In this document: positions 1 through 64,000 of the stretch, piece by piece
How positions within the stretch are numbered: the stretch's first letter is position 1
Layout of the letters: each line of letters starts with the position of its first letter
Source of the DNA: a virus
Length of the DNA: 64,000 nucleotides
IMG/VR virus record: IMGVR_UViG_3300025543_000013
Span: 1-64,000 of that record
Reading direction: 5' to 3' (one strand)
Made by a program: the position numbers and the translations under genes
Notes under the pieces: model-generated
Told to the model about the DNA's origin: nothing
The model's input: the letters and a program-made list of their open reading frames with translations, nothing else
The model's database searches: none

Positions 1-1587
1 TTTATCAATAAAACACAAAAAGAAAGAAAAGAATTGTTATCACAATTTATGGGATTAAAAATATTTGATAGATTGTGGACACAAGCATCAGAAAACATCA
101 AAGATGTAAATGCATTATTGACTGATTTTAAGAAAGCTGATTATGATTCAGAATTGGCACAAATCACCAACGAATTAATCATATTAGAATCTAAACAAAA
201 AACATTAAAAAGTCAAGAAGAAAATATAAAAACTGAAATAAAATCTTTACAAGAAAATGTAGAACAAGAAACTAAAAATCTTCGTCCGGTAGACCAAACC
301 ATTAGAGACATTGATACATTGGAAGAAGAAAGAGAAAAAACACAACTACGACATAAAGAAGTAACACGAGAAATAAACGAAGTTGTATCAGAACAATATG
401 AGTGTGAACGAGTAATACAAGATATTAAAAGTAAAAAACAAACATATGAAAATGATAATGTTCAAGAAAAATATGCACAATTAGAAAAACTTGAAGAAGA
501 AAGAAATTTATTCCAAATTGAAATTGACAAACTAAAACAAGATGTTAAAATCAAATTAGATAAAATTGAAAAACTTGGTAATCTAACTTATGATGAAAAT
601 TGTGAACATTGTATGAACAATCCATTTACATTAGATGCGATTGAAACCAAGAAACACTTGGAAAAAGATAAAGAATTAGCAACAAAATATTTAACAAAAA
701 AATCTCGTATGGACGACAAAATACAAACAATGTTTAAAGTTCGTGCATACAAACAAGATTTAGATAAATTAGGTCAGTCATTGGTTGAAGGTGAAACAAG
801 ACTATCCCAATTGACATCTAACCTACAATATCTCAACGAACGAGAACAAAACATACAGAATCAAATCAATTCTATTGTAGGGGAAATGGACAAATATCGT
901 TCGCAAGAACAAGATGTTGTCTTCAACCAATCGATTGACTTAAAAATACAAGACTTGAAATCTGAAATATATTTGAAAGAAGACAAGTTAAATGATGTCA
1001 ACGGAACAATGACCACTCTACACGGAAACATACAAGTGTTGAAAACCAAAGAAAATCAAATCAATGAAAACATTGACAAAGTAGAACAATTAGAAGGTGA
1101 TTATCAAGCATATCAATATCTATTAAACGCAGTTCAACGAGACGGAGTTCCTTATGATTTAATCAGTAAATCATTACCTACGGTTGAAGGAGCAGTAAAT
1201 GATATCTTGGCACAAATAGTTGATTTTAGTATTGTGTTCTCAATGAATGGAAAAGATATTGATACTCATATTGTGTATGATGATGATAGAATATGGTCAT
1301 TAGAATTATCAAGTGGTATGGAAAGATTTATCAGTTCATTAGCTATTCGTATTGGATTGATGAATGTAAGTAATTTACCACAAAGTAATTTCTTGGCAAT
1401 CGACGAAGGTTGGGGAACAATGGATTCAGATAATCTGAACTCAGTTGCACAACTATTCCAATATCTAAAATCTCAATTCCAATTTACATTTGTAGTATCT
1501 CACATTGAAACAATGAGAGACTTTGTAGATACTTTATTAGAAATTAAAAAAGTAGACGGAAGTTCATCAGTTAGATTTAGTAGATAA
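1..1587 (+). CDS. SbcC/Rad50-like recombination ATPase (T4 gp46-like), 5' truncated by the window
   Basis: Frame open from base 1; long coiled coil with CEHC zinc hook; ABC signature LSSGMERF, Walker B LAIDEGWG, VVSH H-loop. Confidence 0.9.
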   Translation, partial: FINKTQKERKELLSQFMGLKIFDRLWTQASENIKDVNALLTDFKKADYDSELAQITNELIILESKQKTLKSQEENIKTEIKSLQENVEQETKNLRPVDQTIRDIDTLEEEREKTQLRHKEVTREINEVVSEQYECERVIQDIKSKKQTYENDNVQEKYAQLEKLEEERNLFQIEIDKLKQDVKIKLDKIEKLGNLTYDENCEHCMNNPFTLDAIETKKHLEKDKELATKYLTKKSRMDDKIQTMFKVRAYKQDLDKLGQSLVEGETRLSQLTSNLQYLNEREQNIQNQINSIVGEMDKYRSQEQDVVFNQSIDLKIQDLKSEIYLKEDKLNDVNGTMTTLHGNIQVLKTKENQINENIDKVEQLEGDYQAYQYLLNAVQRDGVPYDLISKSLPTVEGAVNDILAQIVDFSIVFSMNGKDIDTHIVYDDDRIWSLELSSGMERFISSLAIRIGLMNVSNLPQSNFLAIDEGWGTMDSDNLNSVAQLFQYLKSQFQFTFVVSHIETMRDFVDTLLEIKKVDGSSSVRFSR

Positions 1588-1749
1588 AACATTTCTTGGT
1601 TTTTGAGTAAATACATTTTGTTTGTATAACTCAAATAACTGATTGTTTATTTCTGCACTCGCAGTAATCCTATTTTGTTTACAATAGTGTTTAAACCACA
1701 TCATTAAATCTTCATCTAATGTAAAATTATATCTTTTCTTTTTACTCAT
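1567..1749 (-). CDS. Ribbon-helix-helix DNA-binding protein
   Basis: MSKKKRYNFTLDEDLMMWFKHYCKQNRITASAEINNQL fits the RHH strand-helix-helix pattern; AAGG and a TCTATTTATT motif upstream on the minus strand; ATG at 1749 preferred to 1758. Confidence 0.65.
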   Translation of the reverse strand: MSKKKRYNFTLDEDLMMWFKHYCKQNRITASAEINNQLFELYKQNVFTQKPRNVLSTKSN

Positions 1750-1772
1750 TTTATACACACCTTATACATACA

Positions 1773-1782
1773 AATAAATAGA
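1773..1782 (-). promoter_or_regulatory. Candidate late promoter motif TCTATTTATT for the RHH gene
   Basis: Same core as the recurring intergenic TATTTAT motif, divergent from the copy at 1798. Confidence 0.4.
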
Positions 1783-1797
1783 TAAATTTTAAATTTT

Positions 1798-1807
1798 AAT
1801 ATTTATA
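1798..1807 (+). promoter_or_regulatory. Candidate late promoter AATATTTATA
   Basis: Recurring intergenic motif, here upstream of the tail fibre gene. Confidence 0.55.
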
Positions 1808-1823
1808 GTTGAGAAAAAAATCT

Positions 1824-4800
1824 ATGCCAATTCGACAAAATATATTAAGAAAAGGGAAAGCTCCAAAACAAAATTTGAGAAGTTTTGATGTATTTCGTGA
1901 AGAAACCGGTGTTTTAGGTGATTTAACAACATCTCAATATTTTAACATTAGTGAGTTTCCATCAGTTTTACCAACAGGTAATAGTTCGTTTTTAATTGAA
2001 GGTTCTAATTTATTAAAACCAAATGTAGAATTAAAAACAGAATTATTAGATGCCCAAGGTAATCCTATATTTCATTATGCCATTCCTTATTACAACAATG
2101 AATTACCGGCAAGAAGAATTGCCATAGAAATCTACACAGATGATGTGGTGAATGGTGTAGGCTCATTTACCGTATTGGGTGAATTAGACCCAAGAACAAC
2201 AAATGTTCCAACTCAATTTCAAGACACTTATAATGTTCGTTTTACCGCACCAATCACAATTAATAAACGAATTAAAAATACAGAACCTATTCGTTTTTAC
2301 GGAGACCCAACAATCACAGTTTCGGAGTTGGTAAAAGGTGTAATCGCAACAGAAACTTCCACCGGACAAATCAATGAAACTATAACCGGTAGTGTTCAAG
2401 TTGATGTAACTGAAACTATAACTGAAACTACCGTTCCTAATAATCCTTTTGTAGGTAATTCTGATAACTTTGATTCAATTGGTAATAACAAAAAGAAATT
2501 TTTTGCAAAAAACTTTTTAGAAACACAACCACAAATCATTGAAGAACCTTCCATTATCACAACTAAAGACACAAGATTTACTTATGTGGTTAAGGAAATG
2601 GAACAAGGAACAGAAAATAGTCTGAATAAAATTACAAGTGCAATGGGTGGTGCAACCATTACATTTAACAATCCACATCAATTAGTGGATTCAACATTAT
2701 ATCCAGATTCTAAATGGACAAAACCAACAACATTTGAAACAACCATTATAGAAGTTATTAATTCTACTTCTTTCAAAACATCAGAAAATTATTATATAAC
2801 GAGTAAAACAAATAATAACAAAGTTTATGTTGGGTTAAAGGCATCAAGTAACAATGTATCGATTACTCACAAAGTTCAAAGTGTTGGTGAAGTAGAAAAC
2901 ACAGTATTTAAGCGTTCATATGCAAACATCACCGTAGGTAATCTACAAACATTTAGTGGAGATACATATAAAGCTAAAATTTATATGAAAGAAGATGGAA
3001 CTGCAGGTTCGTTTGAACCAATATATGAAACCTTAGTTGCTTCACCAAATGAATTGATTGATGTCAATAGTATTAGTGGATTTAAAAGTGTTGGTGTATT
3101 TAATTCACAATCTATCGTGGATAATTATTGGGTAACATCTTCTAATTTATCATCAGCAACACAAAATGACGACACTATAATCAATGGTGTTTTACTAAGT
3201 GGTAGTAATGCTGCATATGGAAGTTCATATGACTTTAAAATAAATGACATTTATTCATTACAAAAAAATGAAACTTATGTTGTTTCTTTTGGGGTTGCAT
3301 TCAAACCAACAGATAAAACACAATCCAACGGAACTTCTAAACGAGAAGCAAAATTAGAAGTATTTTTAACAGGTAGTTTTGTATCCACACAAGACCAAGA
3401 ATTAAAATTAGGTGAAGTTGATTTAACAAATTATGACTTTGAAACTATCAACGATTACACACCAGTCAAACAATTACAAATTATTGATTTTCAAACTCAC
3501 AATGAATCTTCACTACCAAGCGGTAGTTTAGGATTTAGAGTTCATAGTGGTGAATTTATATTAAACGATATCAGACTAAAACCATATAGTGAACAAAACT
3601 TTAGTCCAGGGTTTTTCAAGGCAAATGTACCGATGCCAAAACCAATCAAACGAGGACAAAACTATGATTTTTATGTAGAGTTTTTTGATGCAAACAACAA
3701 CAAAGCAGAAGCAGTTGCAATTGCAGACAACATATCATTTCAAGGCCCACCACAAGTTTTAGCCGACGGATTAGATGCTACTTTCTCTGGTTCAATGACT
3801 ATTGGGGAATCTATGGAAATGTATGGTGTAAATCCAGCGTATCTGAGAACAATAGGATACAGAGGATTTCAACATTCCATAGATAATAATCTTGGTGGAT
3901 TTATGTTGTTTAGTGGTTCAATTGATTCACGAATAACCGCATCCGAACAAAGTGGATTCGAATATAATGGTGGTGTTGGATTGGAAGTAGTTGACGGAGG
4001 TAGTTCAGTTGATAGATATCTAAGATTTAGAACACAACCAAGTATATTTGAAGTCGTAACCGATACTTTCTTTTTAGGACAAAACCCAGCATCAGTTCCG
4101 AATGGTTCTTTTATTAGTGGTTCAAACGGAACACTACAAATATCATCAAGTAATTTTAGTGTTGATGCAAGTGGTAATTTAACTGCAAGTGGATACATTA
4201 GTGCATCAGGTGGACACTTAGGAAACTTTGAAATCATTGACGGAAAGATTAGTGGTAGTAATATCACAATGGATGCAAATAATTCCACCATATACAAAAC
4301 AGACCAGGGGCCAGGTTCCGACCCACAATCACCAGGATTTGAATCACAGGCAGATGAATATTATATTGACTTTACACCAGTAGAAGAAAATCCAGATAAC
4401 TATTATATTAAAATGGGGCCAAACTTTATGGTGGATAAAGATGGAATTCTTATCGCAAGTGGTGCAACCTTTACCGGTACGATTACGGCATCCGCAGGTT
4501 TAATCGGTGGATTTACAACCGACTCACACTCTTTTTCGTCTACCAATATATTCATTAGTGGTTCACCTGCAGTCGGTGGAGTTGATAGTCCAGAATATAT
4601 GTTTATTTCGACATCTAATTTTAATGTCAAACAAAACGGAGATGTAACCGGTAGTAGTTTTTTACTATCAGGTGGAACAATCACAAGTGATGTAACGATA
4701 CTTGGTTCAGTAACGGCTAATTCCATATTGACACCGGCAACAATCGCTGGTTCACCATCAAATGTAGGAAATGCATCATCAAGTATAGACCAATTTGGTA

Positions 4801-7800
4801 ATGCAGTATTTAGGTCAGGTTCTATCGGTGGATTTAGAATGGACGACACAACATTATTTTCTGATAATGCTGCATTTGTTGTCACGGGTTCTACGGGTCA
4901 AATCACAGGTTCACAAGTATTATTTACAGGTGGTAAAATCGGTGGATTTGAATTAGGTTCAACAATTATATCAAGTTCAAATGGTGATTTAGTTTTAAAA
5001 TCTAACGGACAGATAACGGCATCAAACGCAGAATTATCTGGTAATTTAAACGCAGTTCATATCAAAGCGACTTCCGGTAGTATTGGTGGTTGGGTATTGG
5101 ATACAACAGAACTATCAGGAACAAACGCTGTTCTTAAATCATCAGGTGTGTTATCATTGGGTAGTGGAACAGACAATTATAATCAGGCAAATAGAATTTA
5201 TATTGATGGTTCTACAAGTAATGGTAGAATGTCAATCGGTACAGGATTTAGATATGCAAGTAATGCATTAACAATTGACGGAAATGCAACGATTGGTGGT
5301 TGGACAATTAATAGTTCAACAATTACTGGTGGAAATGTAACTTTAAATTCTGCTGGTGAAATAAAAGTCGGAACAATAACCGACGCAACCACAACAGCAA
5401 CAACCAATAGTGGTTTCTTTGCAGACAATTCTGGTAATGTATTGATTAAAGGAAATACAAGTGGAAATGATTATTTAAAAATTTCCGGTGGTGGTAGTAT
5501 TGATATTAAAGCACAAAGCTTTGATTTAGATGCAACTACAATTATATTGGATAGTGGAACAAACAACGGAACTATCAGATTAGGAGCAAGTGGAGGCCCA
5601 AGTTCAGTCACAGCAAACACTGCTGGTATTTATATGGACGGAAATGGAGATTTCCAAGTTTATGGAGATGCTGATAACTTTTTAAGATTTGATATTAGTG
5701 ATAAGTTACAAATTGCAGCAGAAACATTTGACTTGGATGCTGGAACTATTATAATTAATAACTCAGTCAATAGTGGTAAAATAGCACTCGGTGCAACACC
5801 ACCTTCCGCCTACGACAACGGAACTGGTTTTTATGTAGACGGAACAGGTGCAGTGTTAATTGGAGCTCATAATGGTAATAGAATACAATTTGGTGGTTCA
5901 ACCGTAACAATTCAAACTGATACTTTTGAATTAGATACAACAAATCTTGATATTAGTTCTACTGCAAAAAGAATTACTGTAAATGATGGAACACAACCAA
6001 GAGTTTATCTTGGAGAAGTAGATGGTGGTTCTACATATGGTATGAAAATATTTGACGGAACAGGAACTGCTGATGGTGATATATTGGTTGAACTTGGTGA
6101 GGGCGGAAATAATATAGCTGGTTGGACTATTTCATCTGATAGATTAACAGGTGGAAATTTAATACTTCGTCAAGATGGTGTTATAGAAACATCTAATTTT
6201 GTATCAGGTGAAAAAGGATTTAGATTATCTGCAATAAACAACGGAACATTAGAAGTAGAAGAAGCTACAATTCGTGGTACATTAAAAACTACGGTATTTG
6301 AAAAAGAAACCGTAAATGCAGTCGGAGGACAATTAGTCGTTGCTAACTCTACCGTAATCACAGGTTCAGATGTTAGTAAAACCGATACCACAATGTCAGT
6401 TGTCAATGTAACTGGTTTTGAAGAAGATGAAATTTTATTTATTAAAAAAGTAAGTGGTAGTGGATTTTCAAAAGAATTTGTTCAAGTGGGTGGTTCAAAA
6501 AGATTTTTCCCATCAAGTGATACAGACTTTTCTGGTGAACTACACGTTACGAGAGCTTACGGAACATCTGCAACATTTAATCCAGATTTACATAGTGGTT
6601 CTTTATCCGACACCGCAGGAACAGGTTCAAGTTATACACCAGGTCAAGTAGTAGTTTCTACCGGTAAACTAAACACCGGATATATAAAATTAAATGCAAA
6701 TCCAAACGACCCACAAACACCATTTATCGATATTGTTGAGAGAACAGGTTCAGGTGTTTATGATGTAGATTTGAAAGCAAGACTTGGAGATTTATCAGGA
6801 TTGTCAAGTGCATTAGTCGGAACAAATCCTGGTTTTGGATTGTTTAGTGAAAATGTATTTTTAACAGGTAAAATTACCGCAACATCAGGACAAATAGCCG
6901 GTCTCAACATAACATCAGAAAGTATTTATGTCGGAACAGGAACTTACGGAAATGCAAATACAGAATTTTTTGTAAGTAGTAGTGGAGATTTTTCATTAGG
7001 TAGTGGTTTAGTATGGGATGCATCTGAAGGAACTTTATCAATTGGAGATATTCCAACATCAACCGATATATCTGCAAGTGTTTCAGCATCGGTAGACCCA
7101 TACAGAACACAAGTAGTATTGTCATCAACCGGTATGGATTTAAAAGACCAATCTTCTAATGTATTGGCATCATATGGACAATCAGCAAAAATTTTCCCAC
7201 GAGGAATAACCGACACATACACCGAAGTTTTAGCTAAGAGTATTATTATGGTTAGTGGTAGTATGACCGGTAGTGCAATAACCGCTCATACATCAAGTAT
7301 GTTCGGTTCTGAAGACAAATCTGAAAGAGTTGAAATACTTGGAACAGGATTAAAAGTTTATGAAAGTAATCATCAAGTCGCTTCTTTCGGTAATACAATT
7401 AGAGTTGGTAGAGCAGATGAATCACATCAAACTATTTCCGCAACAACAACTCAATTTTTAGACGGAGATGGTTCTACCGTTAGATTACAAATAGCAAATG
7501 ACGGAATTATAGATTTAAGAGATTCAAGTGGAAATGTAAAAGTTCAAGCAGATACCACAGGTGTAAAAGTTTTAGCAGACAATACCACAACATTTGGATT
7601 GTTCAACGCAAGTGGTATTACATTGGTGGACAACAATGTCACCGGTAGTTTAATAACCGCCACAACATCAAGTATGTTTGGTGCTTCTTCCAATGATAGA
7701 GTTGAAGTAACTTCTACGGGTATGAAAGTTTATGAATCTAACAAACAAATGATTAATGTTGGTTCCAATGGATTAGATGTTTACGACACAAGTAATAATT

Positions 7801-9788
7801 TAGTTTCAAGTTTTGGTTCTAATGTTCATTTGAATACAGGAACAGTATATGTTGGTGTAACGGGTTCATCAGGTGATTGGATAGAAATAGACTCAACTTC
7901 TATTGATATTAATAGAAATAATGTTAATAAATTAAAAATCAATGATGGTGGTGTTCAAGTAAATGGAGATAACACAACTTCTTTTGGATTATTCAATGCA
8001 AGTGGATTAACATTTGTTGATAATAATGTAACTGCTTCTACATTTACAAGTACCGCAGCAACACTATATGGTGCTTCTACTAATGATAGGGTAGTGGTTG
8101 ATAATAGTGGTTTAGAAATTTATTCCAATAATGTAAAAAGAGCAGAAGCAAAAGATACCGGATTTACAGCATACGGAGACAATACAACAACTTATACTCA
8201 AGTTAATGCGAGTGGTATAACACTTGTTGATAATAGTAATACAAAGGCTACATTTGCAGCTGCTGGTGCTACTATTTATGGTGATAACTCAACAACTTAT
8301 ACTCAAGTTAATGCGAGTGGATTAACTATCGTTGATAATAGTGTAACACAAGGAACATTTGCCGGTGGTGTTGTAACATTGTATGGTGGTAGTTCTGCAG
8401 ATTACGCAAGAATCAATAGTAGTGGTTTACAAGTATATGAATCCAGTACAGAAGTTGCATCATTTGGTTCAACCGTAAGAGTTGGAGTTGATTCAGCATC
8501 TGAATCTGCGTTAAGAATAGATGGTTCTGGTAATCTTACCATAGGAACAAATAGTACTTCAAACATAAGTATGACCAACACCGGTGTAGTGACTATTGCC
8601 GGTGGATTAAATGCTACCCACATTAAAGCAACATCAGGCTCTATTGGTGGTTGGGTATTGGGAACAAATAAACTTTCATCATCAGTAGATACAAAACTAA
8701 TTGAATTAGATACAGGTAATTCAATTATCTTTGTTCAAAGTGGTTCAGCAGCAGACCCAGATAGACACAAAGTTGCATTAGACGGAGCAAGAGGTATTAT
8801 TGAAGTTTCTCAATCTGGTGTCGGAATATTTAATAGTGGTGAAACAGCAGACTTTATTACGAAAGAAGATAACCTTGTCCAATCATTACCAGTAAGTTCC
8901 ACAACCACAGCAGCCAACCAACCTATCACTTCATTTTCTGACGGAAAAGTTAAAAATAATTTCCAAATGAGAAGAGCACTGGTTGATGATTTCTTTAGAT
9001 TGGACAATTCAAGTGTTGCCGGTAGAACAGATGATTCTACAAAATTTATTGTAAGACTTGATGACGATGCAGCAACTGGTGGTAATGTAAAAGGGCCACA
9101 ACCAGCTCAAATCCTATTCGATACAAGAAAAGATTATTCAAGTGGTTTTTTAAACAATAGTCATATTGGACAATCAATAGTATTTTCTGATGAAATAATA
9201 ATGAAAAACATTAGTGGTAGTTTTGTAGGAGCATCAAATACAGGTTCAGCACAATATATGTTCCAAGCAATACTCGGTAGAGATAGTTTAGTACCAGGTG
9301 GATATACAGATGCTCAAATGTGTTTAGTGGATTTACAAGTTGATACAAGTGATGTTGAAGCAGCAAGACAAAACGAGTATGTATTTTTACAAGCAAGGCA
9401 TACTGGTTCCATTAGAGCACAATTACAACACGACGGAGATTTTGTATCAAAAGGTAATATAACTGCATTTGGAACATCATTTTTAAATGTATCAGATAGA
9501 CGACTTAAAAAAGATATCCATACCATTAGTGGTTCTATGGACAAAATTTTACAATTACGACCAACAGAATTTGTCTGGATAGACAATGATAAACAAGATG
9601 TTGGTTTTATAGCACAAGAAGTAGAAGAAATCATACCAGAAGTTATAGAAATATCTGATGGATTTATCAATACAGGAAATGACCAACAAATAAAAACAAT
9701 TTCTTATCCAAAACTTGTTCCTTATTTGGTTGACACAATACAACAATTGACAAAACGAATAGAAGAATTAGAAAAGAAGGTTAAATAA
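1824..9788 (+). CDS. Giant tail fibre with C-terminal peptidase S74 intramolecular chaperone
   Basis: G/S/T-rich beta repeats (SGSIGGW/F, DNTTTxxxxNASGIT); C-terminus SDRRLKKDI...LRPTEFVW...GFIAQEVEEIIPE...ISYPKLVPYLV from 9492; ATG at 1824 preferred to TTG at 1809. Confidence 0.85.
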   Translation: MPIRQNILRKGKAPKQNLRSFDVFREETGVLGDLTTSQYFNISEFPSVLPTGNSSFLIEGSNLLKPNVELKTELLDAQGNPIFHYAIPYYNNELPARRIAIEIYTDDVVNGVGSFTVLGELDPRTTNVPTQFQDTYNVRFTAPITINKRIKNTEPIRFYGDPTITVSELVKGVIATETSTGQINETITGSVQVDVTETITETTVPNNPFVGNSDNFDSIGNNKKKFFAKNFLETQPQIIEEPSIITTKDTRFTYVVKEMEQGTENSLNKITSAMGGATITFNNPHQLVDSTLYPDSKWTKPTTFETTIIEVINSTSFKTSENYYITSKTNNNKVYVGLKASSNNVSITHKVQSVGEVENTVFKRSYANITVGNLQTFSGDTYKAKIYMKEDGTAGSFEPIYETLVASPNELIDVNSISGFKSVGVFNSQSIVDNYWVTSSNLSSATQNDDTIINGVLLSGSNAAYGSSYDFKINDIYSLQKNETYVVSFGVAFKPTDKTQSNGTSKREAKLEVFLTGSFVSTQDQELKLGEVDLTNYDFETINDYTPVKQLQIIDFQTHNESSLPSGSLGFRVHSGEFILNDIRLKPYSEQNFSPGFFKANVPMPKPIKRGQNYDFYVEFFDANNNKAEAVAIADNISFQGPPQVLADGLDATFSGSMTIGESMEMYGVNPAYLRTIGYRGFQHSIDNNLGGFMLFSGSIDSRITASEQSGFEYNGGVGLEVVDGGSSVDRYLRFRTQPSIFEVVTDTFFLGQNPASVPNGSFISGSNGTLQISSSNFSVDASGNLTASGYISASGGHLGNFEIIDGKISGSNITMDANNSTIYKTDQGPGSDPQSPGFESQADEYYIDFTPVEENPDNYYIKMGPNFMVDKDGILIASGATFTGTITASAGLIGGFTTDSHSFSSTNIFISGSPAVGGVDSPEYMFISTSNFNVKQNGDVTGSSFLLSGGTITSDVTILGSVTANSILTPATIAGSPSNVGNASSSIDQFGNAVFRSGSIGGFRMDDTTLFSDNAAFVVTGSTGQITGSQVLFTGGKIGGFELGSTIISSSNGDLVLKSNGQITASNAELSGNLNAVHIKATSGSIGGWVLDTTELSGTNAVLKSSGVLSLGSGTDNYNQANRIYIDGSTSNGRMSIGTGFRYASNALTIDGNATIGGWTINSSTITGGNVTLNSAGEIKVGTITDATTTATTNSGFFADNSGNVLIKGNTSGNDYLKISGGGSIDIKAQSFDLDATTIILDSGTNNGTIRLGASGGPSSVTANTAGIYMDGNGDFQVYGDADNFLRFDISDKLQIAAETFDLDAGTIIINNSVNSGKIALGATPPSAYDNGTGFYVDGTGAVLIGAHNGNRIQFGGSTVTIQTDTFELDTTNLDISSTAKRITVNDGTQPRVYLGEVDGGSTYGMKIFDGTGTADGDILVELGEGGNNIAGWTISSDRLTGGNLILRQDGVIETSNFVSGEKGFRLSAINNGTLEVEEATIRGTLKTTVFEKETVNAVGGQLVVANSTVITGSDVSKTDTTMSVVNVTGFEEDEILFIKKVSGSGFSKEFVQVGGSKRFFPSSDTDFSGELHVTRAYGTSATFNPDLHSGSLSDTAGTGSSYTPGQVVVSTGKLNTGYIKLNANPNDPQTPFIDIVERTGSGVYDVDLKARLGDLSGLSSALVGTNPGFGLFSENVFLTGKITATSGQIAGLNITSESIYVGTGTYGNANTEFFVSSSGDFSLGSGLVWDASEGTLSIGDIPTSTDISASVSASVDPYRTQVVLSSTGMDLKDQSSNVLASYGQSAKIFPRGITDTYTEVLAKSIIMVSGSMTGSAITAHTSSMFGSEDKSERVEILGTGLKVYESNHQVASFGNTIRVGRADESHQTISATTTQFLDGDGSTVRLQIANDGIIDLRDSSGNVKVQADTTGVKVLADNTTTFGLFNASGITLVDNNVTGSLITATTSSMFGASSNDRVEVTSTGMKVYESNKQMINVGSNGLDVYDTSNNLVSSFGSNVHLNTGTVYVGVTGSSGDWIEIDSTSIDINRNNVNKLKINDGGVQVNGDNTTSFGLFNASGLTFVDNNVTASTFTSTAATLYGASTNDRVVVDNSGLEIYSNNVKRAEAKDTGFTAYGDNTTTYTQVNASGITLVDNSNTKATFAAAGATIYGDNSTTYTQVNASGLTIVDNSVTQGTFAGGVVTLYGGSSADYARINSSGLQVYESSTEVASFGSTVRVGVDSASESALRIDGSGNLTIGTNSTSNISMTNTGVVTIAGGLNATHIKATSGSIGGWVLGTNKLSSSVDTKLIELDTGNSIIFVQSGSAADPDRHKVALDGARGIIEVSQSGVGIFNSGETADFITKEDNLVQSLPVSSTTTAANQPITSFSDGKVKNNFQMRRALVDDFFRLDNSSVAGRTDDSTKFIVRLDDDAATGGNVKGPQPAQILFDTRKDYSSGFLNNSHIGQSIVFSDEIIMKNISGSFVGASNTGSAQYMFQAILGRDSLVPGGYTDAQMCLVDLQVDTSDVEAARQNEYVFLQARHTGSIRAQLQHDGDFVSKGNITAFGTSFLNVSDRRLKKDIHTISGSMDKILQLRPTEFVWIDNDKQDVGFIAQEVEEIIPEVIEISDGFINTGNDQQIKTISYPKLVPYLVDTIQQLTKRIEELEKKVK
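8185..8320 (+). repeat. 31-nt perfect direct repeat inside tail fibre repeats
   Basis: CAACAACTTATACTCAAGTTAATGCGAGTGG at 8185-8215 and 8290-8320 (105 nt = 35 aa period). Confidence 0.9.
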
Positions 9789-11029
9789 TGGCTTTACAAA
9801 CAAGTGGAAGTGGTGCAGTTCCAGCACTATCAATGTCTTTGTCGGACATCAATGTAGAATTAGGTGAATCATCATTACAATTGATTGATTTTTATGGTGC
9901 AGCAACTTCTTTCTCAGGTATTCTTGATGACGGACAAGTCGAAATATTAGAATTTTACAACAAAACATTTAGTGCAGGGTCAGGCCCTTATGGTAGTAGA
10001 GCATTACATTTCTTTAGATTTATAAATGACGGTGGAAGTAAACAAGGTTGGCAAGATGGAGAATTAGTTAGTGCAGCAGAAAATTCATTGGCTAATTTAA
10101 CTGATGCAGCTCAATCTGGTTATGCTATTGTTGAAGAAACTGATTTTGTCGGATATGAAGTTGATGATGGACAAATTACCAATGGAGATACTATTTATGA
10201 AAATTCAACCGGAGCAACATTAACCAATTTAAGACCAGGAGATGATTTTCCAGTTGGAACACAAGTTTTATTAGATACGACCGCAAACAAAATATTTCAA
10301 ATTGACACTTCAGCAGTTGTGTCAAATTTAACCAGTAGAACACCAGCAACACCAACCATTACACAAGAATCCAAAACATCAGGAACAATTGTTATTGGAA
10401 TTACCGGTAGTACTGTGGTAACAAGACAATACGCACCATTTTTAGACGGGGTAGAACAAGCAAATGTAGTTCCATCATCATCAGGTAGTTTAAGTGACAC
10501 AACAACATTATCAACCTATACATATACAGGATTAAGTAGTAATACTTCGTATGCGTTAAAAGTTCGTGGTGAAAACACATATGCAAACGGAAGTGATTCC
10601 AATACATTGAACATCACTACTGATGTCGGAGTTGTATGGACAAACAATACTTCAAGTATTTCATTGACTGGTAACTCAGGTAAGTATGATGAACAAGATA
10701 TACTAACTTCAGGTGACCCAAAAGCTATCGAAGTAACTGTTGGTGATGGTGGAACAAGTGTATCGGTTGCACAACCAGGTGCAGGAACTTTAGAATTGAG
10801 ATATGCTGATAATTCAAGTATGACTGGAGCGTCTTCATATGCAACTTCACATACAGGGTTGAGTGATTTGACAACAAAATGGTATTATCAATTAAGATAT
10901 ACGGAACAGGGTGTTAATACTGACCACACATCAACTGGTAATACTATTACTTGGTCTAATAATGGAGTTTCAGATACCACAACAGGAGTTAATATAACAT
11001 TTACAAATACAATAGGAACACCACCGTAA
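9788..11029 (+). CDS. Tail-tip/adhesin-like protein with fibronectin type III domain
   Basis: N-terminal MALQTSG...SLSDINVELG typical of fibre-tip proteins; YTYTGLSSNTSYALKVRGEN FN3 motif; TAATG-coupled to the fibre gene. Confidence 0.65.
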   Translation: MALQTSGSGAVPALSMSLSDINVELGESSLQLIDFYGAATSFSGILDDGQVEILEFYNKTFSAGSGPYGSRALHFFRFINDGGSKQGWQDGELVSAAENSLANLTDAAQSGYAIVEETDFVGYEVDDGQITNGDTIYENSTGATLTNLRPGDDFPVGTQVLLDTTANKIFQIDTSAVVSNLTSRTPATPTITQESKTSGTIVIGITGSTVVTRQYAPFLDGVEQANVVPSSSGSLSDTTTLSTYTYTGLSSNTSYALKVRGENTYANGSDSNTLNITTDVGVVWTNNTSSISLTGNSGKYDEQDILTSGDPKAIEVTVGDGGTSVSVAQPGAGTLELRYADNSSMTGASSYATSHTGLSDLTTKWYYQLRYTEQGVNTDHTSTGNTITWSNNGVSDTTTGVNITFTNTIGTPP

Positions 11030-12033
11030 TGGAATACGACGTTTATTATTCAACCGGTGGTTTAAATATGATTGGTGGTGGAGCTGATGTATGGGTGAAC
11101 AAATGGTTAGAATTAATACCACAACACTTAAAAACAGAATCCAAGTTATTGATTCATAGAACCAGACCACCAGGACATCAACCAGATTGTCCTATGGAAG
11201 TTCATTGGCAAGGACACGATAGAAAAAAATTTAAAGAATTGATGTATAATGCCAGAAGAATAAATATTTTACACGGATATTATTCACCACACGTTTTCAT
11301 AGAAGAAAACAAAGACAAAATACATAGTGTGGGAATACATTGTTCCGTAAAAGATATTATGAAAGCACAATATGTATTGGGATTGGACAAAGGTTTTCAT
11401 TTTTATATGGAACCAAGATGGGAAAATGAAATTAAATCTTATGCGAAATATCCTTTTTGGATTGGTATTAATGACCCGAAATGGAAAGTTCAACACGACC
11501 ACTTAATCACAATACCAAACTTTTATGAATTTAAACATAATAAAGATGTTGTGGACAATAATAAAGTAGGTTTCGCCGCCAGAATGGAAACTCGTAAATG
11601 TCCACACTTCTTGGAAAATATCGATAGTTTATTTTTTACTGATGCAGCTGATGTTCAATGGTGGGAACGAAATCTAAACATTGATACATCAAAATGGAAA
11701 GTATATAATTATCGACACGAACAACACGATATGTTTATGAAACAAAATTGGGGTATATCTCACTCTGCACATATTTATGAACCATTTGGATATAGTATTT
11801 TTGAGGCAGTAGATTGGGGTAAGATACCGATTTTAGCACACGATTGGTTACCAGAATATGATTATCCGTTTAGAGCAAGTTCAAAACAAGAGTTTCACGA
11901 ACAATATCAGAATATTTGTGATTTAACACTACAAGAAAGACGAGATTATTTGTTTCCTTTACGAGATTACTTAAAACAATGGGATAATAAAGAACAATGG
12001 AGAGATAGATTACTCGAAATATACAATGAGTGA
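11029..12033 (+). CDS. GT-B fold glycosyltransferase (GT4-like)
   Basis: N-terminal GGGADVWV loop; EPFGYSIFEAVDWGKIPIL (E-x7-E) motif. Confidence 0.75.
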   Translation: MEYDVYYSTGGLNMIGGGADVWVNKWLELIPQHLKTESKLLIHRTRPPGHQPDCPMEVHWQGHDRKKFKELMYNARRINILHGYYSPHVFIEENKDKIHSVGIHCSVKDIMKAQYVLGLDKGFHFYMEPRWENEIKSYAKYPFWIGINDPKWKVQHDHLITIPNFYEFKHNKDVVDNNKVGFAARMETRKCPHFLENIDSLFFTDAADVQWWERNLNIDTSKWKVYNYRHEQHDMFMKQNWGISHSAHIYEPFGYSIFEAVDWGKIPILAHDWLPEYDYPFRASSKQEFHEQYQNICDLTLQERRDYLFPLRDYLKQWDNKEQWRDRLLEIYNE

Positions 12034-12041
12034 TATTTATA
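12032..12041 (+). promoter_or_regulatory. Candidate late promoter GATATTTATA
   Basis: Recurring motif, 3 nt before the ATG at 12045. Confidence 0.5.
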
Positions 12042-12044
12042 ATT

Positions 12045-13472
12045 ATGAGTACAACAGCAGGACAAAATTTATCATTAGGAAAGTTGAAACGAGCAGTTAG
12101 TTCGTCTATCAATGTTAACAATACAGCTAATTCATCATTAGGTAGTGTTAGTGGAAACGACACCAACACCAAAATGTCTGATTTTTCTATTGATTCAGTT
12201 GATTCAGTTACAGGATACACTTATCTTTGGGAACAAACATCAGAAGATTATCAAGTTAACTTTTCCAATAGTGGTTCAAGATTTAACGATAAAATTGCAT
12301 CCAATACAGCAAACTTTTCTTGGTCGTTTGACGGAAACCTTGATATAAGTTTTGGTGGAGCAGATTATATCGCAAGTGTAACTGCTGCAGCAATCAGTAA
12401 TCCAAACGGAGAAGTAGCAGGAACTTTTAATCAATCCGGTAGCTTAAAAGTAAAATTTGCAGAAGACGGACAATCAGACGGATTCAATGACCACGCAACA
12501 CGATACAATACTAATGTTTCTAAATCAATAGAAATCGTAGATACTTATGGTGGTGTTCCGGTTTGTTTATTATTCGGAAGTCCCGTAAGTAAATCAGACG
12601 GAACGGTTGTTAATGTTGAAGATTTAAATATCGGTGACGAAATTCTTACGGTAAAATTACCAAATGCAACAGATGAAGATGAAGGAACAGATTGGAAAAA
12701 CGATATCTTTAATCGAACCGGTAGTTTCACTCAACACTCTGCAAGTGTTATGAGAGTTTTGTATGAATTTTCACAACACTATTATGATATCAATAGTGGT
12801 TCAGAATATATTACGGGTGAACATCATATGTTGTATAGACAAGCAGGTTCAGAAAATTGGACTTGGAAAACCGCACCTAATTTTTCAGTCGGTGATTATC
12901 TAATGGATAAAAACGGAAACGAAGTTGCTATTAGTTCACTTGTTATAAACCAAGATTCAGACGGATACGAAGTTGTTCAATTAGATGTAGAACCAGATGA
13001 TTATTATGTTGGTTCAACTTTTGTAGTTCACAACAAAGGAAGTAATTCAGAACCAAGTTATCCAACAACTCAATGGTCAAACGCATCAGGAGATTTTAGT
13101 TTATCAATTCCAGACGGGTCTACTTCTATTGTTGATAATGTAATTTCTTTATTAAAATCAATTCAATTATCTAATGGAAGTGGAACAACATCATTTAGTT
13201 GTCAACAACCTTCCAATGGAAATGTTGAATTAAAAATAGCAGTATCCACAACTGGTGACCCAGGAACAAGTGGAACAGCAAACGGAGGAACAGGATTTGG
13301 TAACACTCAATCAAGTGTTGCAAATGCATCAACATATTATATGAGATTTAAACTTGTGGAAACAAAAGCAGCTGCTGGTAACTTATCTGCAGAAGCAAGA
13401 ACAATCACCATTACAAATAATGGAGTAAGTAACACAGATATTGATATTACTTGTAGTTTAACGAATATATAA
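12045..13472 (+). CDS. Virion/tail-associated protein with internal Hint (intein-like) domain
   Basis: Hint blocks CLLFGSPV (12564), ITGEH, VVQLDVEPDDYYVG, VVHN (ends 13034); S/T/G/N-rich flanks. Confidence 0.8.
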   Translation: MSTTAGQNLSLGKLKRAVSSSINVNNTANSSLGSVSGNDTNTKMSDFSIDSVDSVTGYTYLWEQTSEDYQVNFSNSGSRFNDKIASNTANFSWSFDGNLDISFGGADYIASVTAAAISNPNGEVAGTFNQSGSLKVKFAEDGQSDGFNDHATRYNTNVSKSIEIVDTYGGVPVCLLFGSPVSKSDGTVVNVEDLNIGDEILTVKLPNATDEDEGTDWKNDIFNRTGSFTQHSASVMRVLYEFSQHYYDINSGSEYITGEHHMLYRQAGSENWTWKTAPNFSVGDYLMDKNGNEVAISSLVINQDSDGYEVVQLDVEPDDYYVGSTFVVHNKGSNSEPSYPTTQWSNASGDFSLSIPDGSTSIVDNVISLLKSIQLSNGSGTTSFSCQQPSNGNVELKIAVSTTGDPGTSGTANGGTGFGNTQSSVANASTYYMRFKLVETKAAAGNLSAEARTITITNNGVSNTDIDITCSLTNI

Positions 13473-13475
13473 CAC

Positions 13476-13483
13476 TATTTATA
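13476..13483 (+). promoter_or_regulatory. Candidate late promoter TATTTATA
   Basis: Recurring motif in a 20-nt intergenic gap. Confidence 0.5.
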
Positions 13484-13492
13484 TAAAAGGTT

Positions 13493-14242
13493 ATGAAAAA
13501 AACAATACTCAATCACGAATATATAGAACAAGAAATCACTACAAATCAAGGAAAAGATTTTCGTTATCGTTGGTCTCACGGAGCAACCAACAAACATATG
13601 GGTGACGGAATGATACTTTATTCTTTGATGTATTTTTTTAAACCAAAAATATCAGTTTGTTTAGGTAGTGGTAATGGTTTTATTCCAAGAATAATGTCAA
13701 AAGTCAATGACGACTTAGAATACGAAGGATTTCATAAATCAGGAGAAAGACCAGAAACTTATTTAGTGGATGCGTTTAACGGAATAGCAGGAATTCCAGA
13801 TTGGGATACCAATAGCTTTTTTCCAAATAATTTTCGTGTTAATGTTTTGAAAACCACAACAGAAAAAGCATACTATGAATACTTTATCAAACGAGATATA
13901 AAAATAGATATGTTGTGGATAGACGCTGACCACACTTACGAAGGTATAAAAAAAGATTTTGATTTGTATTCACAGATTATGAGTGATAATGGAATTATAA
14001 TGATTCACGATACAGATAAAAACTATGTAGATAATTTTATTGAAGTAGAAAATCACGAAGAATATGATTTATCAGGCCCAAATGAGTGGTTAAAGAAATT
14101 TTTAATCAGTCATCAACAAGACCAATACGAAGTATTGAATTTATTTAATTACGGAATAGAAAAAGACTTTCCAAGTTCAACCGGTGTAACGATATTGAGA
14201 AAAAAGAAAGTCGGAGAATTTTTTAAGGATAGGATAGTTTAG
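13493..14242 (+). CDS. Class I SAM-dependent methyltransferase (Methyltransf_24-like)
   Basis: VCLGSGNG, IDMLWIDADHTYEG, GIIMIHD motifs. Confidence 0.8.
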   Translation: MKKTILNHEYIEQEITTNQGKDFRYRWSHGATNKHMGDGMILYSLMYFFKPKISVCLGSGNGFIPRIMSKVNDDLEYEGFHKSGERPETYLVDAFNGIAGIPDWDTNSFFPNNFRVNVLKTTTEKAYYEYFIKRDIKIDMLWIDADHTYEGIKKDFDLYSQIMSDNGIIMIHDTDKNYVDNFIEVENHEEYDLSGPNEWLKKFLISHQQDQYEVLNLFNYGIEKDFPSSTGVTILRKKKVGEFFKDRIV

Positions 14243-14943
14243 TGAAACTAACAGGTTTTGGTTGTAGTTATATGTGGGGTTGGCCTGATGGTAATAATGA
14301 AAATTCATTGGGTTATCAAGTATCACAATTACTAAATATGGACTTTGTAAATTTAGCAAGACAAGGTTCTGGTAATGATTTAATTTATCAAACACTATTA
14401 ACAAATCATCAATCAGGTGTGATTAATCCAAAAGACAATTTTATATTAATAGGTTGGTCTGAGGGATTTAGAAGAAAAGTTTTTTACAAAGATAAAGTTT
14501 GGGAAATATTCAGACCACACACAACATTACAAAATCCAGACAAAGAATATTGGGATGCACATACAGAATACTTATTTTCAGACTATTTTATGAATACCAA
14601 TCAAATGTATTATGATTCATTAAAAAATATTATAGGTTCATATCATTTATTAGAAAACTATGGATATAAATATTTGATGTTTGATGCTATGACTATATTG
14701 AATGATGGACAAGGTAGTGATATAGATGACTACACTATAAATCCACATTGGATTCCACAAGAATTTATTGATATAAAAAAATCTATAAAAAATTATTTTA
14801 CTGATATTCAATATAATCATTTTTTAATAAAATTAAAAGATGAAGGTGAAGTTTGGCCGTATTACTCAAAAACTGATTTTCACCCAAATGAATATGGAGC
14901 AAAAGAATATGCAAAGCTATTATATGAAGAAATTAATAAATAA
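14242..14943 (+). CDS. SGNH/GDSL-like protein, paralogue 1
   Basis: GCSYMWG block I, NLARQGSGN block II, C-terminal DFHPNEYG. Confidence 0.7.
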   Translation: MKLTGFGCSYMWGWPDGNNENSLGYQVSQLLNMDFVNLARQGSGNDLIYQTLLTNHQSGVINPKDNFILIGWSEGFRRKVFYKDKVWEIFRPHTTLQNPDKEYWDAHTEYLFSDYFMNTNQMYYDSLKNIIGSYHLLENYGYKYLMFDAMTILNDGQGSDIDDYTINPHWIPQEFIDIKKSIKNYFTDIQYNHFLIKLKDEGEVWPYYSKTDFHPNEYGAKEYAKLLYEEINK

Positions 14944-15967
14944 CAGATTTTGTAGACAACCTTGGTCATTTGTAGAGGTTCATCAAAACGGAGATATATG
15001 GAATTGTTGTCCAAGTTGGATTACAAAACCAATGGGTAATATATTGGAACAATCTTGGGAAGAAGTTTGGAACGGAAATATTGCACAAGAATATAGACAA
15101 TCTATGATTGATTCTACTTTTAAAAATTGTATTGAAACAAATTGTCCACACTTACTAAGTAAAACTTTAACTAAAGAATCACCCGTATTTGAAAAGGACG
15201 ACTTAAATTTACTATGGAAAAAACTAAAAGTCAAGGATAATTCTGGCCCATTAGTAGTAAATTTTTGTTATGATTCAAGTTGTAACTTATCGTGTCCAAG
15301 TTGTAGAACAGAATTACAAATGTGTTCCCCTAAGTCTGATGAATATAAAAATATAGAAAAAATACACGATATAGTTATTAATGAAATTATTAAGGACGCT
15401 TATAGATTATATATTACCGGAACAGGTGACCCATTTGCAAGTCCATTTTTTAGAAACTTTTTACAAACTTTTGACAAATCAAAATATAAAAATATCGGCA
15501 TGATACATTTACACACTAATGCTAATCTTTGGACAGAACCAATGTGGAAATCAATGAGTAATGTTCACGAGTTAGTAAAATCAGTTGAGATATCTATTGA
15601 TGCTGGAACAAAGGAAACTTATGAAAAAGTAAGAAGAAACGGAGATTGGAATATATTGATGAAAAATTTAGATTACATCAATACAATTAAAACATTAGAA
15701 AATGTAAAATTAAGTTTTGTCATACAAGATGACAATTATAAAGAAATGGAATTATTTGAAAATCTAAAACATAAACTAAATAACATTCCAAGAGTTAGAA
15801 CTCATTATTATAAATTATTAGATTGGGGTTCTATGAAAAACTATGAAGAAAAAGCAGTGTGGAAATCAACACATAAAAACTTTACAGAATTTAAATCTAT
15901 ATGGAAAGATTTTGAAAAAACAATCAATCCAGAAAATACAACACACAACTTATTAGGAGTATTATGA
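14924..15967 (+). CDS. Radical SAM protein with N-terminal SPASM/twitch domain
   Basis: CRQPW...NGDIWNCC...GNI...EVWNG...C, then CNLSCPSC and ITGTGDPF; ATG at 14924 preferred. Confidence 0.85.
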   Translation: MKKLINNRFCRQPWSFVEVHQNGDIWNCCPSWITKPMGNILEQSWEEVWNGNIAQEYRQSMIDSTFKNCIETNCPHLLSKTLTKESPVFEKDDLNLLWKKLKVKDNSGPLVVNFCYDSSCNLSCPSCRTELQMCSPKSDEYKNIEKIHDIVINEIIKDAYRLYITGTGDPFASPFFRNFLQTFDKSKYKNIGMIHLHTNANLWTEPMWKSMSNVHELVKSVEISIDAGTKETYEKVRRNGDWNILMKNLDYINTIKTLENVKLSFVIQDDNYKEMELFENLKHKLNNIPRVRTHYYKLLDWGSMKNYEEKAVWKSTHKNFTEFKSIWKDFEKTINPENTTHNLLGVL

Positions 15968-16803
15968 ACTTAGTTACAGTTTGTGGACACAACACAACAA
16001 TGTTATATCATATGTTAAATCATTATCATTTACATATGGACGAGATATTTGTAGTGTTGTATGCACATCACAAGAAAGACCCAGTTATCGAAGAAGCACA
16101 ATTTATTTTGGAAAAATTTAACTTAAAACCACACAAAATAGTTATTGAAGAAGCATTCAATTGGAATCGTGTTACTGACCATTACAACGAAACCAAATTA
16201 CTAAAACCAGATGATTGGTGGATAGTCGCAGATGACGACGAATTACAATTATATTCTAAACCAACTTGGGAAATTATTGAGGAGTGTGAAGAATTTGGAT
16301 ATGAATTCGTTACAGGTGGTTTCGTGGATAGAATAGGAGACAACGGAGATTTTCCTAAAATCACTATGGAATCAGATGTATGGAAAGAAATGCCACAAGC
16401 AGGATTTTTCAGATATCCTATGAGTTATGCTTGTCCAAACAAAGTAACTCTAATGAAAGGTAAAGTTAAAGTTTGTTCAGGACAACATTATGTTTTGTTT
16501 GAAGATGGAAATTCTTCTTGGGGTTCAGAACACCCTAAACGATATCCAATAGAAAAAAACTTTACACAAGTTCATCATTTTAAATGGGATTATTCAGTAT
16601 TGGAACGATTGAAACAAGTTAGTACTTCCACTGCAGTAGAAGCATTTGCACAAGAATACAAATTGATGTTGGACGAAATAGAAAAAAGTGATTTTAAAAT
16701 AGATTTAACCAAACCAGAATTTATGTTCCAAAGATTAGACATTCCTAATTATCACAAATTAGAAAATTGGGAAGAATTAAGAAAAAAAATCGTAACGATT
16801 TAG
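15964..16803 (+). CDS. GT-A fold glycosyltransferase (GT2-like)
   Basis: WWIVADDDEL DxD motif; GQH and VHHFKW motifs. Confidence 0.7.
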   Translation: MNLVTVCGHNTTMLYHMLNHYHLHMDEIFVVLYAHHKKDPVIEEAQFILEKFNLKPHKIVIEEAFNWNRVTDHYNETKLLKPDDWWIVADDDELQLYSKPTWEIIEECEEFGYEFVTGGFVDRIGDNGDFPKITMESDVWKEMPQAGFFRYPMSYACPNKVTLMKGKVKVCSGQHYVLFEDGNSSWGSEHPKRYPIEKNFTQVHHFKWDYSVLERLKQVSTSTAVEAFAQEYKLMLDEIEKSDFKIDLTKPEFMFQRLDIPNYHKLENWEELRKKIVTI

Positions 16804-16813
16804 TAATTAATTT

Positions 16814-16823
16814 GATATTTATT
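16814..16823 (+). promoter_or_regulatory. Candidate late promoter GATATTTATT
   Basis: Recurring intergenic motif. Confidence 0.55.
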
Positions 16824-16854
16824 AATACAGTTATAAACAAAACGAGGTTATAAT

Positions 16855-17046
16855 ATGCCACAAGATAATAAACACCAGTTAATGTTAGAAGAAAGAAAAG
16901 TAAAAGCACTTGAGAAAATTGCTAATGTTTTAGATGCTTTAACACTTTGGTTTGAAGACATTGACAAAGAAGAATGGTCAAATAGAACACAATACTATTT
17001 GGCTGAATTCCACAAATCATTAGACATCAAAGAAGATAAGAAGTAA
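16855..17046 (+). CDS. Small hypothetical protein
   Basis: GAGG RBS, own promoter motif, fills the gap between genes. Confidence 0.7.
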   Translation: MPQDNKHQLMLEERKVKALEKIANVLDALTLWFEDIDKEEWSNRTQYYLAEFHKSLDIKEDKK

Positions 17047-17048
17047 AA

Positions 17049-18467
17049 ATGAAACTTGGAATAATTGTTCCTTATCGTAAACGACCAGGACATCTTCGAA
17101 AGTTTCGTGAATCTATTGAATCTTATTTGAAAGACCAAGATTATGAATTAATCGTGGTTGAACAAGCAGATGATTTACCTTTTAATCGTGGTAAGTTATT
17201 AAATATAGGATTTCAACAGGCAATTAGAAAACAATGTGATTATGTTGTGTTTCACGACGTTGATATGTTACCAATCAATGTAGATTATTCTTATTCAGAT
17301 GTTCCAATTCACCTTGCCAATGGATTTACCAATTCCGATAGAGAAATATTCGACACATACTTCGGTGGTGTAACTATGTTCCCTATTGATTTATTCAAAA
17401 AGGTAAATGGTTATTCCAACGAATATTGGGGTTGGGGATTTGAAGATGATGATTTGTTAATGCGATTAACAGAACAAAACATTCTAACCGACACAAAAAC
17501 TTACGAAGTTCCAAAACTTAATACATCAGGAATTTATCTACACGGAGATGAAAGTTATATCGAGTGTCCAAACACCATAGATTTAAATAAAGATTTTACC
17601 ATACACATTTCGTTCAAACCAGATGAAATTATTCCCGAATACAACAAAGACTTTGATGAATATTGTGTATTTAGTATTCCAGGTTGGGACACAACCATAG
17701 CATACAATTCTTTCAACAGATATAAATTTGAATATTGGGACACACAAAAAAATTGTCAATCAATAAATTCTAAATATGCATATCCACAATACACCAATAT
17801 TACGATTACTCACGACAGGTCAAACAGACATTTAGCAATGTATCAAGACGGACAATTAGTTGGAGAACAAATTCTTAGAAGAAGTTTTTTAGACACAAAA
17901 AGGGCTTGGTTCTACATTGGGATTGGAGACAAAAGAGAACACGATAGAAAAAGTTTTCGTGGATTTGTCAATGAATTTGGTTATTGGGACAAACCATTAC
18001 AAAAAAATGAAATACAAGAATTACATCAATCACAAGGATTTAGTTTACTAAATAATTACGAACAATACAATAGTTCAGATAATTTAAAAATTTACTATGA
18101 TTTCAAACATATCAAATTAGATGAAAATTACAAGTATGATTCCGGTCAAGTATTGAATTTAAAAACAAACGAATATGACGCAACATCATATCATTCAATA
18201 CCTAAAACCATACAAGACATTGAATCAAAAACCATAGCTATTCCCGCCAGAAGAAATAGTTTGTTTGAAATGATAGAACACGAATCTGAAGGATACTTTG
18301 AGGGTGGTTGGAAATCCAAATCCACAAGATTAAATCAGTTGAGGTTTTATAATGAAATCTTAAACAATGAAACTAATTTAGATTCAGATGGACTTTCCAC
18401 ACTTAAATATACGAAAGTTTCCGATACAAGTCAAGAAAAATATTCATTTATTTCGGTGGAGTTGTAA
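17049..18467 (+). CDS. GT7 (beta-1,4-galactosyltransferase-like) with inserted LamG/ConA-like domain
   Basis: IIVPYR, FNRGKLLNIG, FHDVDMLP, YFGGV, NGYSNEYWGWGFEDDDL; LamG-like DFTI...MYQDG...FYIG...FRGFVNEFGYWDKPL; closing H and DGLSTLKY. Confidence 0.85.
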   Translation: MKLGIIVPYRKRPGHLRKFRESIESYLKDQDYELIVVEQADDLPFNRGKLLNIGFQQAIRKQCDYVVFHDVDMLPINVDYSYSDVPIHLANGFTNSDREIFDTYFGGVTMFPIDLFKKVNGYSNEYWGWGFEDDDLLMRLTEQNILTDTKTYEVPKLNTSGIYLHGDESYIECPNTIDLNKDFTIHISFKPDEIIPEYNKDFDEYCVFSIPGWDTTIAYNSFNRYKFEYWDTQKNCQSINSKYAYPQYTNITITHDRSNRHLAMYQDGQLVGEQILRRSFLDTKRAWFYIGIGDKREHDRKSFRGFVNEFGYWDKPLQKNEIQELHQSQGFSLLNNYEQYNSSDNLKIYYDFKHIKLDENYKYDSGQVLNLKTNEYDATSYHSIPKTIQDIESKTIAIPARRNSLFEMIEHESEGYFEGGWKSKSTRLNQLRFYNEILNNETNLDSDGLSTLKYTKVSDTSQEKYSFISVEL

Positions 18468-18868
18468 TGTATAAAATAGGAGTAATGGCAGGAAATTATG
18501 ATATAATTCATCCAGGTTATATCTATGCTTTCAAAGAAGCAAAATCTTTGTGTGAGAAATTTATCATATTGTTACATACAGACCCAAGTATAGAAAGACC
18601 AGAAAAATTAAAACCCGTATTATCTATTAAAGAACGACTTGATATTTTACACTCTATTCGTTATATTGATTTTGTCGTTCAATACGATACTGAAAAAGAT
18701 TTACTCGGATTAATTAAATGGTTAAATCCAGATGTAAGATTTATCGGAGATGATTATCGTGATAAACGATTTACCGGTGATGACTTAGGTATCACAACAC
18801 ATTATATTAATCGTGACCACGGCTGGTCAACTACTAAATTTAAAACCTTAATATCTAAAACACTATGA
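18467..18868 (+). CDS. Cytidylyltransferase (glycerol-3-phosphate CTase/TagD-like)
   Basis: GNYDIIHPGY (HxGH variant), ERL..L, GDDY, STTK. Confidence 0.8.
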   Translation: MYKIGVMAGNYDIIHPGYIYAFKEAKSLCEKFIILLHTDPSIERPEKLKPVLSIKERLDILHSIRYIDFVVQYDTEKDLLGLIKWLNPDVRFIGDDYRDKRFTGDDLGITTHYINRDHGWSTTKFKTLISKTL

Positions 18869-20304
18869 AGTTAGGAATTTGCATACCATACCGAGATAAC
18901 GGAGACGGAGTTCGTTTTGGACACTTGGATAGATTAATTCCACACTTGGAAGAATTCTTAGGAAAACAAGGTATTGACTTTACTTGTTATGTTGGACATC
19001 AAATAGACAACGGAAAATTTCACAGAAGTGGAACAAAAAATGTTGCCTATCTACAAGCCAAAAAAGACGGGTGTGATTACTTTGCATTCCAAGATGTCGA
19101 TATGTTACCACACGACGATTGTTATTATGGTCATCCCGGCGATACACCAAAACATATCGCAACTTATCTTTCACAATGGGGGTATACTTTACGAGATAAC
19201 GAATACTTTGGTGGAGTAGTGATATTCACAGGTGAACAATTTGAAAATGTCAACGGATACAACACCGAATATGTTGGTTGGGGTATGGAAGACGACGATT
19301 TATATTGGAGATGTGTAAAAAAAGGTTACTTTACACAACCGACTTTTGATACCATTAAACAAAAAATGGTTTTATCTTTGGACGGAAAATCTACTCATAT
19401 CAAAATACCACCAACACCACAACTTCGCAGATTACTAATGGATAGTTTCAATATACAGATTATATGTAAACCGGAAATACCAGAACACGAACCAGAACAC
19501 CTAATCGGTAAAGGTAATAACAGATATCTAAAGTATCCAATATTATCAAAAGTAGGATATGACTTTGGTATTGATTATAATAATTCAAATGCTTTCGCAG
19601 CTTCAATGTGGGATTGGAAAAACCAACACATATATCGTTGGAGAAAAAGGTATCAGGATAATTGGACAAAAGTTAATTTAATTCACGACAAAGAAAAACA
19701 AACCATTAGTTTTCAATTAAACGACCAAGACTTAGGAAAAAAATTCGGTATTCAACAATCAACAATTCATTATAAAGAAAGATTAAAACGATATGGAAAT
19801 AATCCATTTTGGTTAGGGTGTAATGACCCACATGCTTGGGAAGGACAACGATTTTTCAAAGGTGAAATAGCAGAAGTAAAAATATGGGATAATTATAATG
19901 ATTTAATCTTACATTACGATATGACTAAATCAATATGTTGTGACCAAGGTTGTCGTAGATGTAAAGGAGATGAAGTAAAAGATTTAAGTGGAAATGAAAA
20001 TCACGGAGAAATTTATAATCGTGGTATTAGATTTTTGTATGACAAAGAAGTAATCAAATACAATCCAGAACCACATAGAAGATATGGAACTATGGAGTGT
20101 ATGTATCACGACGACGAAGGAATAGTAAACAATCAATTTCAAGGAGATGTAGAACAAACCAGTAAAAACGAAATCCTTTACAGAAAGAAAATGCAAAAGG
20201 GTGAAGTAGATATTGATAATTCAGGACTAAGACAAATGAAATATGATATTCATAGTATTGATACTATTTATAATAGACACAAGTTAATTAATGTAAGGTT
20301 TTAG
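18865..20304 (+). CDS. GT7 with inserted LamG-like domain, paralogue 2
   Basis: ICIPYR, FQDVDMLP, YFGGV, NGYNTEYVGWGMEDDDL; FWLG...FFKGEIAEVKIWD...DLSGNENHG. Confidence 0.85.
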   Translation: MKLGICIPYRDNGDGVRFGHLDRLIPHLEEFLGKQGIDFTCYVGHQIDNGKFHRSGTKNVAYLQAKKDGCDYFAFQDVDMLPHDDCYYGHPGDTPKHIATYLSQWGYTLRDNEYFGGVVIFTGEQFENVNGYNTEYVGWGMEDDDLYWRCVKKGYFTQPTFDTIKQKMVLSLDGKSTHIKIPPTPQLRRLLMDSFNIQIICKPEIPEHEPEHLIGKGNNRYLKYPILSKVGYDFGIDYNNSNAFAASMWDWKNQHIYRWRKRYQDNWTKVNLIHDKEKQTISFQLNDQDLGKKFGIQQSTIHYKERLKRYGNNPFWLGCNDPHAWEGQRFFKGEIAEVKIWDNYNDLILHYDMTKSICCDQGCRRCKGDEVKDLSGNENHGEIYNRGIRFLYDKEVIKYNPEPHRRYGTMECMYHDDEGIVNNQFQGDVEQTSKNEILYRKKMQKGEVDIDNSGLRQMKYDIHSIDTIYNRHKLINVRF

Positions 20305-21717
20305 ATGGCAGGATATTTAGACCAAGTAAAAGAAAATCCAATATTTAAAGAAACAAAAGAAAGTTTAGATACGGTTGGAAAAGGTATGTGTTTGGCAAAG
20401 TGGACACAAGTTACACTTCAATTACAAACAGGACACAATCATAGTTGTCACCACCCGAGAACACACAAAATTTCAGAAGCTGAAATCAAAAGAAATCCAA
20501 GTGCTCTACACAACACACAATATAAAAAACTTCGTAGACGAGAAATGTTAACTGATAAACGACCAGTCGAATGTGATTATTGTTGGAATGTAGAAGATAA
20601 TTCAAATAGATTTTCAGATAGAATATTTAAGTCAGCAGAATCTTGGTCTAAACCACATTTTGATGAAATTGTAAATCAAGATTGGAGAGAAGATTTTAAT
20701 CCAAGATATGTAGAGGTGGCATTCTCAAATGCTTGTAATTTTAAATGTAGTTATTGTGGCCCACCTTATTCTTCTACTTGGATGCAAGAAATTAAACAAC
20801 ACGGAGCATATCCAACAACAGATAAGTTTAATGGTATGGAAGGTATGATTGCCGAAAATAAAGTTCCAATTCTACACAAAGACCCAAATCCTTATGTTGA
20901 TGCATTTTGGAAATGGTGGCCAGACTTATATCGTGATTTACATACTTTTAGAATTACCGGTGGAGAACCAATGTTGGCAAAAGATACTTGGAAAGTTTTG
21001 GATTATATTATTGACGAACCTAATCCGAATCGTAATTTAAATTTTGCTATCAATTCCAATCTCGGATTGGGTGATGATATGATTGACAAGTTAATCGGTA
21101 AGATTAACAAAATAGAAGATGAACGACGAGTAAAAGAGTTTATTATATTTACATCAGTTGATACTTGGGGAGAACAAGCAGAGTATATAAGAAATGGATT
21201 AGAGTTCAATCGTTTTTGGGATAATATGAATAAGATATTAGAAAAATGTCCACGAGTTAATCTGACCATTATGTCTACTTATAATGCACTATCAGTTCCA
21301 AATTATGATAAATTGATAACAGGTGTTTATGATTTAAAACAAAACTATGGGTCTGACGATAGATATTGGAACTCTGCAGTATTTTTAGATTCAAGTTATT
21401 TAAGATATCCAAGTCATCAAACTGTACAAATACTACCAGATTATATAAAACCATTGATTTATAAACAAACACAATTAACCGAATATATGGCAACACCAAA
21501 TTTTGAAACAAGATTAATCGGATATTCTGATATTGAAGTTCAAAAAATAAAAAGAATATATGATTGGTCTTTATCGGTTAAAGAAGAAAATTTAGTAGAA
21601 CAAAGACAAAACTTTTATAGAATGTTTTCAGAACACGATAAAAGACGAGGAACTAATTTTCGTAAAACATTTCCAGAATTAGAAAAGTTTTTTATGGAGT
21701 GTAAAGATTTATGTTAA
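20305..21717 (+). CDS. Twitch-domain radical SAM protein
   Basis: CLAKW...SCHHP...CDYCW, then CNFKCSYC, ITGGEP, SVD. Confidence 0.85.
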   Translation: MAGYLDQVKENPIFKETKESLDTVGKGMCLAKWTQVTLQLQTGHNHSCHHPRTHKISEAEIKRNPSALHNTQYKKLRRREMLTDKRPVECDYCWNVEDNSNRFSDRIFKSAESWSKPHFDEIVNQDWREDFNPRYVEVAFSNACNFKCSYCGPPYSSTWMQEIKQHGAYPTTDKFNGMEGMIAENKVPILHKDPNPYVDAFWKWWPDLYRDLHTFRITGGEPMLAKDTWKVLDYIIDEPNPNRNLNFAINSNLGLGDDMIDKLIGKINKIEDERRVKEFIIFTSVDTWGEQAEYIRNGLEFNRFWDNMNKILEKCPRVNLTIMSTYNALSVPNYDKLITGVYDLKQNYGSDDRYWNSAVFLDSSYLRYPSHQTVQILPDYIKPLIYKQTQLTEYMATPNFETRLIGYSDIEVQKIKRIYDWSLSVKEENLVEQRQNFYRMFSEHDKRRGTNFRKTFPELEKFFMECKDLC

Positions 21718-22427
21718 GAATTAAAAAAGGTAGTCCTTACTATGTTTTACCAACTCAAAGATATGATTTAACAACATTTCCACCAAGTCGTTCTATGCAA
21801 CAAGACTTTACATTTTTTGTAAAGTTTAGTGTGGCTGATATTATAGAAAATCAAAAAACACCATCTTCTATTATGATGAGGCCTGGAATGCATTATGGGT
21901 TAACATATAACCAAAATACAGGAAATATTTCTTGGGAATATTGGTATGAATTTGAAAACGAAAATAAGTTTGAATTTTTAACATTAGAAACTAAACCATA
22001 TGAGTTGACTGATGAGTGGATTGTAATTGTTCAACATAATTTTAACAAAAAACATTTTAAAATGTCTTTAATCAGTAAAGACTTTACATCAACAGAAATC
22101 GAAAAAACTTATTTAGGAAGACTTTGTGACTATACCGAAACACCATATAATTTTGGTTGTGGAAATTATTTTCAACAAGTTGATGAATCACATTATTTTT
22201 GGGCAGATTATAATTTATACTACACAGGGTTGATAAAAAATTGTAAATTTAACGAAGATGATATTTTAAAGTTTGTTTCTGATAACACCAATTCTACATT
22301 TAAGCTAGATAAATATATTGATGATTTAGTTTTTTTCTTTAATTTTAAAGAACAAAATAAATATAAAGTTTGGGATTTATCAGGACATTGTAATTTTCTT
22401 ATGAAAAATATGGATGTTGGTAAATGA
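21711..22427 (+). CDS. Stand-alone LamG/ConA-like domain protein
   Basis: QDFTFFVKF...YNFGCG...LVFFFNF...VWDLSGHCN resembles the GT7 inserts. Confidence 0.5.
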   Translation: MLRIKKGSPYYVLPTQRYDLTTFPPSRSMQQDFTFFVKFSVADIIENQKTPSSIMMRPGMHYGLTYNQNTGNISWEYWYEFENENKFEFLTLETKPYELTDEWIVIVQHNFNKKHFKMSLISKDFTSTEIEKTYLGRLCDYTETPYNFGCGNYFQQVDESHYFWADYNLYYTGLIKNCKFNEDDILKFVSDNTNSTFKLDKYIDDLVFFFNFKEQNKYKVWDLSGHCNFLMKNMDVGK

Positions 22428-23644
22428 CAACAATATATTGTACTAAATCCGAACTTAAATCACTATTTTATGAAAATGAACATTTATTAGAAAATGTTAA
22501 GCATATTAATATTGACCATTTTGACGACACTTTAAGAGAATTAAAAACTAAAATAAAAGTTGTAAGATTTGAAGACATAACACACCCAATATTTAATCCA
22601 GAGGACAATTCGGTCATTATTTTCGATAGGAGAGTTATTGAAAGAGATTTTTTTACATTGATAAATGAATACGGATATGATTTTCGTGATAGATTATATT
22701 CTATATGGAAAGAACGAAATGTGAGAGTTTTATTTAATTTTGCATTTTTTGAACCAATTGAGTATCAAACAAAATTATATGATTTTATAACTACTGATTT
22801 CCCATTTAGACACTTAAAACTAACAGATTATCCATTATTTAAAGATTTGCCTAATTTTGAGTATGATTCTTTATATAATATGTTTCATTACTTTAATGAA
22901 AATTTAAATGGAAGTCCTAATTCTTTTCCAATAAAAGAACACACTATTGAAAAAGAAAAATTGTTTTCTTCTATTCAAATGAAATTAAGACCACATAGAT
23001 TATATTTTTTTAAGAAGTTATTAGAAAATAAATTAGAACACAATGGATATATTACTGCTACTAAGTTCTACTTTGATGAATATGTTAATGCCGATTTAAA
23101 AACTGATAATAATTCTTTACAAAACAAATATTATTATGAAAAGGACAATTGGAATTTTTTCAAAACAAAGTGGGAAGACTATAAAAATATTATCGTAGAT
23201 AGTTTTCAAAATAATATCTGGCAAAACCATACACAAAAATATAATTTAGATTTTGAATATGATAAAAGTTATATAGATATTTATGGTGAAACCCACATTC
23301 TTTATAATATCAAATATCCATTTTTTACTGAAAAATCATATCAACCAATCTTCTTTGAAAAAATGTTTATATTGTATGGTGGGAATAGATTTTATCGTAA
23401 GTTAAAAAAATTGGGGGGATATAATTTCTTTGAAGAATTTGGATTACCAACAAATTATGATGAAATCGAAAGTCCTTATAAACAAGTAGATTTAGTAGTG
23501 GATGCACTTTCCCAACTATCTATACATAAATTTAATAAAACTTTTTTAGAAAGTCAAGAAAAAATTAAAAAAAATAAAAAAATTATTTTAGATTATTATA
23601 AAGAAATAATAAGTAAAACACACAATTTTATATTAGACAGATGA
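22424..23644 (+). CDS. Putative glycosyltransferase (GT10-like motif), paralogue 1
   Basis: RPHR...IDIYGET...FTEKSYQPIF...FILYG...YDEIE. Confidence 0.55.
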   Translation: MTTIYCTKSELKSLFYENEHLLENVKHINIDHFDDTLRELKTKIKVVRFEDITHPIFNPEDNSVIIFDRRVIERDFFTLINEYGYDFRDRLYSIWKERNVRVLFNFAFFEPIEYQTKLYDFITTDFPFRHLKLTDYPLFKDLPNFEYDSLYNMFHYFNENLNGSPNSFPIKEHTIEKEKLFSSIQMKLRPHRLYFFKKLLENKLEHNGYITATKFYFDEYVNADLKTDNNSLQNKYYYEKDNWNFFKTKWEDYKNIIVDSFQNNIWQNHTQKYNLDFEYDKSYIDIYGETHILYNIKYPFFTEKSYQPIFFEKMFILYGGNRFYRKLKKLGGYNFFEEFGLPTNYDEIESPYKQVDLVVDALSQLSIHKFNKTFLESQEKIKKNKKIILDYYKEIISKTHNFILDR

Positions 23645-24471
23645 AAAAAATATTACTAACAGGAGGTTGTAGCTTTTCTGCACCATACCCAGAAGAATGG
23701 AAAAAAACTTGGGTTCAATATGTTCAAGAAAAATATGAATTTGATAACTATATTCATACCGGTATAGGAGCATCTGGAAACGAATTAATAACTTATAGGT
23801 TGTTGTATTATCTTAACAAATTAAAGGAATTACAGAAAACCCAAGACATCAAAATATATTTAGCAGTTATGTGGAGTCAAGTAGACAGAATAGACATAAT
23901 GACTAATAATTTTTCTTTAGATATGAAAACTGATAATGGAAATATGATTAACCACGATTCAATTGAAACAAATATTAATTTAAATAATAATAGTTCTATT
24001 GAAAAAGTAAAAAGTTTTCTTAAAAAAAATTCAAAGTTTATTAGACCAGGAGGAAAACCCATTGACGAAGATTTTTATAGAAAAGATAATCCCAATCAAA
24101 GGGAGTGGTTATTAAATTATTATAAAGATTATTATACTGATGAATATGCGATTAATCAAACTTTGAAAAATATTTCATTAATTCAAAATTATTGTGAAAA
24201 AAATGATATAAATTATATTATGTTTTCAATGGAAAATCTTTTTGATAATAACAGAATTTCAATTAATAATTATCCTAACATAAAAAACTTTTTAAGTTTA
24301 GTTGATTGGGAAAAATTTGTTTTCTATAAAGAACAAAATGGATTGTATGAGTATACTCACTTAAATAATCTAAAAATGTGGGAAGATAATTTTCATCCAC
24401 ATAGTTCTACTCATAAACATTTTATTGATAACTTTGACAAAGAAATTAAAAAGATATGGAAAATAAAATAA
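23641..24471 (+). CDS. SGNH-like protein, paralogue 2
   Basis: GGCSFS, GASGN, MWS..DR, NFHP. Confidence 0.7.
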   Translation: MKKILLTGGCSFSAPYPEEWKKTWVQYVQEKYEFDNYIHTGIGASGNELITYRLLYYLNKLKELQKTQDIKIYLAVMWSQVDRIDIMTNNFSLDMKTDNGNMINHDSIETNINLNNNSSIEKVKSFLKKNSKFIRPGGKPIDEDFYRKDNPNQREWLLNYYKDYYTDEYAINQTLKNISLIQNYCEKNDINYIMFSMENLFDNNRISINNYPNIKNFLSLVDWEKFVFYKEQNGLYEYTHLNNLKMWEDNFHPHSSTHKHFIDNFDKEIKKIWKIK

Positions 24472-25748
24472 TATTTGCATACGATAGAAAACAAGATGAT
24501 TTTTTTGTTCCGAATGGATATTTTGTAAAAGATAATTTTTATGATGATATTGGTCAATATACCATTAACACACAACACGAGCCTATTGTTCACCCTATGT
24601 TTAGAGCACTTCAACAAAATCAACTTTTACTTGATGATGTAAAAGATAATTTTATCTATCCAATAGAACAATTTGGTGCTATAGAAAAGTTAATCGGTCA
24701 AGAAAACGGATATGAAAATATAAATATGTTTTCAAATATAGGTCAAAAAACTTTTGATAAGATAAGAAGTAAAAATGGAAAAATAGTTGTATTTTCATTT
24801 GAAGAAAGTAGAGTAGAACTTCAATCCATAGTTTTTCTACACACTAAATTATTAGAGTATAATATTAATGAAATATATTATGTAACAGGAAATAATTGGT
24901 CTATACAAAATCACTATAATGTATGGTGTCAACATAACAATATAAAGCCAAAAGTAATTATTTTAAATTCACTTGAACAACTTTATTTAAAAGGACAAGA
25001 TTTATATAATAAAAGAGGAAAGTTTGTTGAGTTAAACGAAATAGAAAGTAAACGAGAAAAAAGATTTCTTTGTTTTAATCGTAGAATCAGACCACATAGA
25101 TACGCAATGATTGCGATGTTTCATCATAACAATTTACTAAAAGATAATTTAGTTAGTTATTCATTAGAAAGAGGTAAAGATTTAAATCATTTGGGTGAAC
25201 AAGGCCCCGATTTACACACTATGAACATTATTATGGGAAAAACAGAATTAAGAGATTCATATATGTCCTATTATAATGAACTTGTTAATTTATCACCAAT
25301 GATAATAGATTATGAAAATCTTACTAATGTAATGGGGCCTGGTTGTGAAAATAAAGAACCATATTTACAAACTTATTTTTCTATCGTTACCGAAACAGCA
25401 TTTCCAGAACAAATATATTTTTCAACAGAAAAAATATATCGTCCTATGTTACATTTTCATCCATTTATAGTTTATGGTTCACCATTTACTTTGAAAAATT
25501 TAAGAGAACTTGGATTTAAAACATTTGAAGGATTCATAGATGAAAGTTATGATGAAACATTATCACCATTTAAACGAATGCAAAAAATTACAAAAGAAGT
25601 AAAACGATTGTGTAGTATGAATGATACTGAAATACACGATTGGTATTTGGGTATGAAAGACACATTGATACATAATAGAAATCTGATGTATGAATATGGT
25701 AGTAAGTATGAAAAACATATGTTAGATTTAGTTGGAGATATTTTATGA
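24456..25748 (+). CDS. Putative glycosyltransferase (GT10-like motif), paralogue 2
   Basis: FLCFNRRIRPHR...FSIVTET...STEKIYRP...PFIVYG...LRELGFKTF...DESYD. Confidence 0.6.
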   Translation: MENKIIFAYDRKQDDFFVPNGYFVKDNFYDDIGQYTINTQHEPIVHPMFRALQQNQLLLDDVKDNFIYPIEQFGAIEKLIGQENGYENINMFSNIGQKTFDKIRSKNGKIVVFSFEESRVELQSIVFLHTKLLEYNINEIYYVTGNNWSIQNHYNVWCQHNNIKPKVIILNSLEQLYLKGQDLYNKRGKFVELNEIESKREKRFLCFNRRIRPHRYAMIAMFHHNNLLKDNLVSYSLERGKDLNHLGEQGPDLHTMNIIMGKTELRDSYMSYYNELVNLSPMIIDYENLTNVMGPGCENKEPYLQTYFSIVTETAFPEQIYFSTEKIYRPMLHFHPFIVYGSPFTLKNLRELGFKTFEGFIDESYDETLSPFKRMQKITKEVKRLCSMNDTEIHDWYLGMKDTLIHNRNLMYEYGSKYEKHMLDLVGDIL

Positions 25749-26452
25749 TTTTATTTTTGGGTTGTAGTTTTACTTGGGGGGCTGGACTACAATATGAATA
25801 TTTACATAATGAAGAAAATGTTTCTTTTGACTATATAAATAAAAATTTAATACCACCAAATTATTTTTTAGAACATTGTTCATACAAAGCAGATAAATAT
25901 AGACAAGAAAAACATTTTCCTAATTTAATTGCAAAACATTTTAATAGTGCTTATTGTTTAGGAAAATCCGGTAATGGTGGTAATAACAATGAAATAGAAA
26001 GAATACTTAATGACTTTCAACTGAGAAATTTGGGAGGACAAGGACAATGTAAATTAATTGTAGTTCAATTTACAGATTGGCAACGTAGTCTTGAGCCTCA
26101 TCCGAGAATTAGTGATTTAATTGAAATAGAGAAAATAATAGAATTTCAAGTTAATCAAATAGTTCAACAAATACAAGCTTTTGGTGTTAAAAATTGGGTA
26201 GGAATTTCTTGGTTTGAAGATATTGGTAAATTTTTAAAAACAAAATTTCCAAAAAACTATGTTCCAATTTATGCAAATGGTGTGGAACTAACAGGTTTTG
26301 AAAATCTTTGTCAAAAAAATAATCGTACTAAACCATATACACTTTGGGGTTGGAGTAATGAAAAAATAGATGATATGCATTTTAATTCATATGGACACGA
26401 ATTTATTGCAAAACAAATAATAAGAAAAATTGAAGAAAATAATTTACTTTGA
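25745..26452 (+). CDS. SGNH-like protein, paralogue 3
   Basis: LGCSFTWG, GGNN, QFT..R, DMHFNSYGH. Confidence 0.7.
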   Translation: MILFLGCSFTWGAGLQYEYLHNEENVSFDYINKNLIPPNYFLEHCSYKADKYRQEKHFPNLIAKHFNSAYCLGKSGNGGNNNEIERILNDFQLRNLGGQGQCKLIVVQFTDWQRSLEPHPRISDLIEIEKIIEFQVNQIVQQIQAFGVKNWVGISWFEDIGKFLKTKFPKNYVPIYANGVELTGFENLCQKNNRTKPYTLWGWSNEKIDDMHFNSYGHEFIAKQIIRKIEENNLL

Positions 26453-26465
26453 TACTTATTATTAA

Positions 26466-26535
26466 GTCAGTCGGAACTAACTCGGGTGAAATCCCTGAAA
26501 GACCTAACCTTCCGAAACGACATTAAAATAGGAGG
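26466..26535 (+). promoter_or_regulatory. Structured GC-rich 5' leader (candidate cis-regulatory RNA) upstream of rmlC
   Basis: Nested pairings GTC/GAC, TCGGAA/TTCCGA, GGG-TGAAAT-CCC; preceded by GATACTTATT and followed by AGGAGG. Confidence 0.5.
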
Positions 26536-26538
26536 CAA

Positions 26539-27042
26539 ATGTTTAGTTATCAATCACAGATTAGTGATATCTTGAAAGATGTCAAGATATTCACACCAGA
26601 CAAATTCACAGATTATCGTGGAACAATGTGGACATATTGGGAACAATCAATGGACACACCACCACAGAAAATCTCTAAATTTACACATTCTCGTAAAAAT
26701 GTTCTTAGAGGATTACACGGAGATAATGAAACTTGGAAACACATTACTTGTGTTTATGGTGCCTTTTATTTAGTTGTTGTTGATTATCGTAAAGATAGTC
26801 CGACTTATTTAAAGTGGGACAGTTGGACACTTGATGACAAAAATTGTAAAAGTGTATTGGTTCCGCCAGGTTTTCTTAACGGGCATTTATGTTTAACAAA
26901 CGAGTGTGTATTTCATTATACTCAATCTTATCCAAATCAATATGTTGACTATCAAGACCAAATAACAGAAAAATGGAATGACCCAATGTTAAAAATAAAT
27001 TGGCCAATCAATAACCCTATATTATCGGAGAGAGACAAATGA
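26539..27042 (+). CDS. rmlC: dTDP-4-dehydrorhamnose 3,5-epimerase family
   Basis: FTDYRG, SRKNVLRGLH, VVDYRKDSPTY, VPPGFLNGH, WNDP..I.WP. Confidence 0.9.
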   Translation: MFSYQSQISDILKDVKIFTPDKFTDYRGTMWTYWEQSMDTPPQKISKFTHSRKNVLRGLHGDNETWKHITCVYGAFYLVVVDYRKDSPTYLKWDSWTLDDKNCKSVLVPPGFLNGHLCLTNECVFHYTQSYPNQYVDYQDQITEKWNDPMLKINWPINNPILSERDK

Positions 27043-27449
27043 AAAACAGAAAATTTTTACCATCATTAAATGAATTAATTGATAGATTAAGTATTCATCA
27101 ATTAAAAGAAGTGTTTATAGCAGAAAACAAAAAAAACTATGCAAAAGAAATTAAAGATATGATGCACGATATAGATTTAATTTTAAAAGAAGATAGTGGA
27201 AAAGTAACCGCAGAAACCATTAGAGCAATCATAGTATTGGCACAAATGAACACACACATCTGGTATAACGAAACAAAAGTTCGTAACGGAGAAAAAGACG
27301 GAAATTTACATCTAACACACGGACTAAATGGTATTCGTAATACTGCAGGAAATAAAATAGCAGAGTGTATAGGTAATAAAAATGGTAGACGAGATTATAA
27401 AATAGATTGTTTAGCAGCAGAATTTAAAGATTGGGAAATTAGTTGGTAA
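27039..27449 (+). CDS. Hypothetical helical protein (resembles DUF4254/DUF6165 N-terminus)
   Basis: SLNELIDRLSIHQLK...LAQMNTHIWYNE...R; family name from memory. Confidence 0.55.
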   Translation: MKNRKFLPSLNELIDRLSIHQLKEVFIAENKKNYAKEIKDMMHDIDLILKEDSGKVTAETIRAIIVLAQMNTHIWYNETKVRNGEKDGNLHLTHGLNGIRNTAGNKIAECIGNKNGRRDYKIDCLAAEFKDWEISW

Positions 27450-28075
27450 TGAAAAATTTAGAACAATACGAAAAAGTTAGAGAAGTTCCTTTTGTTAAAC
27501 AAGATTTAATTGAGTTTGAAGACCAAATAGTTTCTTTATGGGAAAATGGTAAAATAAAGGCACCAGTTCATTTATCCAATGGTAACGAAGATGAGTTAAT
27601 AGAAATTTTCAGTAGAATAGATTATAGTGATTATATATTTTCTACTTGGAGAAGTCATTATCACGCACTACTTCACGGAATATCAACAGAATGGATAGAA
27701 TATCAAATTTTACAAGGAAAATCAATATCATTGTGTAATCTTGACCATAATTTTTATTCATCAGCAATCGTTACAGGTATTTTACCAATCGCACTCGGAA
27801 CTGCTATTGGACTAAAAAAACAAAACTCAAAACAAAAAGTATGGTGTTTTGTTGGAGATATGACATTTGAAACAGGTATATTTTATGAAGTTCATAAGTA
27901 TGCCAGAAACTTCGATTTACCATTATACTTTGTCGTAGAAGACAATAAGGTTTCTACACAAACACCAACAAAAGCAACTTGGAATAAAACAAGGGATATA
28001 CCAGATGATGTAATTCATTATAATTATGAATCTAAATATCCACACTACGGAACAGGAAAATGGGTCGTATTTTAA
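27449..28075 (+). CDS. TPP-dependent enzyme, E1-alpha-like subunit
   Basis: HLSNGNE, STWRSHYHAL, GDMTFETG...VEDN TPP-binding motif. Confidence 0.8.
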   Translation: MKNLEQYEKVREVPFVKQDLIEFEDQIVSLWENGKIKAPVHLSNGNEDELIEIFSRIDYSDYIFSTWRSHYHALLHGISTEWIEYQILQGKSISLCNLDHNFYSSAIVTGILPIALGTAIGLKKQNSKQKVWCFVGDMTFETGIFYEVHKYARNFDLPLYFVVEDNKVSTQTPTKATWNKTRDIPDDVIHYNYESKYPHYGTGKWVVF

Positions 28076-29382
28076 ATTTACTATATAAAGATTGGTATAA
28101 AGATTGTAGATTGCCAAATGGACTTACGAGATTTGAAATTGATAAAATGAAAGAAATTTTACATACTGAGTATAGTAATGATATTTCTATGTTATTACAA
28201 CCAGATATAGATATATTAGTTAAAGATGGGCTAAGACCTACTTGTAAAATAGGGCCATTTTTAAGTACAGATTTACTTAAAGAGTTTAAAACAAACTTTG
28301 TTAGATTTGAGGACATTACAGAGGACGAAATTTATTTTTATGTAATTGAATTACTACATCAAACTGGATTATATCGTTCGTTACAACAAATACCAGATGA
28401 GATTATCGACTTAGTAAACCAAGATAGATGCTTTGTCATTTATGATTATGAACACGAGGGTCAATTTGATTATGATTTTTTTAAACAATGGTATCAAAAT
28501 TGTATTATACAAGAGGGATACTCACATATAAAATATAATAATTTCTATGTTTTAACCGGAGATTTAAATTATGATAGACAATTGGGAGATGATGTTGAAA
28601 TTAATTTTGTTCCTTCATTACACTTTGTAGAGTTGTGTGGGGCAGAAGCGGTGGATATGATTGAGGGAGTTAGTAGTAAACCAAACTTTAAAGTTCGTAG
28701 TGTTGATGAAATAGATGTGTCTAAAAAAACAAAACACTTTTTATCATACAATAGAAATTGTCAGAAAGACCATAGAAAGTCATTAGGTGCATATTTTGAA
28801 CACAATAACTTATGGAAAAATAATCATATAAGTTTTTTAAAAGGAAGTTGGACAAATGACACAATACCTAATATTTTACCAGATATGTATTTAGACGCGT
28901 GTAAAAGATTAGATGATATGGATATTGTTGAACTGGATACAAAACATTTGGAAGACAAATTTGGATTTGGAACATCATTTACAGATATGTGGGAATTTTA
29001 TCAAGAAACTTTTTTAAGCGTAGTTTCTGAAACTTTATTTGATGAATCAATATTTTTGTCAGAAAAAATTTGTAAACCAATATTAAGTTTACATCCATTT
29101 ATAGTTGTCGGTTCACCAAGAATTATTGAAAAACTTAATGAGTTAGGTTTTAAAACTTTTGAACCTTTTATTTGTGAAAATTATGACAGTGTGGTTGAAC
29201 CAGAAAAAAGATTACAATTAGTCTTTGATGAATTAGATAAATTTAGAAATAGACCTATCGAAGAATTGAAAGAATGGTTTGAAAGTATAAAACCAATATT
29301 AAAACATAATCAAGAAGTTTTGTTAAAAATAGGTAAAGAAAAATCAAGTAAAGTAAAATTTTTGGAGAAACTATATGACTAA
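28060..29382 (+). CDS. Putative glycosyltransferase (GT10-like motif), paralogue 3
   Basis: FLSYNR..DHR...LSVVSET...SEKICKP...PFIVVG...LGFKTF...ENYD. Confidence 0.6.
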   Translation: MGRILNLLYKDWYKDCRLPNGLTRFEIDKMKEILHTEYSNDISMLLQPDIDILVKDGLRPTCKIGPFLSTDLLKEFKTNFVRFEDITEDEIYFYVIELLHQTGLYRSLQQIPDEIIDLVNQDRCFVIYDYEHEGQFDYDFFKQWYQNCIIQEGYSHIKYNNFYVLTGDLNYDRQLGDDVEINFVPSLHFVELCGAEAVDMIEGVSSKPNFKVRSVDEIDVSKKTKHFLSYNRNCQKDHRKSLGAYFEHNNLWKNNHISFLKGSWTNDTIPNILPDMYLDACKRLDDMDIVELDTKHLEDKFGFGTSFTDMWEFYQETFLSVVSETLFDESIFLSEKICKPILSLHPFIVVGSPRIIEKLNELGFKTFEPFICENYDSVVEPEKRLQLVFDELDKFRNRPIEELKEWFESIKPILKHNQEVLLKIGKEKSSKVKFLEKLYD

Positions 29383-30322
29383 TGTTTTAATTACAGGTGC
29401 ATCAGGTATGATTGGAAAATATCTTGTAGATATGTGTTTAGAAAAAGGATATTATGTAAGGGGAACAGATATTCGTTATGATGACAGATATGATACTTAT
29501 TCAGAAAACTTTGAATTTTATCAAGCAGACTTACGAAACTTTGATGATTGTAAAAATGTAGTCGTGGATATGAATGTAGTGTTTCACGTGGCAGGAGTTA
29601 AGGGTTCACCAAAGAGAGCAGCTGAACAACCAAATGATTACTTTACACCAATGTTACAATTCAATACCAATATGGCAGAATCTGCAAGGCTTCAAGGAGT
29701 TGATTGGTATGTTTACACTTCATCAGTTGGAGTTTATTCACCAGCAGACTATTTTTTTGAAGATGATGTTTGGAAAACATTTCCAAGTCAAAATGACAAA
29801 TATGCCGGTTGGGTAAAACGATTAGGTGAATTGCAATTAGAATGTTTTGAAAAACATTATGGATTAAAAAATTATTCAATAGTTAGACCAGCAAATGTTT
29901 ATGGTCGTTATGATGACTTTAGTGAAAATGGAATGGTAATTCCACAATTAATAAAAAGAATACATAATGAAAATCCACTAATTTGTTGGGGAGACGGAAC
30001 ACCAATACGAGATTTCATACACGCAGAAGATGTGGCAAGAGGTATATTAATGTCGTATGAAAAGAAAATTACAGAACCTATTAATTTAGGTAGTGGTACA
30101 GGAGTATCGATAAAAGAATTAGTTGAAACATTATCTTTAATTTATCAAGAAAAACATTCAACTAATGTTGAGGTGTTGTGGGATACAACAAAACCAAATG
30201 GTGATGAAATAAGACTTATGGATATGACACGAGCAAATAGTTATGGGTTTTATCCAAAAATAACTTTATCAGAAGGTATATCTGATGTAATAGACTATAT
30301 AGGAGAAAAAAATGAACAATAA
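29375..30322 (+). CDS. NAD-dependent NDP-sugar epimerase/dehydratase (extended SDR)
   Basis: ITGASGMIG, TSSVGVY, YAGWVK, RPANVYG, WGDGTPIRDFIH. Confidence 0.9.
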   Translation: MTNVLITGASGMIGKYLVDMCLEKGYYVRGTDIRYDDRYDTYSENFEFYQADLRNFDDCKNVVVDMNVVFHVAGVKGSPKRAAEQPNDYFTPMLQFNTNMAESARLQGVDWYVYTSSVGVYSPADYFFEDDVWKTFPSQNDKYAGWVKRLGELQLECFEKHYGLKNYSIVRPANVYGRYDDFSENGMVIPQLIKRIHNENPLICWGDGTPIRDFIHAEDVARGILMSYEKKITEPINLGSGTGVSIKELVETLSLIYQEKHSTNVEVLWDTTKPNGDEIRLMDMTRANSYGFYPKITLSEGISDVIDYIGEKNEQ

Positions 30323-31052
30323 AGAAATACAAGAGTTTTGGTTGAAAAACGGATATTACAACGAACAAATTCTTTCAGACGAAGAAGTAGAGCTATATCG
30401 AGAAGAAACCAGAAAACTATTTAAAGAAAAACCAACAAGTCCATATAAAAATCCAACCGAGGATTCTGAATTACTAATAGATTTGATGAAACACCCAAGA
30501 GTGTTGGAATTAGTTTCTATTTGTATGGAAGCTGACTTAGGAATTCAAAATGTAAAAGTAGACGCTTTACAAACTTGGATGTATTTAAAACCACCAGGAG
30601 AATTAGGTAGAGATATACATCAAAATATATTTTATACTCACGCTAATCGTGGTGATATTATCAATACATCAATAGCACTTAATGACGCGGACAGAGATAA
30701 TGGTGGTTTATTTGTTTATCCAGGTTCACAACACGAGTGGTGTTTACCAATTACAGTAGATGAAGATAGAATGAGAACCAATCCTATTGGTTGGAATAAT
30801 GAACGAGGTAAACCTTGTGTATTACCAGGTGAATGGGTTGACGGAGAATGGAAAGATAAATATGAAAAAGTTTATACAAACGCAAAAGCGGGTTCGGTAT
30901 CGTTAATTCATTCACATATAATCCACGGTTCAGAAGAAAACACTTCACCGGATAGATGGAGAACTGCATTCTTAACTGCATACTTAAGACAAGGAGCTCA
31001 CTTTATTCAAGGTAATGATATGAAAAGAAAAAAAATAGCAGTATATGATTGA
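30312..31052 (+). CDS. PhyH-family Fe(II)/2OG dioxygenase
   Basis: KPPG...HQN, NGGLFVYPGSQ, KAG...IIHGSEENTS..WR. Confidence 0.8.
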   Translation: MNNKEIQEFWLKNGYYNEQILSDEEVELYREETRKLFKEKPTSPYKNPTEDSELLIDLMKHPRVLELVSICMEADLGIQNVKVDALQTWMYLKPPGELGRDIHQNIFYTHANRGDIINTSIALNDADRDNGGLFVYPGSQHEWCLPITVDEDRMRTNPIGWNNERGKPCVLPGEWVDGEWKDKYEKVYTNAKAGSVSLIHSHIIHGSEENTSPDRWRTAFLTAYLRQGAHFIQGNDMKRKKIAVYD

Positions 31053-31995
31053 TTTTTTTCATAATAAAAAAGTAGTCGTTACGGGTGGTAGTGGTTTTAT
31101 CGGAACACACTTTATTCAAGAGTTATTGAATAGAGGTGCCAATGTTAGAACATCAATCCATAAAACACCACTAAAAATACAAGACGATAGAATTGAAGTG
31201 TTGGATAACATTGATTTGACTAAATTAGATGATGCTATGAAATTAGTAAAAGGTGTTGATATCGTGATACATTGTGCTGGTCACATTGGACACCCAAGTT
31301 CAATTCCAACAGATTATCAAATTGGATTAAATCAAATTACCGTAATTACCAATGTGTTGGAAGCTTGTTACAAACAAGGAGTTGGAAGATTTTTAGATTT
31401 AAATAGTTCAACAGGTTATCCAGATAAAAGGTATCCAATAACCGAAAGTGAATTTTGGTTAGAACAACCATACATTTCTTATTTTAGTTATGGTTGGATG
31501 CGAAGATATAGAGAAAAACTTATGGAACATACTTCACACTTGTGTGATATGCACATTGGTATTGCTCGTGGAACTGCTATATTTGGGCCACACGATAATT
31601 TTGATTTAAAAACTTGTCACGTGGTTCCGGCACTAATCAAAAGATGTTTAAGTGGTGAAGACCCATTTGTAGTTTGGGGTAGTCCAGATGTCGTTAGAGA
31701 TTTTCTATATGTTAAAGATGTGGTAAAAGGTTGTTTGTTAGTTTTGGAAAAAGGTAAATCAATGAGACCATACAATGTAGGTTATGGTTCAACTATTACG
31801 ATTGGTGATATTGTGAATACTATATTGAAAGTTACAGGTAAGACACCAGAAGTTCAATGGGACAATTCAAAGCCAACAACAATTCCATTTCGTTCTTGTT
31901 CAACAGAACGAATAGAAACAGAATTAGGATTTAAACCAAATTATACTTTTGAACAAGGTATTAAAGAAACTGTGGAGTGGTATGAAAACTTATAA
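31045..31995 (+). CDS. NAD(P)-dependent epimerase/reductase, GDP-fucose synthase-like
   Basis: VTGGSGFIG, FGPHDNF....HVVPALI, VWG....RDFLYV. Confidence 0.85.
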   Translation: MIDFFHNKKVVVTGGSGFIGTHFIQELLNRGANVRTSIHKTPLKIQDDRIEVLDNIDLTKLDDAMKLVKGVDIVIHCAGHIGHPSSIPTDYQIGLNQITVITNVLEACYKQGVGRFLDLNSSTGYPDKRYPITESEFWLEQPYISYFSYGWMRRYREKLMEHTSHLCDMHIGIARGTAIFGPHDNFDLKTCHVVPALIKRCLSGEDPFVVWGSPDVVRDFLYVKDVVKGCLLVLEKGKSMRPYNVGYGSTITIGDIVNTILKVTGKTPEVQWDNSKPTTIPFRSCSTERIETELGFKPNYTFEQGIKETVEWYENL

Positions 31996-32506
31996 AGAAG
32001 AACTAATACAATCAATGAATTATTTGGCAGAAAAACCAAATACCATTTTTGTAGGACAACAAACTGCTTTTGCAGGTAATCCAATGTCCACTACAATTTT
32101 GGATATTTCAAAAGACAAAATGATTGAAACACCAGTATTTGAAGAAGTTCAAATGGGTATGTCAATTGGATTAGGTATGACCAATATGTGTGTCATTACT
32201 TTTTATCCAAGGTGGGATTTCTTGATATGTGCGGCAAATCAATTGATTAATCACTTGGATAAATTTAAACATATGACAGGTTATGATTCACACGTTATCA
32301 TTAGAGTTGGTAAAGGTAGTGATGACCCATTAGACCCAGGTGTTCAACATAAAGCAGATTATTCTGAACAATTTAAACAATTGCTTAGTTATGTTGATAT
32401 CGTTAAACTTACAAATAAAGAAAATATTTTTTCTACTTATCAAAATGCATATAAAAATAAAAAACCAATAATAATTGTTGAATATCCGGAGAAGTATAAT
32501 GAATAA
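31982..32506 (+). CDS. TPP-dependent enzyme, E1-beta/transketolase pyrimidine-binding subunit
   Basis: IETPVFEEVQMGMSIGLG, DFL..AANQLIN, GVQH, PIIIVE; no C-terminal domain; ATG at 31982 after GGAG. Confidence 0.8.
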   Translation: MKTYKEELIQSMNYLAEKPNTIFVGQQTAFAGNPMSTTILDISKDKMIETPVFEEVQMGMSIGLGMTNMCVITFYPRWDFLICAANQLINHLDKFKHMTGYDSHVIIRVGKGSDDPLDPGVQHKADYSEQFKQLLSYVDIVKLTNKENIFSTYQNAYKNKKPIIIVEYPEKYNE

Positions 32507-33500
32507 TTCTTCAAATTTATTAAAAAGATTAGATATAAAAAAAGAAAATTATATTGAAATAGAACCAAGAAAAATAGAAAAAGTATTTATTTCTGGTTTA
32601 ACTGAAGGTTATGGTTATTTACGACATATTCAAGATATTTACAAAACTATAAGTCCAGACTATTTGTATCCTATTTCAGATGGATTTTTATATAATAAAA
32701 ATATTTTTAAAGTTCCAGAACAACAAGTATTTGACAACCCTATTTTAAGCTTTTGGTATACTTGGTATATTTTGTGGCAAAATGTTACTAATAATTGTCC
32801 AGAGTTTGTAAGATTTCATAAAGGTGATATTAATAAAATAATTAATTTAGACAAAAAGAGAGAACATAAGTTTATTTCTTTAAATAGAAATTTAAAAACC
32901 GGTAGAGACATTTTTATAAATTCTTTAGATGATAATTTTTTAAAAGACAATTGGGTTAGTGGACACTTTTCAGATAGAAAATATTTAAAAAATGATAAAC
33001 TTATAAATAATCAATTTACACACTTTTATAATATTATATTTAATGATTTAAATACTAAAGGATACATACAACCATTTTTTGAAAGCACAGGATTAAATGA
33101 TGGATTTACTGATAAAATGTTAATGATTACTGAAAAATCTTGTATTCCTTTTTTACTCGGAAACATAGCAATTCCAATGAATTTATTTTATGTTTCTGAA
33201 TATGAGAAGCTTGGATTTGAATTTGTCAAAGACATCAATGGTGTTTCTATAAATGAAACAATAGAGTGGGACTTGGTTAAGTACAACGAATCATTCGCAA
33301 GTGTTTGGTTAAACGAACTAATTGAAAAAATAAAGTATATTAATCAAAACAATACTTTACAAGATATAGAAAAAATTTATCAAGATAACTATGAATTGAT
33401 TTTACATAATCAAAATCTTATAAAAAAACTAATGACGGATAATTCCGTAATAGATGAACTAAAACAATGGATAGAAAATGAAAATAATACAGATTATTAA
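32499..33500 (+). CDS. Putative glycosyltransferase (GT10-like motif), paralogue 4
   Basis: KFISLNR...FES...ITEKSCIPFL...KLGFEF...ILHNQ. Confidence 0.5.
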   Translation: MNNSSNLLKRLDIKKENYIEIEPRKIEKVFISGLTEGYGYLRHIQDIYKTISPDYLYPISDGFLYNKNIFKVPEQQVFDNPILSFWYTWYILWQNVTNNCPEFVRFHKGDINKIINLDKKREHKFISLNRNLKTGRDIFINSLDDNFLKDNWVSGHFSDRKYLKNDKLINNQFTHFYNIIFNDLNTKGYIQPFFESTGLNDGFTDKMLMITEKSCIPFLLGNIAIPMNLFYVSEYEKLGFEFVKDINGVSINETIEWDLVKYNESFASVWLNELIEKIKYINQNNTLQDIEKIYQDNYELILHNQNLIKKLMTDNSVIDELKQWIENENNTDY

Positions 33501-33588
33501 AGATTGGGTTTTTGAATTTAAAAAACAAAGAAAACTCAAAAAGAAATTAAAAGAACTTCGTAAACGTGACCCATTTATTTACAAATGA
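33478..33588 (+). CDS. 36-aa basic microprotein (absent from the ORF track)
   Basis: MKIIQIIKDWVFEFKKQRKLKKKLKELRKRDPFIYK; fills the gap, and its stop overlaps the next start (ATGA). Confidence 0.65.
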   Translation: MKIIQIIKDWVFEFKKQRKLKKKLKELRKRDPFIYK

Positions 33589-34292
33589 TTTATTTTGGTG
33601 GAGATAGTTTTATGTACGGAAAGGGCTTAGAAAAAGAAAAGTCCTTTCCCTACCTTGTTGCCGATTCTTTAAATCAAGAATTTTTTGATGATTCACAAGT
33701 TTCATCATCAAACAAATTAATCTATTTAAGAGCGATGAATCATATAGTGTCGAATCAAAATTGTGATTTGTATATTATAATGTGGTCAAGAGGTGTGGAT
33801 AGGAGATTTGAACATATTTTGGATTACGATTTAACAGAAAGGTGGGTAAACATAATACCTTGTCCACATCAAAAGAAAGATGACAAAATACGAAATGATA
33901 TAAACAAATATGTTTTAGAAAACTTCGTAACAGAACAATCAAGTTTCATTAATAATTTGGTTTATATGGTTTCATTACAAAATATGTTTAAACTTTATAA
34001 TAAAAAATATGTTTATTGTTATGCTCACAATGAGTTTATGAATTTGTATAAAAAAACATATAAAGAATATGGGTATTTTTTAAATGTTAAAGATGATGAA
34101 CAAGATTTTACCAAATCAACAGATTTAAAACCTTTAATAAATTCACTTGATTTTAAAAATATAATTGAATACTCTTTTAGTGAAATTATGGGTAATTGGG
34201 TTGGTGGCAGAATTGACAGACACCCAGATGAAAAACAATGTAAAGAGTATGCAGAATACTTTTTAAAGGAGTTGAATTATGAAGATAAATAA
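33585..34292 (+). CDS. SGNH-like protein, paralogue 4
   Basis: GGDSFMYG, SSSN, MWS...R, DRHP. Confidence 0.7.
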   Translation: MIYFGGDSFMYGKGLEKEKSFPYLVADSLNQEFFDDSQVSSSNKLIYLRAMNHIVSNQNCDLYIIMWSRGVDRRFEHILDYDLTERWVNIIPCPHQKKDDKIRNDINKYVLENFVTEQSSFINNLVYMVSLQNMFKLYNKKYVYCYAHNEFMNLYKKTYKEYGYFLNVKDDEQDFTKSTDLKPLINSLDFKNIIEYSFSEIMGNWVGGRIDRHPDEKQCKEYAEYFLKELNYEDK

Positions 34293-35118
34293 AAAGTATT
34301 TAATTACAAGTGGTTGTTCTTTTACCGAAGGACATATGATACAACCAATTAGTTGGGCAACAAAACTTGGTGAGAAACTAAGTTTAGAAACAATTAATTT
34401 AGGTAAAGGTGGAACAGGAAATGAAATCATTACACAAAGTGTAATTAATTACTCTACTTTTGAAAAAGAAATAGCAGATAATAGTTTTTTTGTAATACAA
34501 TTATCAGAGTGTTTACGATATTTGATAAATTATGATGGTAGTAAATCTTCACAATATTGGCATATTACCCCAGGACAATTTGTAAATGATAATGGATTTG
34601 ATAATTGGGATTTAAGTTCAGAACTTAACAAACATATATACAATAATCGTTATGGATTAGCACCTTTTTATTCAAACATAACATTTAGTCTGATAAAAAC
34701 ATATTGGAACATAATCAATTTGGTTAATTTTTTTGAAAAAAATAATTATCCTTATTTGATATTTGACGGATTAAATAGTCATATACCTTTTGAGAAAAAT
34801 GGAAAGTGGTTTTTACCGTTTTCTGACCCCGATAACAAGTGGGATAAACCATATGAATTAAAAGTTAGTGATAAAAAAAATTTTAAATTATTTATAACAG
34901 ATGAGCATTGTCCAACACTTCACATACACTTGATTAATTATATTAAAAGTTTAAATTATTATTATACTGAAAATACATTATGGAAATTTATTCATAAACG
35001 AGATAATGAAGATTATCATAAAGAAAATGAAGGACACCCAAATGAATTAGGTTCTGATAAATGGGCAGAAGAATTAATAAAAATTATAGGAGATAAGTAT
35101 GAAAACTATAAAGTATAA
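34279..35118 (+). CDS. SGNH-like protein, paralogue 5
   Basis: SGCSFTEG, NLGKGGTGN, QLS..R, EGHPNELG. Confidence 0.7.
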   Translation: MKINKKYLITSGCSFTEGHMIQPISWATKLGEKLSLETINLGKGGTGNEIITQSVINYSTFEKEIADNSFFVIQLSECLRYLINYDGSKSSQYWHITPGQFVNDNGFDNWDLSSELNKHIYNNRYGLAPFYSNITFSLIKTYWNIINLVNFFEKNNYPYLIFDGLNSHIPFEKNGKWFLPFSDPDNKWDKPYELKVSDKKNFKLFITDEHCPTLHIHLINYIKSLNYYYTENTLWKFIHKRDNEDYHKENEGHPNELGSDKWAEELIKIIGDKYENYKV

Positions 35119-35887
35119 AAACGAAATATTTTCTGAATATGTTTTAGATTATTTAGTTAACAATAAAGTTATAAAAAATAAATCAAATTTAAACAATTTA
35201 CACGAAAATTTAGTAAATGTCGATATGGCGAATTATGAGTCAGGAGAAATATATAAAGACACTCATAAACATAATTACACGAGTGGTATAAATGAAGTTC
35301 AAAAGTTTTTATACAACTTAGATAGTGATACTAATTGGTATAAAATGTATTTAGATTTGTTAAAAGAAATTTATAATAATGTGGGATATGATTTTTATTT
35401 TCAAAAAACACCAACAGTTAGAGTTCACTGTCCAAATGCCGTCGGTTCTGAACACTATCCAATGTATCACACAGATGTGTCACTTGGTCACCCGCCACAA
35501 GAAATAAATGTTTGGTTTTCTTTAACGAAAAATAAAAATTCAGGATTTTACATTATGAGTTTAGAAGATAGTCTTGAATATGTAGAAAAGTATGGACACG
35601 AAGAACTGAATAGATTAGCAATTAACGATAAAAAAGTATTCAATGTTGAATGTCATAATAAATCAGAAGAAGTGGAATCTACTTTAGACAATATATTTTT
35701 ATTTGATTCACTACGAATCCATAGTGGTATGGCAAGAGAAGATGATACAAGAGTATCAATGGATATAAGAATAAATCCGGTTGATAAATTTGTCCACGGA
35801 TATATCGGTAGTGGAACACAAAAGGCAGAGTTTTGGCCAGGTGGACATTTTGGGTATCACGAAAAATCAATTAAGGAATTAATATGA
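35099..35887 (+). CDS. Fe(II)/2OG oxygenase, StrG-like
   Basis: FQKTPTVRVHCP, YHTD...GHPPQEINVW, HSG...TRVSMDIR. Confidence 0.7.
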   Translation: MKTIKYKNEIFSEYVLDYLVNNKVIKNKSNLNNLHENLVNVDMANYESGEIYKDTHKHNYTSGINEVQKFLYNLDSDTNWYKMYLDLLKEIYNNVGYDFYFQKTPTVRVHCPNAVGSEHYPMYHTDVSLGHPPQEINVWFSLTKNKNSGFYIMSLEDSLEYVEKYGHEELNRLAINDKKVFNVECHNKSEEVESTLDNIFLFDSLRIHSGMAREDDTRVSMDIRINPVDKFVHGYIGSGTQKAEFWPGGHFGYHEKSIKELI

Positions 35888-36843
35888 ATATATTGATAAC
35901 AGGTGGAACCGGATTTGTAGGTAGTCATATGATTGATTATATATTGAGTAATCAATCTGATGTAAAGATATATGTGACTAAAAGGTGGTTAGAAGATACA
36001 AAAAATATTGACCACATCAATGATACACGATTTGAAATAATTGATTGTGATTTATTAGACGGATTTTCAGTTCAAAGAGCAGTTGAAATATCTAAACCAG
36101 ATAAAGTGTTTCATTTTGCAGCACAATCTTTTCCAGAAGTTAGTTTTAAAATACCAGTTATAACTTTACAAACTAATGTTATCGGAACAACACACTTGTT
36201 AGAATCAATTAAAAATTCTAAATATAATCCGGTTGTGGTTAGTATTTCATCATCAGAGGTATATGGTAATCCAAATCCAGACGAAGTTCCAATTAATGAG
36301 AATAATCCAATTAGACCGGCAAATCCATACTCAATATCAAAAGTAGGACACGACTTAATGTCACAATATTATTATAACGCGTATGGTATGAAAATTATTA
36401 CAACTCGTATGTTTTCACACGAAGGTTCTCGTAGAGGAAAAGAGTTTGCACTTTCATCATTTGCATATCAAATAGTTCAAAATGAAAAAGGCAACGGAGA
36501 CGGATTTATACGACACGGAAATTTAGATTCAACAAGAACTTATGCCCATATTGAAGATGCTATACGAGCATATTGGTTGTGTTCAGAAAGTAAAAAATTT
36601 GGTGAAGTTTATAACATTGGTGGAGACTATACTTGTAAAGTTGGAGATGCGTTAAATATGTTGATATCAAAATCAACAATAAAATTAAAACCATTACTTG
36701 ATGAACAAAGAGTAAGACCAACAGACATTACATTACAAATTCCAGATACAACAAAATTTAGAAAAGAATTTGGTTGGAAACCAGAAAAAGATTTATCAGA
36801 TATTTGTGACGACTTATTGAATTATTGGAGAGATGTCTTATGA
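35884..36843 (+). CDS. GDP-mannose 4,6-dehydratase/Rmd-like SDR
   Basis: ITGGTGFVGSH, FHFAAQS, SSSEVYG, PYSISK, FSHEGSRRG, GNLD..R, RPTDI. Confidence 0.85.
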   Translation: MNILITGGTGFVGSHMIDYILSNQSDVKIYVTKRWLEDTKNIDHINDTRFEIIDCDLLDGFSVQRAVEISKPDKVFHFAAQSFPEVSFKIPVITLQTNVIGTTHLLESIKNSKYNPVVVSISSSEVYGNPNPDEVPINENNPIRPANPYSISKVGHDLMSQYYYNAYGMKIITTRMFSHEGSRRGKEFALSSFAYQIVQNEKGNGDGFIRHGNLDSTRTYAHIEDAIRAYWLCSESKKFGEVYNIGGDYTCKVGDALNMLISKSTIKLKPLLDEQRVRPTDITLQIPDTTKFRKEFGWKPEKDLSDICDDLLNYWRDVL

Positions 36844-37823
36844 TTACACTAAATTCTGAGTTGTGTAATCCTATGAATATATATTTTCAAAATAACGAGA
36901 TACAATATTCAAATGATAATCCAACTATTATAAAGTTGAATGAAAATGAAAGAAATCAAGATGAACTTAATAATAAAATATTTATAAAGTTAGACGAAAA
37001 ATTTCATATACCAGAAGAATATATTAATAGTATACTAAAAAATAATAAGATAATCGCAAGTGTTAATTGTAATATTAATCATCCAAATTATTACTTTGAC
37101 CCGTTATTATATATGTACTACTTTTATTTTTTATTTGGATTTAATCATTTATCTTATAATCAACTTGATGTTCGTAAAACAAATTTAGTCGGTTGTTATC
37201 ATTTATTTAATTATAAAAATGACAGAGATTATTGTCATAATTTTATTGATGAACACTTGATAGAAAAAATTCATATTTACAATACCAAAAAAGATTCAAA
37301 AGTAATAAATGACACTGCAAAAGTAATTAATAAAAATATGGGTAAACAACAATGGAATTCAAATCATATAGCGGGATATAGTGATTACATAACATCAGCA
37401 GTTGGATTAATACACGATAGTATGGGATTTTATTTACAGAACTCAGAACAAAATTATTTAATTGAACCAGAACAATGTTATTTAAATGAAAAAGCATTAA
37501 AAGGTATTTTGTTTTCTAAATTAAATATTCCATTTATATTAAACACTACACTAAAAAATTTTAAGATTTTAAGAGAAACAGGATTTTGGTTTTTAAATTC
37601 TGAGTTTACCGACTATGATGTAAAAGTCGGAATAGTCAAAACTATAAGTTTTTTAAATGAGTTACACCGACAAACAGGTGATTATCAACAAACTCATAGT
37701 AAATTAGTTGATATGTTTGGAGAAAAAATGCAAAATAATTACAATTTATTTCACAAATATTTGGAAAAACCATACAACTACAACAAATTCTTAGAGTTCA
37801 TTTCAAACAATAAAACTTCCTAA
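36840..37823 (+). CDS. Divergent GT10-like paralogue 5
   Basis: LNEKALKGI...PFIL...LRETGFWF...MQNNY. Confidence 0.4.
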   Translation: MITLNSELCNPMNIYFQNNEIQYSNDNPTIIKLNENERNQDELNNKIFIKLDEKFHIPEEYINSILKNNKIIASVNCNINHPNYYFDPLLYMYYFYFLFGFNHLSYNQLDVRKTNLVGCYHLFNYKNDRDYCHNFIDEHLIEKIHIYNTKKDSKVINDTAKVINKNMGKQQWNSNHIAGYSDYITSAVGLIHDSMGFYLQNSEQNYLIEPEQCYLNEKALKGILFSKLNIPFILNTTLKNFKILRETGFWFLNSEFTDYDVKVGIVKTISFLNELHRQTGDYQQTHSKLVDMFGEKMQNNYNLFHKYLEKPYNYNKFLEFISNNKTS

Positions 37824-37826
37824 GTT

Positions 37827-37836
37827 TATATTTATA
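37827..37836 (+). promoter_or_regulatory. Candidate late promoter TATATTTATA
   Basis: Recurring motif; upstream TTCCTAAGTTT shared with the copy at 50901. Confidence 0.55.
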
Positions 37837-37867
37837 ATTGTATACAAATATAAATTTTAGGACTAAA

Positions 37868-38611
37868 ATGATTAAATTATCAGAATTATTACACGAAGGT
37901 ATCAATGACCCAGGTATTTTAAAAGCCGTTTTCTTAGCCGGAGGGCCTGGTTCAGGTAAAACCTATGTAGCCAAAGGTCTATTTGGTATTCCTGAACGAC
38001 TAAACATATCCCAAACTGGTTTGAAAATGGTCAATTCTGATAAAGAACTCAAACATCTTTTAAACAAATACGGATTCGGTACTGATTTAGACTCATTACC
38101 AGATGAAGTATTTTCAAATTTAACCAATCCTAAAGACCCAGAATATAGTGGATTGAGAACTTATGCAAAAGAACTCACCAAAGAACGACAAAGACTTTAT
38201 GCACAAGGTCGTTTAGGTATGATTATCGACGGAACCGGAGATGATTATCAAAAGATTGCACGAGAAAAGAAAGAATTAGAAGATATCGGATACGATACTT
38301 ATATGATTTTTGTCAACACTACATTAGAAGTAGCACTTGATAGAAATGAAAAAAGAGATAGAGTTTTACCTAAACATATTGTTGCGGATTCTCACAAAGA
38401 AGTAGTTCGTAATATTGGTGGATTTCAAGGATTGTTTGGTTCTGGTAATTTTATGGTTGTTGATAACAATCAATATCGAACAGAAGAAGAAGCAACCAAA
38501 CGATTCAATATGTTGGTTAAAAAAGGATTAGGTAAATTTATATCAGCACCCGTTAAAAATAAACGAGGACAAGCTTGGATACGACATAACAAACTATTAA
38601 AGGGGAAATAA
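37868..38611 (+). CDS. P-loop kinase (zeta toxin/AAA_33-like) with MIKLSELLHE leader
   Basis: FLAGGPGSGKT, VNSD, IIDGTG, ALDRNEKRDR lid. Confidence 0.8.
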   Translation: MIKLSELLHEGINDPGILKAVFLAGGPGSGKTYVAKGLFGIPERLNISQTGLKMVNSDKELKHLLNKYGFGTDLDSLPDEVFSNLTNPKDPEYSGLRTYAKELTKERQRLYAQGRLGMIIDGTGDDYQKIAREKKELEDIGYDTYMIFVNTTLEVALDRNEKRDRVLPKHIVADSHKEVVRNIGGFQGLFGSGNFMVVDNNQYRTEEEATKRFNMLVKKGLGKFISAPVKNKRGQAWIRHNKLLKGK

Positions 38612-38612
38612 A

Positions 38613-39095
38613 ATGTTAATATCATTTGACGAAATTATAGAAGTAACTTTACACCACGAAGGTGGATATGTTCACGACCCAAATGACTTGGGTGGAGAAA
38701 CCAACTTCGGTATTGCAAAAAGATTTTATCCAGATGTAGATATTAAAAATCTTACAGAAGACGAAGCAAAAGAAATTTATCGTAGAGATTATTGGGATAA
38801 AAACAGAGTGGAAGAACTACCAGAACACCTTAGACATATATTTTTCGATATGTGTGTAAATCAAGGTAGAGGAACCGCAGTAAAAATTTTACAACGAGCT
38901 TGTGTTGCTAAAGGAGCAGACATCGCAATTGACGGAGGTATGGGGCCAGGAACTATGAACGCAATCGAAACCTACAAACCTTCCGCAGATAGAGTTCGTT
39001 GTTATAGATTAAAACATTATTATGATTTAGTAAATGCAAAACCAGAACAAGAAAGATTTTTGTTCGGTTGGTTTAAACGAGCAATATCAGTATAG
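38613..39095 (+). CDS. GH108 lysozyme with peptidoglycan-binding domain (endolysin-like)
   Basis: HEGGYVHDPNDLGGETNFGI, IYRRDYW, FDMCVNQG, DG.MGPGT, FLFGW..R. Confidence 0.9.
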   Translation: MLISFDEIIEVTLHHEGGYVHDPNDLGGETNFGIAKRFYPDVDIKNLTEDEAKEIYRRDYWDKNRVEELPEHLRHIFFDMCVNQGRGTAVKILQRACVAKGADIAIDGGMGPGTMNAIETYKPSADRVRCYRLKHYYDLVNAKPEQERFLFGWFKRAISV

Positions 39096-39105
39096 GAGAA
39101 AATAA

Positions 39106-39378
39106 ATGGCAACACCAGTTCAAGGTTCATTCATAGATAGAACTAAAAACATAGAGAGACCAAATTCATTTAAAGTTGTTAATAGTATTAATGACGCAAT
39201 TTATGAACCAACAGGTTCTAATTTAAATTCAGCTTTTACCGTGAGTGGTGAAGGATATGAACTTAGAGGTTTAGATGGTGGTTCAATAACAGGTGGATTA
39301 GCAAGTGGTAGTGTATACAATGTATCATTATCATATGTTAGTGCATCATCATTTGCAACTGTAAACTTATTTAGATAA
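39106..39378 (+). CDS. Hypothetical protein
   Basis: AGGAG RBS; TAATG-coupled to the next gene. Confidence 0.65.
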   Translation: MATPVQGSFIDRTKNIERPNSFKVVNSINDAIYEPTGSNLNSAFTVSGEGYELRGLDGGSITGGLASGSVYNVSLSYVSASSFATVNLFR

Positions 39379-39755
39379 TGTCAGAACAAATATCACAGAT
39401 TATACGAGAAGTCATCACAGAACTGATTGACGATAGTCGTTGTGTTCGTTGTGGTTCAATCACTAATGAAGACTTGAGAAAGTGGTTCGGTAAAGGTGGA
39501 GCCGGAGGAACAACCAAAGGTGGTTGGGACAGATATGGTTCAGACGGACAGAAACTTGGTAAATGTGGTGGTGGAAAAGAAGGTGGTGCATATGCCGCAT
39601 GTTTAAGTGCCGAGAAAGCTCGTAAACTTGGCCCAGACGGAAGAGCAGCATTTGTTCGTCGTAAAAGACGAGACCAAAAGAAAGCAGGCGATACCAAAAA
39701 AGGAAGACAAAGAACCAAAGGTAAAGCACCAGTAATGAGTAAAACAGGAGCATAA
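39378..39755 (+). CDS. Small basic protein, putative head cargo
   Basis: QIIREVITE leader, CVRC, then TNE|DLRKWFG...C...CLS...KRR. Confidence 0.65.
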   Translation: MSEQISQIIREVITELIDDSRCVRCGSITNEDLRKWFGKGGAGGTTKGGWDRYGSDGQKLGKCGGGKEGGAYAACLSAEKARKLGPDGRAAFVRRKRRDQKKAGDTKKGRQRTKGKAPVMSKTGA

Positions 39756-39756
39756 G

Positions 39757-40245
39757 GTGATTAAATTACACGACATACTTAATGAAGCAGAAAAAAAAGG
39801 TTGTCCTTTACCAACACAAGATATTGATTTAAATTTAAAAAATCGTAATAAAGCATTTAAAAAATATAACTATGGGCCAGCAGACCCAAGACACGATTTA
39901 AATACAGATGTGGATAAATTAGATTATGCTAATTTAAAAGAAAGTGATTTTAAATCAAAAGAAGAATTACAAAACTCACCAAACATTGAGTATTGGAAAA
40001 AATTACAGGATATCTACAATACAGAAGATATATTCGCAATCTTAAAACAAAGATGTGGTAATTGTGCAGCATTTAACATTACGGACAAAATGAGAGATTG
40101 TATTAAAAAAGGTATCGGAGATGAAGCACCAGCAGAACCAATTATTAAAGTTGGTGAAATTGGATATTGTAGATTTTTAAAATTTAAATGTGCGGCAGCC
40201 AGAACTTGTCAAGCTTGGGTAAGCGGTGGGCCGATTAAAGACTAA
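39757..40245 (+). CDS. Cys-rich metal-binding protein with MIKLHDILNE leader
   Basis: CPLPT...RCGNCAAF...GYC...FKC...TCQAW. Confidence 0.65.
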   Translation: MIKLHDILNEAEKKGCPLPTQDIDLNLKNRNKAFKKYNYGPADPRHDLNTDVDKLDYANLKESDFKSKEELQNSPNIEYWKKLQDIYNTEDIFAILKQRCGNCAAFNITDKMRDCIKKGIGDEAPAEPIIKVGEIGYCRFLKFKCAAARTCQAWVSGGPIKD

Positions 40246-40562
40246 TGGCAGGAGATTGTTATCAAGCAAATGGTAATTTTATCATTACCAAAATGGGAGA
40301 CAATGATTTCAAATTGTGTCACGGAGTTGCTTTATTAGCAAGTGATAAAAAACCTTTTGGTCATTGTTGGATAGAAAAGGGTGGTGCAATATTAGATTTT
40401 TCTAATGGTAAAAAAATTGCAACCACTAAAAAGAAATATTATGAATTGGGTGGAATACCAGTTTCAGGATATAAGAATTATTTTTACACACCTGCGGAAG
40501 CAGCAAAGAAAATGGTTGAAACAGGACATTGGGGGCCTTGGGATTCCAAACCACCGAGATAA
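40245..40562 (+). CDS. Small papain/transglutaminase-like fold protein
   Basis: GDCY...GHCWIE...ILD ordering of a Cys-His-acid triad. Confidence 0.5.
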   Translation: MAGDCYQANGNFIITKMGDNDFKLCHGVALLASDKKPFGHCWIEKGGAILDFSNGKKIATTKKKYYELGGIPVSGYKNYFYTPAEAAKKMVETGHWGPWDSKPPR

Positions 40563-40565
40563 ATT

Positions 40566-42224
40566 ATGGCAGAATTTTTTATAGATGAACCAAGAGAAAT
40601 TGGAAAAAAAAGAGATAGATTATCTTCTCGTGAATTGAGTATGATAAAAGATAAGGCGTTTGAATCTTATAATGAGATGTTAAACTTGCCTAAATATAAC
40701 AACCCGAAGGTAAATGAAATGATAGATATTACACCATCACATATTGAATTATTGAGAACTACTTTTGATACCGTCAAAGGTATCAATCCAAGTGGTGGTG
40801 CATACAAGAACTTAGTTGCATTTTTAGACAATCTAAGTCAAAGTTCATTAAAAAAATTATCCAATGCAAGAATTAAATTTGTTTCACCATTGGCAAAAAA
40901 CAGATTAAATAAAAATGAAATGTTAAACAAACCTAATTATATTAGAAATGTAGCACCAATTCCGGCAAACCAAAAAGACGGAGAACATCAATATTATAAT
41001 CCAGAAGTGGAAGAAGACAAAATTCCAGGTGGATTAGCCAAAGGAATGAGTTTAAATGATATTGCTAAAAAACACAATGTAGATATTGAAGTGTTGAAAA
41101 AAGAATTCGTCAAAGGTGTGAAAACCGAAATGGAACACACCACAGATAAAGAAGTGGCAAAAGAAATTGCACTTGACCATATTTTTGAAGACCCAAAGTA
41201 TTATACAAAGTTGGCAACAATAGAAGAAGATTGGTCAGACAAATACAAAAGAAGTATTGATTGCAACAACCCAAAAGGATTTAGTCAAAAGGCACATTGT
41301 CAAGGACGAGAAAAAAGAGAAGGAATTAATGAACGAGCACAACAAGCAGTATCGGGTGGAAAAGTTCATAAAAATATTACAGGATTTAATTTACCATACA
41401 AAGGTAGAAAATACAAAGAAATAGATATGGAAGTTAAAAAAATTGACAACAAAACAGAAAAAGTTTTATTAAGAATTTTAAATCCAAAAAATTTATTCGG
41501 ACAACAAGTCGAAGTAACATTTAAAGAACTTCGTAGAGGCCCGTTTATGAAAACCGACACCAGTAAAGATGTTAAGGAGAATACTATGAAATCATTAAGT
41601 GAAATGATAAAAGAAATCACAATAGAAGAAAAGTTAAATTTATTTACGGAAAAGAATGTTCCGACAGACCCAGGTAAATGGGCATACTACAAAGCACAAG
41701 CTAAGAAAAAGTTTGATGTATATCCAAGTGCATATGCAAATGGATGGGCAGCAAAACAATATAAAGCAGCTGGTGGTGGTTGGAGAAAATCAAAAAGTGA
41801 ATCCTTAGAAGAAGCTTGTTGGGTAGGATATAAACAAGTCGGTATGAAAGACAAAGGTGGAAAGAAAGTTCCTAATTGTGTAAAAGAAATCACAGAAATA
41901 TTTTACGAAGAAAATGGAAAAGGACACGGATACACTTTTGAATACATTAGAGAAAACGATTTAAACGAAGCAGAATACCAAGGTCGTAAAGTTAAACTTG
42001 GTAAACCAATGCAAGGTGATGTCAAAAAATTTAAAGTATATGTTAAGAATCCAGAAGGAAATGTCGTCAAAGTAAACTTTGGACACAAAGGTAAAGACGG
42101 TGAAAAAACAATGAGAATTAGAAAATCTAATCCAGAGGCAAGAAAGAATTTTAGAGCAAGACATAATTGTGATAATCCAGGCCCACGCCACAAAGCGAGA
42201 TACTGGTCTTGTCGCAAATGGTAG
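40566..42224 (+). CDS. Multi-module putative internal head polyprotein
   Basis: At least six short unrelated modules, each starting after x-x-E; includes EMEHTTD..IALDH..EDPKYY and VNFG..FRARHNC..YWSCRKW. Confidence 0.7.
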   Translation: MAEFFIDEPREIGKKRDRLSSRELSMIKDKAFESYNEMLNLPKYNNPKVNEMIDITPSHIELLRTTFDTVKGINPSGGAYKNLVAFLDNLSQSSLKKLSNARIKFVSPLAKNRLNKNEMLNKPNYIRNVAPIPANQKDGEHQYYNPEVEEDKIPGGLAKGMSLNDIAKKHNVDIEVLKKEFVKGVKTEMEHTTDKEVAKEIALDHIFEDPKYYTKLATIEEDWSDKYKRSIDCNNPKGFSQKAHCQGREKREGINERAQQAVSGGKVHKNITGFNLPYKGRKYKEIDMEVKKIDNKTEKVLLRILNPKNLFGQQVEVTFKELRRGPFMKTDTSKDVKENTMKSLSEMIKEITIEEKLNLFTEKNVPTDPGKWAYYKAQAKKKFDVYPSAYANGWAAKQYKAAGGGWRKSKSESLEEACWVGYKQVGMKDKGGKKVPNCVKEITEIFYEENGKGHGYTFEYIRENDLNEAEYQGRKVKLGKPMQGDVKKFKVYVKNPEGNVVKVNFGHKGKDGEKTMRIRKSNPEARKNFRARHNCDNPGPRHKARYWSCRKW

Positions 42225-42231
42225 GAGAGTT

Positions 42232-45200
42232 ATGAAATCAAAACTAACAGAATGGTTAGTTAAACCTTATATCAATGAAGGCGTTGAACTCGACATTGAA
42301 GTCGGTGATGACGTCTTGATGGGTAGGTTTAAAAACAAACGAGTCAAAGTCAAATCTATTGATTGGAATGACAAAGGTGATTTATTAATCAACGGAAGAC
42401 CCGCATTAAAATTTAGAAAAGTAGACAATGATAGAAAATTACTACCGACTAAAAAGTCAGGTGAGGATTCCATAGAACCAGATTCCGATAGAAAAGGTAT
42501 TGATGACGAATTCCCATATTACAAAACAGAAAACACAATGCACGAGTGTATTGCATTTTCTAAAAAGTTTGGAGACGATATTGTATTGGGAAAAAATCGT
42601 GATAGAAATTACACACCAGAATTAAAAATCGTAAGAGAAATAAGTGGAAACGGAATAGAAGTTTGTTATGTTCAAGACCAAGATACAGATTGGTCAGAAG
42701 GTATGAACTCAAATGGTATTGGATTGGTTAATTCAGCATTATTTGTTAAACGAGATGAAAAAGATTATGATAAATCTAAAAAGAAAAAGGCTCCTTCCAA
42801 AGACGGAATTCGTATAAGACACGCATTATCAAAAGATACACTACGAGATGTTGTGGAATCATTGGTTAAATTCGACACAGGAGTTAAAGGACACACAATC
42901 GTAAGTGATGGTAAAAAAGTAGTGGTGATTGAAAACACCAGTAGAACAAAAGCATCAGTCAAAATACACGACATATCTAATTCAGTCGTTAGAACAAATC
43001 ACGGACTTGAACATCCAGAACAAGGATATACAAGAGGGCCAGATAGAATTTCATCTCAATTGAGATTAAAAAATGCACAAAACATTATTGATAATGAAAG
43101 TGATTACAAAAAATTATTTCCTAAATTTTATAACCATACACAAAATAAAGGCCCAAAATATGATGTCGTAAGAGCACAAAATAAATTATGGACATCAAGT
43201 CAAATTTTAATGAATTTAAATAAACGAGAAATGATGTTGTATTTAATTCCAGGAGCAGTCAAGTTTATTGGTGTGGAAAACAAATTACCAAAAGGATATG
43301 ATAAAAAAATTAATTTAGTGGTTCGTGAATACGAACATAGTCCAAGTGATAAATACGGAACTTATGTTAAAACAACTGAAAAACCAAAACCAAGTGCCAT
43401 TAAAGATAAAGACATCAAAGTAGAAAGTTTCTTTGGATTAGAAGCAAAAAGAATTCCAAGAAAAAAAGGACAACATCAAGGTTCATCAAGTCATTCAGAT
43501 TTATACACAGATGAAAATCCAAAAGGAACAATACACGGATTAAAGTTTGCAACCGTAGATGACGCAAAAAAATCCGTTAGTAAAATAAAAGGTAGTGGTA
43601 AATCTCACGCTCACAAAATACAAGCGGCAGTTGCTATGGAACAACGAGCAAGAGAAATGGGTAAAACTGCACAAGCAGCAGTTTATCGTAGTTATATCAA
43701 CCAGATGAAAAAGAAGACCAAAGAAAAGAATGAGGGATTTTTTGGATTAGGAGCAGGAGACATTCCTTCACCAAGTCGTAAAATGGTAAAGAAAATGAAA
43801 AAGAAAGGAAATACATCAGTTCCTTATGGTAGTGGATATAAAAAAGTAAACGAACAAAAATCAAAAATTAAAAAAGTAATCGCAATATATCCAGGTCGTT
43901 TTCAACCATTCGGCCCACATCATAAAAAAGTATTTGACGCATTATCAAGTAAATTTGATGACGCTTACATCACAACATCAAACATCAAACAACCACCAAG
44001 ACACCCAATGAACTTTAATGAAAAAGTTCGTCATATGGTAAAAATGGGTGTTCCAAAAAATAAAATCGTTCAAGAAAAAAGTCCTTATGTGGCAAATAAT
44101 TTATTGAGAAAGTTTGATAAAGATACCACCGCAGTTGTTTATGTGTTTGGTGCAAAAGACGCCGGTAGATTAGCAGGTGGAACCAAGAAATCAGGTGGTA
44201 AAACTTATTATCAAGATTTAAAATCAAATATCAATGATTTAAAAGGATATGAAGAACACGGATACATTTATACCGCACCGCATGTAAATGTTAGTGGTAT
44301 ATCAAGTGGAACAGAAATCCGTAATTTATTAGGTAGTCCAAAGTTTGATGAAAAGAAAAGACAACAAATCTTTAAAAAAACATTTGGTTATTTTGACCAA
44401 GGTTTGTATAATATGTTGACCAATAAATTTAAAAAATTATTTGAATTTTATCAACAACCACAAGTAAAAAAATTATTGAAAGAAGTCAGTGCATTAGGAA
44501 CTCATTTTAACGGAAGTGATTTAGATGATGAGGGTATGTATGATTTTTTTGGGTCTATTGATGATTATGTTAGAGTATCACCAATGCATGCAGAAATTTT
44601 AGGTTGGGAGTTAATTGGATTTCCAATTCGTGACACAGAAGATATGATGTTTACTATTATGTCAGATGATTATGAAAAAGATAGAGTTGATACTACGACT
44701 TTTGGTAGAACGATTAATCAAAACACAAGAAATACTAAATCAGTAGATAATCCATTTCCAAAATATAAAGAACATATGAGAAATGTTGTGGGTAATTTAG
44801 GTTGGGAAATAATTAAATTTTACGGAGAAGAATCATTTACCAAGATGAAAGATTCACCAACACTAAATAAAAAAGATGTATATAAAGGTGTTGACCATAT
44901 TAAAGATAAATTAGCAGAAGAATTTGTTGAAGATGTAAAAAAAGTCTTTTTAATTGAAGGTGGAGCATACGGACATATGAATCACCCGTTTGACGATAAT
45001 AATTTGACGTTTTCAGATTTGAAGAATATAATTATATATGGGTTAGAAGGAACTTTAAATCGTGAAGATAATGTTTCTGAAAAACTTGACGGACAAAACC
45101 TAATGGTAAGTTGGGTTGACGGAAATTTAAGAGCAGCCCGAAACAAAGGACACCTAAAAAATGGTGGTAAAACAGCACCAACAACCGCAGGTATCGCAAG

Positions 45201-46182
45201 TATGTTTGCCGGTAGAGGAAACATCAAAACTGCATTTGTTGGAGCAATGAAAGATTTAGAAAATGCGATTGGTAAATTATCCAATCCACAAAAAGAAAAA
45301 ATATTTGGTAATGGAACCAAATGGATGAACTTGGAGGTTATATATCCACAAACAGCAAATGTAATCGATTATGATGTCGCAGAAATTATATTTCACGGAA
45401 CAATCGAATATGATAAAACCGGTAGACAAATAGGATATTCAAAAGAAGCAGCTCGTATGTTACAAGGTATGATACAACAAATAAACCAAAACATTCAAAA
45501 AAGATTTAAAATCGGTAAACCAAACTTTTTACAATTGAATAAAGTTCAAGATTTTAGTAAAAAGAAATCTACATTTTTAGGTAAATTAAATAAATTACAA
45601 GCACAATACGGATTAAAAGATAATGATAGATTAGGTCAGTATCACGAATCATTTTGGAGAGAATATATTTTTAATGCAGCAAAACAATTTAAAGTTTCGT
45701 TGAAACAAAATGAATTAGTAAATTTAACGAATCGTTGGGCATACTTTGATAAATCATATAAAGTTCCAGAAATCAAAGAAGACTTTAAAGACAGACCAGA
45801 ATTTATGAAATGGATATTAGATACAGATAAACTTGACCACAATAAAATGTGGAAAGAAAATATCAAACCATTTGAAATATTATTTTTTCAAGTAGGAGCA
45901 GAAATTCTAAAAAATATGTCAGGATTTTTAGCAGTATCACCGGATAAAGCAGTTCAAAAAATTAAACAAGATGTAACAAATGCATTAAAAGATTTACAAA
46001 AACCAGATAATGTAGAAAAGTTATCTAAATTAAAAACACAAATAGAAAAATTAGAAGCTATCGGGGGTTCAAGTGCAATCGTTCCAAGTGAAGGATTGGT
46101 ATTTAAATACAATGGTAGTCTTTACAAGTTTACCGGAGCATTTGCACCGATTAATCAAATACTCGGTAGTTTAAGATTTTAA
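42232..46182 (+). CDS. Multi-domain polyprotein: Ntn hydrolase, HIGH-type nucleotidyltransferase, KxDG ligase-like domain
   Basis: CIAF...GKNRDR...EGMNSNGI...RTNH; IYPGRFQPFGPHH...SSGTEIR; GHMNHP...EKLDGQN; ATG at 42232 after AGGAG. Confidence 0.7.
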   Translation: MKSKLTEWLVKPYINEGVELDIEVGDDVLMGRFKNKRVKVKSIDWNDKGDLLINGRPALKFRKVDNDRKLLPTKKSGEDSIEPDSDRKGIDDEFPYYKTENTMHECIAFSKKFGDDIVLGKNRDRNYTPELKIVREISGNGIEVCYVQDQDTDWSEGMNSNGIGLVNSALFVKRDEKDYDKSKKKKAPSKDGIRIRHALSKDTLRDVVESLVKFDTGVKGHTIVSDGKKVVVIENTSRTKASVKIHDISNSVVRTNHGLEHPEQGYTRGPDRISSQLRLKNAQNIIDNESDYKKLFPKFYNHTQNKGPKYDVVRAQNKLWTSSQILMNLNKREMMLYLIPGAVKFIGVENKLPKGYDKKINLVVREYEHSPSDKYGTYVKTTEKPKPSAIKDKDIKVESFFGLEAKRIPRKKGQHQGSSSHSDLYTDENPKGTIHGLKFATVDDAKKSVSKIKGSGKSHAHKIQAAVAMEQRAREMGKTAQAAVYRSYINQMKKKTKEKNEGFFGLGAGDIPSPSRKMVKKMKKKGNTSVPYGSGYKKVNEQKSKIKKVIAIYPGRFQPFGPHHKKVFDALSSKFDDAYITTSNIKQPPRHPMNFNEKVRHMVKMGVPKNKIVQEKSPYVANNLLRKFDKDTTAVVYVFGAKDAGRLAGGTKKSGGKTYYQDLKSNINDLKGYEEHGYIYTAPHVNVSGISSGTEIRNLLGSPKFDEKKRQQIFKKTFGYFDQGLYNMLTNKFKKLFEFYQQPQVKKLLKEVSALGTHFNGSDLDDEGMYDFFGSIDDYVRVSPMHAEILGWELIGFPIRDTEDMMFTIMSDDYEKDRVDTTTFGRTINQNTRNTKSVDNPFPKYKEHMRNVVGNLGWEIIKFYGEESFTKMKDSPTLNKKDVYKGVDHIKDKLAEEFVEDVKKVFLIEGGAYGHMNHPFDDNNLTFSDLKNIIIYGLEGTLNREDNVSEKLDGQNLMVSWVDGNLRAARNKGHLKNGGKTAPTTAGIASMFAGRGNIKTAFVGAMKDLENAIGKLSNPQKEKIFGNGTKWMNLEVIYPQTANVIDYDVAEIIFHGTIEYDKTGRQIGYSKEAARMLQGMIQQINQNIQKRFKIGKPNFLQLNKVQDFSKKKSTFLGKLNKLQAQYGLKDNDRLGQYHESFWREYIFNAAKQFKVSLKQNELVNLTNRWAYFDKSYKVPEIKEDFKDRPEFMKWILDTDKLDHNKMWKENIKPFEILFFQVGAEILKNMSGFLAVSPDKAVQKIKQDVTNALKDLQKPDNVEKLSKLKTQIEKLEAIGGSSAIVPSEGLVFKYNGSLYKFTGAFAPINQILGSLRF

Positions 46183-46194
46183 GGAGAATAGGTT

Positions 46195-46767
46195 ATGGCA
46201 AATTATAGTAAAGATTCAGAAAGACAAAATAAAGCACTCAAAGATTTAATGGGTGGTAAACAATATGAAAAAAATTATACACAAGTCGGATATCAACCTA
46301 AGGTAGAAAATCGTGGTGGAGAAACCAGAAAATCAGAATTAACAGATGTTATGGCATCAGTAAGAATGCCTTGGTTTTGTCCTAAGTGTCAGAAGGCAAT
46401 GAAGAAAAGACTTGATGACAAATTTTGGAGAATTGCAGGACATTGTTTTGATTGTCAAATAGAAATGGAAAACAAAATGAGAATTAAAGATTATTCTGAA
46501 TATGAAAAATATGCACAGAAAAAAGTATTGGAAAATCAAAAAGCATATTTAAAAGATTTAGAACAAAGTATTGATGAATTTGAAAAAACAGGTGGTAAAC
46601 AAGAATGGTTTAATCAAGTTGGTGTCAACACACCAGAACTTCAAAAAGAAAAATGGGAAATGGGTAAAGAAAATTTTGAATCAATGGTTAAAGAAGCAAA
46701 AGATTTTATACGAGAAAAGAAACAACTCGTTGAAGACGCAGAAAAACAACTAACAGGAGTTAAATAA
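46195..46767 (+). CDS. Hypothetical zinc-ribbon protein
   Basis: CPKC...CFDC; AAGGAG RBS. Confidence 0.65.
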   Translation: MANYSKDSERQNKALKDLMGGKQYEKNYTQVGYQPKVENRGGETRKSELTDVMASVRMPWFCPKCQKAMKKRLDDKFWRIAGHCFDCQIEMENKMRIKDYSEYEKYAQKKVLENQKAYLKDLEQSIDEFEKTGGKQEWFNQVGVNTPELQKEKWEMGKENFESMVKEAKDFIREKKQLVEDAEKQLTGVK

Positions 46768-47048
46768 TGAATATCATTCAAATGATACTAAACCTATTCT
46801 TTGGTGGAAATAAGAAAAAAGAAGTCAAAGAATTAGACAAAGCAATCAAAGCAAAAGACCAAGAAGTTAAAGAACTTGAAAAAGAAGTAGAAGTTCTTGA
46901 GTCAAAGAAAAAAGTTAACAAAAAAGAAGTAGCTAAATTAAAAAGAAAAGTCACTACTACTAAAAAAGAAATTGAAAAAGCATCAGAAGCAGTCAAAGAA
47001 GATAATGCTGATGACGCAGTAAAATTTTTGAAGAAATTCAGTAAGTAG
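46767..47048 (+). CDS. Small coiled-coil protein with hydrophobic N-terminus
   Basis: MNIIQMILNLFFGG then K/E-rich heptads. Confidence 0.6.
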   Translation: MNIIQMILNLFFGGNKKKEVKELDKAIKAKDQEVKELEKEVEVLESKKKVNKKEVAKLKRKVTTTKKEIEKASEAVKEDNADDAVKFLKKFSK

Positions 47049-47050
47049 TA

Positions 47051-47060
47051 TATATTTATA
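47051..47060 (+). promoter_or_regulatory. Candidate late promoter TATATTTATA
   Basis: Recurring motif in a 15-nt gap, 3 nt before an ATG. Confidence 0.5.
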
Positions 47061-47063
47061 TAT

Positions 47064-47444
47064 ATGAGATATTTAATTTACATATTATTTTTTGGATTAG
47101 TTTTTTCACAAGACGCAACCAAAACCTACACTTTTACCGAAGATGAAGTTTTGGGATTCACTAATCGTATCAAAGAATTAGAACTAAAAGATAGTTTGAA
47201 TGTTTCTTTGGTAATGGATTTAGAATCACAAATCAAATTATATGAGGAAAACTCAGTAATTGATTCAATGTTGATTGAGAATAAAACTAATCAAATTAAT
47301 CTACTGAAAGACACCACCAAACTTCTTGAACAAAAAGTAAAACTCGTTCAACCTAAATGGTATGAAAACAAATGGTTATACTTTACATATGGAGTTTTGA
47401 TGACTGCTACATCAGTTAAGTTAGCAGGTCAAATAGTAGATTAA
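47064..47444 (+). CDS. Exported coiled-coil protein with C-terminal membrane anchor (spanin candidate)
   Basis: Signal peptide MRYLIYILFFGLVFS|QD; C-terminal WYENKWLYFTYGVLMTATSV. Confidence 0.55.
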   Translation: MRYLIYILFFGLVFSQDATKTYTFTEDEVLGFTNRIKELELKDSLNVSLVMDLESQIKLYEENSVIDSMLIENKTNQINLLKDTTKLLEQKVKLVQPKWYENKWLYFTYGVLMTATSVKLAGQIVD

Positions 47445-49015
47445 TGGCAGAACAAATAAAAGAAGTAATCAAAGCCGAATATATAAAGTGTGCACAAGAC
47501 CCAGCATACTTTATGAAAAAGTTTTGTATGATACAACACCCGATACGAGGAAAAATACCTTTTGAGTTGTATGATTTCCAAGAGAAAACGGTTCGTGAAT
47601 TTAAAGACAATCGTTTTAACATTATTTTGAAATCAAGACAATTGGGTATTTCTACTTTATCCGCCGGTTATTCTTTGTGGTTGATGACATTTTTCCAAGA
47701 TAAAAACATCTTGGTAATTGCAACCAAACAAGAAGTAGCCAAAAACTTGGTAACGAAAGTTCGTGTTATGCACGCAAATTTACCGAGTTGGTTGAAACAA
47801 AGATGTGTTGAGGACAATAAATTAAATCTTCGTTATATGAATGGTAGTCAAATCAAGGCAGTATCATCAGGACCAGAGGCCGCTCGTTCGGAAGCTCTAT
47901 CTTTGTTGATATTAGATGAGGCAGCATTCATTGACAAGATTGACGAAATATGGACTGCGTCACAACAAACCTTGACAACCGGTGGTAGTTGTATCGCTTT
48001 ATCAACACCGAATGGTGTGGGTAATTGGTTTCACAAAACTTGGATAGATGCTGAAGAAGCAACCGGTATGTTTAATCCGATTAAACTACATTGGACGGTT
48101 CATCCAGATAGAACTCAAGAGTGGAGAGATGAACAAGATACTTTACTTGGGCCAAGTTCAGCAGCACAAGAATGTGATTGTGACTTCTTGACTTCTGGTA
48201 CTGGGGTAATTGACCCAATCATTTTGGAAAAAATGAGAAAAAGTTTATGTATTGACCCAATAGAAAAAAGAGGTATCGATAGTAATATGTGGGTTTGGGA
48301 ACCACCAAACTATTCAAAAGATTATTTGGTATGTGCTGATGTGGGTCGTGGAGATTCAGCAGACTATTCTGCATTTCACGTGATTGAGTTAGAAACTTTA
48401 ACACAAGTGGCAGAATATAAAGGTCGTATCAATACAAAAGATTTTGGTAATATGTTGGTTAGTGTGGCAACAGAATATAATGATGCTTTACTAATTATAG
48501 AAAACAACAATATTGGTTGGGCAACAATCCAACAGGTAATCGATAGAGATTATCCAAATTTATTTTATACAAGTAAAGACTTACAATATGTTGATGTTCA
48601 ACATCAAGTCACGAATAAACATTATCGTGAAGAAAAAAATATGGTGGCCGGTTTTTCAACGACTTCTAAGACCAGACCACTAATTATTAGTAAGTTAGAA
48701 GAATTTTTTAGAGAAGAAAGTGTAGTGATTCGTTCAAATCGTTTGATTGATGAATTATTGACTTTCGTCTATATAAATAACAGAGCACAAGCGATGAACG
48801 GATACAATGATGATTTAGTTATGTCGTTTGCAATTGGACTTTGGGTTCGTGATACGGCATTAAGACTACGAACACAAGGTGTGGAATTAACAAAGAAAAC
48901 TCTATCCAAAATGATGGATAATCAGGGTTTATACACTCAAGAAGACGCAAGAAAAAATGATTCTTGGGAGTGGGACACAGGAAAAAATAAAGAGTCATTA
49001 GATTGGCTTTTATAA
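47444..49015 (+). CDS. terL: Terminase large subunit (gp17-like)
   Basis: LYDFQ, KSRQLGIST Walker A, LILDEAAF Walker B, STPNG, ADVGRG, DDLVMS. Confidence 0.95.
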   Translation: MAEQIKEVIKAEYIKCAQDPAYFMKKFCMIQHPIRGKIPFELYDFQEKTVREFKDNRFNIILKSRQLGISTLSAGYSLWLMTFFQDKNILVIATKQEVAKNLVTKVRVMHANLPSWLKQRCVEDNKLNLRYMNGSQIKAVSSGPEAARSEALSLLILDEAAFIDKIDEIWTASQQTLTTGGSCIALSTPNGVGNWFHKTWIDAEEATGMFNPIKLHWTVHPDRTQEWRDEQDTLLGPSSAAQECDCDFLTSGTGVIDPIILEKMRKSLCIDPIEKRGIDSNMWVWEPPNYSKDYLVCADVGRGDSADYSAFHVIELETLTQVAEYKGRINTKDFGNMLVSVATEYNDALLIIENNNIGWATIQQVIDRDYPNLFYTSKDLQYVDVQHQVTNKHYREEKNMVAGFSTTSKTRPLIISKLEEFFREESVVIRSNRLIDELLTFVYINNRAQAMNGYNDDLVMSFAIGLWVRDTALRLRTQGVELTKKTLSKMMDNQGLYTQEDARKNDSWEWDTGKNKESLDWLL

Positions 49016-49028
49016 AGTGAGGTAAAAA

Positions 49029-50891
49029 ATGGCAGATACAACATTATTTGGGAGACTACGAAGATTATTTGCAACAAATGTAATTGTTCGTAATGTCGGT
49101 GGTAAAAAACTAAAAATCGCCGATACAGACCAAGTTCAAAAACAGGTTAAATCACACCTTGTTGATAGATATACAAAACTACACAACAACTTAGATTTAG
49201 TCGGAACAGGTTATTCCACCGTTCATCAAATAATGGCGGCAAGATTGGCATTATTCAAAGATTATGAGTCAATGGATTCCGACCCAATTATTTCATCAGC
49301 GTTGGACATTTATTCAGATGAATCCACTATGAAAGGTGAATACGGAGATGTAATTAAGATTAAATCTGAAAATGAAAACATTAAAGAAATTCTACATAAT
49401 TTGTTTTATGATATTATGAATGTTGAGTTCAATTTATGGCCTTGGGTTCGTAATATGGTAAAGTATGGAGATTTCTTTTTATACTTAGATGTTCAAGAAC
49501 AATATGGTATTACCAATGTAGTTCCATTATCACCTTATGAAATCATAAGAGCAGAAGGTGAAGACCCAACTAATCCTTATTATACAAAATTTTATTTAGA
49601 AAGTATTGAAGGAGCACACCCTTACTTCGGACAACAAAGAAGTGGTAAAGGAAAAATAGAATTTGAAAATTTCCAAATTGCACATTTTAGAATGGCTAAT
49701 GATAGTAATTTCTTACCTTATGGTAAATCTATGATTGAATCTACTCGTAAAATTTGGAAACAATTAACACTTATGGAAGACGCAATGTTAATTCACAGAA
49801 TTATGAGAGCACCTTCTAAACGAGTATTCAAAATTGATATTGGAAACATTCCACCAAATGAAGTTGACAATTATATGCAAAGAATTATCAACAAGATGAA
49901 GAAAACACCATTTGTTGATGAATCAACCGGTGAATATAATTTAAAATACAATATACAAAACTTAACAGAAGATTTCTTCTTACCGGTTCGTGGTGGAGAT
50001 TCAGGAACAGAAATCAATGAATTAGGTGGTATTGATTATGATTCAACCGAAGATGTTGAATATCTAAAAAGTAAACTTTTAGCATCACTAAGAGTACCGA
50101 AAGCATTCTTAGGATTTGATGAAAATGTTGGTGGTAAAGCAACCTTAGCAGCAGAAGATGTTAGATTCGCAAGAACCATTGAAAGAATACAAAGAATTAT
50201 TGTAAGTGAATTAACAAAGATAGCAGTTGTTCACTTGTATTCACAAGGATACACCGACGCAGACTTGGTAAACTTTGAATTAGAATTAGCAAGTCCTTCA
50301 ACAATGTATGAACAAGAAAAGATTGAATTATGGGGACAGAAAGTTACATTGGCTCGTGATATGTTGAGTGATAAAATTCTACCTTATAATTGGATTTATG
50401 ATAACATTTTTAATTTTTCACAAGAAGAAAAAATTCAAATTGAAAATGAAATCATTGAAGACCAAAAACAAAAATTCAGACACTCACAGATTGAAATGGA
50501 AGGTAATGACCCAATGAATACCGGTGAGGCAGTAGGAACACCAAGTAGTATGGCAACTATCGGTATCGGTGCAGAAGACCAAGCAACACCACCCGAAACC
50601 GCAGCAGGTTCCATATTCGACCCAATGTATGACGGAGAAGACGACAGACCAGAAGACCAACAAGGTGGTCGTCCACAAGAGATGAACCACTATGGAAAAG
50701 ATAGTGGAGCAAGAGGTCGTGACCCATTAGGGAAACAAACTAAAAACAGACGACCTTTAGCACTCGCTCACTACGACGCATTAAAGAAAACAATGGGTAA
50801 TAAGTCAAAGGACATACTGAACGAAACCAAACAAGTAGATGAATTAAAAGAAGAATATAATGAATATACTAAGGAAAACGGAGAGAAATAA
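49029..50891 (+). CDS. Portal protein (T4 gp20-like)
   Basis: QLTLMEDAMLIHRIMRAP..RVFKIDIGNIP, EDFFLPVRG...GTEI, LRVPK. Confidence 0.93.
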   Translation: MADTTLFGRLRRLFATNVIVRNVGGKKLKIADTDQVQKQVKSHLVDRYTKLHNNLDLVGTGYSTVHQIMAARLALFKDYESMDSDPIISSALDIYSDESTMKGEYGDVIKIKSENENIKEILHNLFYDIMNVEFNLWPWVRNMVKYGDFFLYLDVQEQYGITNVVPLSPYEIIRAEGEDPTNPYYTKFYLESIEGAHPYFGQQRSGKGKIEFENFQIAHFRMANDSNFLPYGKSMIESTRKIWKQLTLMEDAMLIHRIMRAPSKRVFKIDIGNIPPNEVDNYMQRIINKMKKTPFVDESTGEYNLKYNIQNLTEDFFLPVRGGDSGTEINELGGIDYDSTEDVEYLKSKLLASLRVPKAFLGFDENVGGKATLAAEDVRFARTIERIQRIIVSELTKIAVVHLYSQGYTDADLVNFELELASPSTMYEQEKIELWGQKVTLARDMLSDKILPYNWIYDNIFNFSQEEKIQIENEIIEDQKQKFRHSQIEMEGNDPMNTGEAVGTPSSMATIGIGAEDQATPPETAAGSIFDPMYDGEDDRPEDQQGGRPQEMNHYGKDSGARGRDPLGKQTKNRRPLALAHYDALKKTMGNKSKDILNETKQVDELKEEYNEYTKENGEK

Positions 50892-50911
50892 TACCGATTT
50901 TTCCTAAGTTT

Positions 50912-50921
50912 TATATTTATT
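50912..50921 (+). promoter_or_regulatory. Candidate late promoter TATATTTATT
   Basis: Recurring intergenic motif. Confidence 0.55.
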
Positions 50922-50955
50922 ATTGATAAAAAACACAAAATACTTTGGAGCTCAA

Positions 50956-51828
50956 ATGTCTTATGTAAAACATAATAAGATAAAGAATACAGGTATTCTT
51001 TATGAACTTTTATCTCGTCAAATTACTGTTGATGTGATAAATGACACAAAAAATCCTAAGTCAGTTAAATTATTTAAAGAATTTTTTAATAAAAATACTG
51101 AATTAGGTAAAGAATACGAATTATATTCAATCTTATTGAATAAAAAATACAAAAACTTGACTCACGCATCTTCTTTATTAGAAGCAGTAGTCAAAAGTCG
51201 TCGTAAATTGTCAAATCGTCGTTTGGCAAATGAAAAATTCAATCTAATTAAAACAATTAAAGAAAATTACGACATCAAAGAATTCTTCAATACAAGAATT
51301 CCTAACTTTAAAGTATTGGCATCGGTTTATCGTGTTTTTCAAACAGAAACCGGCAAAGAAGACTTTGGCCCATTAGCAAAAACAGATTCATCAATCACCA
51401 TAACTGAACATATTACTCAAACTAAACAAACAAGAGTGAAAAAACAAGTTATGAGTGAATATTCTTCACAAGAAAAAGATTTAAGATTGTTAAGTTATCA
51501 GTTATTAGTGGATAAGTTTAATAAAAAGTATAAGTCTTTAAATGAAAGTCAAAAAAACTTGTTGAAACAATATATCAACAATGTATCTAATACAAATTCA
51601 TTAAAAGAATTTATAGATTCAGAAGTAATCAAAGTCAAGAGAGCTCTAAAGACACTACTTCCAAAGATAGATGACAAGATTACAAAAATTAAACTTTCAG
51701 AAGCTATTAACTACACAGACGAAGCCACAAAAGGTAAAGTCGTGAAAGATAAACACGTGGTTGCATTGATGAGATACTATGAACTTATTAAGGAAATAAA
51801 AAATGTCCAATCACGACAAAATAGCTAA
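50956..51828 (+). CDS. Helical head-module protein of unknown function
   Basis: KHNKIKNTGILYELL N-terminus; directly after portal; ATG at 50956 after GGAG. Confidence 0.7.
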   Translation: MSYVKHNKIKNTGILYELLSRQITVDVINDTKNPKSVKLFKEFFNKNTELGKEYELYSILLNKKYKNLTHASSLLEAVVKSRRKLSNRRLANEKFNLIKTIKENYDIKEFFNTRIPNFKVLASVYRVFQTETGKEDFGPLAKTDSSITITEHITQTKQTRVKKQVMSEYSSQEKDLRLLSYQLLVDKFNKKYKSLNESQKNLLKQYINNVSNTNSLKEFIDSEVIKVKRALKTLLPKIDDKITKIKLSEAINYTDEATKGKVVKDKHVVALMRYYELIKEIKNVQSRQNS

Positions 51829-53197
51829 ACTCAAAGAAATCATTAGACACTTAGTTGTTCAAGAACTAAGAAAAGATGATATCGAAGAAGCATCAACAAC
51901 TGCTTCTGCCGGTGCAGCAAATCCAATGGGAACCGGTATTCATTACGATACACCAAAAGCATTCTCAAGTGGTTCAGCAGTTGGACACAAAAGTCCAGAA
52001 GTCGGTGGATATAAAAAAATCAAAGAAGATAAAGACATTGGTCACCAAGACGACGAACCAGATATGTTGAAATCTACTGCATTGGAAATCCAAGAGTATG
52101 GTAAAAAACTATACGACGCATTAGATAAATACGACAAGATGGAAGACGAAGTTGATTTTCCTAATTGGTGGCAGTCAAAACTAATCGTTGCAAAAGATTA
52201 TCTACAAAAAGCATATCATTATTTAAATTCAGAAGAAAAGAAAGACGGAGTTCAAGAATCAATCACCGGTTCAGACAGAAAAGAATTACTACAAATCGGT
52301 AAAGAAATCAAAGATAACTTGATAAAACATCATTCAGGTCTTAGTGGAAATGAAAGAATGTTGACACAAGCAATAGGTTCAACATTTATGTCTATGGGAT
52401 TTTCACCAGATAACAAAAATTATCAAAACTACAAAAAATACTTTCCAAAAAACTTTAATAGTTCATCAGTTCAAAAATTAGCTGGTATACTACAAAAGGA
52501 AAAAGATACCGTTAGAGCAACATTTTTTAAACAAGTTGTTAAAGAATCAATAAATGAAAAAACATCACCAAACGAAATGTATGATGATATGGTAAAAACT
52601 TTAAACACATCAAATCAAAAAAAGGCATTACAAAGATTAATAGATGAGTTTGAAATCGGTAGAGTTTATTATATGTTTTCAACAAATAGACGAGGATTTT
52701 TCCAAGCAGTTTTAACCGCAGAAGCATTGATGAAAGCAAAAAATCTAAAAGAAGTCACTCAACAAGAAATTGATGCGGTAAACAAACTTGTTAAAAGTTT
52801 TGATGTATTACGAAAAGAATATCAAAAAATCACCAACACAGGTGATAAAACACTTAAAGACAAAATATTCAATAATTATTATGAATATATCCAAGTGGCT
52901 CAAAAAGAAATGGAAAGACTTGCAGGAATTTTAAAAACCAAACAAATGATAGGTGAGGGTCGTTATCACGAATGGAGAAACGACGAATCCCTAACACCAA
53001 AACAAAAGATTGGTCAATCCGTAAAAGAAATTAGAGATTCATTAAACGAATTAGACAAAACAATCAAAATGAATTTAAAATTAAAAACAGAATTAAATAT
53101 GAGTTCTCAAGATTATTGGAAGAACACACACAAAGCACTAACCAAAATTTCTGAAAGGTTAGTTAAAATGGCAAACAAAGTAGGAAATTTAAAATAA
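51803..53197 (+). CDS. Multi-module putative prohead core/internal protein
   Basis: KLKEIIR leader; segments bounded by IEE, IKE, VQE, ESINE, LKE, IGE. Confidence 0.65.
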   Translation: MSNHDKIAKLKEIIRHLVVQELRKDDIEEASTTASAGAANPMGTGIHYDTPKAFSSGSAVGHKSPEVGGYKKIKEDKDIGHQDDEPDMLKSTALEIQEYGKKLYDALDKYDKMEDEVDFPNWWQSKLIVAKDYLQKAYHYLNSEEKKDGVQESITGSDRKELLQIGKEIKDNLIKHHSGLSGNERMLTQAIGSTFMSMGFSPDNKNYQNYKKYFPKNFNSSSVQKLAGILQKEKDTVRATFFKQVVKESINEKTSPNEMYDDMVKTLNTSNQKKALQRLIDEFEIGRVYYMFSTNRRGFFQAVLTAEALMKAKNLKEVTQQEIDAVNKLVKSFDVLRKEYQKITNTGDKTLKDKIFNNYYEYIQVAQKEMERLAGILKTKQMIGEGRYHEWRNDESLTPKQKIGQSVKEIRDSLNELDKTIKMNLKLKTELNMSSQDYWKNTHKALTKISERLVKMANKVGNLK

Positions 53198-53820
53198 TGA
53201 AACAAGTTATCGTAGATTACACACCATTTAATGTTTCAGCAACTCAAATCAATGAGTCAATGAAAGAAAACAACGGAAAGTTGATTGTAAAAGGTGTATT
53301 ACAAAGAGCAGAAGCAAAAAATCAAAATGGTAGAGTATATCCAAGAGATATTTTAGTTCGTGAATCTAAAAAATACAACGAAAATTTTGTAAGTCAAAAC
53401 AGAGCACTCGGTGAATTAGACCACCCAGATAGTTCCGTAGTTAATTTACAAAATGTTTCTCACAATGTCAAGGAAATGCATTTCGAAGGTGACAATTTAG
53501 TCGGAACCGTAGAAATCTTGACAACACCAAGTGGTAATATCTTAAAAGAGCTATTTAGAAATGGTATCAAATTAGGTATTAGTTCACGAGGATTGGGTAG
53601 TGTCGAAATGGTACAAGAAGCCAACGGAGACACCGTATCAAAAGTCGGTGATGACTTTGAATTAATCGCTTTTGATTTTGTTTCCAATCCTTCAACTCAC
53701 GGAGCATTCTTATATCCACAAAAAATGAATGAGTCCGTAGACAACACCTTAACCGGTAGAACTTGTGGAGATTATTGTAAGGCAGAAAATATAATTAATT
53801 CAATTATTAGAGGCGAATAA
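53197..53820 (+). CDS. Prohead core protease (T4 gp21-like)
   Basis: KNQNGRVYP, ALGELDHP, VSH, LGISSRGLGS, DFVSNPS. Confidence 0.95.
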   Translation: MKQVIVDYTPFNVSATQINESMKENNGKLIVKGVLQRAEAKNQNGRVYPRDILVRESKKYNENFVSQNRALGELDHPDSSVVNLQNVSHNVKEMHFEGDNLVGTVEILTTPSGNILKELFRNGIKLGISSRGLGSVEMVQEANGDTVSKVGDDFELIAFDFVSNPSTHGAFLYPQKMNESVDNTLTGRTCGDYCKAENIINSIIRGE

Positions 53821-54215
53821 TGGACTTACGAGAATTATCAAAAATCACAACAAGATACACCAATCGTTTAGATGAAGCAATGAAAATCAAAGGTGCTAAT
53901 GGTAAAATGGTTGAAGTTCCAAGTGAATACGGAAGAATAATGAGTGGAATCGATAGAGTGATGTCAAAATTTAGTCCACGAGGAGTTATGTTTGGATATC
54001 AAAGATATCACAAACTAAAACCAAATGATGAATATAGTGGTTCAATTATTTTAAAAAATCCGTTATCTAAAAAAGATACTGATGATGTTATGAAACATCT
54101 TAAAAGTGCAGGTAGTTCATTAGGAGTTAAATTTGAAAAAATTACATTTAATCCAGATAGAAATGAACCATTTGTTGAATTTAGAATAGATGACGATAGT
54201 TTAATGGTGAGATAG
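53820..54215 (+). CDS. Hypothetical protein, putative head cargo
   Basis: Leader ends RLDE|AMKI; translationally coupled to the protease gene. Confidence 0.6.
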   Translation: MDLRELSKITTRYTNRLDEAMKIKGANGKMVEVPSEYGRIMSGIDRVMSKFSPRGVMFGYQRYHKLKPNDEYSGSIILKNPLSKKDTDDVMKHLKSAGSSLGVKFEKITFNPDRNEPFVEFRIDDDSLMVR

Positions 54216-54218
54216 AAA

Positions 54219-56570
54219 ATGCCAGCCGTTAGTAAAAAACAACAAAAATTTATGGGGATTGTAAGGTCAATCCAAAAAGGTGAACAACCAGCGTCTAAGT
54301 TTTCCAAAGACGCACAAGATGTTGCCAAAGATATGAAAAAGAAAGATGTGAAGAAATTCGCATCAACCAAACATAAGGGTTTACCAATGAAAAAAGAACA
54401 AATGATAAATCGTTTAAAAGAAATGATTAAACAAGAATTATCAGAATACACTTATGGTGTAGGTGATATCGTTAAAGATGTCAATCCTTCTTGTTTACAT
54501 TACGGAGCAATCGGTAAAGTAAAAGAGGTAAATCCAGAATATGTTACTTTTGTCGTGACGAACAACGGAGATAATTTTTCCAAAGGACAAACATTAGAAA
54601 AATCACACGACCAAATGAAAAAAGTGAATGAAGGTTCAATGGATTGGGAAAAGAAACATTTCCCTTGGGCAAATAAAGAAGAACAAATGATGATTGCTAA
54701 ACTTGTGTTTTCAAATAAAGATGGTATTGATGGTGAAGTAAAACGTCAAAAGAAGAACCCGAGTTCTTATAAAGACCACATAAAAAGAATGGTTAAAAAA
54801 GGATTACACGAATCAGTAAATGAATCAACTGCCAGAACTGATAAATCAATCGGAACTAAAAACTACAAAGGTGTAGGTTGGTTCTGGCCAAATGATGGTT
54901 GGAAACATTATTTAAGAGATGTTGAAAACGCAGGAAGAAAAGAAGTTCACGACCTTTGGTTAAAAGCAGGATTTGAAGTTAAAAAAGACAATCGTGGAAT
55001 TCCACACTTTGACATTAAACCAAATGAAAGAGGAAAGGCAATGGACATTGTTAACAAATTAGACAGGTCAAAAAAATATAAACACGCTAACGAATCAGTA
55101 AACGAAGCAACATTTACACCAATTGATAAAATAAAAGATATTAAAAACTTAGTAAAAAAAGATTTAGTAACATATAGAGGTGGTAAAGGAGGTGGTTATG
55201 AAATAGCAATTCGTAATAGAAAAGTTCCTGGTTGGCCAATACCACGTGATTTATATTTCACAAAAGATGGTAGAGTGAATACATCACCAGAAGCACAAAA
55301 GACTATTTCCGATACAAGAAGAAAACAATATGCAATAAAACCAATTGCAGTATATAATATACATTCTAATGATTTAAGGAAATTAAGGCAATTTGGAGAC
55401 GTTGTAGGATTAGCACCAAACAGGAGAGAATCAGTAGAATCAGTAAACGAAGCAAATCCAAAAGATACTATTGCAACTATCGATATGGTAAATGCATTAT
55501 TAAAAATTAAAAGTCCAATGTCAAGACAAACTTTAGACGCACTAAAAATGATGGTTAGACATTATGGACTTGACAACATTAAAAAAGAAGTTCAAAGAGA
55601 TGCCAGAAAATTTTACAAAAGTTTACAAAAAATGGAAAAAGGTTTAAACCAAGACATTGAACTTGAAAGTATCATCAAAGAAGATTACTTTGTTCGTGGT
55701 GGTGAAGAATTTTCAAAAAACTTTTTAACCGGACTTGATTTAGTTATTTCACAGGCAAATAATTTAAAAGGTCAATTATCAAAACATCCAGTTAAAAGAG
55801 ATGTGAATAAATTAAGAGCAATTCAAACAATTTATAAAAAGTTTTTACAACCATCAATAGATAAACAAACTGACCGTTTCAAATCAGTTGATTTAACTAA
55901 AGTAAAAAAATATTTACAAGACGGAAAATTTAGAAATGCACTTGAATATGAAATATTAAGTGCACTTTCTACAAGTAGTTACAATAGTAATTCTTATCGT
56001 TTCTTAGATGATAAACAACAAGAATTAGTAAAAAAACTTAGCAGTTCTTTAAAAGATTTAACCAATAAATTAGACAAAGCACAATTGGAATCAGTAAATG
56101 AAGCAAGTGTATCACAAGTTCGTTCAACTATATCAAGAGTTAAAAAACAATTGATGCAAAAATGGGCTAAAAAAGGTGGATACGAAAACTTTGGTCAAAA
56201 AGAACTTCGTAATTTAAGAGATAAGTTTAAAGAAAATCCTTATGGTAGTCCAGAAGAAAGAAAGATTTCAGATATGTTAAGTGCATTTGATAATTGGGCT
56301 ATGAATTATAGTGGTGATATGAGAGAAACAGTAATTAAAGAAGCCGGTGGTGTAGAAAAGATTTTAGATATGGCAAGAAATAATTCATATGGAAAACTTG
56401 GTGGACAAACCGTTGATGGTCTGACTGCAAATTTATTTAAAGCAGTTTACGATAGAGCACCACAAGACGCAAAAGATAAAGTTAATAAAATGAACGAAAG
56501 AGAATTAATCAGATTTATGGGTAATTTATGGAATAAGTTCGGTAAAAACGTTACTTTGAGGAGTAGTTAA
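54219..56570 (+). CDS. Polyprotein of unrelated modules joined by ESVNE(A) linkers
   Basis: MPAVSKKQQKFMG...FASTKHKGLP N-terminal module; four ESVNE linkers plus LSE, VNE and two IKE. Confidence 0.7.
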   Translation: MPAVSKKQQKFMGIVRSIQKGEQPASKFSKDAQDVAKDMKKKDVKKFASTKHKGLPMKKEQMINRLKEMIKQELSEYTYGVGDIVKDVNPSCLHYGAIGKVKEVNPEYVTFVVTNNGDNFSKGQTLEKSHDQMKKVNEGSMDWEKKHFPWANKEEQMMIAKLVFSNKDGIDGEVKRQKKNPSSYKDHIKRMVKKGLHESVNESTARTDKSIGTKNYKGVGWFWPNDGWKHYLRDVENAGRKEVHDLWLKAGFEVKKDNRGIPHFDIKPNERGKAMDIVNKLDRSKKYKHANESVNEATFTPIDKIKDIKNLVKKDLVTYRGGKGGGYEIAIRNRKVPGWPIPRDLYFTKDGRVNTSPEAQKTISDTRRKQYAIKPIAVYNIHSNDLRKLRQFGDVVGLAPNRRESVESVNEANPKDTIATIDMVNALLKIKSPMSRQTLDALKMMVRHYGLDNIKKEVQRDARKFYKSLQKMEKGLNQDIELESIIKEDYFVRGGEEFSKNFLTGLDLVISQANNLKGQLSKHPVKRDVNKLRAIQTIYKKFLQPSIDKQTDRFKSVDLTKVKKYLQDGKFRNALEYEILSALSTSSYNSNSYRFLDDKQQELVKKLSSSLKDLTNKLDKAQLESVNEASVSQVRSTISRVKKQLMQKWAKKGGYENFGQKELRNLRDKFKENPYGSPEERKISDMLSAFDNWAMNYSGDMRETVIKEAGGVEKILDMARNNSYGKLGGQTVDGLTANLFKAVYDRAPQDAKDKVNKMNERELIRFMGNLWNKFGKNVTLRSS
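54810..56106 (+). repeat. Dispersed linker repeat GAATCAGTAAAYGAA(GCAA)
   Basis: Copies at 54810, 55092, 55437 and 56088; related GAATCAATAAATGAA at 52544. Confidence 0.85.
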
Positions 56571-56571
56571 A

Positions 56572-57009
56572 ATGGATAAAAAATTAGCAATGAAAATAAG
56601 TGATTCTTGGAAAGACTTTCGTTTAAATTCTTTAACAGAAGCAATGAAAATTTTCCCAGCTGGAGCACAACACGGATTTGATTTAACAGATTTCAAACCA
56701 AGAGGATTTGAAAAGTTTTTAACTGCATTAGGTATTCCTAAAGTGGCAAAAGGTTCATCAACCGGAGTAAGTTGGTCTGCAGGAAATAATTTTTATTGGA
56801 GAAACAAAGATATTATTATCATTACTGCAAACAATCCAATTACAGGTCAATATTATGCACCAGACAGAAGAAGTCCAGAAAAGAATTACGCATCATATGT
56901 GGGAATTGAAACAAAAAATCCAGATGATATGGAAAGAGTGGTTAAATTATTTAAACAACACACATCTTATCGTAAAGGTGAATCAAAAGGTAGAAGGGAT
57001 TTTGTATAA
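56572..57009 (+). CDS. Hypothetical protein, putative head cargo
   Basis: Leader ends SLTE|AMKI; GAGGAG RBS. Confidence 0.6.
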   Translation: MDKKLAMKISDSWKDFRLNSLTEAMKIFPAGAQHGFDLTDFKPRGFEKFLTALGIPKVAKGSSTGVSWSAGNNFYWRNKDIIIITANNPITGQYYAPDRRSPEKNYASYVGIETKNPDDMERVVKLFKQHTSYRKGESKGRRDFV

Positions 57010-58061
57010 TGATTAAAATTAAAGATATCATTAAAGAACATAAAATCATAATGACTGAGGCATTTGCATCAGGTAAACTTCGTGCATTGACAAACAATTG
57101 GAGGTCAAACGATTCAGACTTTTGGGCATACGGAGCAAAACTTGGTATCGAGTGGGACAAAATCACAGACCAAGAAATCAAAACCAATACCAAACCACTT
57201 AAAAAAGGAATTGAACTTGTTTATGTTGATAAAGATGTTTCAGTTCCACAAAAAGGTAACACAGGAAATTGGGGTAGATATGATATCGGTATTGACAAGT
57301 TTACATTGATTAGTGTGTTGAAAGACGGAAAACCACTTTGGTATACAAAAAGTTGGAAACCATTAACCAATGTAATGACTGCAACCGGTAAATCAACTAA
57401 AACAAGTCGTTATGGTAGAACAACAAGTAGAGTTCCAGATATAGACGCAGGTTCAAGAGATTGGTCAAAAAATAGACAATTTGGATTAAATATGACCGGA
57501 TATCAATCATTAGCAGGTATGATGTCAATACCAGGAGTTAAATTCCATCACATTGATTTATCAGAAGACCAACCTTATATGGGGGCTGGTATCAAACGAC
57601 AAATGAGACAAGCAGCTCAATTCGGTGCAGCAAAATTCACCACTAATGATGAATTTGCAAGAATTAACAGACAATACTTTGACGAATTGTTAAAAGCAAG
57701 ATTAAACGACCCTAAAAAATTAGCACAAAAAGTAAAACAAGCAGCTGATTTTTGTCAACAAATTATTGACGCAGCACTTGGTGGTGTTACAGCAACAGGT
57801 AAAGTAAAAAGTATTATTGACAAATTTCAGTCCAATAGAACAACTGCAACACAAGAGGCAGACGCTTATGCATTGGCATCAGAGGTAGGTGATGAATTAA
57901 GTAGATTGTATAGATATTATGGATATTATTTAGAAGCAATCCAAAAAGAAAAAGAAGATAAAATTAAATACGGAACAGCAGACTTCACAAAAGATGAAGC
58001 TGAAGGCCACGCAAAAGATGTTCAACAATATTACAATTATATTATGGGAGGAAAATTCTAA
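57009..58061 (+). CDS. Hypothetical protein with MIKIKDIIKE leader
   Basis: Long coupled ORF carrying the shared leader. Confidence 0.65.
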   Translation: MIKIKDIIKEHKIIMTEAFASGKLRALTNNWRSNDSDFWAYGAKLGIEWDKITDQEIKTNTKPLKKGIELVYVDKDVSVPQKGNTGNWGRYDIGIDKFTLISVLKDGKPLWYTKSWKPLTNVMTATGKSTKTSRYGRTTSRVPDIDAGSRDWSKNRQFGLNMTGYQSLAGMMSIPGVKFHHIDLSEDQPYMGAGIKRQMRQAAQFGAAKFTTNDEFARINRQYFDELLKARLNDPKKLAQKVKQAADFCQQIIDAALGGVTATGKVKSIIDKFQSNRTTATQEADAYALASEVGDELSRLYRYYGYYLEAIQKEKEDKIKYGTADFTKDEAEGHAKDVQQYYNYIMGGKF

Positions 58062-58324
58062 TGATTAAATTAAAAAACATATTAACAGAAAATGATTTAA
58101 CTTTTGTTTCAAAAATAATCGGTAAACCAGTTCGTGATATCGAAAGATTTCTTGACAAGAATAAAAAATTTCGTTCGGGTCAATTATACGATTATCTTGA
58201 CTTAGCTTACGATAATCAAGAAAGAAAAGAACGTGGAGAAGAAATTGTTAAGGCGATGAAAGGTGATAGTAAAGCACTTAAAGAATTAAATAGATTATTA
58301 AAATATTTTGGTAAAGATTACTGA
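58061..58324 (+). CDS. Hypothetical protein with MIKLKNILTE leader
   Basis: GGAGG RBS; shared leader. Confidence 0.65.
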   Translation: MIKLKNILTENDLTFVSKIIGKPVRDIERFLDKNKKFRSGQLYDYLDLAYDNQERKERGEEIVKAMKGDSKALKELNRLLKYFGKDY

Positions 58325-58326
58325 TA

Positions 58327-58581
58327 ATGATTAAATTAAAAAACATATTATCCGAACAAGACAACACCATTGATAAAAAAGAATGGGAAAAAGTCAGCAC
58401 AACCATTTATGACGGAATGGATACTTTGTTTTTTAAAGGTGTTAAGTATTTAAGAGATTACGATAGGTCAAACTTACCACCAAAAGAAAAAAGAATGTTA
58501 ACTGACTTTTTCAATGATTTCTCAGCACTTCAAAGAAGATTTGGAAAAATAGAAAGAGAAATTGACAGGTATGCAAAATGA
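58327..58581 (+). CDS. Hypothetical protein with MIKLKNILSE leader
   Basis: First 24 coding nt identical to those of 58061. Confidence 0.65.
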   Translation: MIKLKNILSEQDNTIDKKEWEKVSTTIYDGMDTLFFKGVKYLRDYDRSNLPPKEKRMLTDFFNDFSALQRRFGKIEREIDRYAK

Positions 58582-59093
58582 TTAAATTAAAATCTATATT
58601 ACAAGAAGAAATGAATCCAAGAGACAAACGAGAGTTTGAAGCAGCAGCTCGTGGTATCGAAACTAATTTAGAATACATCAAAGAAGAAGTCACAAGACTT
58701 GTCAAACTACTCAATAAAGAAGGTATGAGAAAGTCAGCAAACGAACTTCAAATATCATACAAAAGACGAGTATTAGAATTTGGATTAGATGTAAAAAACA
58801 TTACAAGACAACACATTGGAGAAGCAACAACAGGATTTACAGACGCAGGTAGAGGATATCAAAACAAAGAAACTCAAACCTTTTCAGTAAACGCAGTTAA
58901 AGACGCAAGTAAACAAGTTGGTAAATTACAACAAAGTGTTGTTGGACAATTTATCAAAGATATCAATCAGAAAAAATATGATGCTATGGACTTGGTTCGT
59001 GCAATCAAAACCACACCATTGGGTGACGCATCATTTAGTAAAAAAGATTTTTTTATGTCTTTGTTTGATTTGATTAAAAAACGAACAAGATGA
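58578..59093 (+). CDS. Hypothetical protein with MIKLKSILQE leader
   Basis: ATGA coupling; internal IGE|A junction. Confidence 0.65.
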   Translation: MIKLKSILQEEMNPRDKREFEAAARGIETNLEYIKEEVTRLVKLLNKEGMRKSANELQISYKRRVLEFGLDVKNITRQHIGEATTGFTDAGRGYQNKETQTFSVNAVKDASKQVGKLQQSVVGQFIKDINQKKYDAMDLVRAIKTTPLGDASFSKKDFFMSLFDLIKKRTR

Positions 59094-59101
59094 TATTTAT
59101 A
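59092..59101 (+). promoter_or_regulatory. Candidate late promoter GATATTTATA
   Basis: Recurring motif followed by AAGGAG RBS. Confidence 0.55.
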
Positions 59102-59118
59102 TACAAGGAGAAAACAAA

Positions 59119-59892
59119 ATGGCTAAATTAAAAAAATTAATCAAAGAAAACTTCTCATTAGTCGGTGGGGTAGTTTCAACACCAGCAATAGGTGGTGGGT
59201 ATACTTCTTTATCAAGAATCGTTAAAGAAAAATATGGTGAAACACCAACACAAAAGATTACTTCTAAACAAGTAGCAGAAGCATTGAGAAATTATAATCA
59301 AATTGGTAAATCACTTTATCAACAACAATCATTAAAAGAAACTGCAAAAAGATTATCATCAATCGCAGAAATGGCAGCTTCTCACACATTACAAGAAACA
59401 GAAGATTGGTTTGATAAAGTTACGGTTTCTCGTAATATGAAAGAATTAACCAATCACTCAAAAGCATTTTCAAAAATAGCAGAAGAAGCATCATCCGTTC
59501 AACAAAGATTAGCCAGTTTGTATGAAGATATGGGTATGATTCTAAATCGTTATTATGATATTCCAGAAAGTGAAGAAAAGGATAAAGAAGAATACGGAAG
59601 TAATACAATTGAAGAAGGTGATTATGAAGAATTCTTCCAATCAGCAATGAAAAAATTTGGTGTATCTTCACCTGATGATTTTAAAACTGATGAAGAAAAG
59701 AAAAAGTTCTTCAATTATGTTGATAAAAATTATCAAGCAAAATCAGAAGGCAAAGTATATGAAGGTGGGCCAGGAAGTGGTAGACCAGGTGGTAAGATGC
59801 CACAACCAAGTGATTTCGGTGGAAATATGGATAAATACTTTGATGCGTTAAACAAAAGAATGGCTGACGACGAAAAAAGAAAGAAAAAATAA
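59119..59892 (+). CDS. Putative prohead core/internal protein with MAKLKKLIKE leader
   Basis: Helical core, then IEE|GDYEEFF...KKFG..SP...KKKFFNYVD and YE|GGPGSG modules. Confidence 0.65.
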   Translation: MAKLKKLIKENFSLVGGVVSTPAIGGGYTSLSRIVKEKYGETPTQKITSKQVAEALRNYNQIGKSLYQQQSLKETAKRLSSIAEMAASHTLQETEDWFDKVTVSRNMKELTNHSKAFSKIAEEASSVQQRLASLYEDMGMILNRYYDIPESEEKDKEEYGSNTIEEGDYEEFFQSAMKKFGVSSPDDFKTDEEKKKFFNYVDKNYQAKSEGKVYEGGPGSGRPGGKMPQPSDFGGNMDKYFDALNKRMADDEKRKKK

Positions 59893-60158
59893 TGAAACTT
59901 AAAAAACTATTAAACGAAAATCTTTGGAACGAAAGAAAGTTTGGTGAGTCATTACCAACACTTGAAGACACTACCAAAGCATATAAATTAAAACAAGAAC
60001 AAGAAATCAACGAAGAACCAATCGTTGAAAACAATTCATCACTTAAAGCAAAAATGATTCGACATATACAAGATATGGTAAAATATAGTGATAGACTTGG
60101 TAGTGATGAAATTGATGAATTAAAAGAATTGTTAAAATTAGTGCAACAAATCAGATAA
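59892..60158 (+). CDS. Small protein with MKLKKLLNE leader
   Basis: TAATG coupling; shared leader. Confidence 0.6.
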   Translation: MKLKKLLNENLWNERKFGESLPTLEDTTKAYKLKQEQEINEEPIVENNSSLKAKMIRHIQDMVKYSDRLGSDEIDELKELLKLVQQIR

Positions 60159-60175
60159 CAGAAAGAGAGTAAAGG

Positions 60176-60376
60176 TTGTTAAAAGTAGAGATTCGTAAGG
60201 GTCAATCAGTAGAAAAAGCACTTAAAATATTCAAACGAAAAGTCAAAGACTCAGGTATTATGTTTGAATTAAAAGAGCGTTCTTTTTATAAAAAGCCATC
60301 GGCAATCAAAAGAGAACAAAAAAACAAAACAAAACTGAGAGCCAAATACGAAAAATTAAAAAATCAAGAAGATTAA
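60176..60376 (+). CDS. rpsU: Ribosomal protein bS21
   Basis: VEIRKGQSVEKALKIFKRKV..SGI..ELKER.FY.KPS..KR; TTG start. Confidence 0.9.
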   Translation: MLKVEIRKGQSVEKALKIFKRKVKDSGIMFELKERSFYKKPSAIKREQKNKTKLRAKYEKLKNQED

Positions 60377-60382
60377 AAAATA

Positions 60383-60404
60383 CACACTTTGTGTGAATTT
60401 TTTT
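60383..60404 (+). terminator. Weak intrinsic terminator after rpsU
   Basis: CACAC-TTT-GTGTG hairpin followed by AATTTTTTT. Confidence 0.45.
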
Positions 60405-60413
60405 CAGTTTTGT

Positions 60414-60423
60414 TATATTTATT
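60414..60423 (+). promoter_or_regulatory. Candidate late promoter TATATTTATT for scaffold and capsid genes
   Basis: Recurring intergenic motif. Confidence 0.6.
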
Positions 60424-60532
60424 ATTACGAAACTAAATACACTATCGTACATTCGTACATCATATAGTGTAATCTATTAAAACTATATTATAGTTCCTAA
60501 TAACTATATTGAATCCAAACGGAGATTATAAA

Positions 60533-61684
60533 ATGGATGATTTACTAAGAGAAGCTATTGCAGATGCTAAAGCAGTTCGTGAAACCGCACTTGCAAATGC
60601 TAAAATAGCACTTGAAGAAGCATTCACACCACGTTTGCAATCTATGTTGTCTAAGAAAATCGCAGCAGAAGCAGAAGAAATGGACGCAGAAGAAGAAATG
60701 GACGCAGAAGAAGAAATGGACGCTGAAGAAGAAATGGACGCTGAAGAAATGAGAGATGCTGAAGAAATGAGAGATGCTGAAGAAATGGACGCAGAAGAAT
60801 CTGAACACGAAATGTCAGAAGAAGAAGATGCAGAAGAATCTGAACACGAAGAAATGCGTGAAGAAGAAGACGCTGAAGAATCTGATGATGAAATGAGAGA
60901 ATCAGAAGACGCTGAAGAAGAAGACTCAGTTGAAGAAGCAGAAGATGCAGAAGAAGAAGATGAACTTGATTTAGAATCAGTTCTTCGTGAATTAGAAGCA
61001 GACTTAGATGATGAAGACAATGTTGAAGAAGCAGAAGATACTGAAGAAGAAGATACTATGGATGAAAATGATGTATCATCTGATATCGGTGACGCTGACA
61101 ACAAAGTCAATCCAGAAGCAAATGATTCTTCAAAAACAGGTGCACCAGGTCCAGAAGGCGAAGGTTCAGATAAGAAAGCAGGTGATGAACTTGGCGACCA
61201 CGAAACAGTGGACGACTTAACTGAAGCAGAAGATACCGAAGAAGGTGACTTAGACTTAGACGAAGTTCTAAGAGCACTTACTGAAGAAGAAGATGCAGAA
61301 GAAGAAGCAGAGAAGGTGGAAGCACTTCAAAAAGAAATCAAAGAGTATCGTAAAGTAATTAACTTTATGAGAAGAAACTTAAACGAAGTTAATCTCTTGA
61401 ATGCTAAATTATTGTTCTCAAACAAACTATTTAGAGCATTTGGACTTAACAACAACCAAAAATTAAAAGTTGTTGAAACATTTGACAGAACTACAAACTT
61501 AAGAGAAGTTAAATTGGTTTACGCTACATTAGCAGAATCATTTAAAAGACCTACAAGTAAAATAGTTGAGTCAAAAGGTTCAAGTTCTAAAGCAGTTCGT
61601 TCTACAAAACCAGCAAAACAAGAAGTTTTGTCAGAGGGAGCAGAATTAAGAAATAGATTCAAGAAATTAGCAAACATACTTTAA
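60533..61684 (+). CDS. Prohead scaffolding/core protein (gp22 position)
   Basis: Very acidic middle, coiled-coil ends, directly upstream of the capsid gene; ATG at 60533 after GGAG. Confidence 0.8.
   Translation: MDDLLREAIADAKAVRETALANAKIALEEAFTPRLQSMLSKKIAAEAEEMDAEEEMDAEEEMDAEEEMDAEEMRDAEEMRDAEEMDAEESEHEMSEEEDAEESEHEEMREEEDAEESDDEMRESEDAEEEDSVEEAEDAEEEDELDLESVLRELEADLDDEDNVEEAEDTEEEDTMDENDVSSDIGDADNKVNPEANDSSKTGAPGPEGEGSDKKAGDELGDHETVDDLTEAEDTEEGDLDLDEVLRALTEEEDAEEEAEKVEALQKEIKEYRKVINFMRRNLNEVNLLNAKLLFSNKLFRAFGLNNNQKLKVVETFDRTTNLREVKLVYATLAESFKRPTSKIVESKGSSSKAVRSTKPAKQEVLSEGAELRNRFKKLANIL
60671..60800 (+). repeat. Coding ~18-nt tandem repeat (AEEEMD/AEEMRD)
   Basis: GAAGAAGAAATGGACGCW and GAAGAAATGAGAGATGCT units, degenerating downstream. 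Confidence 0.9.
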
Positions 61685-61700
61685 TTAGGAGACTAAAAAA

Positions 61701-63350
61701 ATGAGCAAATTAGGCGCAATTGAGAAATTGATGGACGGATATAATCCGCAAAGACAATTGCTTGAGCAAACTCGTAAATTAGTCAAGAAATGGGAACCAA
61801 CAGGTCTTTTAGAAGGTCTTAACGACGAAACTAAAAGACACGGAATGGCAGTTCTTCTTGAAAACCAAGCTTCACAGCTTATTCAAGAAGCTTCCGTAAC
61901 AGGAACATCTGCAAATTCTGAAGAATGGTCAGGTGTAGCATTACCATTAGTTCGTAGAATTTTTGGTGAGTTAGCAGCACAAGACTTTGTGTCAGTTCAA
62001 CCTATGAACTTACCATCAGGTCTTATTTTCTATCTTGACTTTAAATACGGAACAGCACAAACAGGCCTTCACACACAAAATTCTGATGTATATGGTAATA
62101 CTTCAGGTTCAGGTGACGCAAGTGGCGGTCTATATGGAGCAGGTAAATTCGGCTATACAATCAACGACAAATCTTCATCAGTATTGACAATTGGAGCTAC
62201 AGCTAACGCATCAGCGTTCAGCACAGGTTCAGTTGACTGGGAAGACGTAGATTACGAAGGTGATTTATCAGCATCTCAAGCTATTGCAGATAGTGCAGAC
62301 AATGCACTTATTAAAGTTGTCGTTGCAGACGCAGCAATCTCAGGTCTTGACAAGGACGGAGTTAGAGCATTCTCTATCTCAGGTTCTGGTTTTGACGAGT
62401 TCTTCCCTGCATACACAAAATACAGTACAACAAACTCTACAACTACATTTATTGTAAGAAAATCTGGAGTTGGTTCACTAATTAACGCAGTTGTTACATA
62501 TCACAAACAACCAACAACTGATTACAGCAGAACTGATTTTGAAACAGATTCAAACAGCATTAATGCAAACCCAGAAGCAGATATTGACATACCAGAACTT
62601 GATATCGCATTAAAGAGTATTCCAATCATTGCGAAAACTCGTAAGTTAAAAGCAGTCTGGACACCAGAACTTGCACAAGACTTAAATGCATATCACTCAG
62701 TTGATGCAGAAGCAGAATTAACATCTCTACTTTCTGAGTACATTTCTATGGAAATTGACTTAGAAATCTTAGATATGTTGATGTCAAACGCTTCAGCAAA
62801 AACAGAATATTGGTCAGCAAGAGTTGGATACGAGCATGACGCTACAAACAACACTTTTGCACAATCTTCAGGTGAGTCAAATGCTTACACCAAAGGTACT
62901 TGGTTCCAAACACTTGGTAACAAGATACAAGCAGTTTCTAATGCAATTCATCAAAAAACTCTAAGAGGAGGTGCAAACTTCTTAGTTGTTTCACCAGAAA
63001 CAGCAACAATCATAGAGTCAATTCCTGGATATGCAGCAGACACAACAGGTGATGCTTCATCAAATCAATTTGCAATGGGTGTACAAAAAGTTGGTGCATT
63101 AAACAACAGATACACTGTTTATAAGAACCCTTATATGTTAGAAAATCAAATCCTTGTTGGATTTAGAGGTGCTAACTTCTTAGAAACAGGTGCGGTTTAT
63201 GCTCCATATGTACCACTCATTATGACACCATTAGTGTACGACCCGAAAAACTTTACACCAAGAAAGGGTGTAATGACTCGTTACGCTAAGAAGATGGTTA
63301 GAAGCGAATTCTACGGTAAAGTTATCGTATCAGACGTTTCTTATGTCTAA
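61701..63350 (+). CDS. Major capsid protein (T4 gp23-like)
   Basis: LLENQ, LPLVRR, VQPMNLPSGLIF, AKTRKLKAVWTPELAQDL, DAEAEL, YAPYVPL, MTRY. Confidence 0.97.
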   Translation: MSKLGAIEKLMDGYNPQRQLLEQTRKLVKKWEPTGLLEGLNDETKRHGMAVLLENQASQLIQEASVTGTSANSEEWSGVALPLVRRIFGELAAQDFVSVQPMNLPSGLIFYLDFKYGTAQTGLHTQNSDVYGNTSGSGDASGGLYGAGKFGYTINDKSSSVLTIGATANASAFSTGSVDWEDVDYEGDLSASQAIADSADNALIKVVVADAAISGLDKDGVRAFSISGSGFDEFFPAYTKYSTTNSTTTFIVRKSGVGSLINAVVTYHKQPTTDYSRTDFETDSNSINANPEADIDIPELDIALKSIPIIAKTRKLKAVWTPELAQDLNAYHSVDAEAELTSLLSEYISMEIDLEILDMLMSNASAKTEYWSARVGYEHDATNNTFAQSSGESNAYTKGTWFQTLGNKIQAVSNAIHQKTLRGGANFLVVSPETATIIESIPGYAADTTGDASSNQFAMGVQKVGALNNRYTVYKNPYMLENQILVGFRGANFLETGAVYAPYVPLIMTPLVYDPKNFTPRKGVMTRYAKKMVRSEFYGKVIVSDVSYV

Positions 63351-63411
63351 TGTTAATTGAGAAGACATATTGACTAATTGATATTTAATAATATTAATTG
63401 ACTAATAAGAG

Positions 63412-63437
63412 AAAACCCCGATTCGTCGGGGTTTTTT
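63412..63437 (+). terminator. Strong, probably bidirectional intrinsic terminator
   Basis: AAAACCCCGA-TTCG-TCGGGGTTTT then TT; UUCG loop. Confidence 0.9.
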
Positions 63438-63476
63438 CGTATATTAAGTGTTTTCAATAACCAAAGAAGACATTAT

Positions 63477-63505
63477 AATATACAAACAAAAAATGAAAAA
63501 GTCAA
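63477..63505 (-). promoter_or_regulatory. Sigma70-type promoter TTGACT-N17-TATATT on the minus strand
   Basis: Near-consensus hexamers with 17-nt spacer; no ORF downstream. Confidence 0.45.
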
Positions 63506-63532
63506 GGGTTTTTCTCAAAAACTTTCAAAATT

Positions 63533-63542
63533 GATATTTATT
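63533..63542 (+). promoter_or_regulatory. Candidate late promoter GATATTTATT
   Basis: Recurring motif upstream of the neck gene. Confidence 0.55.
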
Positions 63543-63576
63543 AATGTATACAAATTACTATTAATAGGAGAATTTA

Positions 63577-64000
63577 ATGGCTCAAGAACCAATATGGCCA
63601 GGGTCTGGTTCCGCAGTAAGTGGTTCCACACCATTTGGGTTATTTGATACTGATTCAGAATTCCAAACAGAAGCACCACAAGTTGCAACTTGGTGTGCCA
63701 GAAGATTGGGATATCCAATCGTTGATATCGAATTACAAGACACACAATTTTACGCTTGTTTTGAAGAAGCTATATCAGAATATAGTGCCCAAGTAAACCA
63801 ATTCAATATTCGTGATAACTTATTAAGTTTAAGAGGACAATCCACAGGTTCAAACTTTACACACAAAAGAATTACACCAACTTTATCTGAAATCATTTAT
63901 ATTTCTGAAGAATATGGAACAGAAGCACAAGTAGGTGGAACCGTAGATTACAAAAGAAAGAAAGTCAATATACATTCAGGTAGTCAAGTGTATGATTTGA
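63577..64000 (+). CDS. Neck protein (T4 gp13-like), 3' truncated by the window; absent from the ORF track
   Basis: AGGAG RBS; MAQEPIWPGS...WCARRLGYPIVDIELQDTQFYACFEEAISEY resembles the gp13 N-terminal LRRLG.P...VE motif. Confidence 0.75.
   Translation, partial: MAQEPIWPGSGSAVSGSTPFGLFDTDSEFQTEAPQVATWCARRLGYPIVDIELQDTQFYACFEEAISEYSAQVNQFNIRDNLLSLRGQSTGSNFTHKRITPTLSEIIYISEEYGTEAQVGGTVDYKRKKVNIHSGSQVYDL

What the first reader, a model, noticed from the sequence alone, without database searches (positions are those of the whole stretch)
37868..60158. Shared N-terminal leader MIKLxxILxE on many unrelated proteins: candidate capsid-targeting tag defining a cargo set
Seen: proteins with unrelated bodies start MIKLSELLHE (37868), MIKLHDILNE (39757), MIKIKDIIKE (57009), MIKLKNILTE (58061), MIKLKNILSE (58327), MIKLKSILQE (58578), MAKLKKLIKE (59119) and MKLKKLLNE (59892). 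Looser versions occur at 39378, 42232, 51803 and inside 40566 (MKSLSEMIKE) and 54219 (RLKEMIKQELSE). All lie in the head module, and ~6.7 kb of such genes separate the protease from the scaffold gene, which are adjacent in T4. No glycan-island or tail gene carries the leader. Known: T4 internal proteins have a ~10 aa capsid targeting sequence ending in Glu that gp21 removes at (L/I)-x-E; the capsid protein here has LIQE|A at residue 63, like the gp23 site. Inference: a portable packaging tag that loads a diverse protein payload into the head for delivery at infection.
Basis: partly seen in the sequence, partly recalled or inferred. Interest (0 to 1): 0.85.

Follow-up and report, generated by a model that had tools for sequence, protein, structure and literature searches.

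The report
T4-style capsid-loading tag on phage proteins
An uncultured T4-like phage, and a large environmental clade of its relatives, put nearly the same ten-residue N-terminal peptide on many unrelated small proteins encoded beside the head protease; it is most likely the equivalent of phage T4's capsid-loading tag, which would mark the proteins that these phages pack into the head and probably inject with their DNA.

Summary
Eight ORFs at 37.9-60.2 kb start M-[I/A]-K-[L/I]-x-x-[L/I]-[L/I]-x-E, and their bodies show no detectable similarity to one another. The core motif occurs 10 times in 24,657 residues of the contig, 8 of them at residue 2-3.

The phage has a T4-type portal, an S77 prohead protease with the His/Ser pair aligned to gp21, and a gp23-type capsid protein. 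L-[I/V]-x-E|[A/S]-S is kept in 67 of 67 related capsid proteins and matches the last four leader residues.

The tag is clade-wide. In 80 related loci it is 73-fold enriched at N-termini and peaks 2-5 kb upstream of the capsid gene. A DNA-pattern scan of IMG/VR gave at least 120 more loci, every match at an ORF start. The commonest neighbour family there was the prohead protease. There are about 110 body clusters.

Conserved leader positions 4, 7, 8 and 10 are the positions shown by experiment to matter in the T4 IPIII targeting sequence.

Verdict: a new member of a known kind (T4 capsid targeting sequence plus gp21 cleavage). Packaging, cleavage and injection are inferred, not shown. This scan has noted the same kind of tag on other T4-like phage DNA.

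The parts
37868..38611 (+). Tagged gene 1: leader MIKLSELLHE plus a 237-aa basic P-loop kinase body (polynucleotide-kinase / zeta-toxin class)
   Evidence: Pfam Zeta_toxin 4.9e-9 and AAA_33. Foldseek best hits are polynucleotide kinase 4gp6 and zeta toxin 1gvn, on a model of mean pLDDT 64. All 120 closest homologues start with the leader.
39757..40245 (+). Tagged gene 2 (GTG start): leader MIKLHDILNE plus a 152-aa Cys-containing body with no family match
57009..58061 (+). Tagged gene 3: leader MIKIKDIIKE plus a 340-aa basic body. Orthologues in relatives carry either this leader or a different N-terminus (LSKITTRY type).
58061..58324 (+). Tagged gene 4: leader MIKLKNILTE plus a 77-aa basic body
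58327..58581 (+). Tagged gene 5: leader MIKLKNILSE plus a 74-aa basic body
58578..59093 (+). Tagged gene 6: leader MIKLKSILQE plus a 161-aa basic body
59119..59892 (+). Tagged gene 7: leader MAKLKKLIKE plus a 247-aa all-helical body. This is the one tagged family conserved across the clade, so it is probably a head-core component.
   Evidence: 58 orthologues found through the body. In an alignment of 42 of them M1, E10, G16 and G17 are invariant. The AF2 model is all-helical with a leader helix at residues 3-13, and has low pTM.
59892..60158 (+). Tagged gene 8: 9-residue leader MKLKKLLNE, followed by the recurring motif W-x-R-K-F-G-E-x-L-P-T-L
53197..53820 (+). Prohead serine protease (Peptidase_S77, gp21 type), the proposed enzyme that removes the leader
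   Evidence: Pfam 2e-27. phrog_207 2.7e-50. 32% identity to T4 gp21, with H85 and S140 aligned. It is the commonest neighbour family of leader genes in IMG/VR, in 50 of 120 loci.
60533..61684 (+). Scaffold-like acidic helical protein directly upstream of the capsid gene. Its N-terminus MDDLLRE|A resembles a short leader and is conserved in relatives. It is the proposed docking partner of the leader.
   Evidence: Composition and position. 69 orthologues begin MDDLL[KR][ED]AIADAK. No BLAST similarity to T4 gp22.
61701..63350 (+). Major capsid protein (Gp23 family) with a predicted maturation site L-I-Q-E63|A-S (Glu codon at 61887-61889)
   Evidence: Pfam 4.3e-78. E63 aligns with E65 of T4 gp23. 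L[IV]xE|[AS]S is present in 67/67 unique relatives.
49029..50891 (+). Portal protein (Portal_T4, gp20 type)
   Evidence: Pfam 1e-75
50956..53197 (+). Two conserved genes between portal and protease, in the position of T4 genes 67 and 68. The 51803 product has a leader-like N-terminus (KLKEIIRH here, KLKEIIRE in orthologues) and a conserved I-E-E|A-S near residue 29.
39378..39755 (+). Looser candidate: MSEQISQIIRE|V (I-I-R-E ending at residue 11)
   Evidence: Not supported by orthologues.
42232..46182 (+). 1316-aa multi-module protein beginning MKSKLTEWLVKPYINE|G. A possible packaged polyprotein; it does not carry the strict leader.
   Evidence: the orthologue in G001 begins MNKLTQWLIDPYVKE. 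Notes of other readers, not tested here.
53820..57009 (+). Three untagged genes between the protease and the tagged cluster. Each has a different N-terminal motif shared across unrelated bodies: LSKITTRY type (53820), DUF3008 (54219) and a WKDFRL type (56572).

Best explanation
The decapeptide M-I-K-L-K-D-[L/I]-[L/I]-K-E is this clade's counterpart of the phage T4 capsid targeting sequence. The proposed mechanism has four steps. (1) The tagged proteins are made late. (2) A short amphipathic N-terminal helix (hydrophobic residues at 4, 7 and 8) binds the scaffold core as the prohead assembles, so the protein is enclosed in the shell. (3) The S77 prohead protease then cuts after the invariant Glu at the site [L/I]-[L/I/V]-x-E. 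This is the same site it uses on the capsid protein (L-I-x-E63|A-S). The cut releases mostly small, basic mature proteins inside the head. (4) They leave with the DNA at infection. The block between protease and scaffold is a hypervariable cargo locus. One conserved tagged family (the 59119 family) is probably a structural core component rather than payload. Shown from sequence: the tag, its position, its link to the protease, its conservation on diverse bodies, and its match to the capsid-protein site and to the T4 register. Inferred: binding to the scaffold, cleavage, residence in the virion and ejection.
For: - Window statistics: 8 of the 10 motif matches in 24,657 aa are at residue 2-3, and the bodies are unrelated.
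- Clade statistics: in 81 loci (1,384 ORFs) the motif starts within the first 9 residues 119 times and elsewhere 47 times, a 73-fold enrichment per position. 134 of 135 tagged ORFs lie on the capsid-gene strand. 111 of 125 lie upstream of the capsid gene, peaking 2-5 kb upstream.
- Sharp boundary: information content is 1.1-3.7 bits per leader position, including positions outside the regex, and 0.2-0.6 bits straight after the Glu.
- Independent retrieval: the IMG/VR scan for the leader DNA gave at least 120 loci. All 122 matches lie at ORF starts and 119 ORFs are 50 aa or longer. 83 of 120 loci hold homologues of the window's head or virion genes. In an unbiased clustering the top neighbour family is the S77 protease, in 50 loci, followed by core, DUF3008, portal, terminase and capsid families.
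- Protein-level selection: one peptide is encoded by up to 26 different 30-mers. GAA/GAG at the Glu sit at background ratio.
- Body-defined families keep the leader: E10 is invariant in 42 orthologues of 59119, whose mean column identity is 31%. 120 of 120 kinase homologues carry it. The long form of the kinase has a 42-residue spacer ending L-V-E|G exactly where the short form has L-H-E|G.
- Protease and capsid site: His and Ser align with T4 gp21 H85 and S140. The capsid LIQE63|A aligns with gp23 LTE65|A and is conserved 67/67.
- T4 register: in IPIII, residues 4 and 7 matter for targeting and residues 8 and 10 for processing (PMC9026906). Those are the conserved hydrophobic and Glu positions here. 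T4 N-termini fetched for comparison: ipII/ipIII MKTYQEFIAE, gp24 MAKINELLRE.
- Nature of the cargo: tagged bodies have median pI 9.0 and 152 aa, against 5.4 and 251 aa for untagged proteins. Six of the eight window bodies have pI 8.4-9.7. T4 internal proteins are likewise small and basic.
- One site per protein: the strict site [LI][LIV]xE occurs only once, at the leader end, in seven of the eight tagged proteins.
- Genome-wide test: in the complete 216-kb relative, 3 of 259 ORFs are tagged, all within 18 kb upstream of the capsid gene. PolB, RNR and others are untagged.
Against: - There are no proteomic, N-terminal or structural data for this phage or any close relative, and I found no paper on this clade's leader.
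- The leader resembles the T4 sequence only in pattern, not by detectable homology.
- The scaffold assignment rests on position and composition. It has no BLAST similarity to gp22.
- Some orthologues of tagged proteins carry other N-termini. The two closest relatives of 57009 start with an LSKITTRY-type sequence. So the tag is not obligatory for a given body.
- Leader codons are more A-ending than the general 5' bias: A3 is 0.72, against 0.50 in codons 2-11 of untagged genes. Some mRNA-level selection is therefore superimposed.
- The 59119 and 59892 bodies are acidic.
- Ejection into the host rests only on the analogy with T4.
Confidence: 0.8

Rival explanations
1. The conserved 5' coding sequence is selected at the mRNA level. 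It would be an A/U-rich, unstructured start that boosts translation initiation of late genes, possibly in connection with the phage-encoded ribosomal protein S21 that lies in the same block. The peptide would be a by-product.
For: The leader DNA is extremely A/T-rich. A-ending codons are enriched beyond background: AAA is 99% at Lys 5 and A3 is 0.72. An S21 gene sits at 60176-60376 and is conserved in 55 relatives.
Against: The A-ending bias is a general feature of codons 2-11 of untagged genes as well. The capsid, portal, sheath and other presumably highly expressed late genes lack the leader. Leu, Ile, Met and Val interchange through first-base changes while hydrophobicity is kept. Glu is invariant, with GAA and GAG at background ratio. 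One peptide has up to 26 different encodings. Leader-type junctions are also kept inside proteins, away from any start codon. The last four residues match the capsid protein's internal site.
Confidence: 0.05
2. The peptide is an assembly or address tag that is not removed, or that directs proteins to another part of the virion or cell. Examples are a permanent anchor to the scaffold remnant, the portal or the inner shell, or an oligomerisation helix. In that case the tagged proteins would be structural rather than injected cargo.
For: The one tagged family conserved across the clade (59119) is all-helical and acidic, and looks like a core component. Nothing shows cleavage or ejection directly.
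Against: The tag always ends in the motif found at the conserved capsid-protein site. Conservation stops exactly at the Glu. The long and short forms of the kinase keep an L-x-E|G junction in front of the same mature start. Most bodies are hypervariable accessory proteins or enzymes (kinase, NT5C nucleotidase, RNase T-type exonuclease), which fit poorly as structural parts.
Confidence: 0.1
3. The tag is the recognition sequence of some other modifying enzyme (RiPP-like logic), or merely a recombination linker that lets cassettes shuffle, with no role in head targeting.
For: This contig does encode radical-SAM-like enzymes in the glycan island (note). T-even internal-protein loci are known to be polymorphic.
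Against: I clustered all 1,407 ORFs from the 120 loci found through the leader alone. The only enzyme among the frequent neighbours is the S77 prohead protease (50 loci). All the other top families that match a window protein are head, virion or head-module proteins. Amino-acid conservation with synonymous variation argues against a purely DNA-level linker.
Confidence: 0.04

Closest known systems
Phage T4 capsid targeting sequence (CTS) of internal proteins IPI, IPII, IPIII (and Alt), removed by the gp21 prohead protease (Mullaney and Black 1996; reviews PMC3012670, PMC9026906)
   Same: An extreme N-terminal peptide of about 10 residues, shared by otherwise unrelated proteins. It has hydrophobic residues at positions 4, 7 and 8 and Glu at 10, and ends in (L/I)-x-E. 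It occurs in a phage with gp20, gp21 and gp23 homologues. The mature proteins are small and basic. The cargo set varies between relatives.
   Different: There is no detectable sequence homology to MKTYQEFIAE. The consensus is Lys-rich and much more uniform. There are eight or more tagged genes per genome. They are clustered between the protease and scaffold genes, whereas the T4 ip genes lie in other parts of the genome (near gene e and gene 57B). About 110 body clusters are seen across the clade, including enzymes. Nothing has been shown by experiment.
[quoted passage not shown]
   Same: gp24's first ten residues fit the same pattern as the leader here (M-A-K-[IL]-x-x-L-[LI]-x-E; compare MAKLKKLIKE at 59119). 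The scaffold-like protein here starts MDDLLRE|A, much as gp22 starts with a short L-x-E segment.
   Different: Those are essential shell and core proteins, not accessory cargo. No gp24 paralogue was found on this contig.
Propeptides of ejection and inner-body proteins of giant phages phiKZ, 201phi2-1 and SPN3US, cut by a gp21-related protease (PMC5694885)
   Same: Head-internal proteins are processed after Glu by a related protease. Paralogues with identical N-termini are taken there as CTS-like.
   Different: The cleavage motif there is A/S-x-E. Most of those propeptides are more than 100 residues long. There is no single short portable tag shared by many unrelated bodies.
Polyvalent proteins of phages (Iyer et al. 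2017, PMC5512222)
   Same: Multi-domain enzyme proteins encoded next to virion genes and predicted to be packaged and injected. The 1316-aa and 783-aa ORFs here may be of this kind.
   Different: That class is defined by domain architecture, not by a short N-terminal tag. The tag-bearing proteins here are mostly single small modules.

Membership tests
T4-type capsid targeting sequence (CTS) system | Short (10-20 residue) peptide at the extreme N-terminus of the protein | tested here: met
   Nine or ten residues in all eight window proteins. Relatives have 9-14 residues.
T4-type capsid targeting sequence (CTS) system | Ends in the prohead-protease motif (L/I)-x-E | tested here: met
   All eight end [LI]-x-E. 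Glu is invariant in the body-defined family alignment. The same motif is at the capsid-protein site in 67/67 relatives.
T4-type capsid targeting sequence (CTS) system | The phage encodes a gp21-type (Peptidase S77) prohead protease with catalytic His and Ser | tested here: met
   Pfam PF03420 2e-27. His and Ser align with gp21 H85 and S140.
T4-type capsid targeting sequence (CTS) system | The same tag is carried by proteins with unrelated mature parts | tested here: met
   No pairwise similarity among the eight bodies. About 110 clusters among 256 tagged bodies.
T4-type capsid targeting sequence (CTS) system | Functional register: residues 4 and 7 for targeting, 8 and 10 for processing (IPIII mutagenesis, PMC9026906) | tested here: met
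   The conserved positions here are 4 (L), 7 and 8 (L/I) and 10 (E). This is agreement of pattern only. Function was not tested.
T4-type capsid targeting sequence (CTS) system | Sequence homology to the T4 CTS (MKTYQEFIAE) | tested here: not met
   Only the hydrophobic/Glu pattern is shared. The peptide is too short for a statistical test of homology.
T4-type capsid targeting sequence (CTS) system | The tag is sufficient to load a protein into the prohead, is cleaved there, and the protein is ejected at infection | not testable with these tools
   This needs virion proteomics or N-terminomics, or reporter fusions. No published data were found for this clade.
T4-type capsid targeting sequence (CTS) system | A gp22-like scaffolding core for the tag to bind | tested here: inconclusive
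   An acidic helical protein lies directly upstream of the capsid gene and is conserved in 69 relatives. It has no BLAST similarity to gp22.

The most novel reading that the evidence does not exclude
The decapeptide is a sequence-readable address label for a whole environmental phage clade. On this reading the roughly 110 or more body families behind it are a catalogue of proteins delivered ready-made into the host at injection. Many would be takeover or counter-defence enzymes acting on nucleic acids or nucleotides: a PNK/zeta-type kinase, an NT5C nucleotidase, an RNase T-type exonuclease, and a NUDIX enzyme noted elsewhere in this scan. The tag could also serve as a programmable protein-delivery handle. 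Further head-module address motifs (WKDFRLxE, LSKITTRY, DUF3008, the RKFGEPLPTL extension) would then point to several parallel loading routes.
Probability: 0.3. Interest if true: 0.8.

Novelty: new member of a known kind. Interest (0 to 1): 0.6.

Why it matters
Apart from T4 and a few giant phages, little is known about which proteins phages inject along with their DNA. These proteins act before any phage gene is expressed, so they are prime candidates for anti-defence and takeover functions. If this tag works as in T4, a ten-residue motif would pick out such proteins directly from metagenomes. The clade appears abundant: the tagged kinase alone has more than 7,600 homologues in the protein collection, with ENA, JGI and Tara among the sources. 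The tag would also give a defined reagent for tests (leader-reporter fusions), and would extend the T4 targeting rule to relatives whose capsid proteins are only about 30% identical to gp23.

Tried and rejected
- Function of the untagged-looking bodies: PHROGs, Pfam and NCBIfam gave nothing for 39757, 57009, 58061, 58327, 58578, 59119 or 59892. The protein atlas returned only virus-only hypothetical clusters. A PDB sequence search with the kinase gave no significant hit.
- The AF2 model of the 59119 family has pTM 0.34, so I ran no fold search on it.
- A tblastn of 57009 against cultured phages found nothing.
- BLAST of the scaffold-like and core proteins against T4 gp22, gp67, gp68 and the IPs gave only chance-level hits.
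- Single-linkage clustering of bodies chained 86 proteins into one group through short shared motifs. I replaced it with clustering that requires 60% coverage.
- The late-promoter-like word TTATATTTAT is not enriched overall: 47 matches against 38.6 expected. Its exact plus-strand copies do lie in intergenic gaps, but I do not use it as evidence.
- The mRNA-level rival was considered and rejected. So was the 'tag of another enzyme' rival.
- GH108 lysin at 38613 (MLISFDEIIE): I considered counting it as tagged. I left it uncertain because its orthologue in the 216-kb relative has a different N-terminus.

Full report
**1. What the window is.** The window is the first 64 kb of a 76.5-kb viral contig. 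All long ORFs lie on the plus strand, and GC content is about 30%. Pfam and PHROGs identify a T4-type head module:
- large terminase, 47444-49015
- Portal_T4, 49029-50891
- Peptidase_S77 prohead protease, 53197-53820
- ribosomal protein S21, 60176-60376
- Gp23-family capsid protein, 61701-63350

An acidic helical protein (60533-61684) sits where T4 has its scaffold gene. Neck, tail and sheath genes follow on the rest of the contig. The closest cultured relatives by capsid protein are Microcystis phage Mel-JY01 (56%), Flavobacterium phage vB_FspM_immuto (52%) and Rhodothermus phage RM378 (37%). An uncultured 484-kb phage record reaches 57%.

Eight ORFs begin with the motif at the stated coordinates:

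| Start | Leader |
|---|---|
| 37868 | MIKLSELLHE |
| 39757 (GTG, behind AGGAG) | MIKLHDILNE |
| 57009 | MIKIKDIIKE |
| 58061 | MIKLKNILTE |
| 58327 | MIKLKNILSE |
| 58578 | MIKLKSILQE |
| 59119 | MAKLKKLIKE |
| 59892 | MKLKKLLNE |

Over the 72 proteins of the contig (24,657 aa), K[LI]xx[LI][LI]xE matches ten times. Eight matches are at residue 2-3 and two are internal. From the internal rate about 0.01 N-terminal matches are expected. No gene of the glycan island or the tail carries it. With the N-terminus removed, the eight bodies share nothing better than E = 0.04 in BLASTP.

**3. The tag is clade-wide and sits at N-termini of head-module genes.**
- A capsid-protein search of IMG/VR gave 80 loci at 59-88% identity.
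- Together with this contig they hold 1,384 ORFs. The core motif starts within the first nine residues 119 times and anywhere else 47 times. That is a 73-fold enrichment per position.
- 134 of 135 tagged ORFs are on the capsid-gene strand.
- 111 of 125 tagged genes lie upstream of the capsid gene, with a peak 2-5 kb upstream. 76 lie between protease and capsid gene.
- Positions outside the search pattern are also informative: Ile2 1.8 bits, Lys5 2.8 bits, Asp6 1.6 bits. Information falls to 0.2-0.6 bits per position directly after the Glu. The conserved unit therefore ends exactly at the Glu.

**4. Independent retrieval by the tag alone.** I scanned IMG/VR for DNA encoding M-I-K-[LF]-K-D-[LIFM]-[LIFM]-K-E. 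By my estimate, under one match is expected by chance even if the whole collection were AT-rich.
- All 122 matches are at ORF starts, 119 of the ORFs are 50 aa or longer, and 99 lie within 15 codons of an upstream stop.
- 83 of the 120 short loci contain homologues of this window's head or virion genes.
- I then clustered all 1,407 ORFs of these loci without reference to the window. The most frequent neighbour family is the S77 protease (50 loci). Next come the 59119-like family (46), the 50956 family (44), DUF3008 proteins (41), portal (39), terminase (27) and capsid protein (27). No other enzyme family appears among the frequent neighbours.
I ran the clustering to test that kind of rival here, and it is not supported.

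One relative (capsid protein 76% identical) is a 216-kb record that CheckV rates complete. I fetched all of it. Of 259 ORFs, three carry the tag at the N-terminus, and all three lie within 18 kb upstream of the capsid gene. Eight internal chance matches are scattered across the genome. The genome encodes family-B DNA polymerase, ribonucleotide reductase and other enzymes, all untagged. In a second record (82 kb), eight strict matches all lie within 25 kb of the capsid gene. The condition that would have refuted the finding, the tag being equally common on replication or early genes, is not met.

**6. Selection acts on the peptide.**
- Body-defined families keep the tag. For the 59119 family, 58 orthologues were found through the body alone. 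In an alignment of 42 of them (mean column identity 31%), M1, E10, G16 and G17 are invariant. The length of the Lys-rich part varies, for example MAKLKDLIKE, MSKKIKLKDLLKE and MKKKSLFKE.
- All 120 closest homologues of the 37868 kinase (77-97% identity) start with the leader.
- A long form of the kinase has the leader, a 42-residue spacer and then L-V-E|G. That junction is exactly where the short form has L-H-E|G, in front of the same start G-x-[NKR]-D-P-G. A junction kept inside a protein cannot be explained by translation initiation.
- The peptide MIKLKDLLKE is encoded by 26 different 30-mers.
- GAA and GAG at the Glu sit at background ratio.
- A-ending codons are enriched in the leader. The same bias, somewhat weaker, is seen in codons 2-11 of untagged genes. 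It is therefore mostly a general 5' effect.

**7. Link to the protease.**
- The protease is 32% identical to T4 gp21, and the His and Ser of its LGELDHP and SSRGLGS motifs align with gp21 H85 and S140. That H85 and S140 are the catalytic residues is from my own knowledge.
- The capsid protein's L-I-Q-E63|A-S aligns with F-L-T-E65|A-E of T4 gp23. The papers I read say only that gp21 removes an N-terminal propeptide from gp23.
- L-[IV]-x-E|[AS]-S is present in all 67 unique related capsid N-termini.
- The last four residues of the leader, [LI]-[LI]-x-E, are thus the clade's own capsid-maturation motif.
- In seven of the eight tagged window proteins this strict motif occurs only once, at the leader end. 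The body would therefore be left whole.

**8. Comparison with T4.** From the T4 record I read the N-termini of ipII and ipIII (MKTYQEFIAE), ipI (MKTFKEF...), gp24 (MAKINELLRE), gp22 (MLKEQLIAE) and gp21 (MNEPQLLIE). The review PMC9026906 gives four points. The first ten residues of IPIII suffice for incorporation. Residues 4 and 7 matter for targeting and residues 8 and 10 for processing. Asp at 10 blocks processing but not targeting. The IPs are basic proteins of about 8-20 kDa, present at about 300 or more copies per head. Here the conserved positions are 4, 7, 8 and 10. The tagged bodies have median pI 9.0 and length 152 aa, against 5.4 and 251 aa for untagged proteins. Six of the eight window bodies have pI 8.4-9.7 and masses of 9-38 kDa. 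The same review already suggests that the CTS may be a general way for T4-like phages to load various proteins. The principle is therefore known. I found no paper that describes this clade's tag.

**9. What the cargo is.**
- 256 tagged bodies fall into about 110 clusters.
- One family (59119) is conserved across the clade. Its model is all-helical, with the leader as a separate helix followed by a low-confidence linker. The model has mean pLDDT 65 and pTM 0.34, so it is weak evidence. I read the family as a head-core component.
- The 37868 body is a P-loop kinase. It matches Pfam Zeta_toxin and AAA_33. The closest folds are bacterial polynucleotide kinase, zeta toxin and adenylate kinases, on a model of mean pLDDT 64 in which residues 1-16 have pLDDT below 50.
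- In relatives the tag heads an RNase T-type exonuclease, an NT5C nucleotidase and a kinase-NT5C fusion.
- Most bodies match no family.

**10. Mechanism and confidence.** Most likely (0.8) the tag is a capsid-targeting propeptide that the S77 protease removes after the Glu. Delivery into the host is a further inference from T4. I put the full chain (loaded, cut and ejected) at about 0.6. The rivals are:
- an mRNA-level element, 0.05
- an uncleaved structural address or oligomerisation helix, 0.1
- a tag for another enzyme, or a bare recombination linker, 0.04

**11. Limits.** Everything rests on sequence. The scaffold assignment is positional. The two closest relatives of 57009 replace the leader with another N-terminus. 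Two window bodies are acidic. The host is unknown. Hints point in different directions: strong AGGAG sites precede many genes here, while the 216-kb relative carries a SusC-like receptor fragment.

**12. Earlier notes of this scan.** The scan has described the same kind of T4-style leader set on other uncultured T4-like phages. On one other genome it noted the same M-x-KLK[DE]LL-x-E motif. I treated these notes as leads only.

Noticed in passing
window 53820-54215, 56572-57009, 54219-56570; loci L006, L008, L013, L015, L016, L019, L023, L025: Three further N-terminal motifs are shared by different bodies in the same head block. They are W-[KR]-D-[FY]-R-L-x-E (8 of 8 matches within the first 40 residues), [LI]-S-[KN]-I-[KT]-T-R-Y (5 of 5) and the DUF3008 start M-P-x-x-S-K-x-Q-Q-x-F-M-G (20 of 20, on bodies of 206-1315 aa). 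They may be alternative head-address modules.
   Followed up: partly
window 59892-60158 and about 20 relatives: In many tagged proteins a second conserved motif, W-x-R-K-F-G-[ED]-x-L-P-T-L, follows the leader after 0-8 residues. It sits in front of bodies of 79-467 aa. Of 27 matches, 21 lie in the first 40 residues.
   Followed up: partly
proteins P0026, P0037, P0116 and others (homologues of window 37868-38611): There is a 289-aa long form of the tagged kinase. It has the leader, a 42-residue spacer and a second L-V-E|G junction exactly where the short form ends its leader. The spacer contains a degenerate second copy of the leader.
   Followed up: yes
L013:4742-6481 (+): A 579-aa ORF starts with one leader and carries a second complete leader (MIKLKDVLRE) at residue 247, in front of a 57009-type body. 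It is either a fusion or polyprotein with an internal processing site, or two genes read in one frame.
   Followed up: partly
window 60176-60376: A ribosomal protein S21 gene lies inside the head block, between the tagged genes and the scaffold-like gene. It is conserved at this place in 55 related loci.
   Followed up: partly
window 37826, 50911, 60413 (exact); 47050, 59091, 63532, 1797, 16813 (one mismatch): The word T[TG]ATATTTAT lies on the plus strand in intergenic gaps ahead of structural operons, including two tagged genes. It could be a late promoter. Overall it is not enriched over shuffles, 47 matches against 38.6 expected.
   Followed up: partly
G001 (216-kb relative), L094:4538-7327: A 930-aa ORF has CarboxypepD_reg and TonB Plug domains, the N-terminal build of SusC-type receptors. 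This may hint at a Bacteroidota host or a captured host gene.
   Followed up: no
window 38613-39095: A GH108 lysozyme with a PG_binding_3 domain lies directly after the tagged kinase. It starts MLISFDEIIE, which fits (L/I)-x-E at residue 10. Its orthologue in the 216-kb relative has a different N-terminus.
   Followed up: partly
L001 (Flavobacterium phage vB_FspM_immuto), 2955-12030 and 16454: This cultured relative has looser leaders on the genes upstream of its terminase and portal: MRLLELLRE|A, MKKSQLRQIIKE|A, MKKLIRIVE|A, and a pair starting M-x-N-F-x-L-[RK]-x-F-L-x-E-N-K-L-T. None is seen on its tail genes. This makes it a usable experimental system.
   Followed up: partly
window 51803-53197: The conserved protein between portal and protease has lost the leader's Glu here (KLKEIIRH, against KLKEIIRE in orthologues). 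It keeps a conserved [LI]-x-E|[AV]-[ST] near residue 24-29, which may be its real processing site.
   Followed up: partly

What the first reader, a model, noticed from the sequence alone, without database searches (positions are those of the whole stretch)
42532..43425. Ntn hydrolase whose catalytic Cys directly follows a Glu: possible arming by the prohead protease
Seen: inside the large ORF, ...ENTMHE|CIAFSKKFGDDIVLGKNRDR...EGMNSNGIGLVNS...RTNH, with the Cys codon at 42547. Known: this pattern matches Cys-type Ntn hydrolases (C45/C59/C69-like), which are active only when the Cys is the free N-terminus. Inference: cleavage after Glu by the gp21-like protease would release the domain and activate it at once, making it a zymogen switched on only inside the maturing head. 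Autoprocessing is an alternative. Internal initiation at the nearby ATG would give MHEC, which leaves the Cys blocked.
Basis: partly seen in the sequence, partly recalled or inferred. Interest (0 to 1): 0.75.

Follow-up and report, generated by a model that had tools for sequence, protein, structure and literature searches.

The report
Phage head cargo enzyme, protease-armed
An uncultured T4-like marine phage encodes, inside a large multi-enzyme protein that looks like head cargo, a cysteine hydrolase that can work only once its first residue is freed, and that cysteine sits right after a cutting site of the phage's own head-maturation protease, so maturation probably also switches the enzyme on.

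Summary
The Cys codon is at 42547-42549, preceded by M-H-E, inside a 1316-aa ORF (42232-46182). The segment folds as a Cys-Ntn hydrolase (pLDDT 88; Z 18-20 to CV2077, NAAA, acid ceramidase and AAT). Its residue 1 aligns with their nucleophiles.

The window encodes an S77 (gp21-type) prohead protease, a gp23-type capsid protein and many proteins with MIKLKxILxE leaders. Among about 320 homologues, 117 of 117 non-redundant contexts of the window's clade have Glu at P1. P3 is L/I/V/M in 113 of them, while P2 and P4 onward vary freely. This holds for fused copies and for stand-alone copies alike.

Stand-alone copies rarely start M-C. Most carry 4-25-aa propeptides that resemble the leaders of the polyproteins. 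Other module junctions in these polyproteins use the same hydrophobic-x-Glu site. All five near-complete phage genomes of this clade carry S77.

Arming by the protease is therefore the best reading (about 0.6), but it is not shown. Autoprocessing remains possible. A second clade uses [KR]-x-Ala before the Cys, in jumbo phages with no detectable S77; this rests on one evolutionary switch.

The enzyme's substrate is unknown. The scan had already noted this stretch in another window of the same genome.

The parts
42232..46182 (+). 1316-aa multi-enzyme polyprotein ORF (ATG start; an in-frame GTG at 42169 overlaps the end of the upstream gene)
   Evidence: Relatives start with the same leader.
42232..42279 (+). 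16-aa leader MKSKLTEWLVKPYINE, ending I-N-E: a capsid-targeting-like tag with a predicted protease site
   Evidence: It is conserved as M-x-K-L-T-E-W-L-x-K-P-[LF]-x-x-E at the start of dozens of related polyproteins.
42280..42537 (+). Small N-terminal module (GVELDIEVGDDVLMGRFKNKRVKVK...) followed by a linker that is predicted disordered
   Evidence: In the precursor model the 30 residues before the Cys have pLDDT 40-51 and no secondary structure.
42538..42546 (+). P3-P2-P1 = Met-His-Glu, the predicted S77 cleavage site directly before the Cys
   Evidence: P1 Glu in 117 of 117 contexts; P3 L/I/V/M in 113 of 117.
42547..42549 (+). Catalytic Cys (residue 106 of the ORF), the predicted new N-terminus
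   Evidence: invariant column; aligned to the nucleophile of AAT, NAAA, acid ceramidase, BSH and PVA.
42547..43356 (+). Cys-Ntn hydrolase fold (about 270 aa) with invariant C1, R18, D19, R20, N62, N151, H152 and R173
43426..43428 (+). Glu399 in ...DIKVE|SFFGL, the probable C-terminal module boundary; a non-canonical site with P3 = Lys
   Evidence: 32 BLAST HSP ends cluster at residue 398. Relatives have I-K-E or V-E-E at this point.
43852..43854 (+). Glu541 of V-N-E|Q, a canonical site before the HIGH-type nucleotidyltransferase module
   Evidence: The same linker ...GYKSVDE directly precedes the Ntn Cys in P0159.
43855..44958 (+). Cytidylyltransferase-like module (IAIYPGRFQPFGPHH) plus an unassigned region, ending L-I-E909
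   Evidence: Pfam PF01467, E 0.001, below the cut-off. No match to PDB sequences.
44959..46179 (+). C-terminal module starting GGAYGHM, with EKLDGQN (a KxDG ligase-like motif; function not verified)
   Evidence: L-x-E|GGAYGHM in three different architectures. No match to PDB sequences.
53197..53820 (+). Prohead core serine protease (S77, T4 gp21 type), the proposed activator
   Evidence: Pfam PF03420, E 2e-27, 96 bits.
61701..63350 (+). gp23-type major capsid protein. Its I-Q-E63|A aligns with the T4 gp23 L-T-E|A maturation site
   Evidence: Pfam PF07068, E 4e-78. Alignment with T4 gp23.
57009..60158 (+). Six consecutive genes with MIKLKxILxE-type leaders. Further tagged genes lie at 37868 (kinase) and 39757

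Best explanation
The 1316-aa ORF is a head-cargo polyprotein. An N-terminal leader (MKSKLTEWLVKPYINE) takes it into the prohead core. There the phage's gp21-type S77 protease cuts after hydrophobic-x-Glu sites: I-N-E16, M-H-E105, V-N-E541, L-I-E909 and perhaps K-V-E399.

The cut after Glu105 leaves Cys106 as a free N-terminus. A Cys-Ntn hydrolase needs exactly this to be active. Removal of the tag or linker and activation are therefore one event, taking place inside the maturing head. The armed enzyme would then be delivered with the DNA into the next host.

Shown here: the fold; the position of the Cys; the protease gene; family-wide conservation of the P3/P1 site; use of the same site at junctions that have no Ntn domain; and leaders of the same kind on stand-alone copies. 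Inferred: packaging, cleavage by the protease, injection, and everything about the substrate.

The most economical logic is a constraint, not a switch. An N-terminal targeting tag is incompatible with an Ntn enzyme unless it is removed without a scar. A protease that cuts after Glu and leaves nothing on the cargo allows that.
For: 1. Ntn fold, with residue 1 on the nucleophile of five solved families, Z 15.7-20.

2. The S77 protease, gp23 capsid protein, portal and TerL lie in the same window.

3. In 117 non-redundant contexts of the clade, P1 is always Glu and P3 is L/I/V/M in 113, while P2 and P4-P8 vary. The Cys sits anywhere from residue 4 to residue 1081 of its protein. At the level of 50%-identity representatives the figure is 36 of 36.

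4. The window's predicted sites have the same form. These include eight MIKLKxILxE leaders, the ESVNE linkers, the scaffold's LLRE|A, and the capsid's IQE|A aligned to T4's LTE|A. gp21-family proteases cut after Glu (PMC5694885).

5. Junctions before non-Ntn modules use the same site: VNE|Q before the transferase and L-x-E|GGAYGHM before the C-terminal module. One and the same linker (..GYKSVDE) precedes the Cys in P0159 but the transferase in the window.

6. Propeptides of stand-alone copies (MIKLKDILNNKPLHE|C) belong to the same leader family as the polyprotein leaders (MNKLTEWLTKPLIEE|D...), which precede a domain that cannot self-process.

7. In G012 the gene lies between the protease and the scaffold and capsid genes.

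8. S77 is present in all five clade genomes that are at least 94% complete, and in 17 of 32 contigs overall.

9. The 30 residues before the Cys are predicted disordered, hence accessible.

10. M-C starts arose 4-5 times. The propeptide is therefore dispensable for folding and activity, yet it is usually kept, with a strict P3/P1.
Against: There is no direct evidence of packaging or cleavage.

Ntn hydrolases generally self-process, and nothing in the sequence rules that out. From memory, not checked here: Bacillus subtilis PurF, another Cys-Ntn enzyme, loses a propeptide ending in Glu before its Cys.

Some propeptides are only 3-8 aa long (MNE, MKLSE, MAKLLNE). Whether these can target a protein to a prohead is unknown.

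The second clade has an equally strict [KR]-x-Ala|Cys. That motif does not obviously recur at other junctions of its polyproteins. This would fit a requirement intrinsic to the enzyme.

The link between site type and protease type rests on a single switch in the tree.

P3 = Met in the window is a minority state (3 of 117).

Phages with M-C copies also carry S77, so arming inside the head is not obligatory for the family.
Confidence: 0.6

Rival explanations
1. Autoprocessing. As in AAT, NAAA, acid ceramidase and penicillin V acylase, the Cys thiol attacks the Glu105-Cys106 bond itself. On this view the conserved P3 and P1 residues are needed to dock the propeptide in the enzyme's own groove. 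The domain would free itself from the polyprotein whether or not the prohead protease is present, and the protease might still cut the other junctions.
For: Autoprocessing is the default for the superfamily (established knowledge). The closest solved relatives are self-activating enzymes. The second clade keeps a different but equally strict [KR]-x-Ala|Cys, often as a bare 5-aa start M-x-[KR]-x-A, in phages with no detectable S77, S78 or ClpP protease. Very short propeptides exist.
Against: The P3/P1 code of the window's clade is the same as that at junctions and leaders that precede domains unable to self-cleave. The catalytic residues are invariant across both clades while the P3/P1 code is bimodal. 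The propeptide is lost repeatedly without loss of the gene. This leaves no reason to retain a self-removed peptide with such strictness. The linker is predicted disordered, not docked (weak evidence).
Confidence: 0.3
2. The domain is never given a free N-terminus. It stays embedded in the polyprotein and acts as a binding or structural module, or uses the Cys in some non-Ntn way. The Glu before it is just part of a common linker.
For: There is no direct evidence of processing. Polyvalent phage proteins can act uncleaved (PMC5512222).
Against: The Cys and the whole set of Ntn-type residues are invariant over 61 sequences that are as little as 36% identical to the window's domain. The Cys is always the first residue after the site, or directly follows the start Met.
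Confidence: 0.05
3. The ORF is not head cargo. It is a cytoplasmic late or early enzyme polyprotein, and the hydrophobic-x-Glu sites are cut by the protease outside proheads or by a host enzyme.
For: Packaging was not tested. M-C copies show that the enzyme can be made in active form in the cytoplasm.
Against: The gene lies in the head and packaging block, next to tagged genes, the endolysin and TerL. Its leader belongs to the same family as the tags on small head-module proteins. In G012 the gene lies between the protease and scaffold genes.
Confidence: 0.05

Closest known systems
Phage T4 internal proteins IPI-III, Alt and gp24: capsid-targeting sequence removed by the gp21 prohead protease
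   Same: Short N-terminal leader ending in hydrophobic-x-Glu (T4 gp24 MAKINELLRE|S). An S77 protease in the genome. Genes placed in or near the head module. Cargo that includes enzymes (Alt). Scarless removal of the tag (PMC3012670, PMC5694885).
   Different: Here the cargo is a chain of enzymes in a single ORF. For one of them the cut would create the catalytic residue itself. No T4 cargo is known to need the cut for catalysis (my knowledge).
Self-activating Cys-Ntn hydrolases: acyl-CoA:isopenicillin N acyltransferase (MEROPS C45), NAAA, acid ceramidase, penicillin V acylase, bile salt hydrolase
   Same: The same fold, with the nucleophile Cys at the first position of the first strand (Z 15.7-20). 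A Pfam AAT match. An invariant Arg-Asp pair near residue 18-19 and Asn residues further on.
   Different: Only 15-19% identity, and no match to PDB sequences. The family is almost confined to phages: at least 589 IMG/VR loci against 3 MAG contigs among 185,579 species genomes, found with a strict pattern search. The residue before the Cys is Glu within a protease-type site, where AAT and PVA have Gly (memory).
Polyvalent proteins of phages and conjugative elements (Iyer et al. 2017, PMC5512222)
   Same: Many unrelated enzyme domains in one polypeptide of a terminase-portal phage. The domains are shuffled between relatives and the protein is predicted to be packaged and injected.
   Different: Those proteins are proposed to be cut by a peptidase domain of their own (MPTase). 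Here no such domain was seen, and the junctions carry the head protease's site. That paper does not use the term Ntn.
Processed ejection proteins of giant phages (phiKZ, 201phi2-1, SPN3US)
   Same: A gp21-like protease cuts many head-internal proteins after Glu at a three-residue motif (A-x-E or S/A/G-x-E).
   Different: P3 there is small (Ala, Ser or Gly), not hydrophobic. No case is reported in which the new N-terminus is a catalytic nucleophile.

Membership tests
Cys-Ntn hydrolase superfamily (AAT/C45-like, Pfam PF03417) | Four-layer alpha-beta-beta-alpha fold | tested here: met
   AlphaFold pLDDT 88.4. Foldseek probability 1.00 to 2x1c/d/e and 3gvz. VIA Z 18-20.
Cys-Ntn hydrolase superfamily (AAT/C45-like, Pfam PF03417) | Nucleophile at the first residue of the mature chain, at the start of a central strand | tested here: met
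   Model residue 1 aligns with AAT 103, NAAA 126, acid ceramidase 143, BSH 2 and PVA 1. The Cys is invariant in 61 sequences.
Cys-Ntn hydrolase superfamily (AAT/C45-like, Pfam PF03417) | Profile score above the curated cut-off | tested here: met
   27.0 bits against 23.2 for the segment. The whole ORF scores 23.1, just below the cut-off.
Cys-Ntn hydrolase superfamily (AAT/C45-like, Pfam PF03417) | Catalytic helpers (an Arg/Asp pair near the N-terminus and oxyanion Asn residues) at equivalent positions | tested here: inconclusive
   R18, D19, N62, N151 and R173 are invariant. Residue-by-residue equivalence with PVA/BSH could not be read from the tools.
Cys-Ntn hydrolase superfamily (AAT/C45-like, Pfam PF03417) | Free alpha-amino group on the Cys in the active enzyme | not testable with these tools
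   Needs protein chemistry.
T4-type capsid-targeted cargo processed by gp21 | S77 prohead protease in the same genome | tested here: met
   53197-53820, PF03420, E 2e-27.
T4-type capsid-targeted cargo processed by gp21 | N-terminal leader of about 10-20 aa ending in hydrophobic-x-Glu | tested here: met
   MKSKLTEWLVKPYINE, conserved in relatives. Compare T4 gp24 and gp22.
T4-type capsid-targeted cargo processed by gp21 | Cleavage site of the protease's consensus at the processed bond | tested here: met
   M-H-E|C in the window; [LIVM]-x-E in 113 of 117 contexts. The consensus itself is inferred from sequence, not measured.
T4-type capsid-targeted cargo processed by gp21 | Presence in the virion and cleavage by the protease | not testable with these tools
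   The phage is uncultured. The MA9V-1 paper reports no mass spectrometry of its virions.
Polyvalent proteins (Iyer et al. 2017) | Two or more unrelated effector or enzyme domains in one polypeptide of a terminase-portal phage, with shuffled architectures | tested here: met
   Ntn plus transferase plus a KxDG module in the window. Relatives add zeta-type kinase, CCA-adding, topoisomerase IB, 2H, RNA ligase, Ham1, PAP2 and SOD domains.
Polyvalent proteins (Iyer et al. 2017) | A processing peptidase domain of its own (MPTase or similar) | tested here: not met
   Pfam found no such domain in the ORF.

The most novel reading that the evidence does not exclude
The phage's capsid-maturation protease is the obligatory activator of an Ntn hydrolase. 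The enzyme cannot self-process and gains its catalytic N-terminus only inside the prohead. This would be a widespread rule in aquatic T4-like phages, which would deliver ready-armed enzyme sets (hydrolase, kinase, nucleotidyltransferase, ligase-like) into the next host ahead of any gene expression. It would be the first Ntn hydrolase armed in trans by a viral assembly protease.
Probability: 0.4. Interest if true: 0.8.

Novelty: new variant of a known kind. Interest (0 to 1): 0.62.

Why it matters
Ntn hydrolases are textbook self-activating enzymes. A clade that has handed this step to a virus's capsid protease would be a new route of activation. It would also show how an N-terminal targeting tag can coexist with an enzyme that needs a free N-terminus.

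It would add a phage-restricted enzyme family to the list of proteins injected with phage DNA. The family has at least 589 loci in IMG/VR and 641 representatives at 50% identity. Injected proteins include known agents of phage counter-defence.

The strict P3/P1 code gives a simple sequence rule for predicting head cargo and its mature ends in uncultured T4-like phages. T4 capsid-delivery engineering already uses such tags, and the finding suggests that enzymes needing an exact N-terminus can be delivered this way too.

Tried and rejected
- PHROGs gave no family for the ORF or the segment.
- Megablast against 50,697 phage records found nothing.
- A profile search of PDB sequences found nothing. 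Single-sequence searches for the two C-terminal modules found nothing useful.
With A2 it found only three MAG contigs.
The starts of the shortest propeptides (MNE, MIDE) therefore could not be checked on their contigs. Stop codons directly upstream did confirm true 5-8-aa propeptides in IMG/VR loci. One 'MLNE' start is better read as an AGGAG-backed TTG start, giving MVGKLDLKNKMLNE.
- The search for the protease of the [KR]-x-Ala clade failed: no Pfam S77, S78 or ClpP, and no gp23 or T4 portal, on five contigs.
- An apparent counter-example was checked and dropped. G013 carries an E-type copy on an 89%-complete contig with no T4-type head genes. Two contigs that carry the same MNTPSHLGE|C copy, G022 and G039, do carry S77.
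- Internal initiation at the ATG of M-H-E-C was rejected. It would block the Cys, and the site is conserved as a P3 hydrophobic residue, not as a start codon.
- Literature searches for Ntn hydrolase together with prohead protease or capsid targeting returned no paper.
Full report
**1. What is there**

The Cys codon is at 42547-42549 and is preceded by Met-His-Glu. It lies in a 1316-aa ORF, 42232-46182. An in-frame GTG at 42169 overlaps the end of the previous gene. The ATG start is supported because relatives begin with the same leader peptide.

The window is part of a 76-kb IMG/VR virus record estimated at 42% complete. Around the ORF lie:
- a GH108 endolysin
- a zeta-type kinase
- TerL and a T4-type portal
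- an S77 prohead protease at 53197-53820 (PF03420, E 2e-27)
- a gp23-type capsid protein at 61701-63350

**2. The fold**

Pfam AAT (MEROPS C45) matches the segment at 27.0 bits against a cut-off of 23.2. An AlphaFold model built on 61 homologues has pLDDT 88.4. Foldseek ranks the isopenicillin N acyltransferase structures and CV2077 first.

VIA-align gives Z 18-20 to CV2077, NAAA, acid ceramidase and AAT, and Z 15.7-17.6 to bile salt hydrolases and penicillin V acylase. In every case model residue 1 lies on the known nucleophile: AAT 103, NAAA 126, acid ceramidase 143, BSH 2, PVA 1.

C1, R18, D19, R20, N62, N151, H152 and R173 are invariant. The domain is a Cys-Ntn hydrolase, and Cys106 is its nucleophile.

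**3. The residues before the Cys, across the family**

I located the Cys in about 320 homologues from two database searches and one profile search.

- **The window's clade.** In 117 non-redundant upstream contexts, P1 is Glu in all and P3 is L, I, V or M in 113. P2 and P4-P8 vary freely. The Cys can be the 4th or the 1081st residue of its protein.
- **Independent 50%-identity representatives.** The split is 36 [hydrophobic]-x-E, 71 [K/R]-x-[A/S/G], 5 M-C and 2 others. No representative mixes the two codes.
- **The tree.** On a tree of 212 domains the two codes switch only once. M-C starts arise 4-5 times.

Stand-alone copies nearly all carry a propeptide.

**4. What the propeptides are**

The window has eight genes that start MIKLKxILxE or a close variant. 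T4 gp24 starts MAKINELLRE and gp22 starts MLKEQLIAE. T4 capsid-targeting sequences are 10-20 residues long and are removed by gp21, and gp21-family proteases cut after Glu (PMC5694885; PMC3012670).

The polyproteins of this family begin with a 14-16-aa leader. The window has MKSKLTEWLVKPYINE and relatives have MNKLTEWLTKPLIEE. This leader is followed by a small domain that has nothing to do with Ntn chemistry.

Stand-alone hydrolases begin MIKLKDILNNKPLHE|C, MIKLKDILENTKHINE|C and the like. That is the same leader family, now abutting the Cys. In these the usual Glu at position 10 is absent. The only Glu that follows a hydrophobic-x pair is the one directly before the Cys.

Shorter forms also exist (MAKLLNE|C, MKLSE|C). 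In-frame stops directly upstream show they are real.

**5. The same site at other junctions**

The window's capsid protein has I-Q-E63|A aligned to the T4 gp23 L-T-E|A position. That T4 is cut at this point is from my own knowledge. Other sites of the same form are:
- the scaffold protein, which begins MDDLLRE|A
- the 783-aa cargo protein, which repeats ESVNE|
- the protease, which ends with M-N-E|S

Within the ORF, BLAST segment boundaries against relatives cluster at residues 100-106, 398, 542, 738-742 and 865-890.

V-N-E541|Q precedes the transferase module. L-I-E909|GGAYGHM precedes the C-terminal module, and two other architectures have L-x-E|GGAYGHM at the same point. The linker ...GYKSVDE precedes the Ntn Cys in P0159, but in the window it precedes the transferase. 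The site before the Cys is therefore the generic junction of these polyproteins.

**6. Association with the protease**

S77 is present on 17 of 32 contigs that carry an E-type or M-C copy. It is present on all five contigs that are at least 94% complete.

A contig that seemed to be an exception, G013, lacks the whole head module. G022 and G039 carry the same MNTPSHLGE|C copy and do have S77. In G012 the hydrolase gene lies between the protease gene and the scaffold and capsid genes. The cultured Chryseobacterium phages MA9V-1 and MA9V-2 have a stand-alone copy, MTSANNNEFLNE|C. MA9V-1, the one searched, also has an S77-like domain.

Five contigs of the [K/R]-x-Ala clade, one of them with terminal repeats, show no S77, S78, ClpP, gp23 or T4 portal. 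This fits the idea of another protease with another site. But it rests on one evolutionary switch and on mostly incomplete contigs.

**7. Protease or self-cleavage?**

Points for the protease:
- The pre-Cys site is identical to sites before domains that cannot self-cleave.
- The propeptides belong to a targeting-leader family.
- Selection acts strictly on P3 and P1 only.
- The propeptide is retained although it is dispensable.
- The upstream linker is predicted disordered (pLDDT 40-51).

Points for self-cleavage:
- It is the rule in the superfamily.
- The other clade keeps a strict pre-Cys motif that I could not find at its other junctions. Those junctions instead carry a repeated RVAxR[FYW] motif.
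- Very short propeptides exist.
- M-C copies occur in phages that have S77.

My estimate is 0.6 for arming by the protease, 0.3 for self-cleavage and 0.1 for the rest. The two could also be redundant.

**8. Function**

The substrate is unknown. Relatives fuse the domain to zeta-type kinase, cytidylyltransferase-like, CCA-adding, RNA-ligase, 2H, Ham1, topoisomerase IB, PAP2 and SOD domains. That looks like a kit of enzymes acting on nucleic acids, nucleotides and the cell envelope.

A language-model search places the domain near CBAH-type 'conjugal transfer' proteins of Bacillota. This is a lead only.

The family is nearly confined to viruses. At least 589 IMG/VR loci were found, against three MAG contigs in 185,579 species genomes, using a strict pattern search.

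**9. Comparison with what is known**

The system works like T4's capsid-targeted, gp21-processed internal proteins, and like the polyvalent proteins of Iyer et al. (PMC5512222). The enzyme belongs to the Cys-Ntn superfamily.

What is new is the combination: the head protease's cut would create the catalytic residue. I found no paper that links Ntn hydrolases with prohead proteases or capsid targeting.

The scan had already noted this stretch, the leader tags and the ESVNE polyprotein in another window of the same genome. I re-derived each of these here.

Noticed in passing
L090:9962-16375 (IMG/VR jumbo-phage contig of 288 kb): An open frame of 2138 codons begins with the Ntn domain of the second clade (..ARVVAMMQGRTA|C). 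It repeats a motif RVAxR[FYW] (RVASLSRFF, RVAERYA, KVARMFE, RVALRWA, RVALRFL, KVALTWD) at what look like module junctions. This may be a different targeting or processing signal.
   Followed up: partly
window 40566-42224: The upstream 552-aa gene (DUF5661) starts MAEFFIDEPREIGKKRDR. Relatives (P0145, P0149, P0150, P0158) start with the same module but carry the Ntn domain in the same protein, at residue about 334. Modules therefore move between the two neighbouring genes.
   Followed up: partly
window 43429-43443 and 43735-43749: The motif [S/G]FFGL occurs twice, each time directly after a Glu (..KVE|SFFGLEAKRIP and ..KNE|GFFGLGAGDIP). It frames a basic, low-complexity stretch between the hydrolase and the transferase. 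Its meaning is unknown.
   Followed up: no
proteins P0214, P0221, P0226, P0230, P0232, P0234-P0236, P0219: Relatives of the hydrolase are fused to type IB topoisomerase (PF01028), superoxide dismutase, CCA-adding enzyme, 2H phosphoesterase, Ham1 and PAP2 domains in proteins of up to 1897 aa.
   Followed up: no
L195 (Chryseobacterium phage MA9V-1, record 126606-126944): The S77-like protease domain of this cultured jumbo phage lies inside a 1349-codon open frame. The protease is itself part of a giant protein.
   Followed up: no
L057:9940-10003: The hydrolase gene of this phage appears to start MLNE|C. An AGGAG box 6 nt before an in-frame TTG gives MVGKLDLKNKMLNE|C instead. Gene callers probably shorten several of these propeptides.
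   Followed up: yes
window 43855-43920: The transferase module has IAIYPGRFQPFGPHH. From memory this resembles the GxFxPxHxGH signature of NMN or other adenylyltransferases. Pfam support is below the cut-off (PF01467, 19.7 bits against 21).
   Followed up: no
window 53731-53733 (Glu179 of the protease): The protease has M-N-E179|SVDN near its C-terminus. This is a possible self-trimming site of the kind reported for gp21-like proteases.
   Followed up: no
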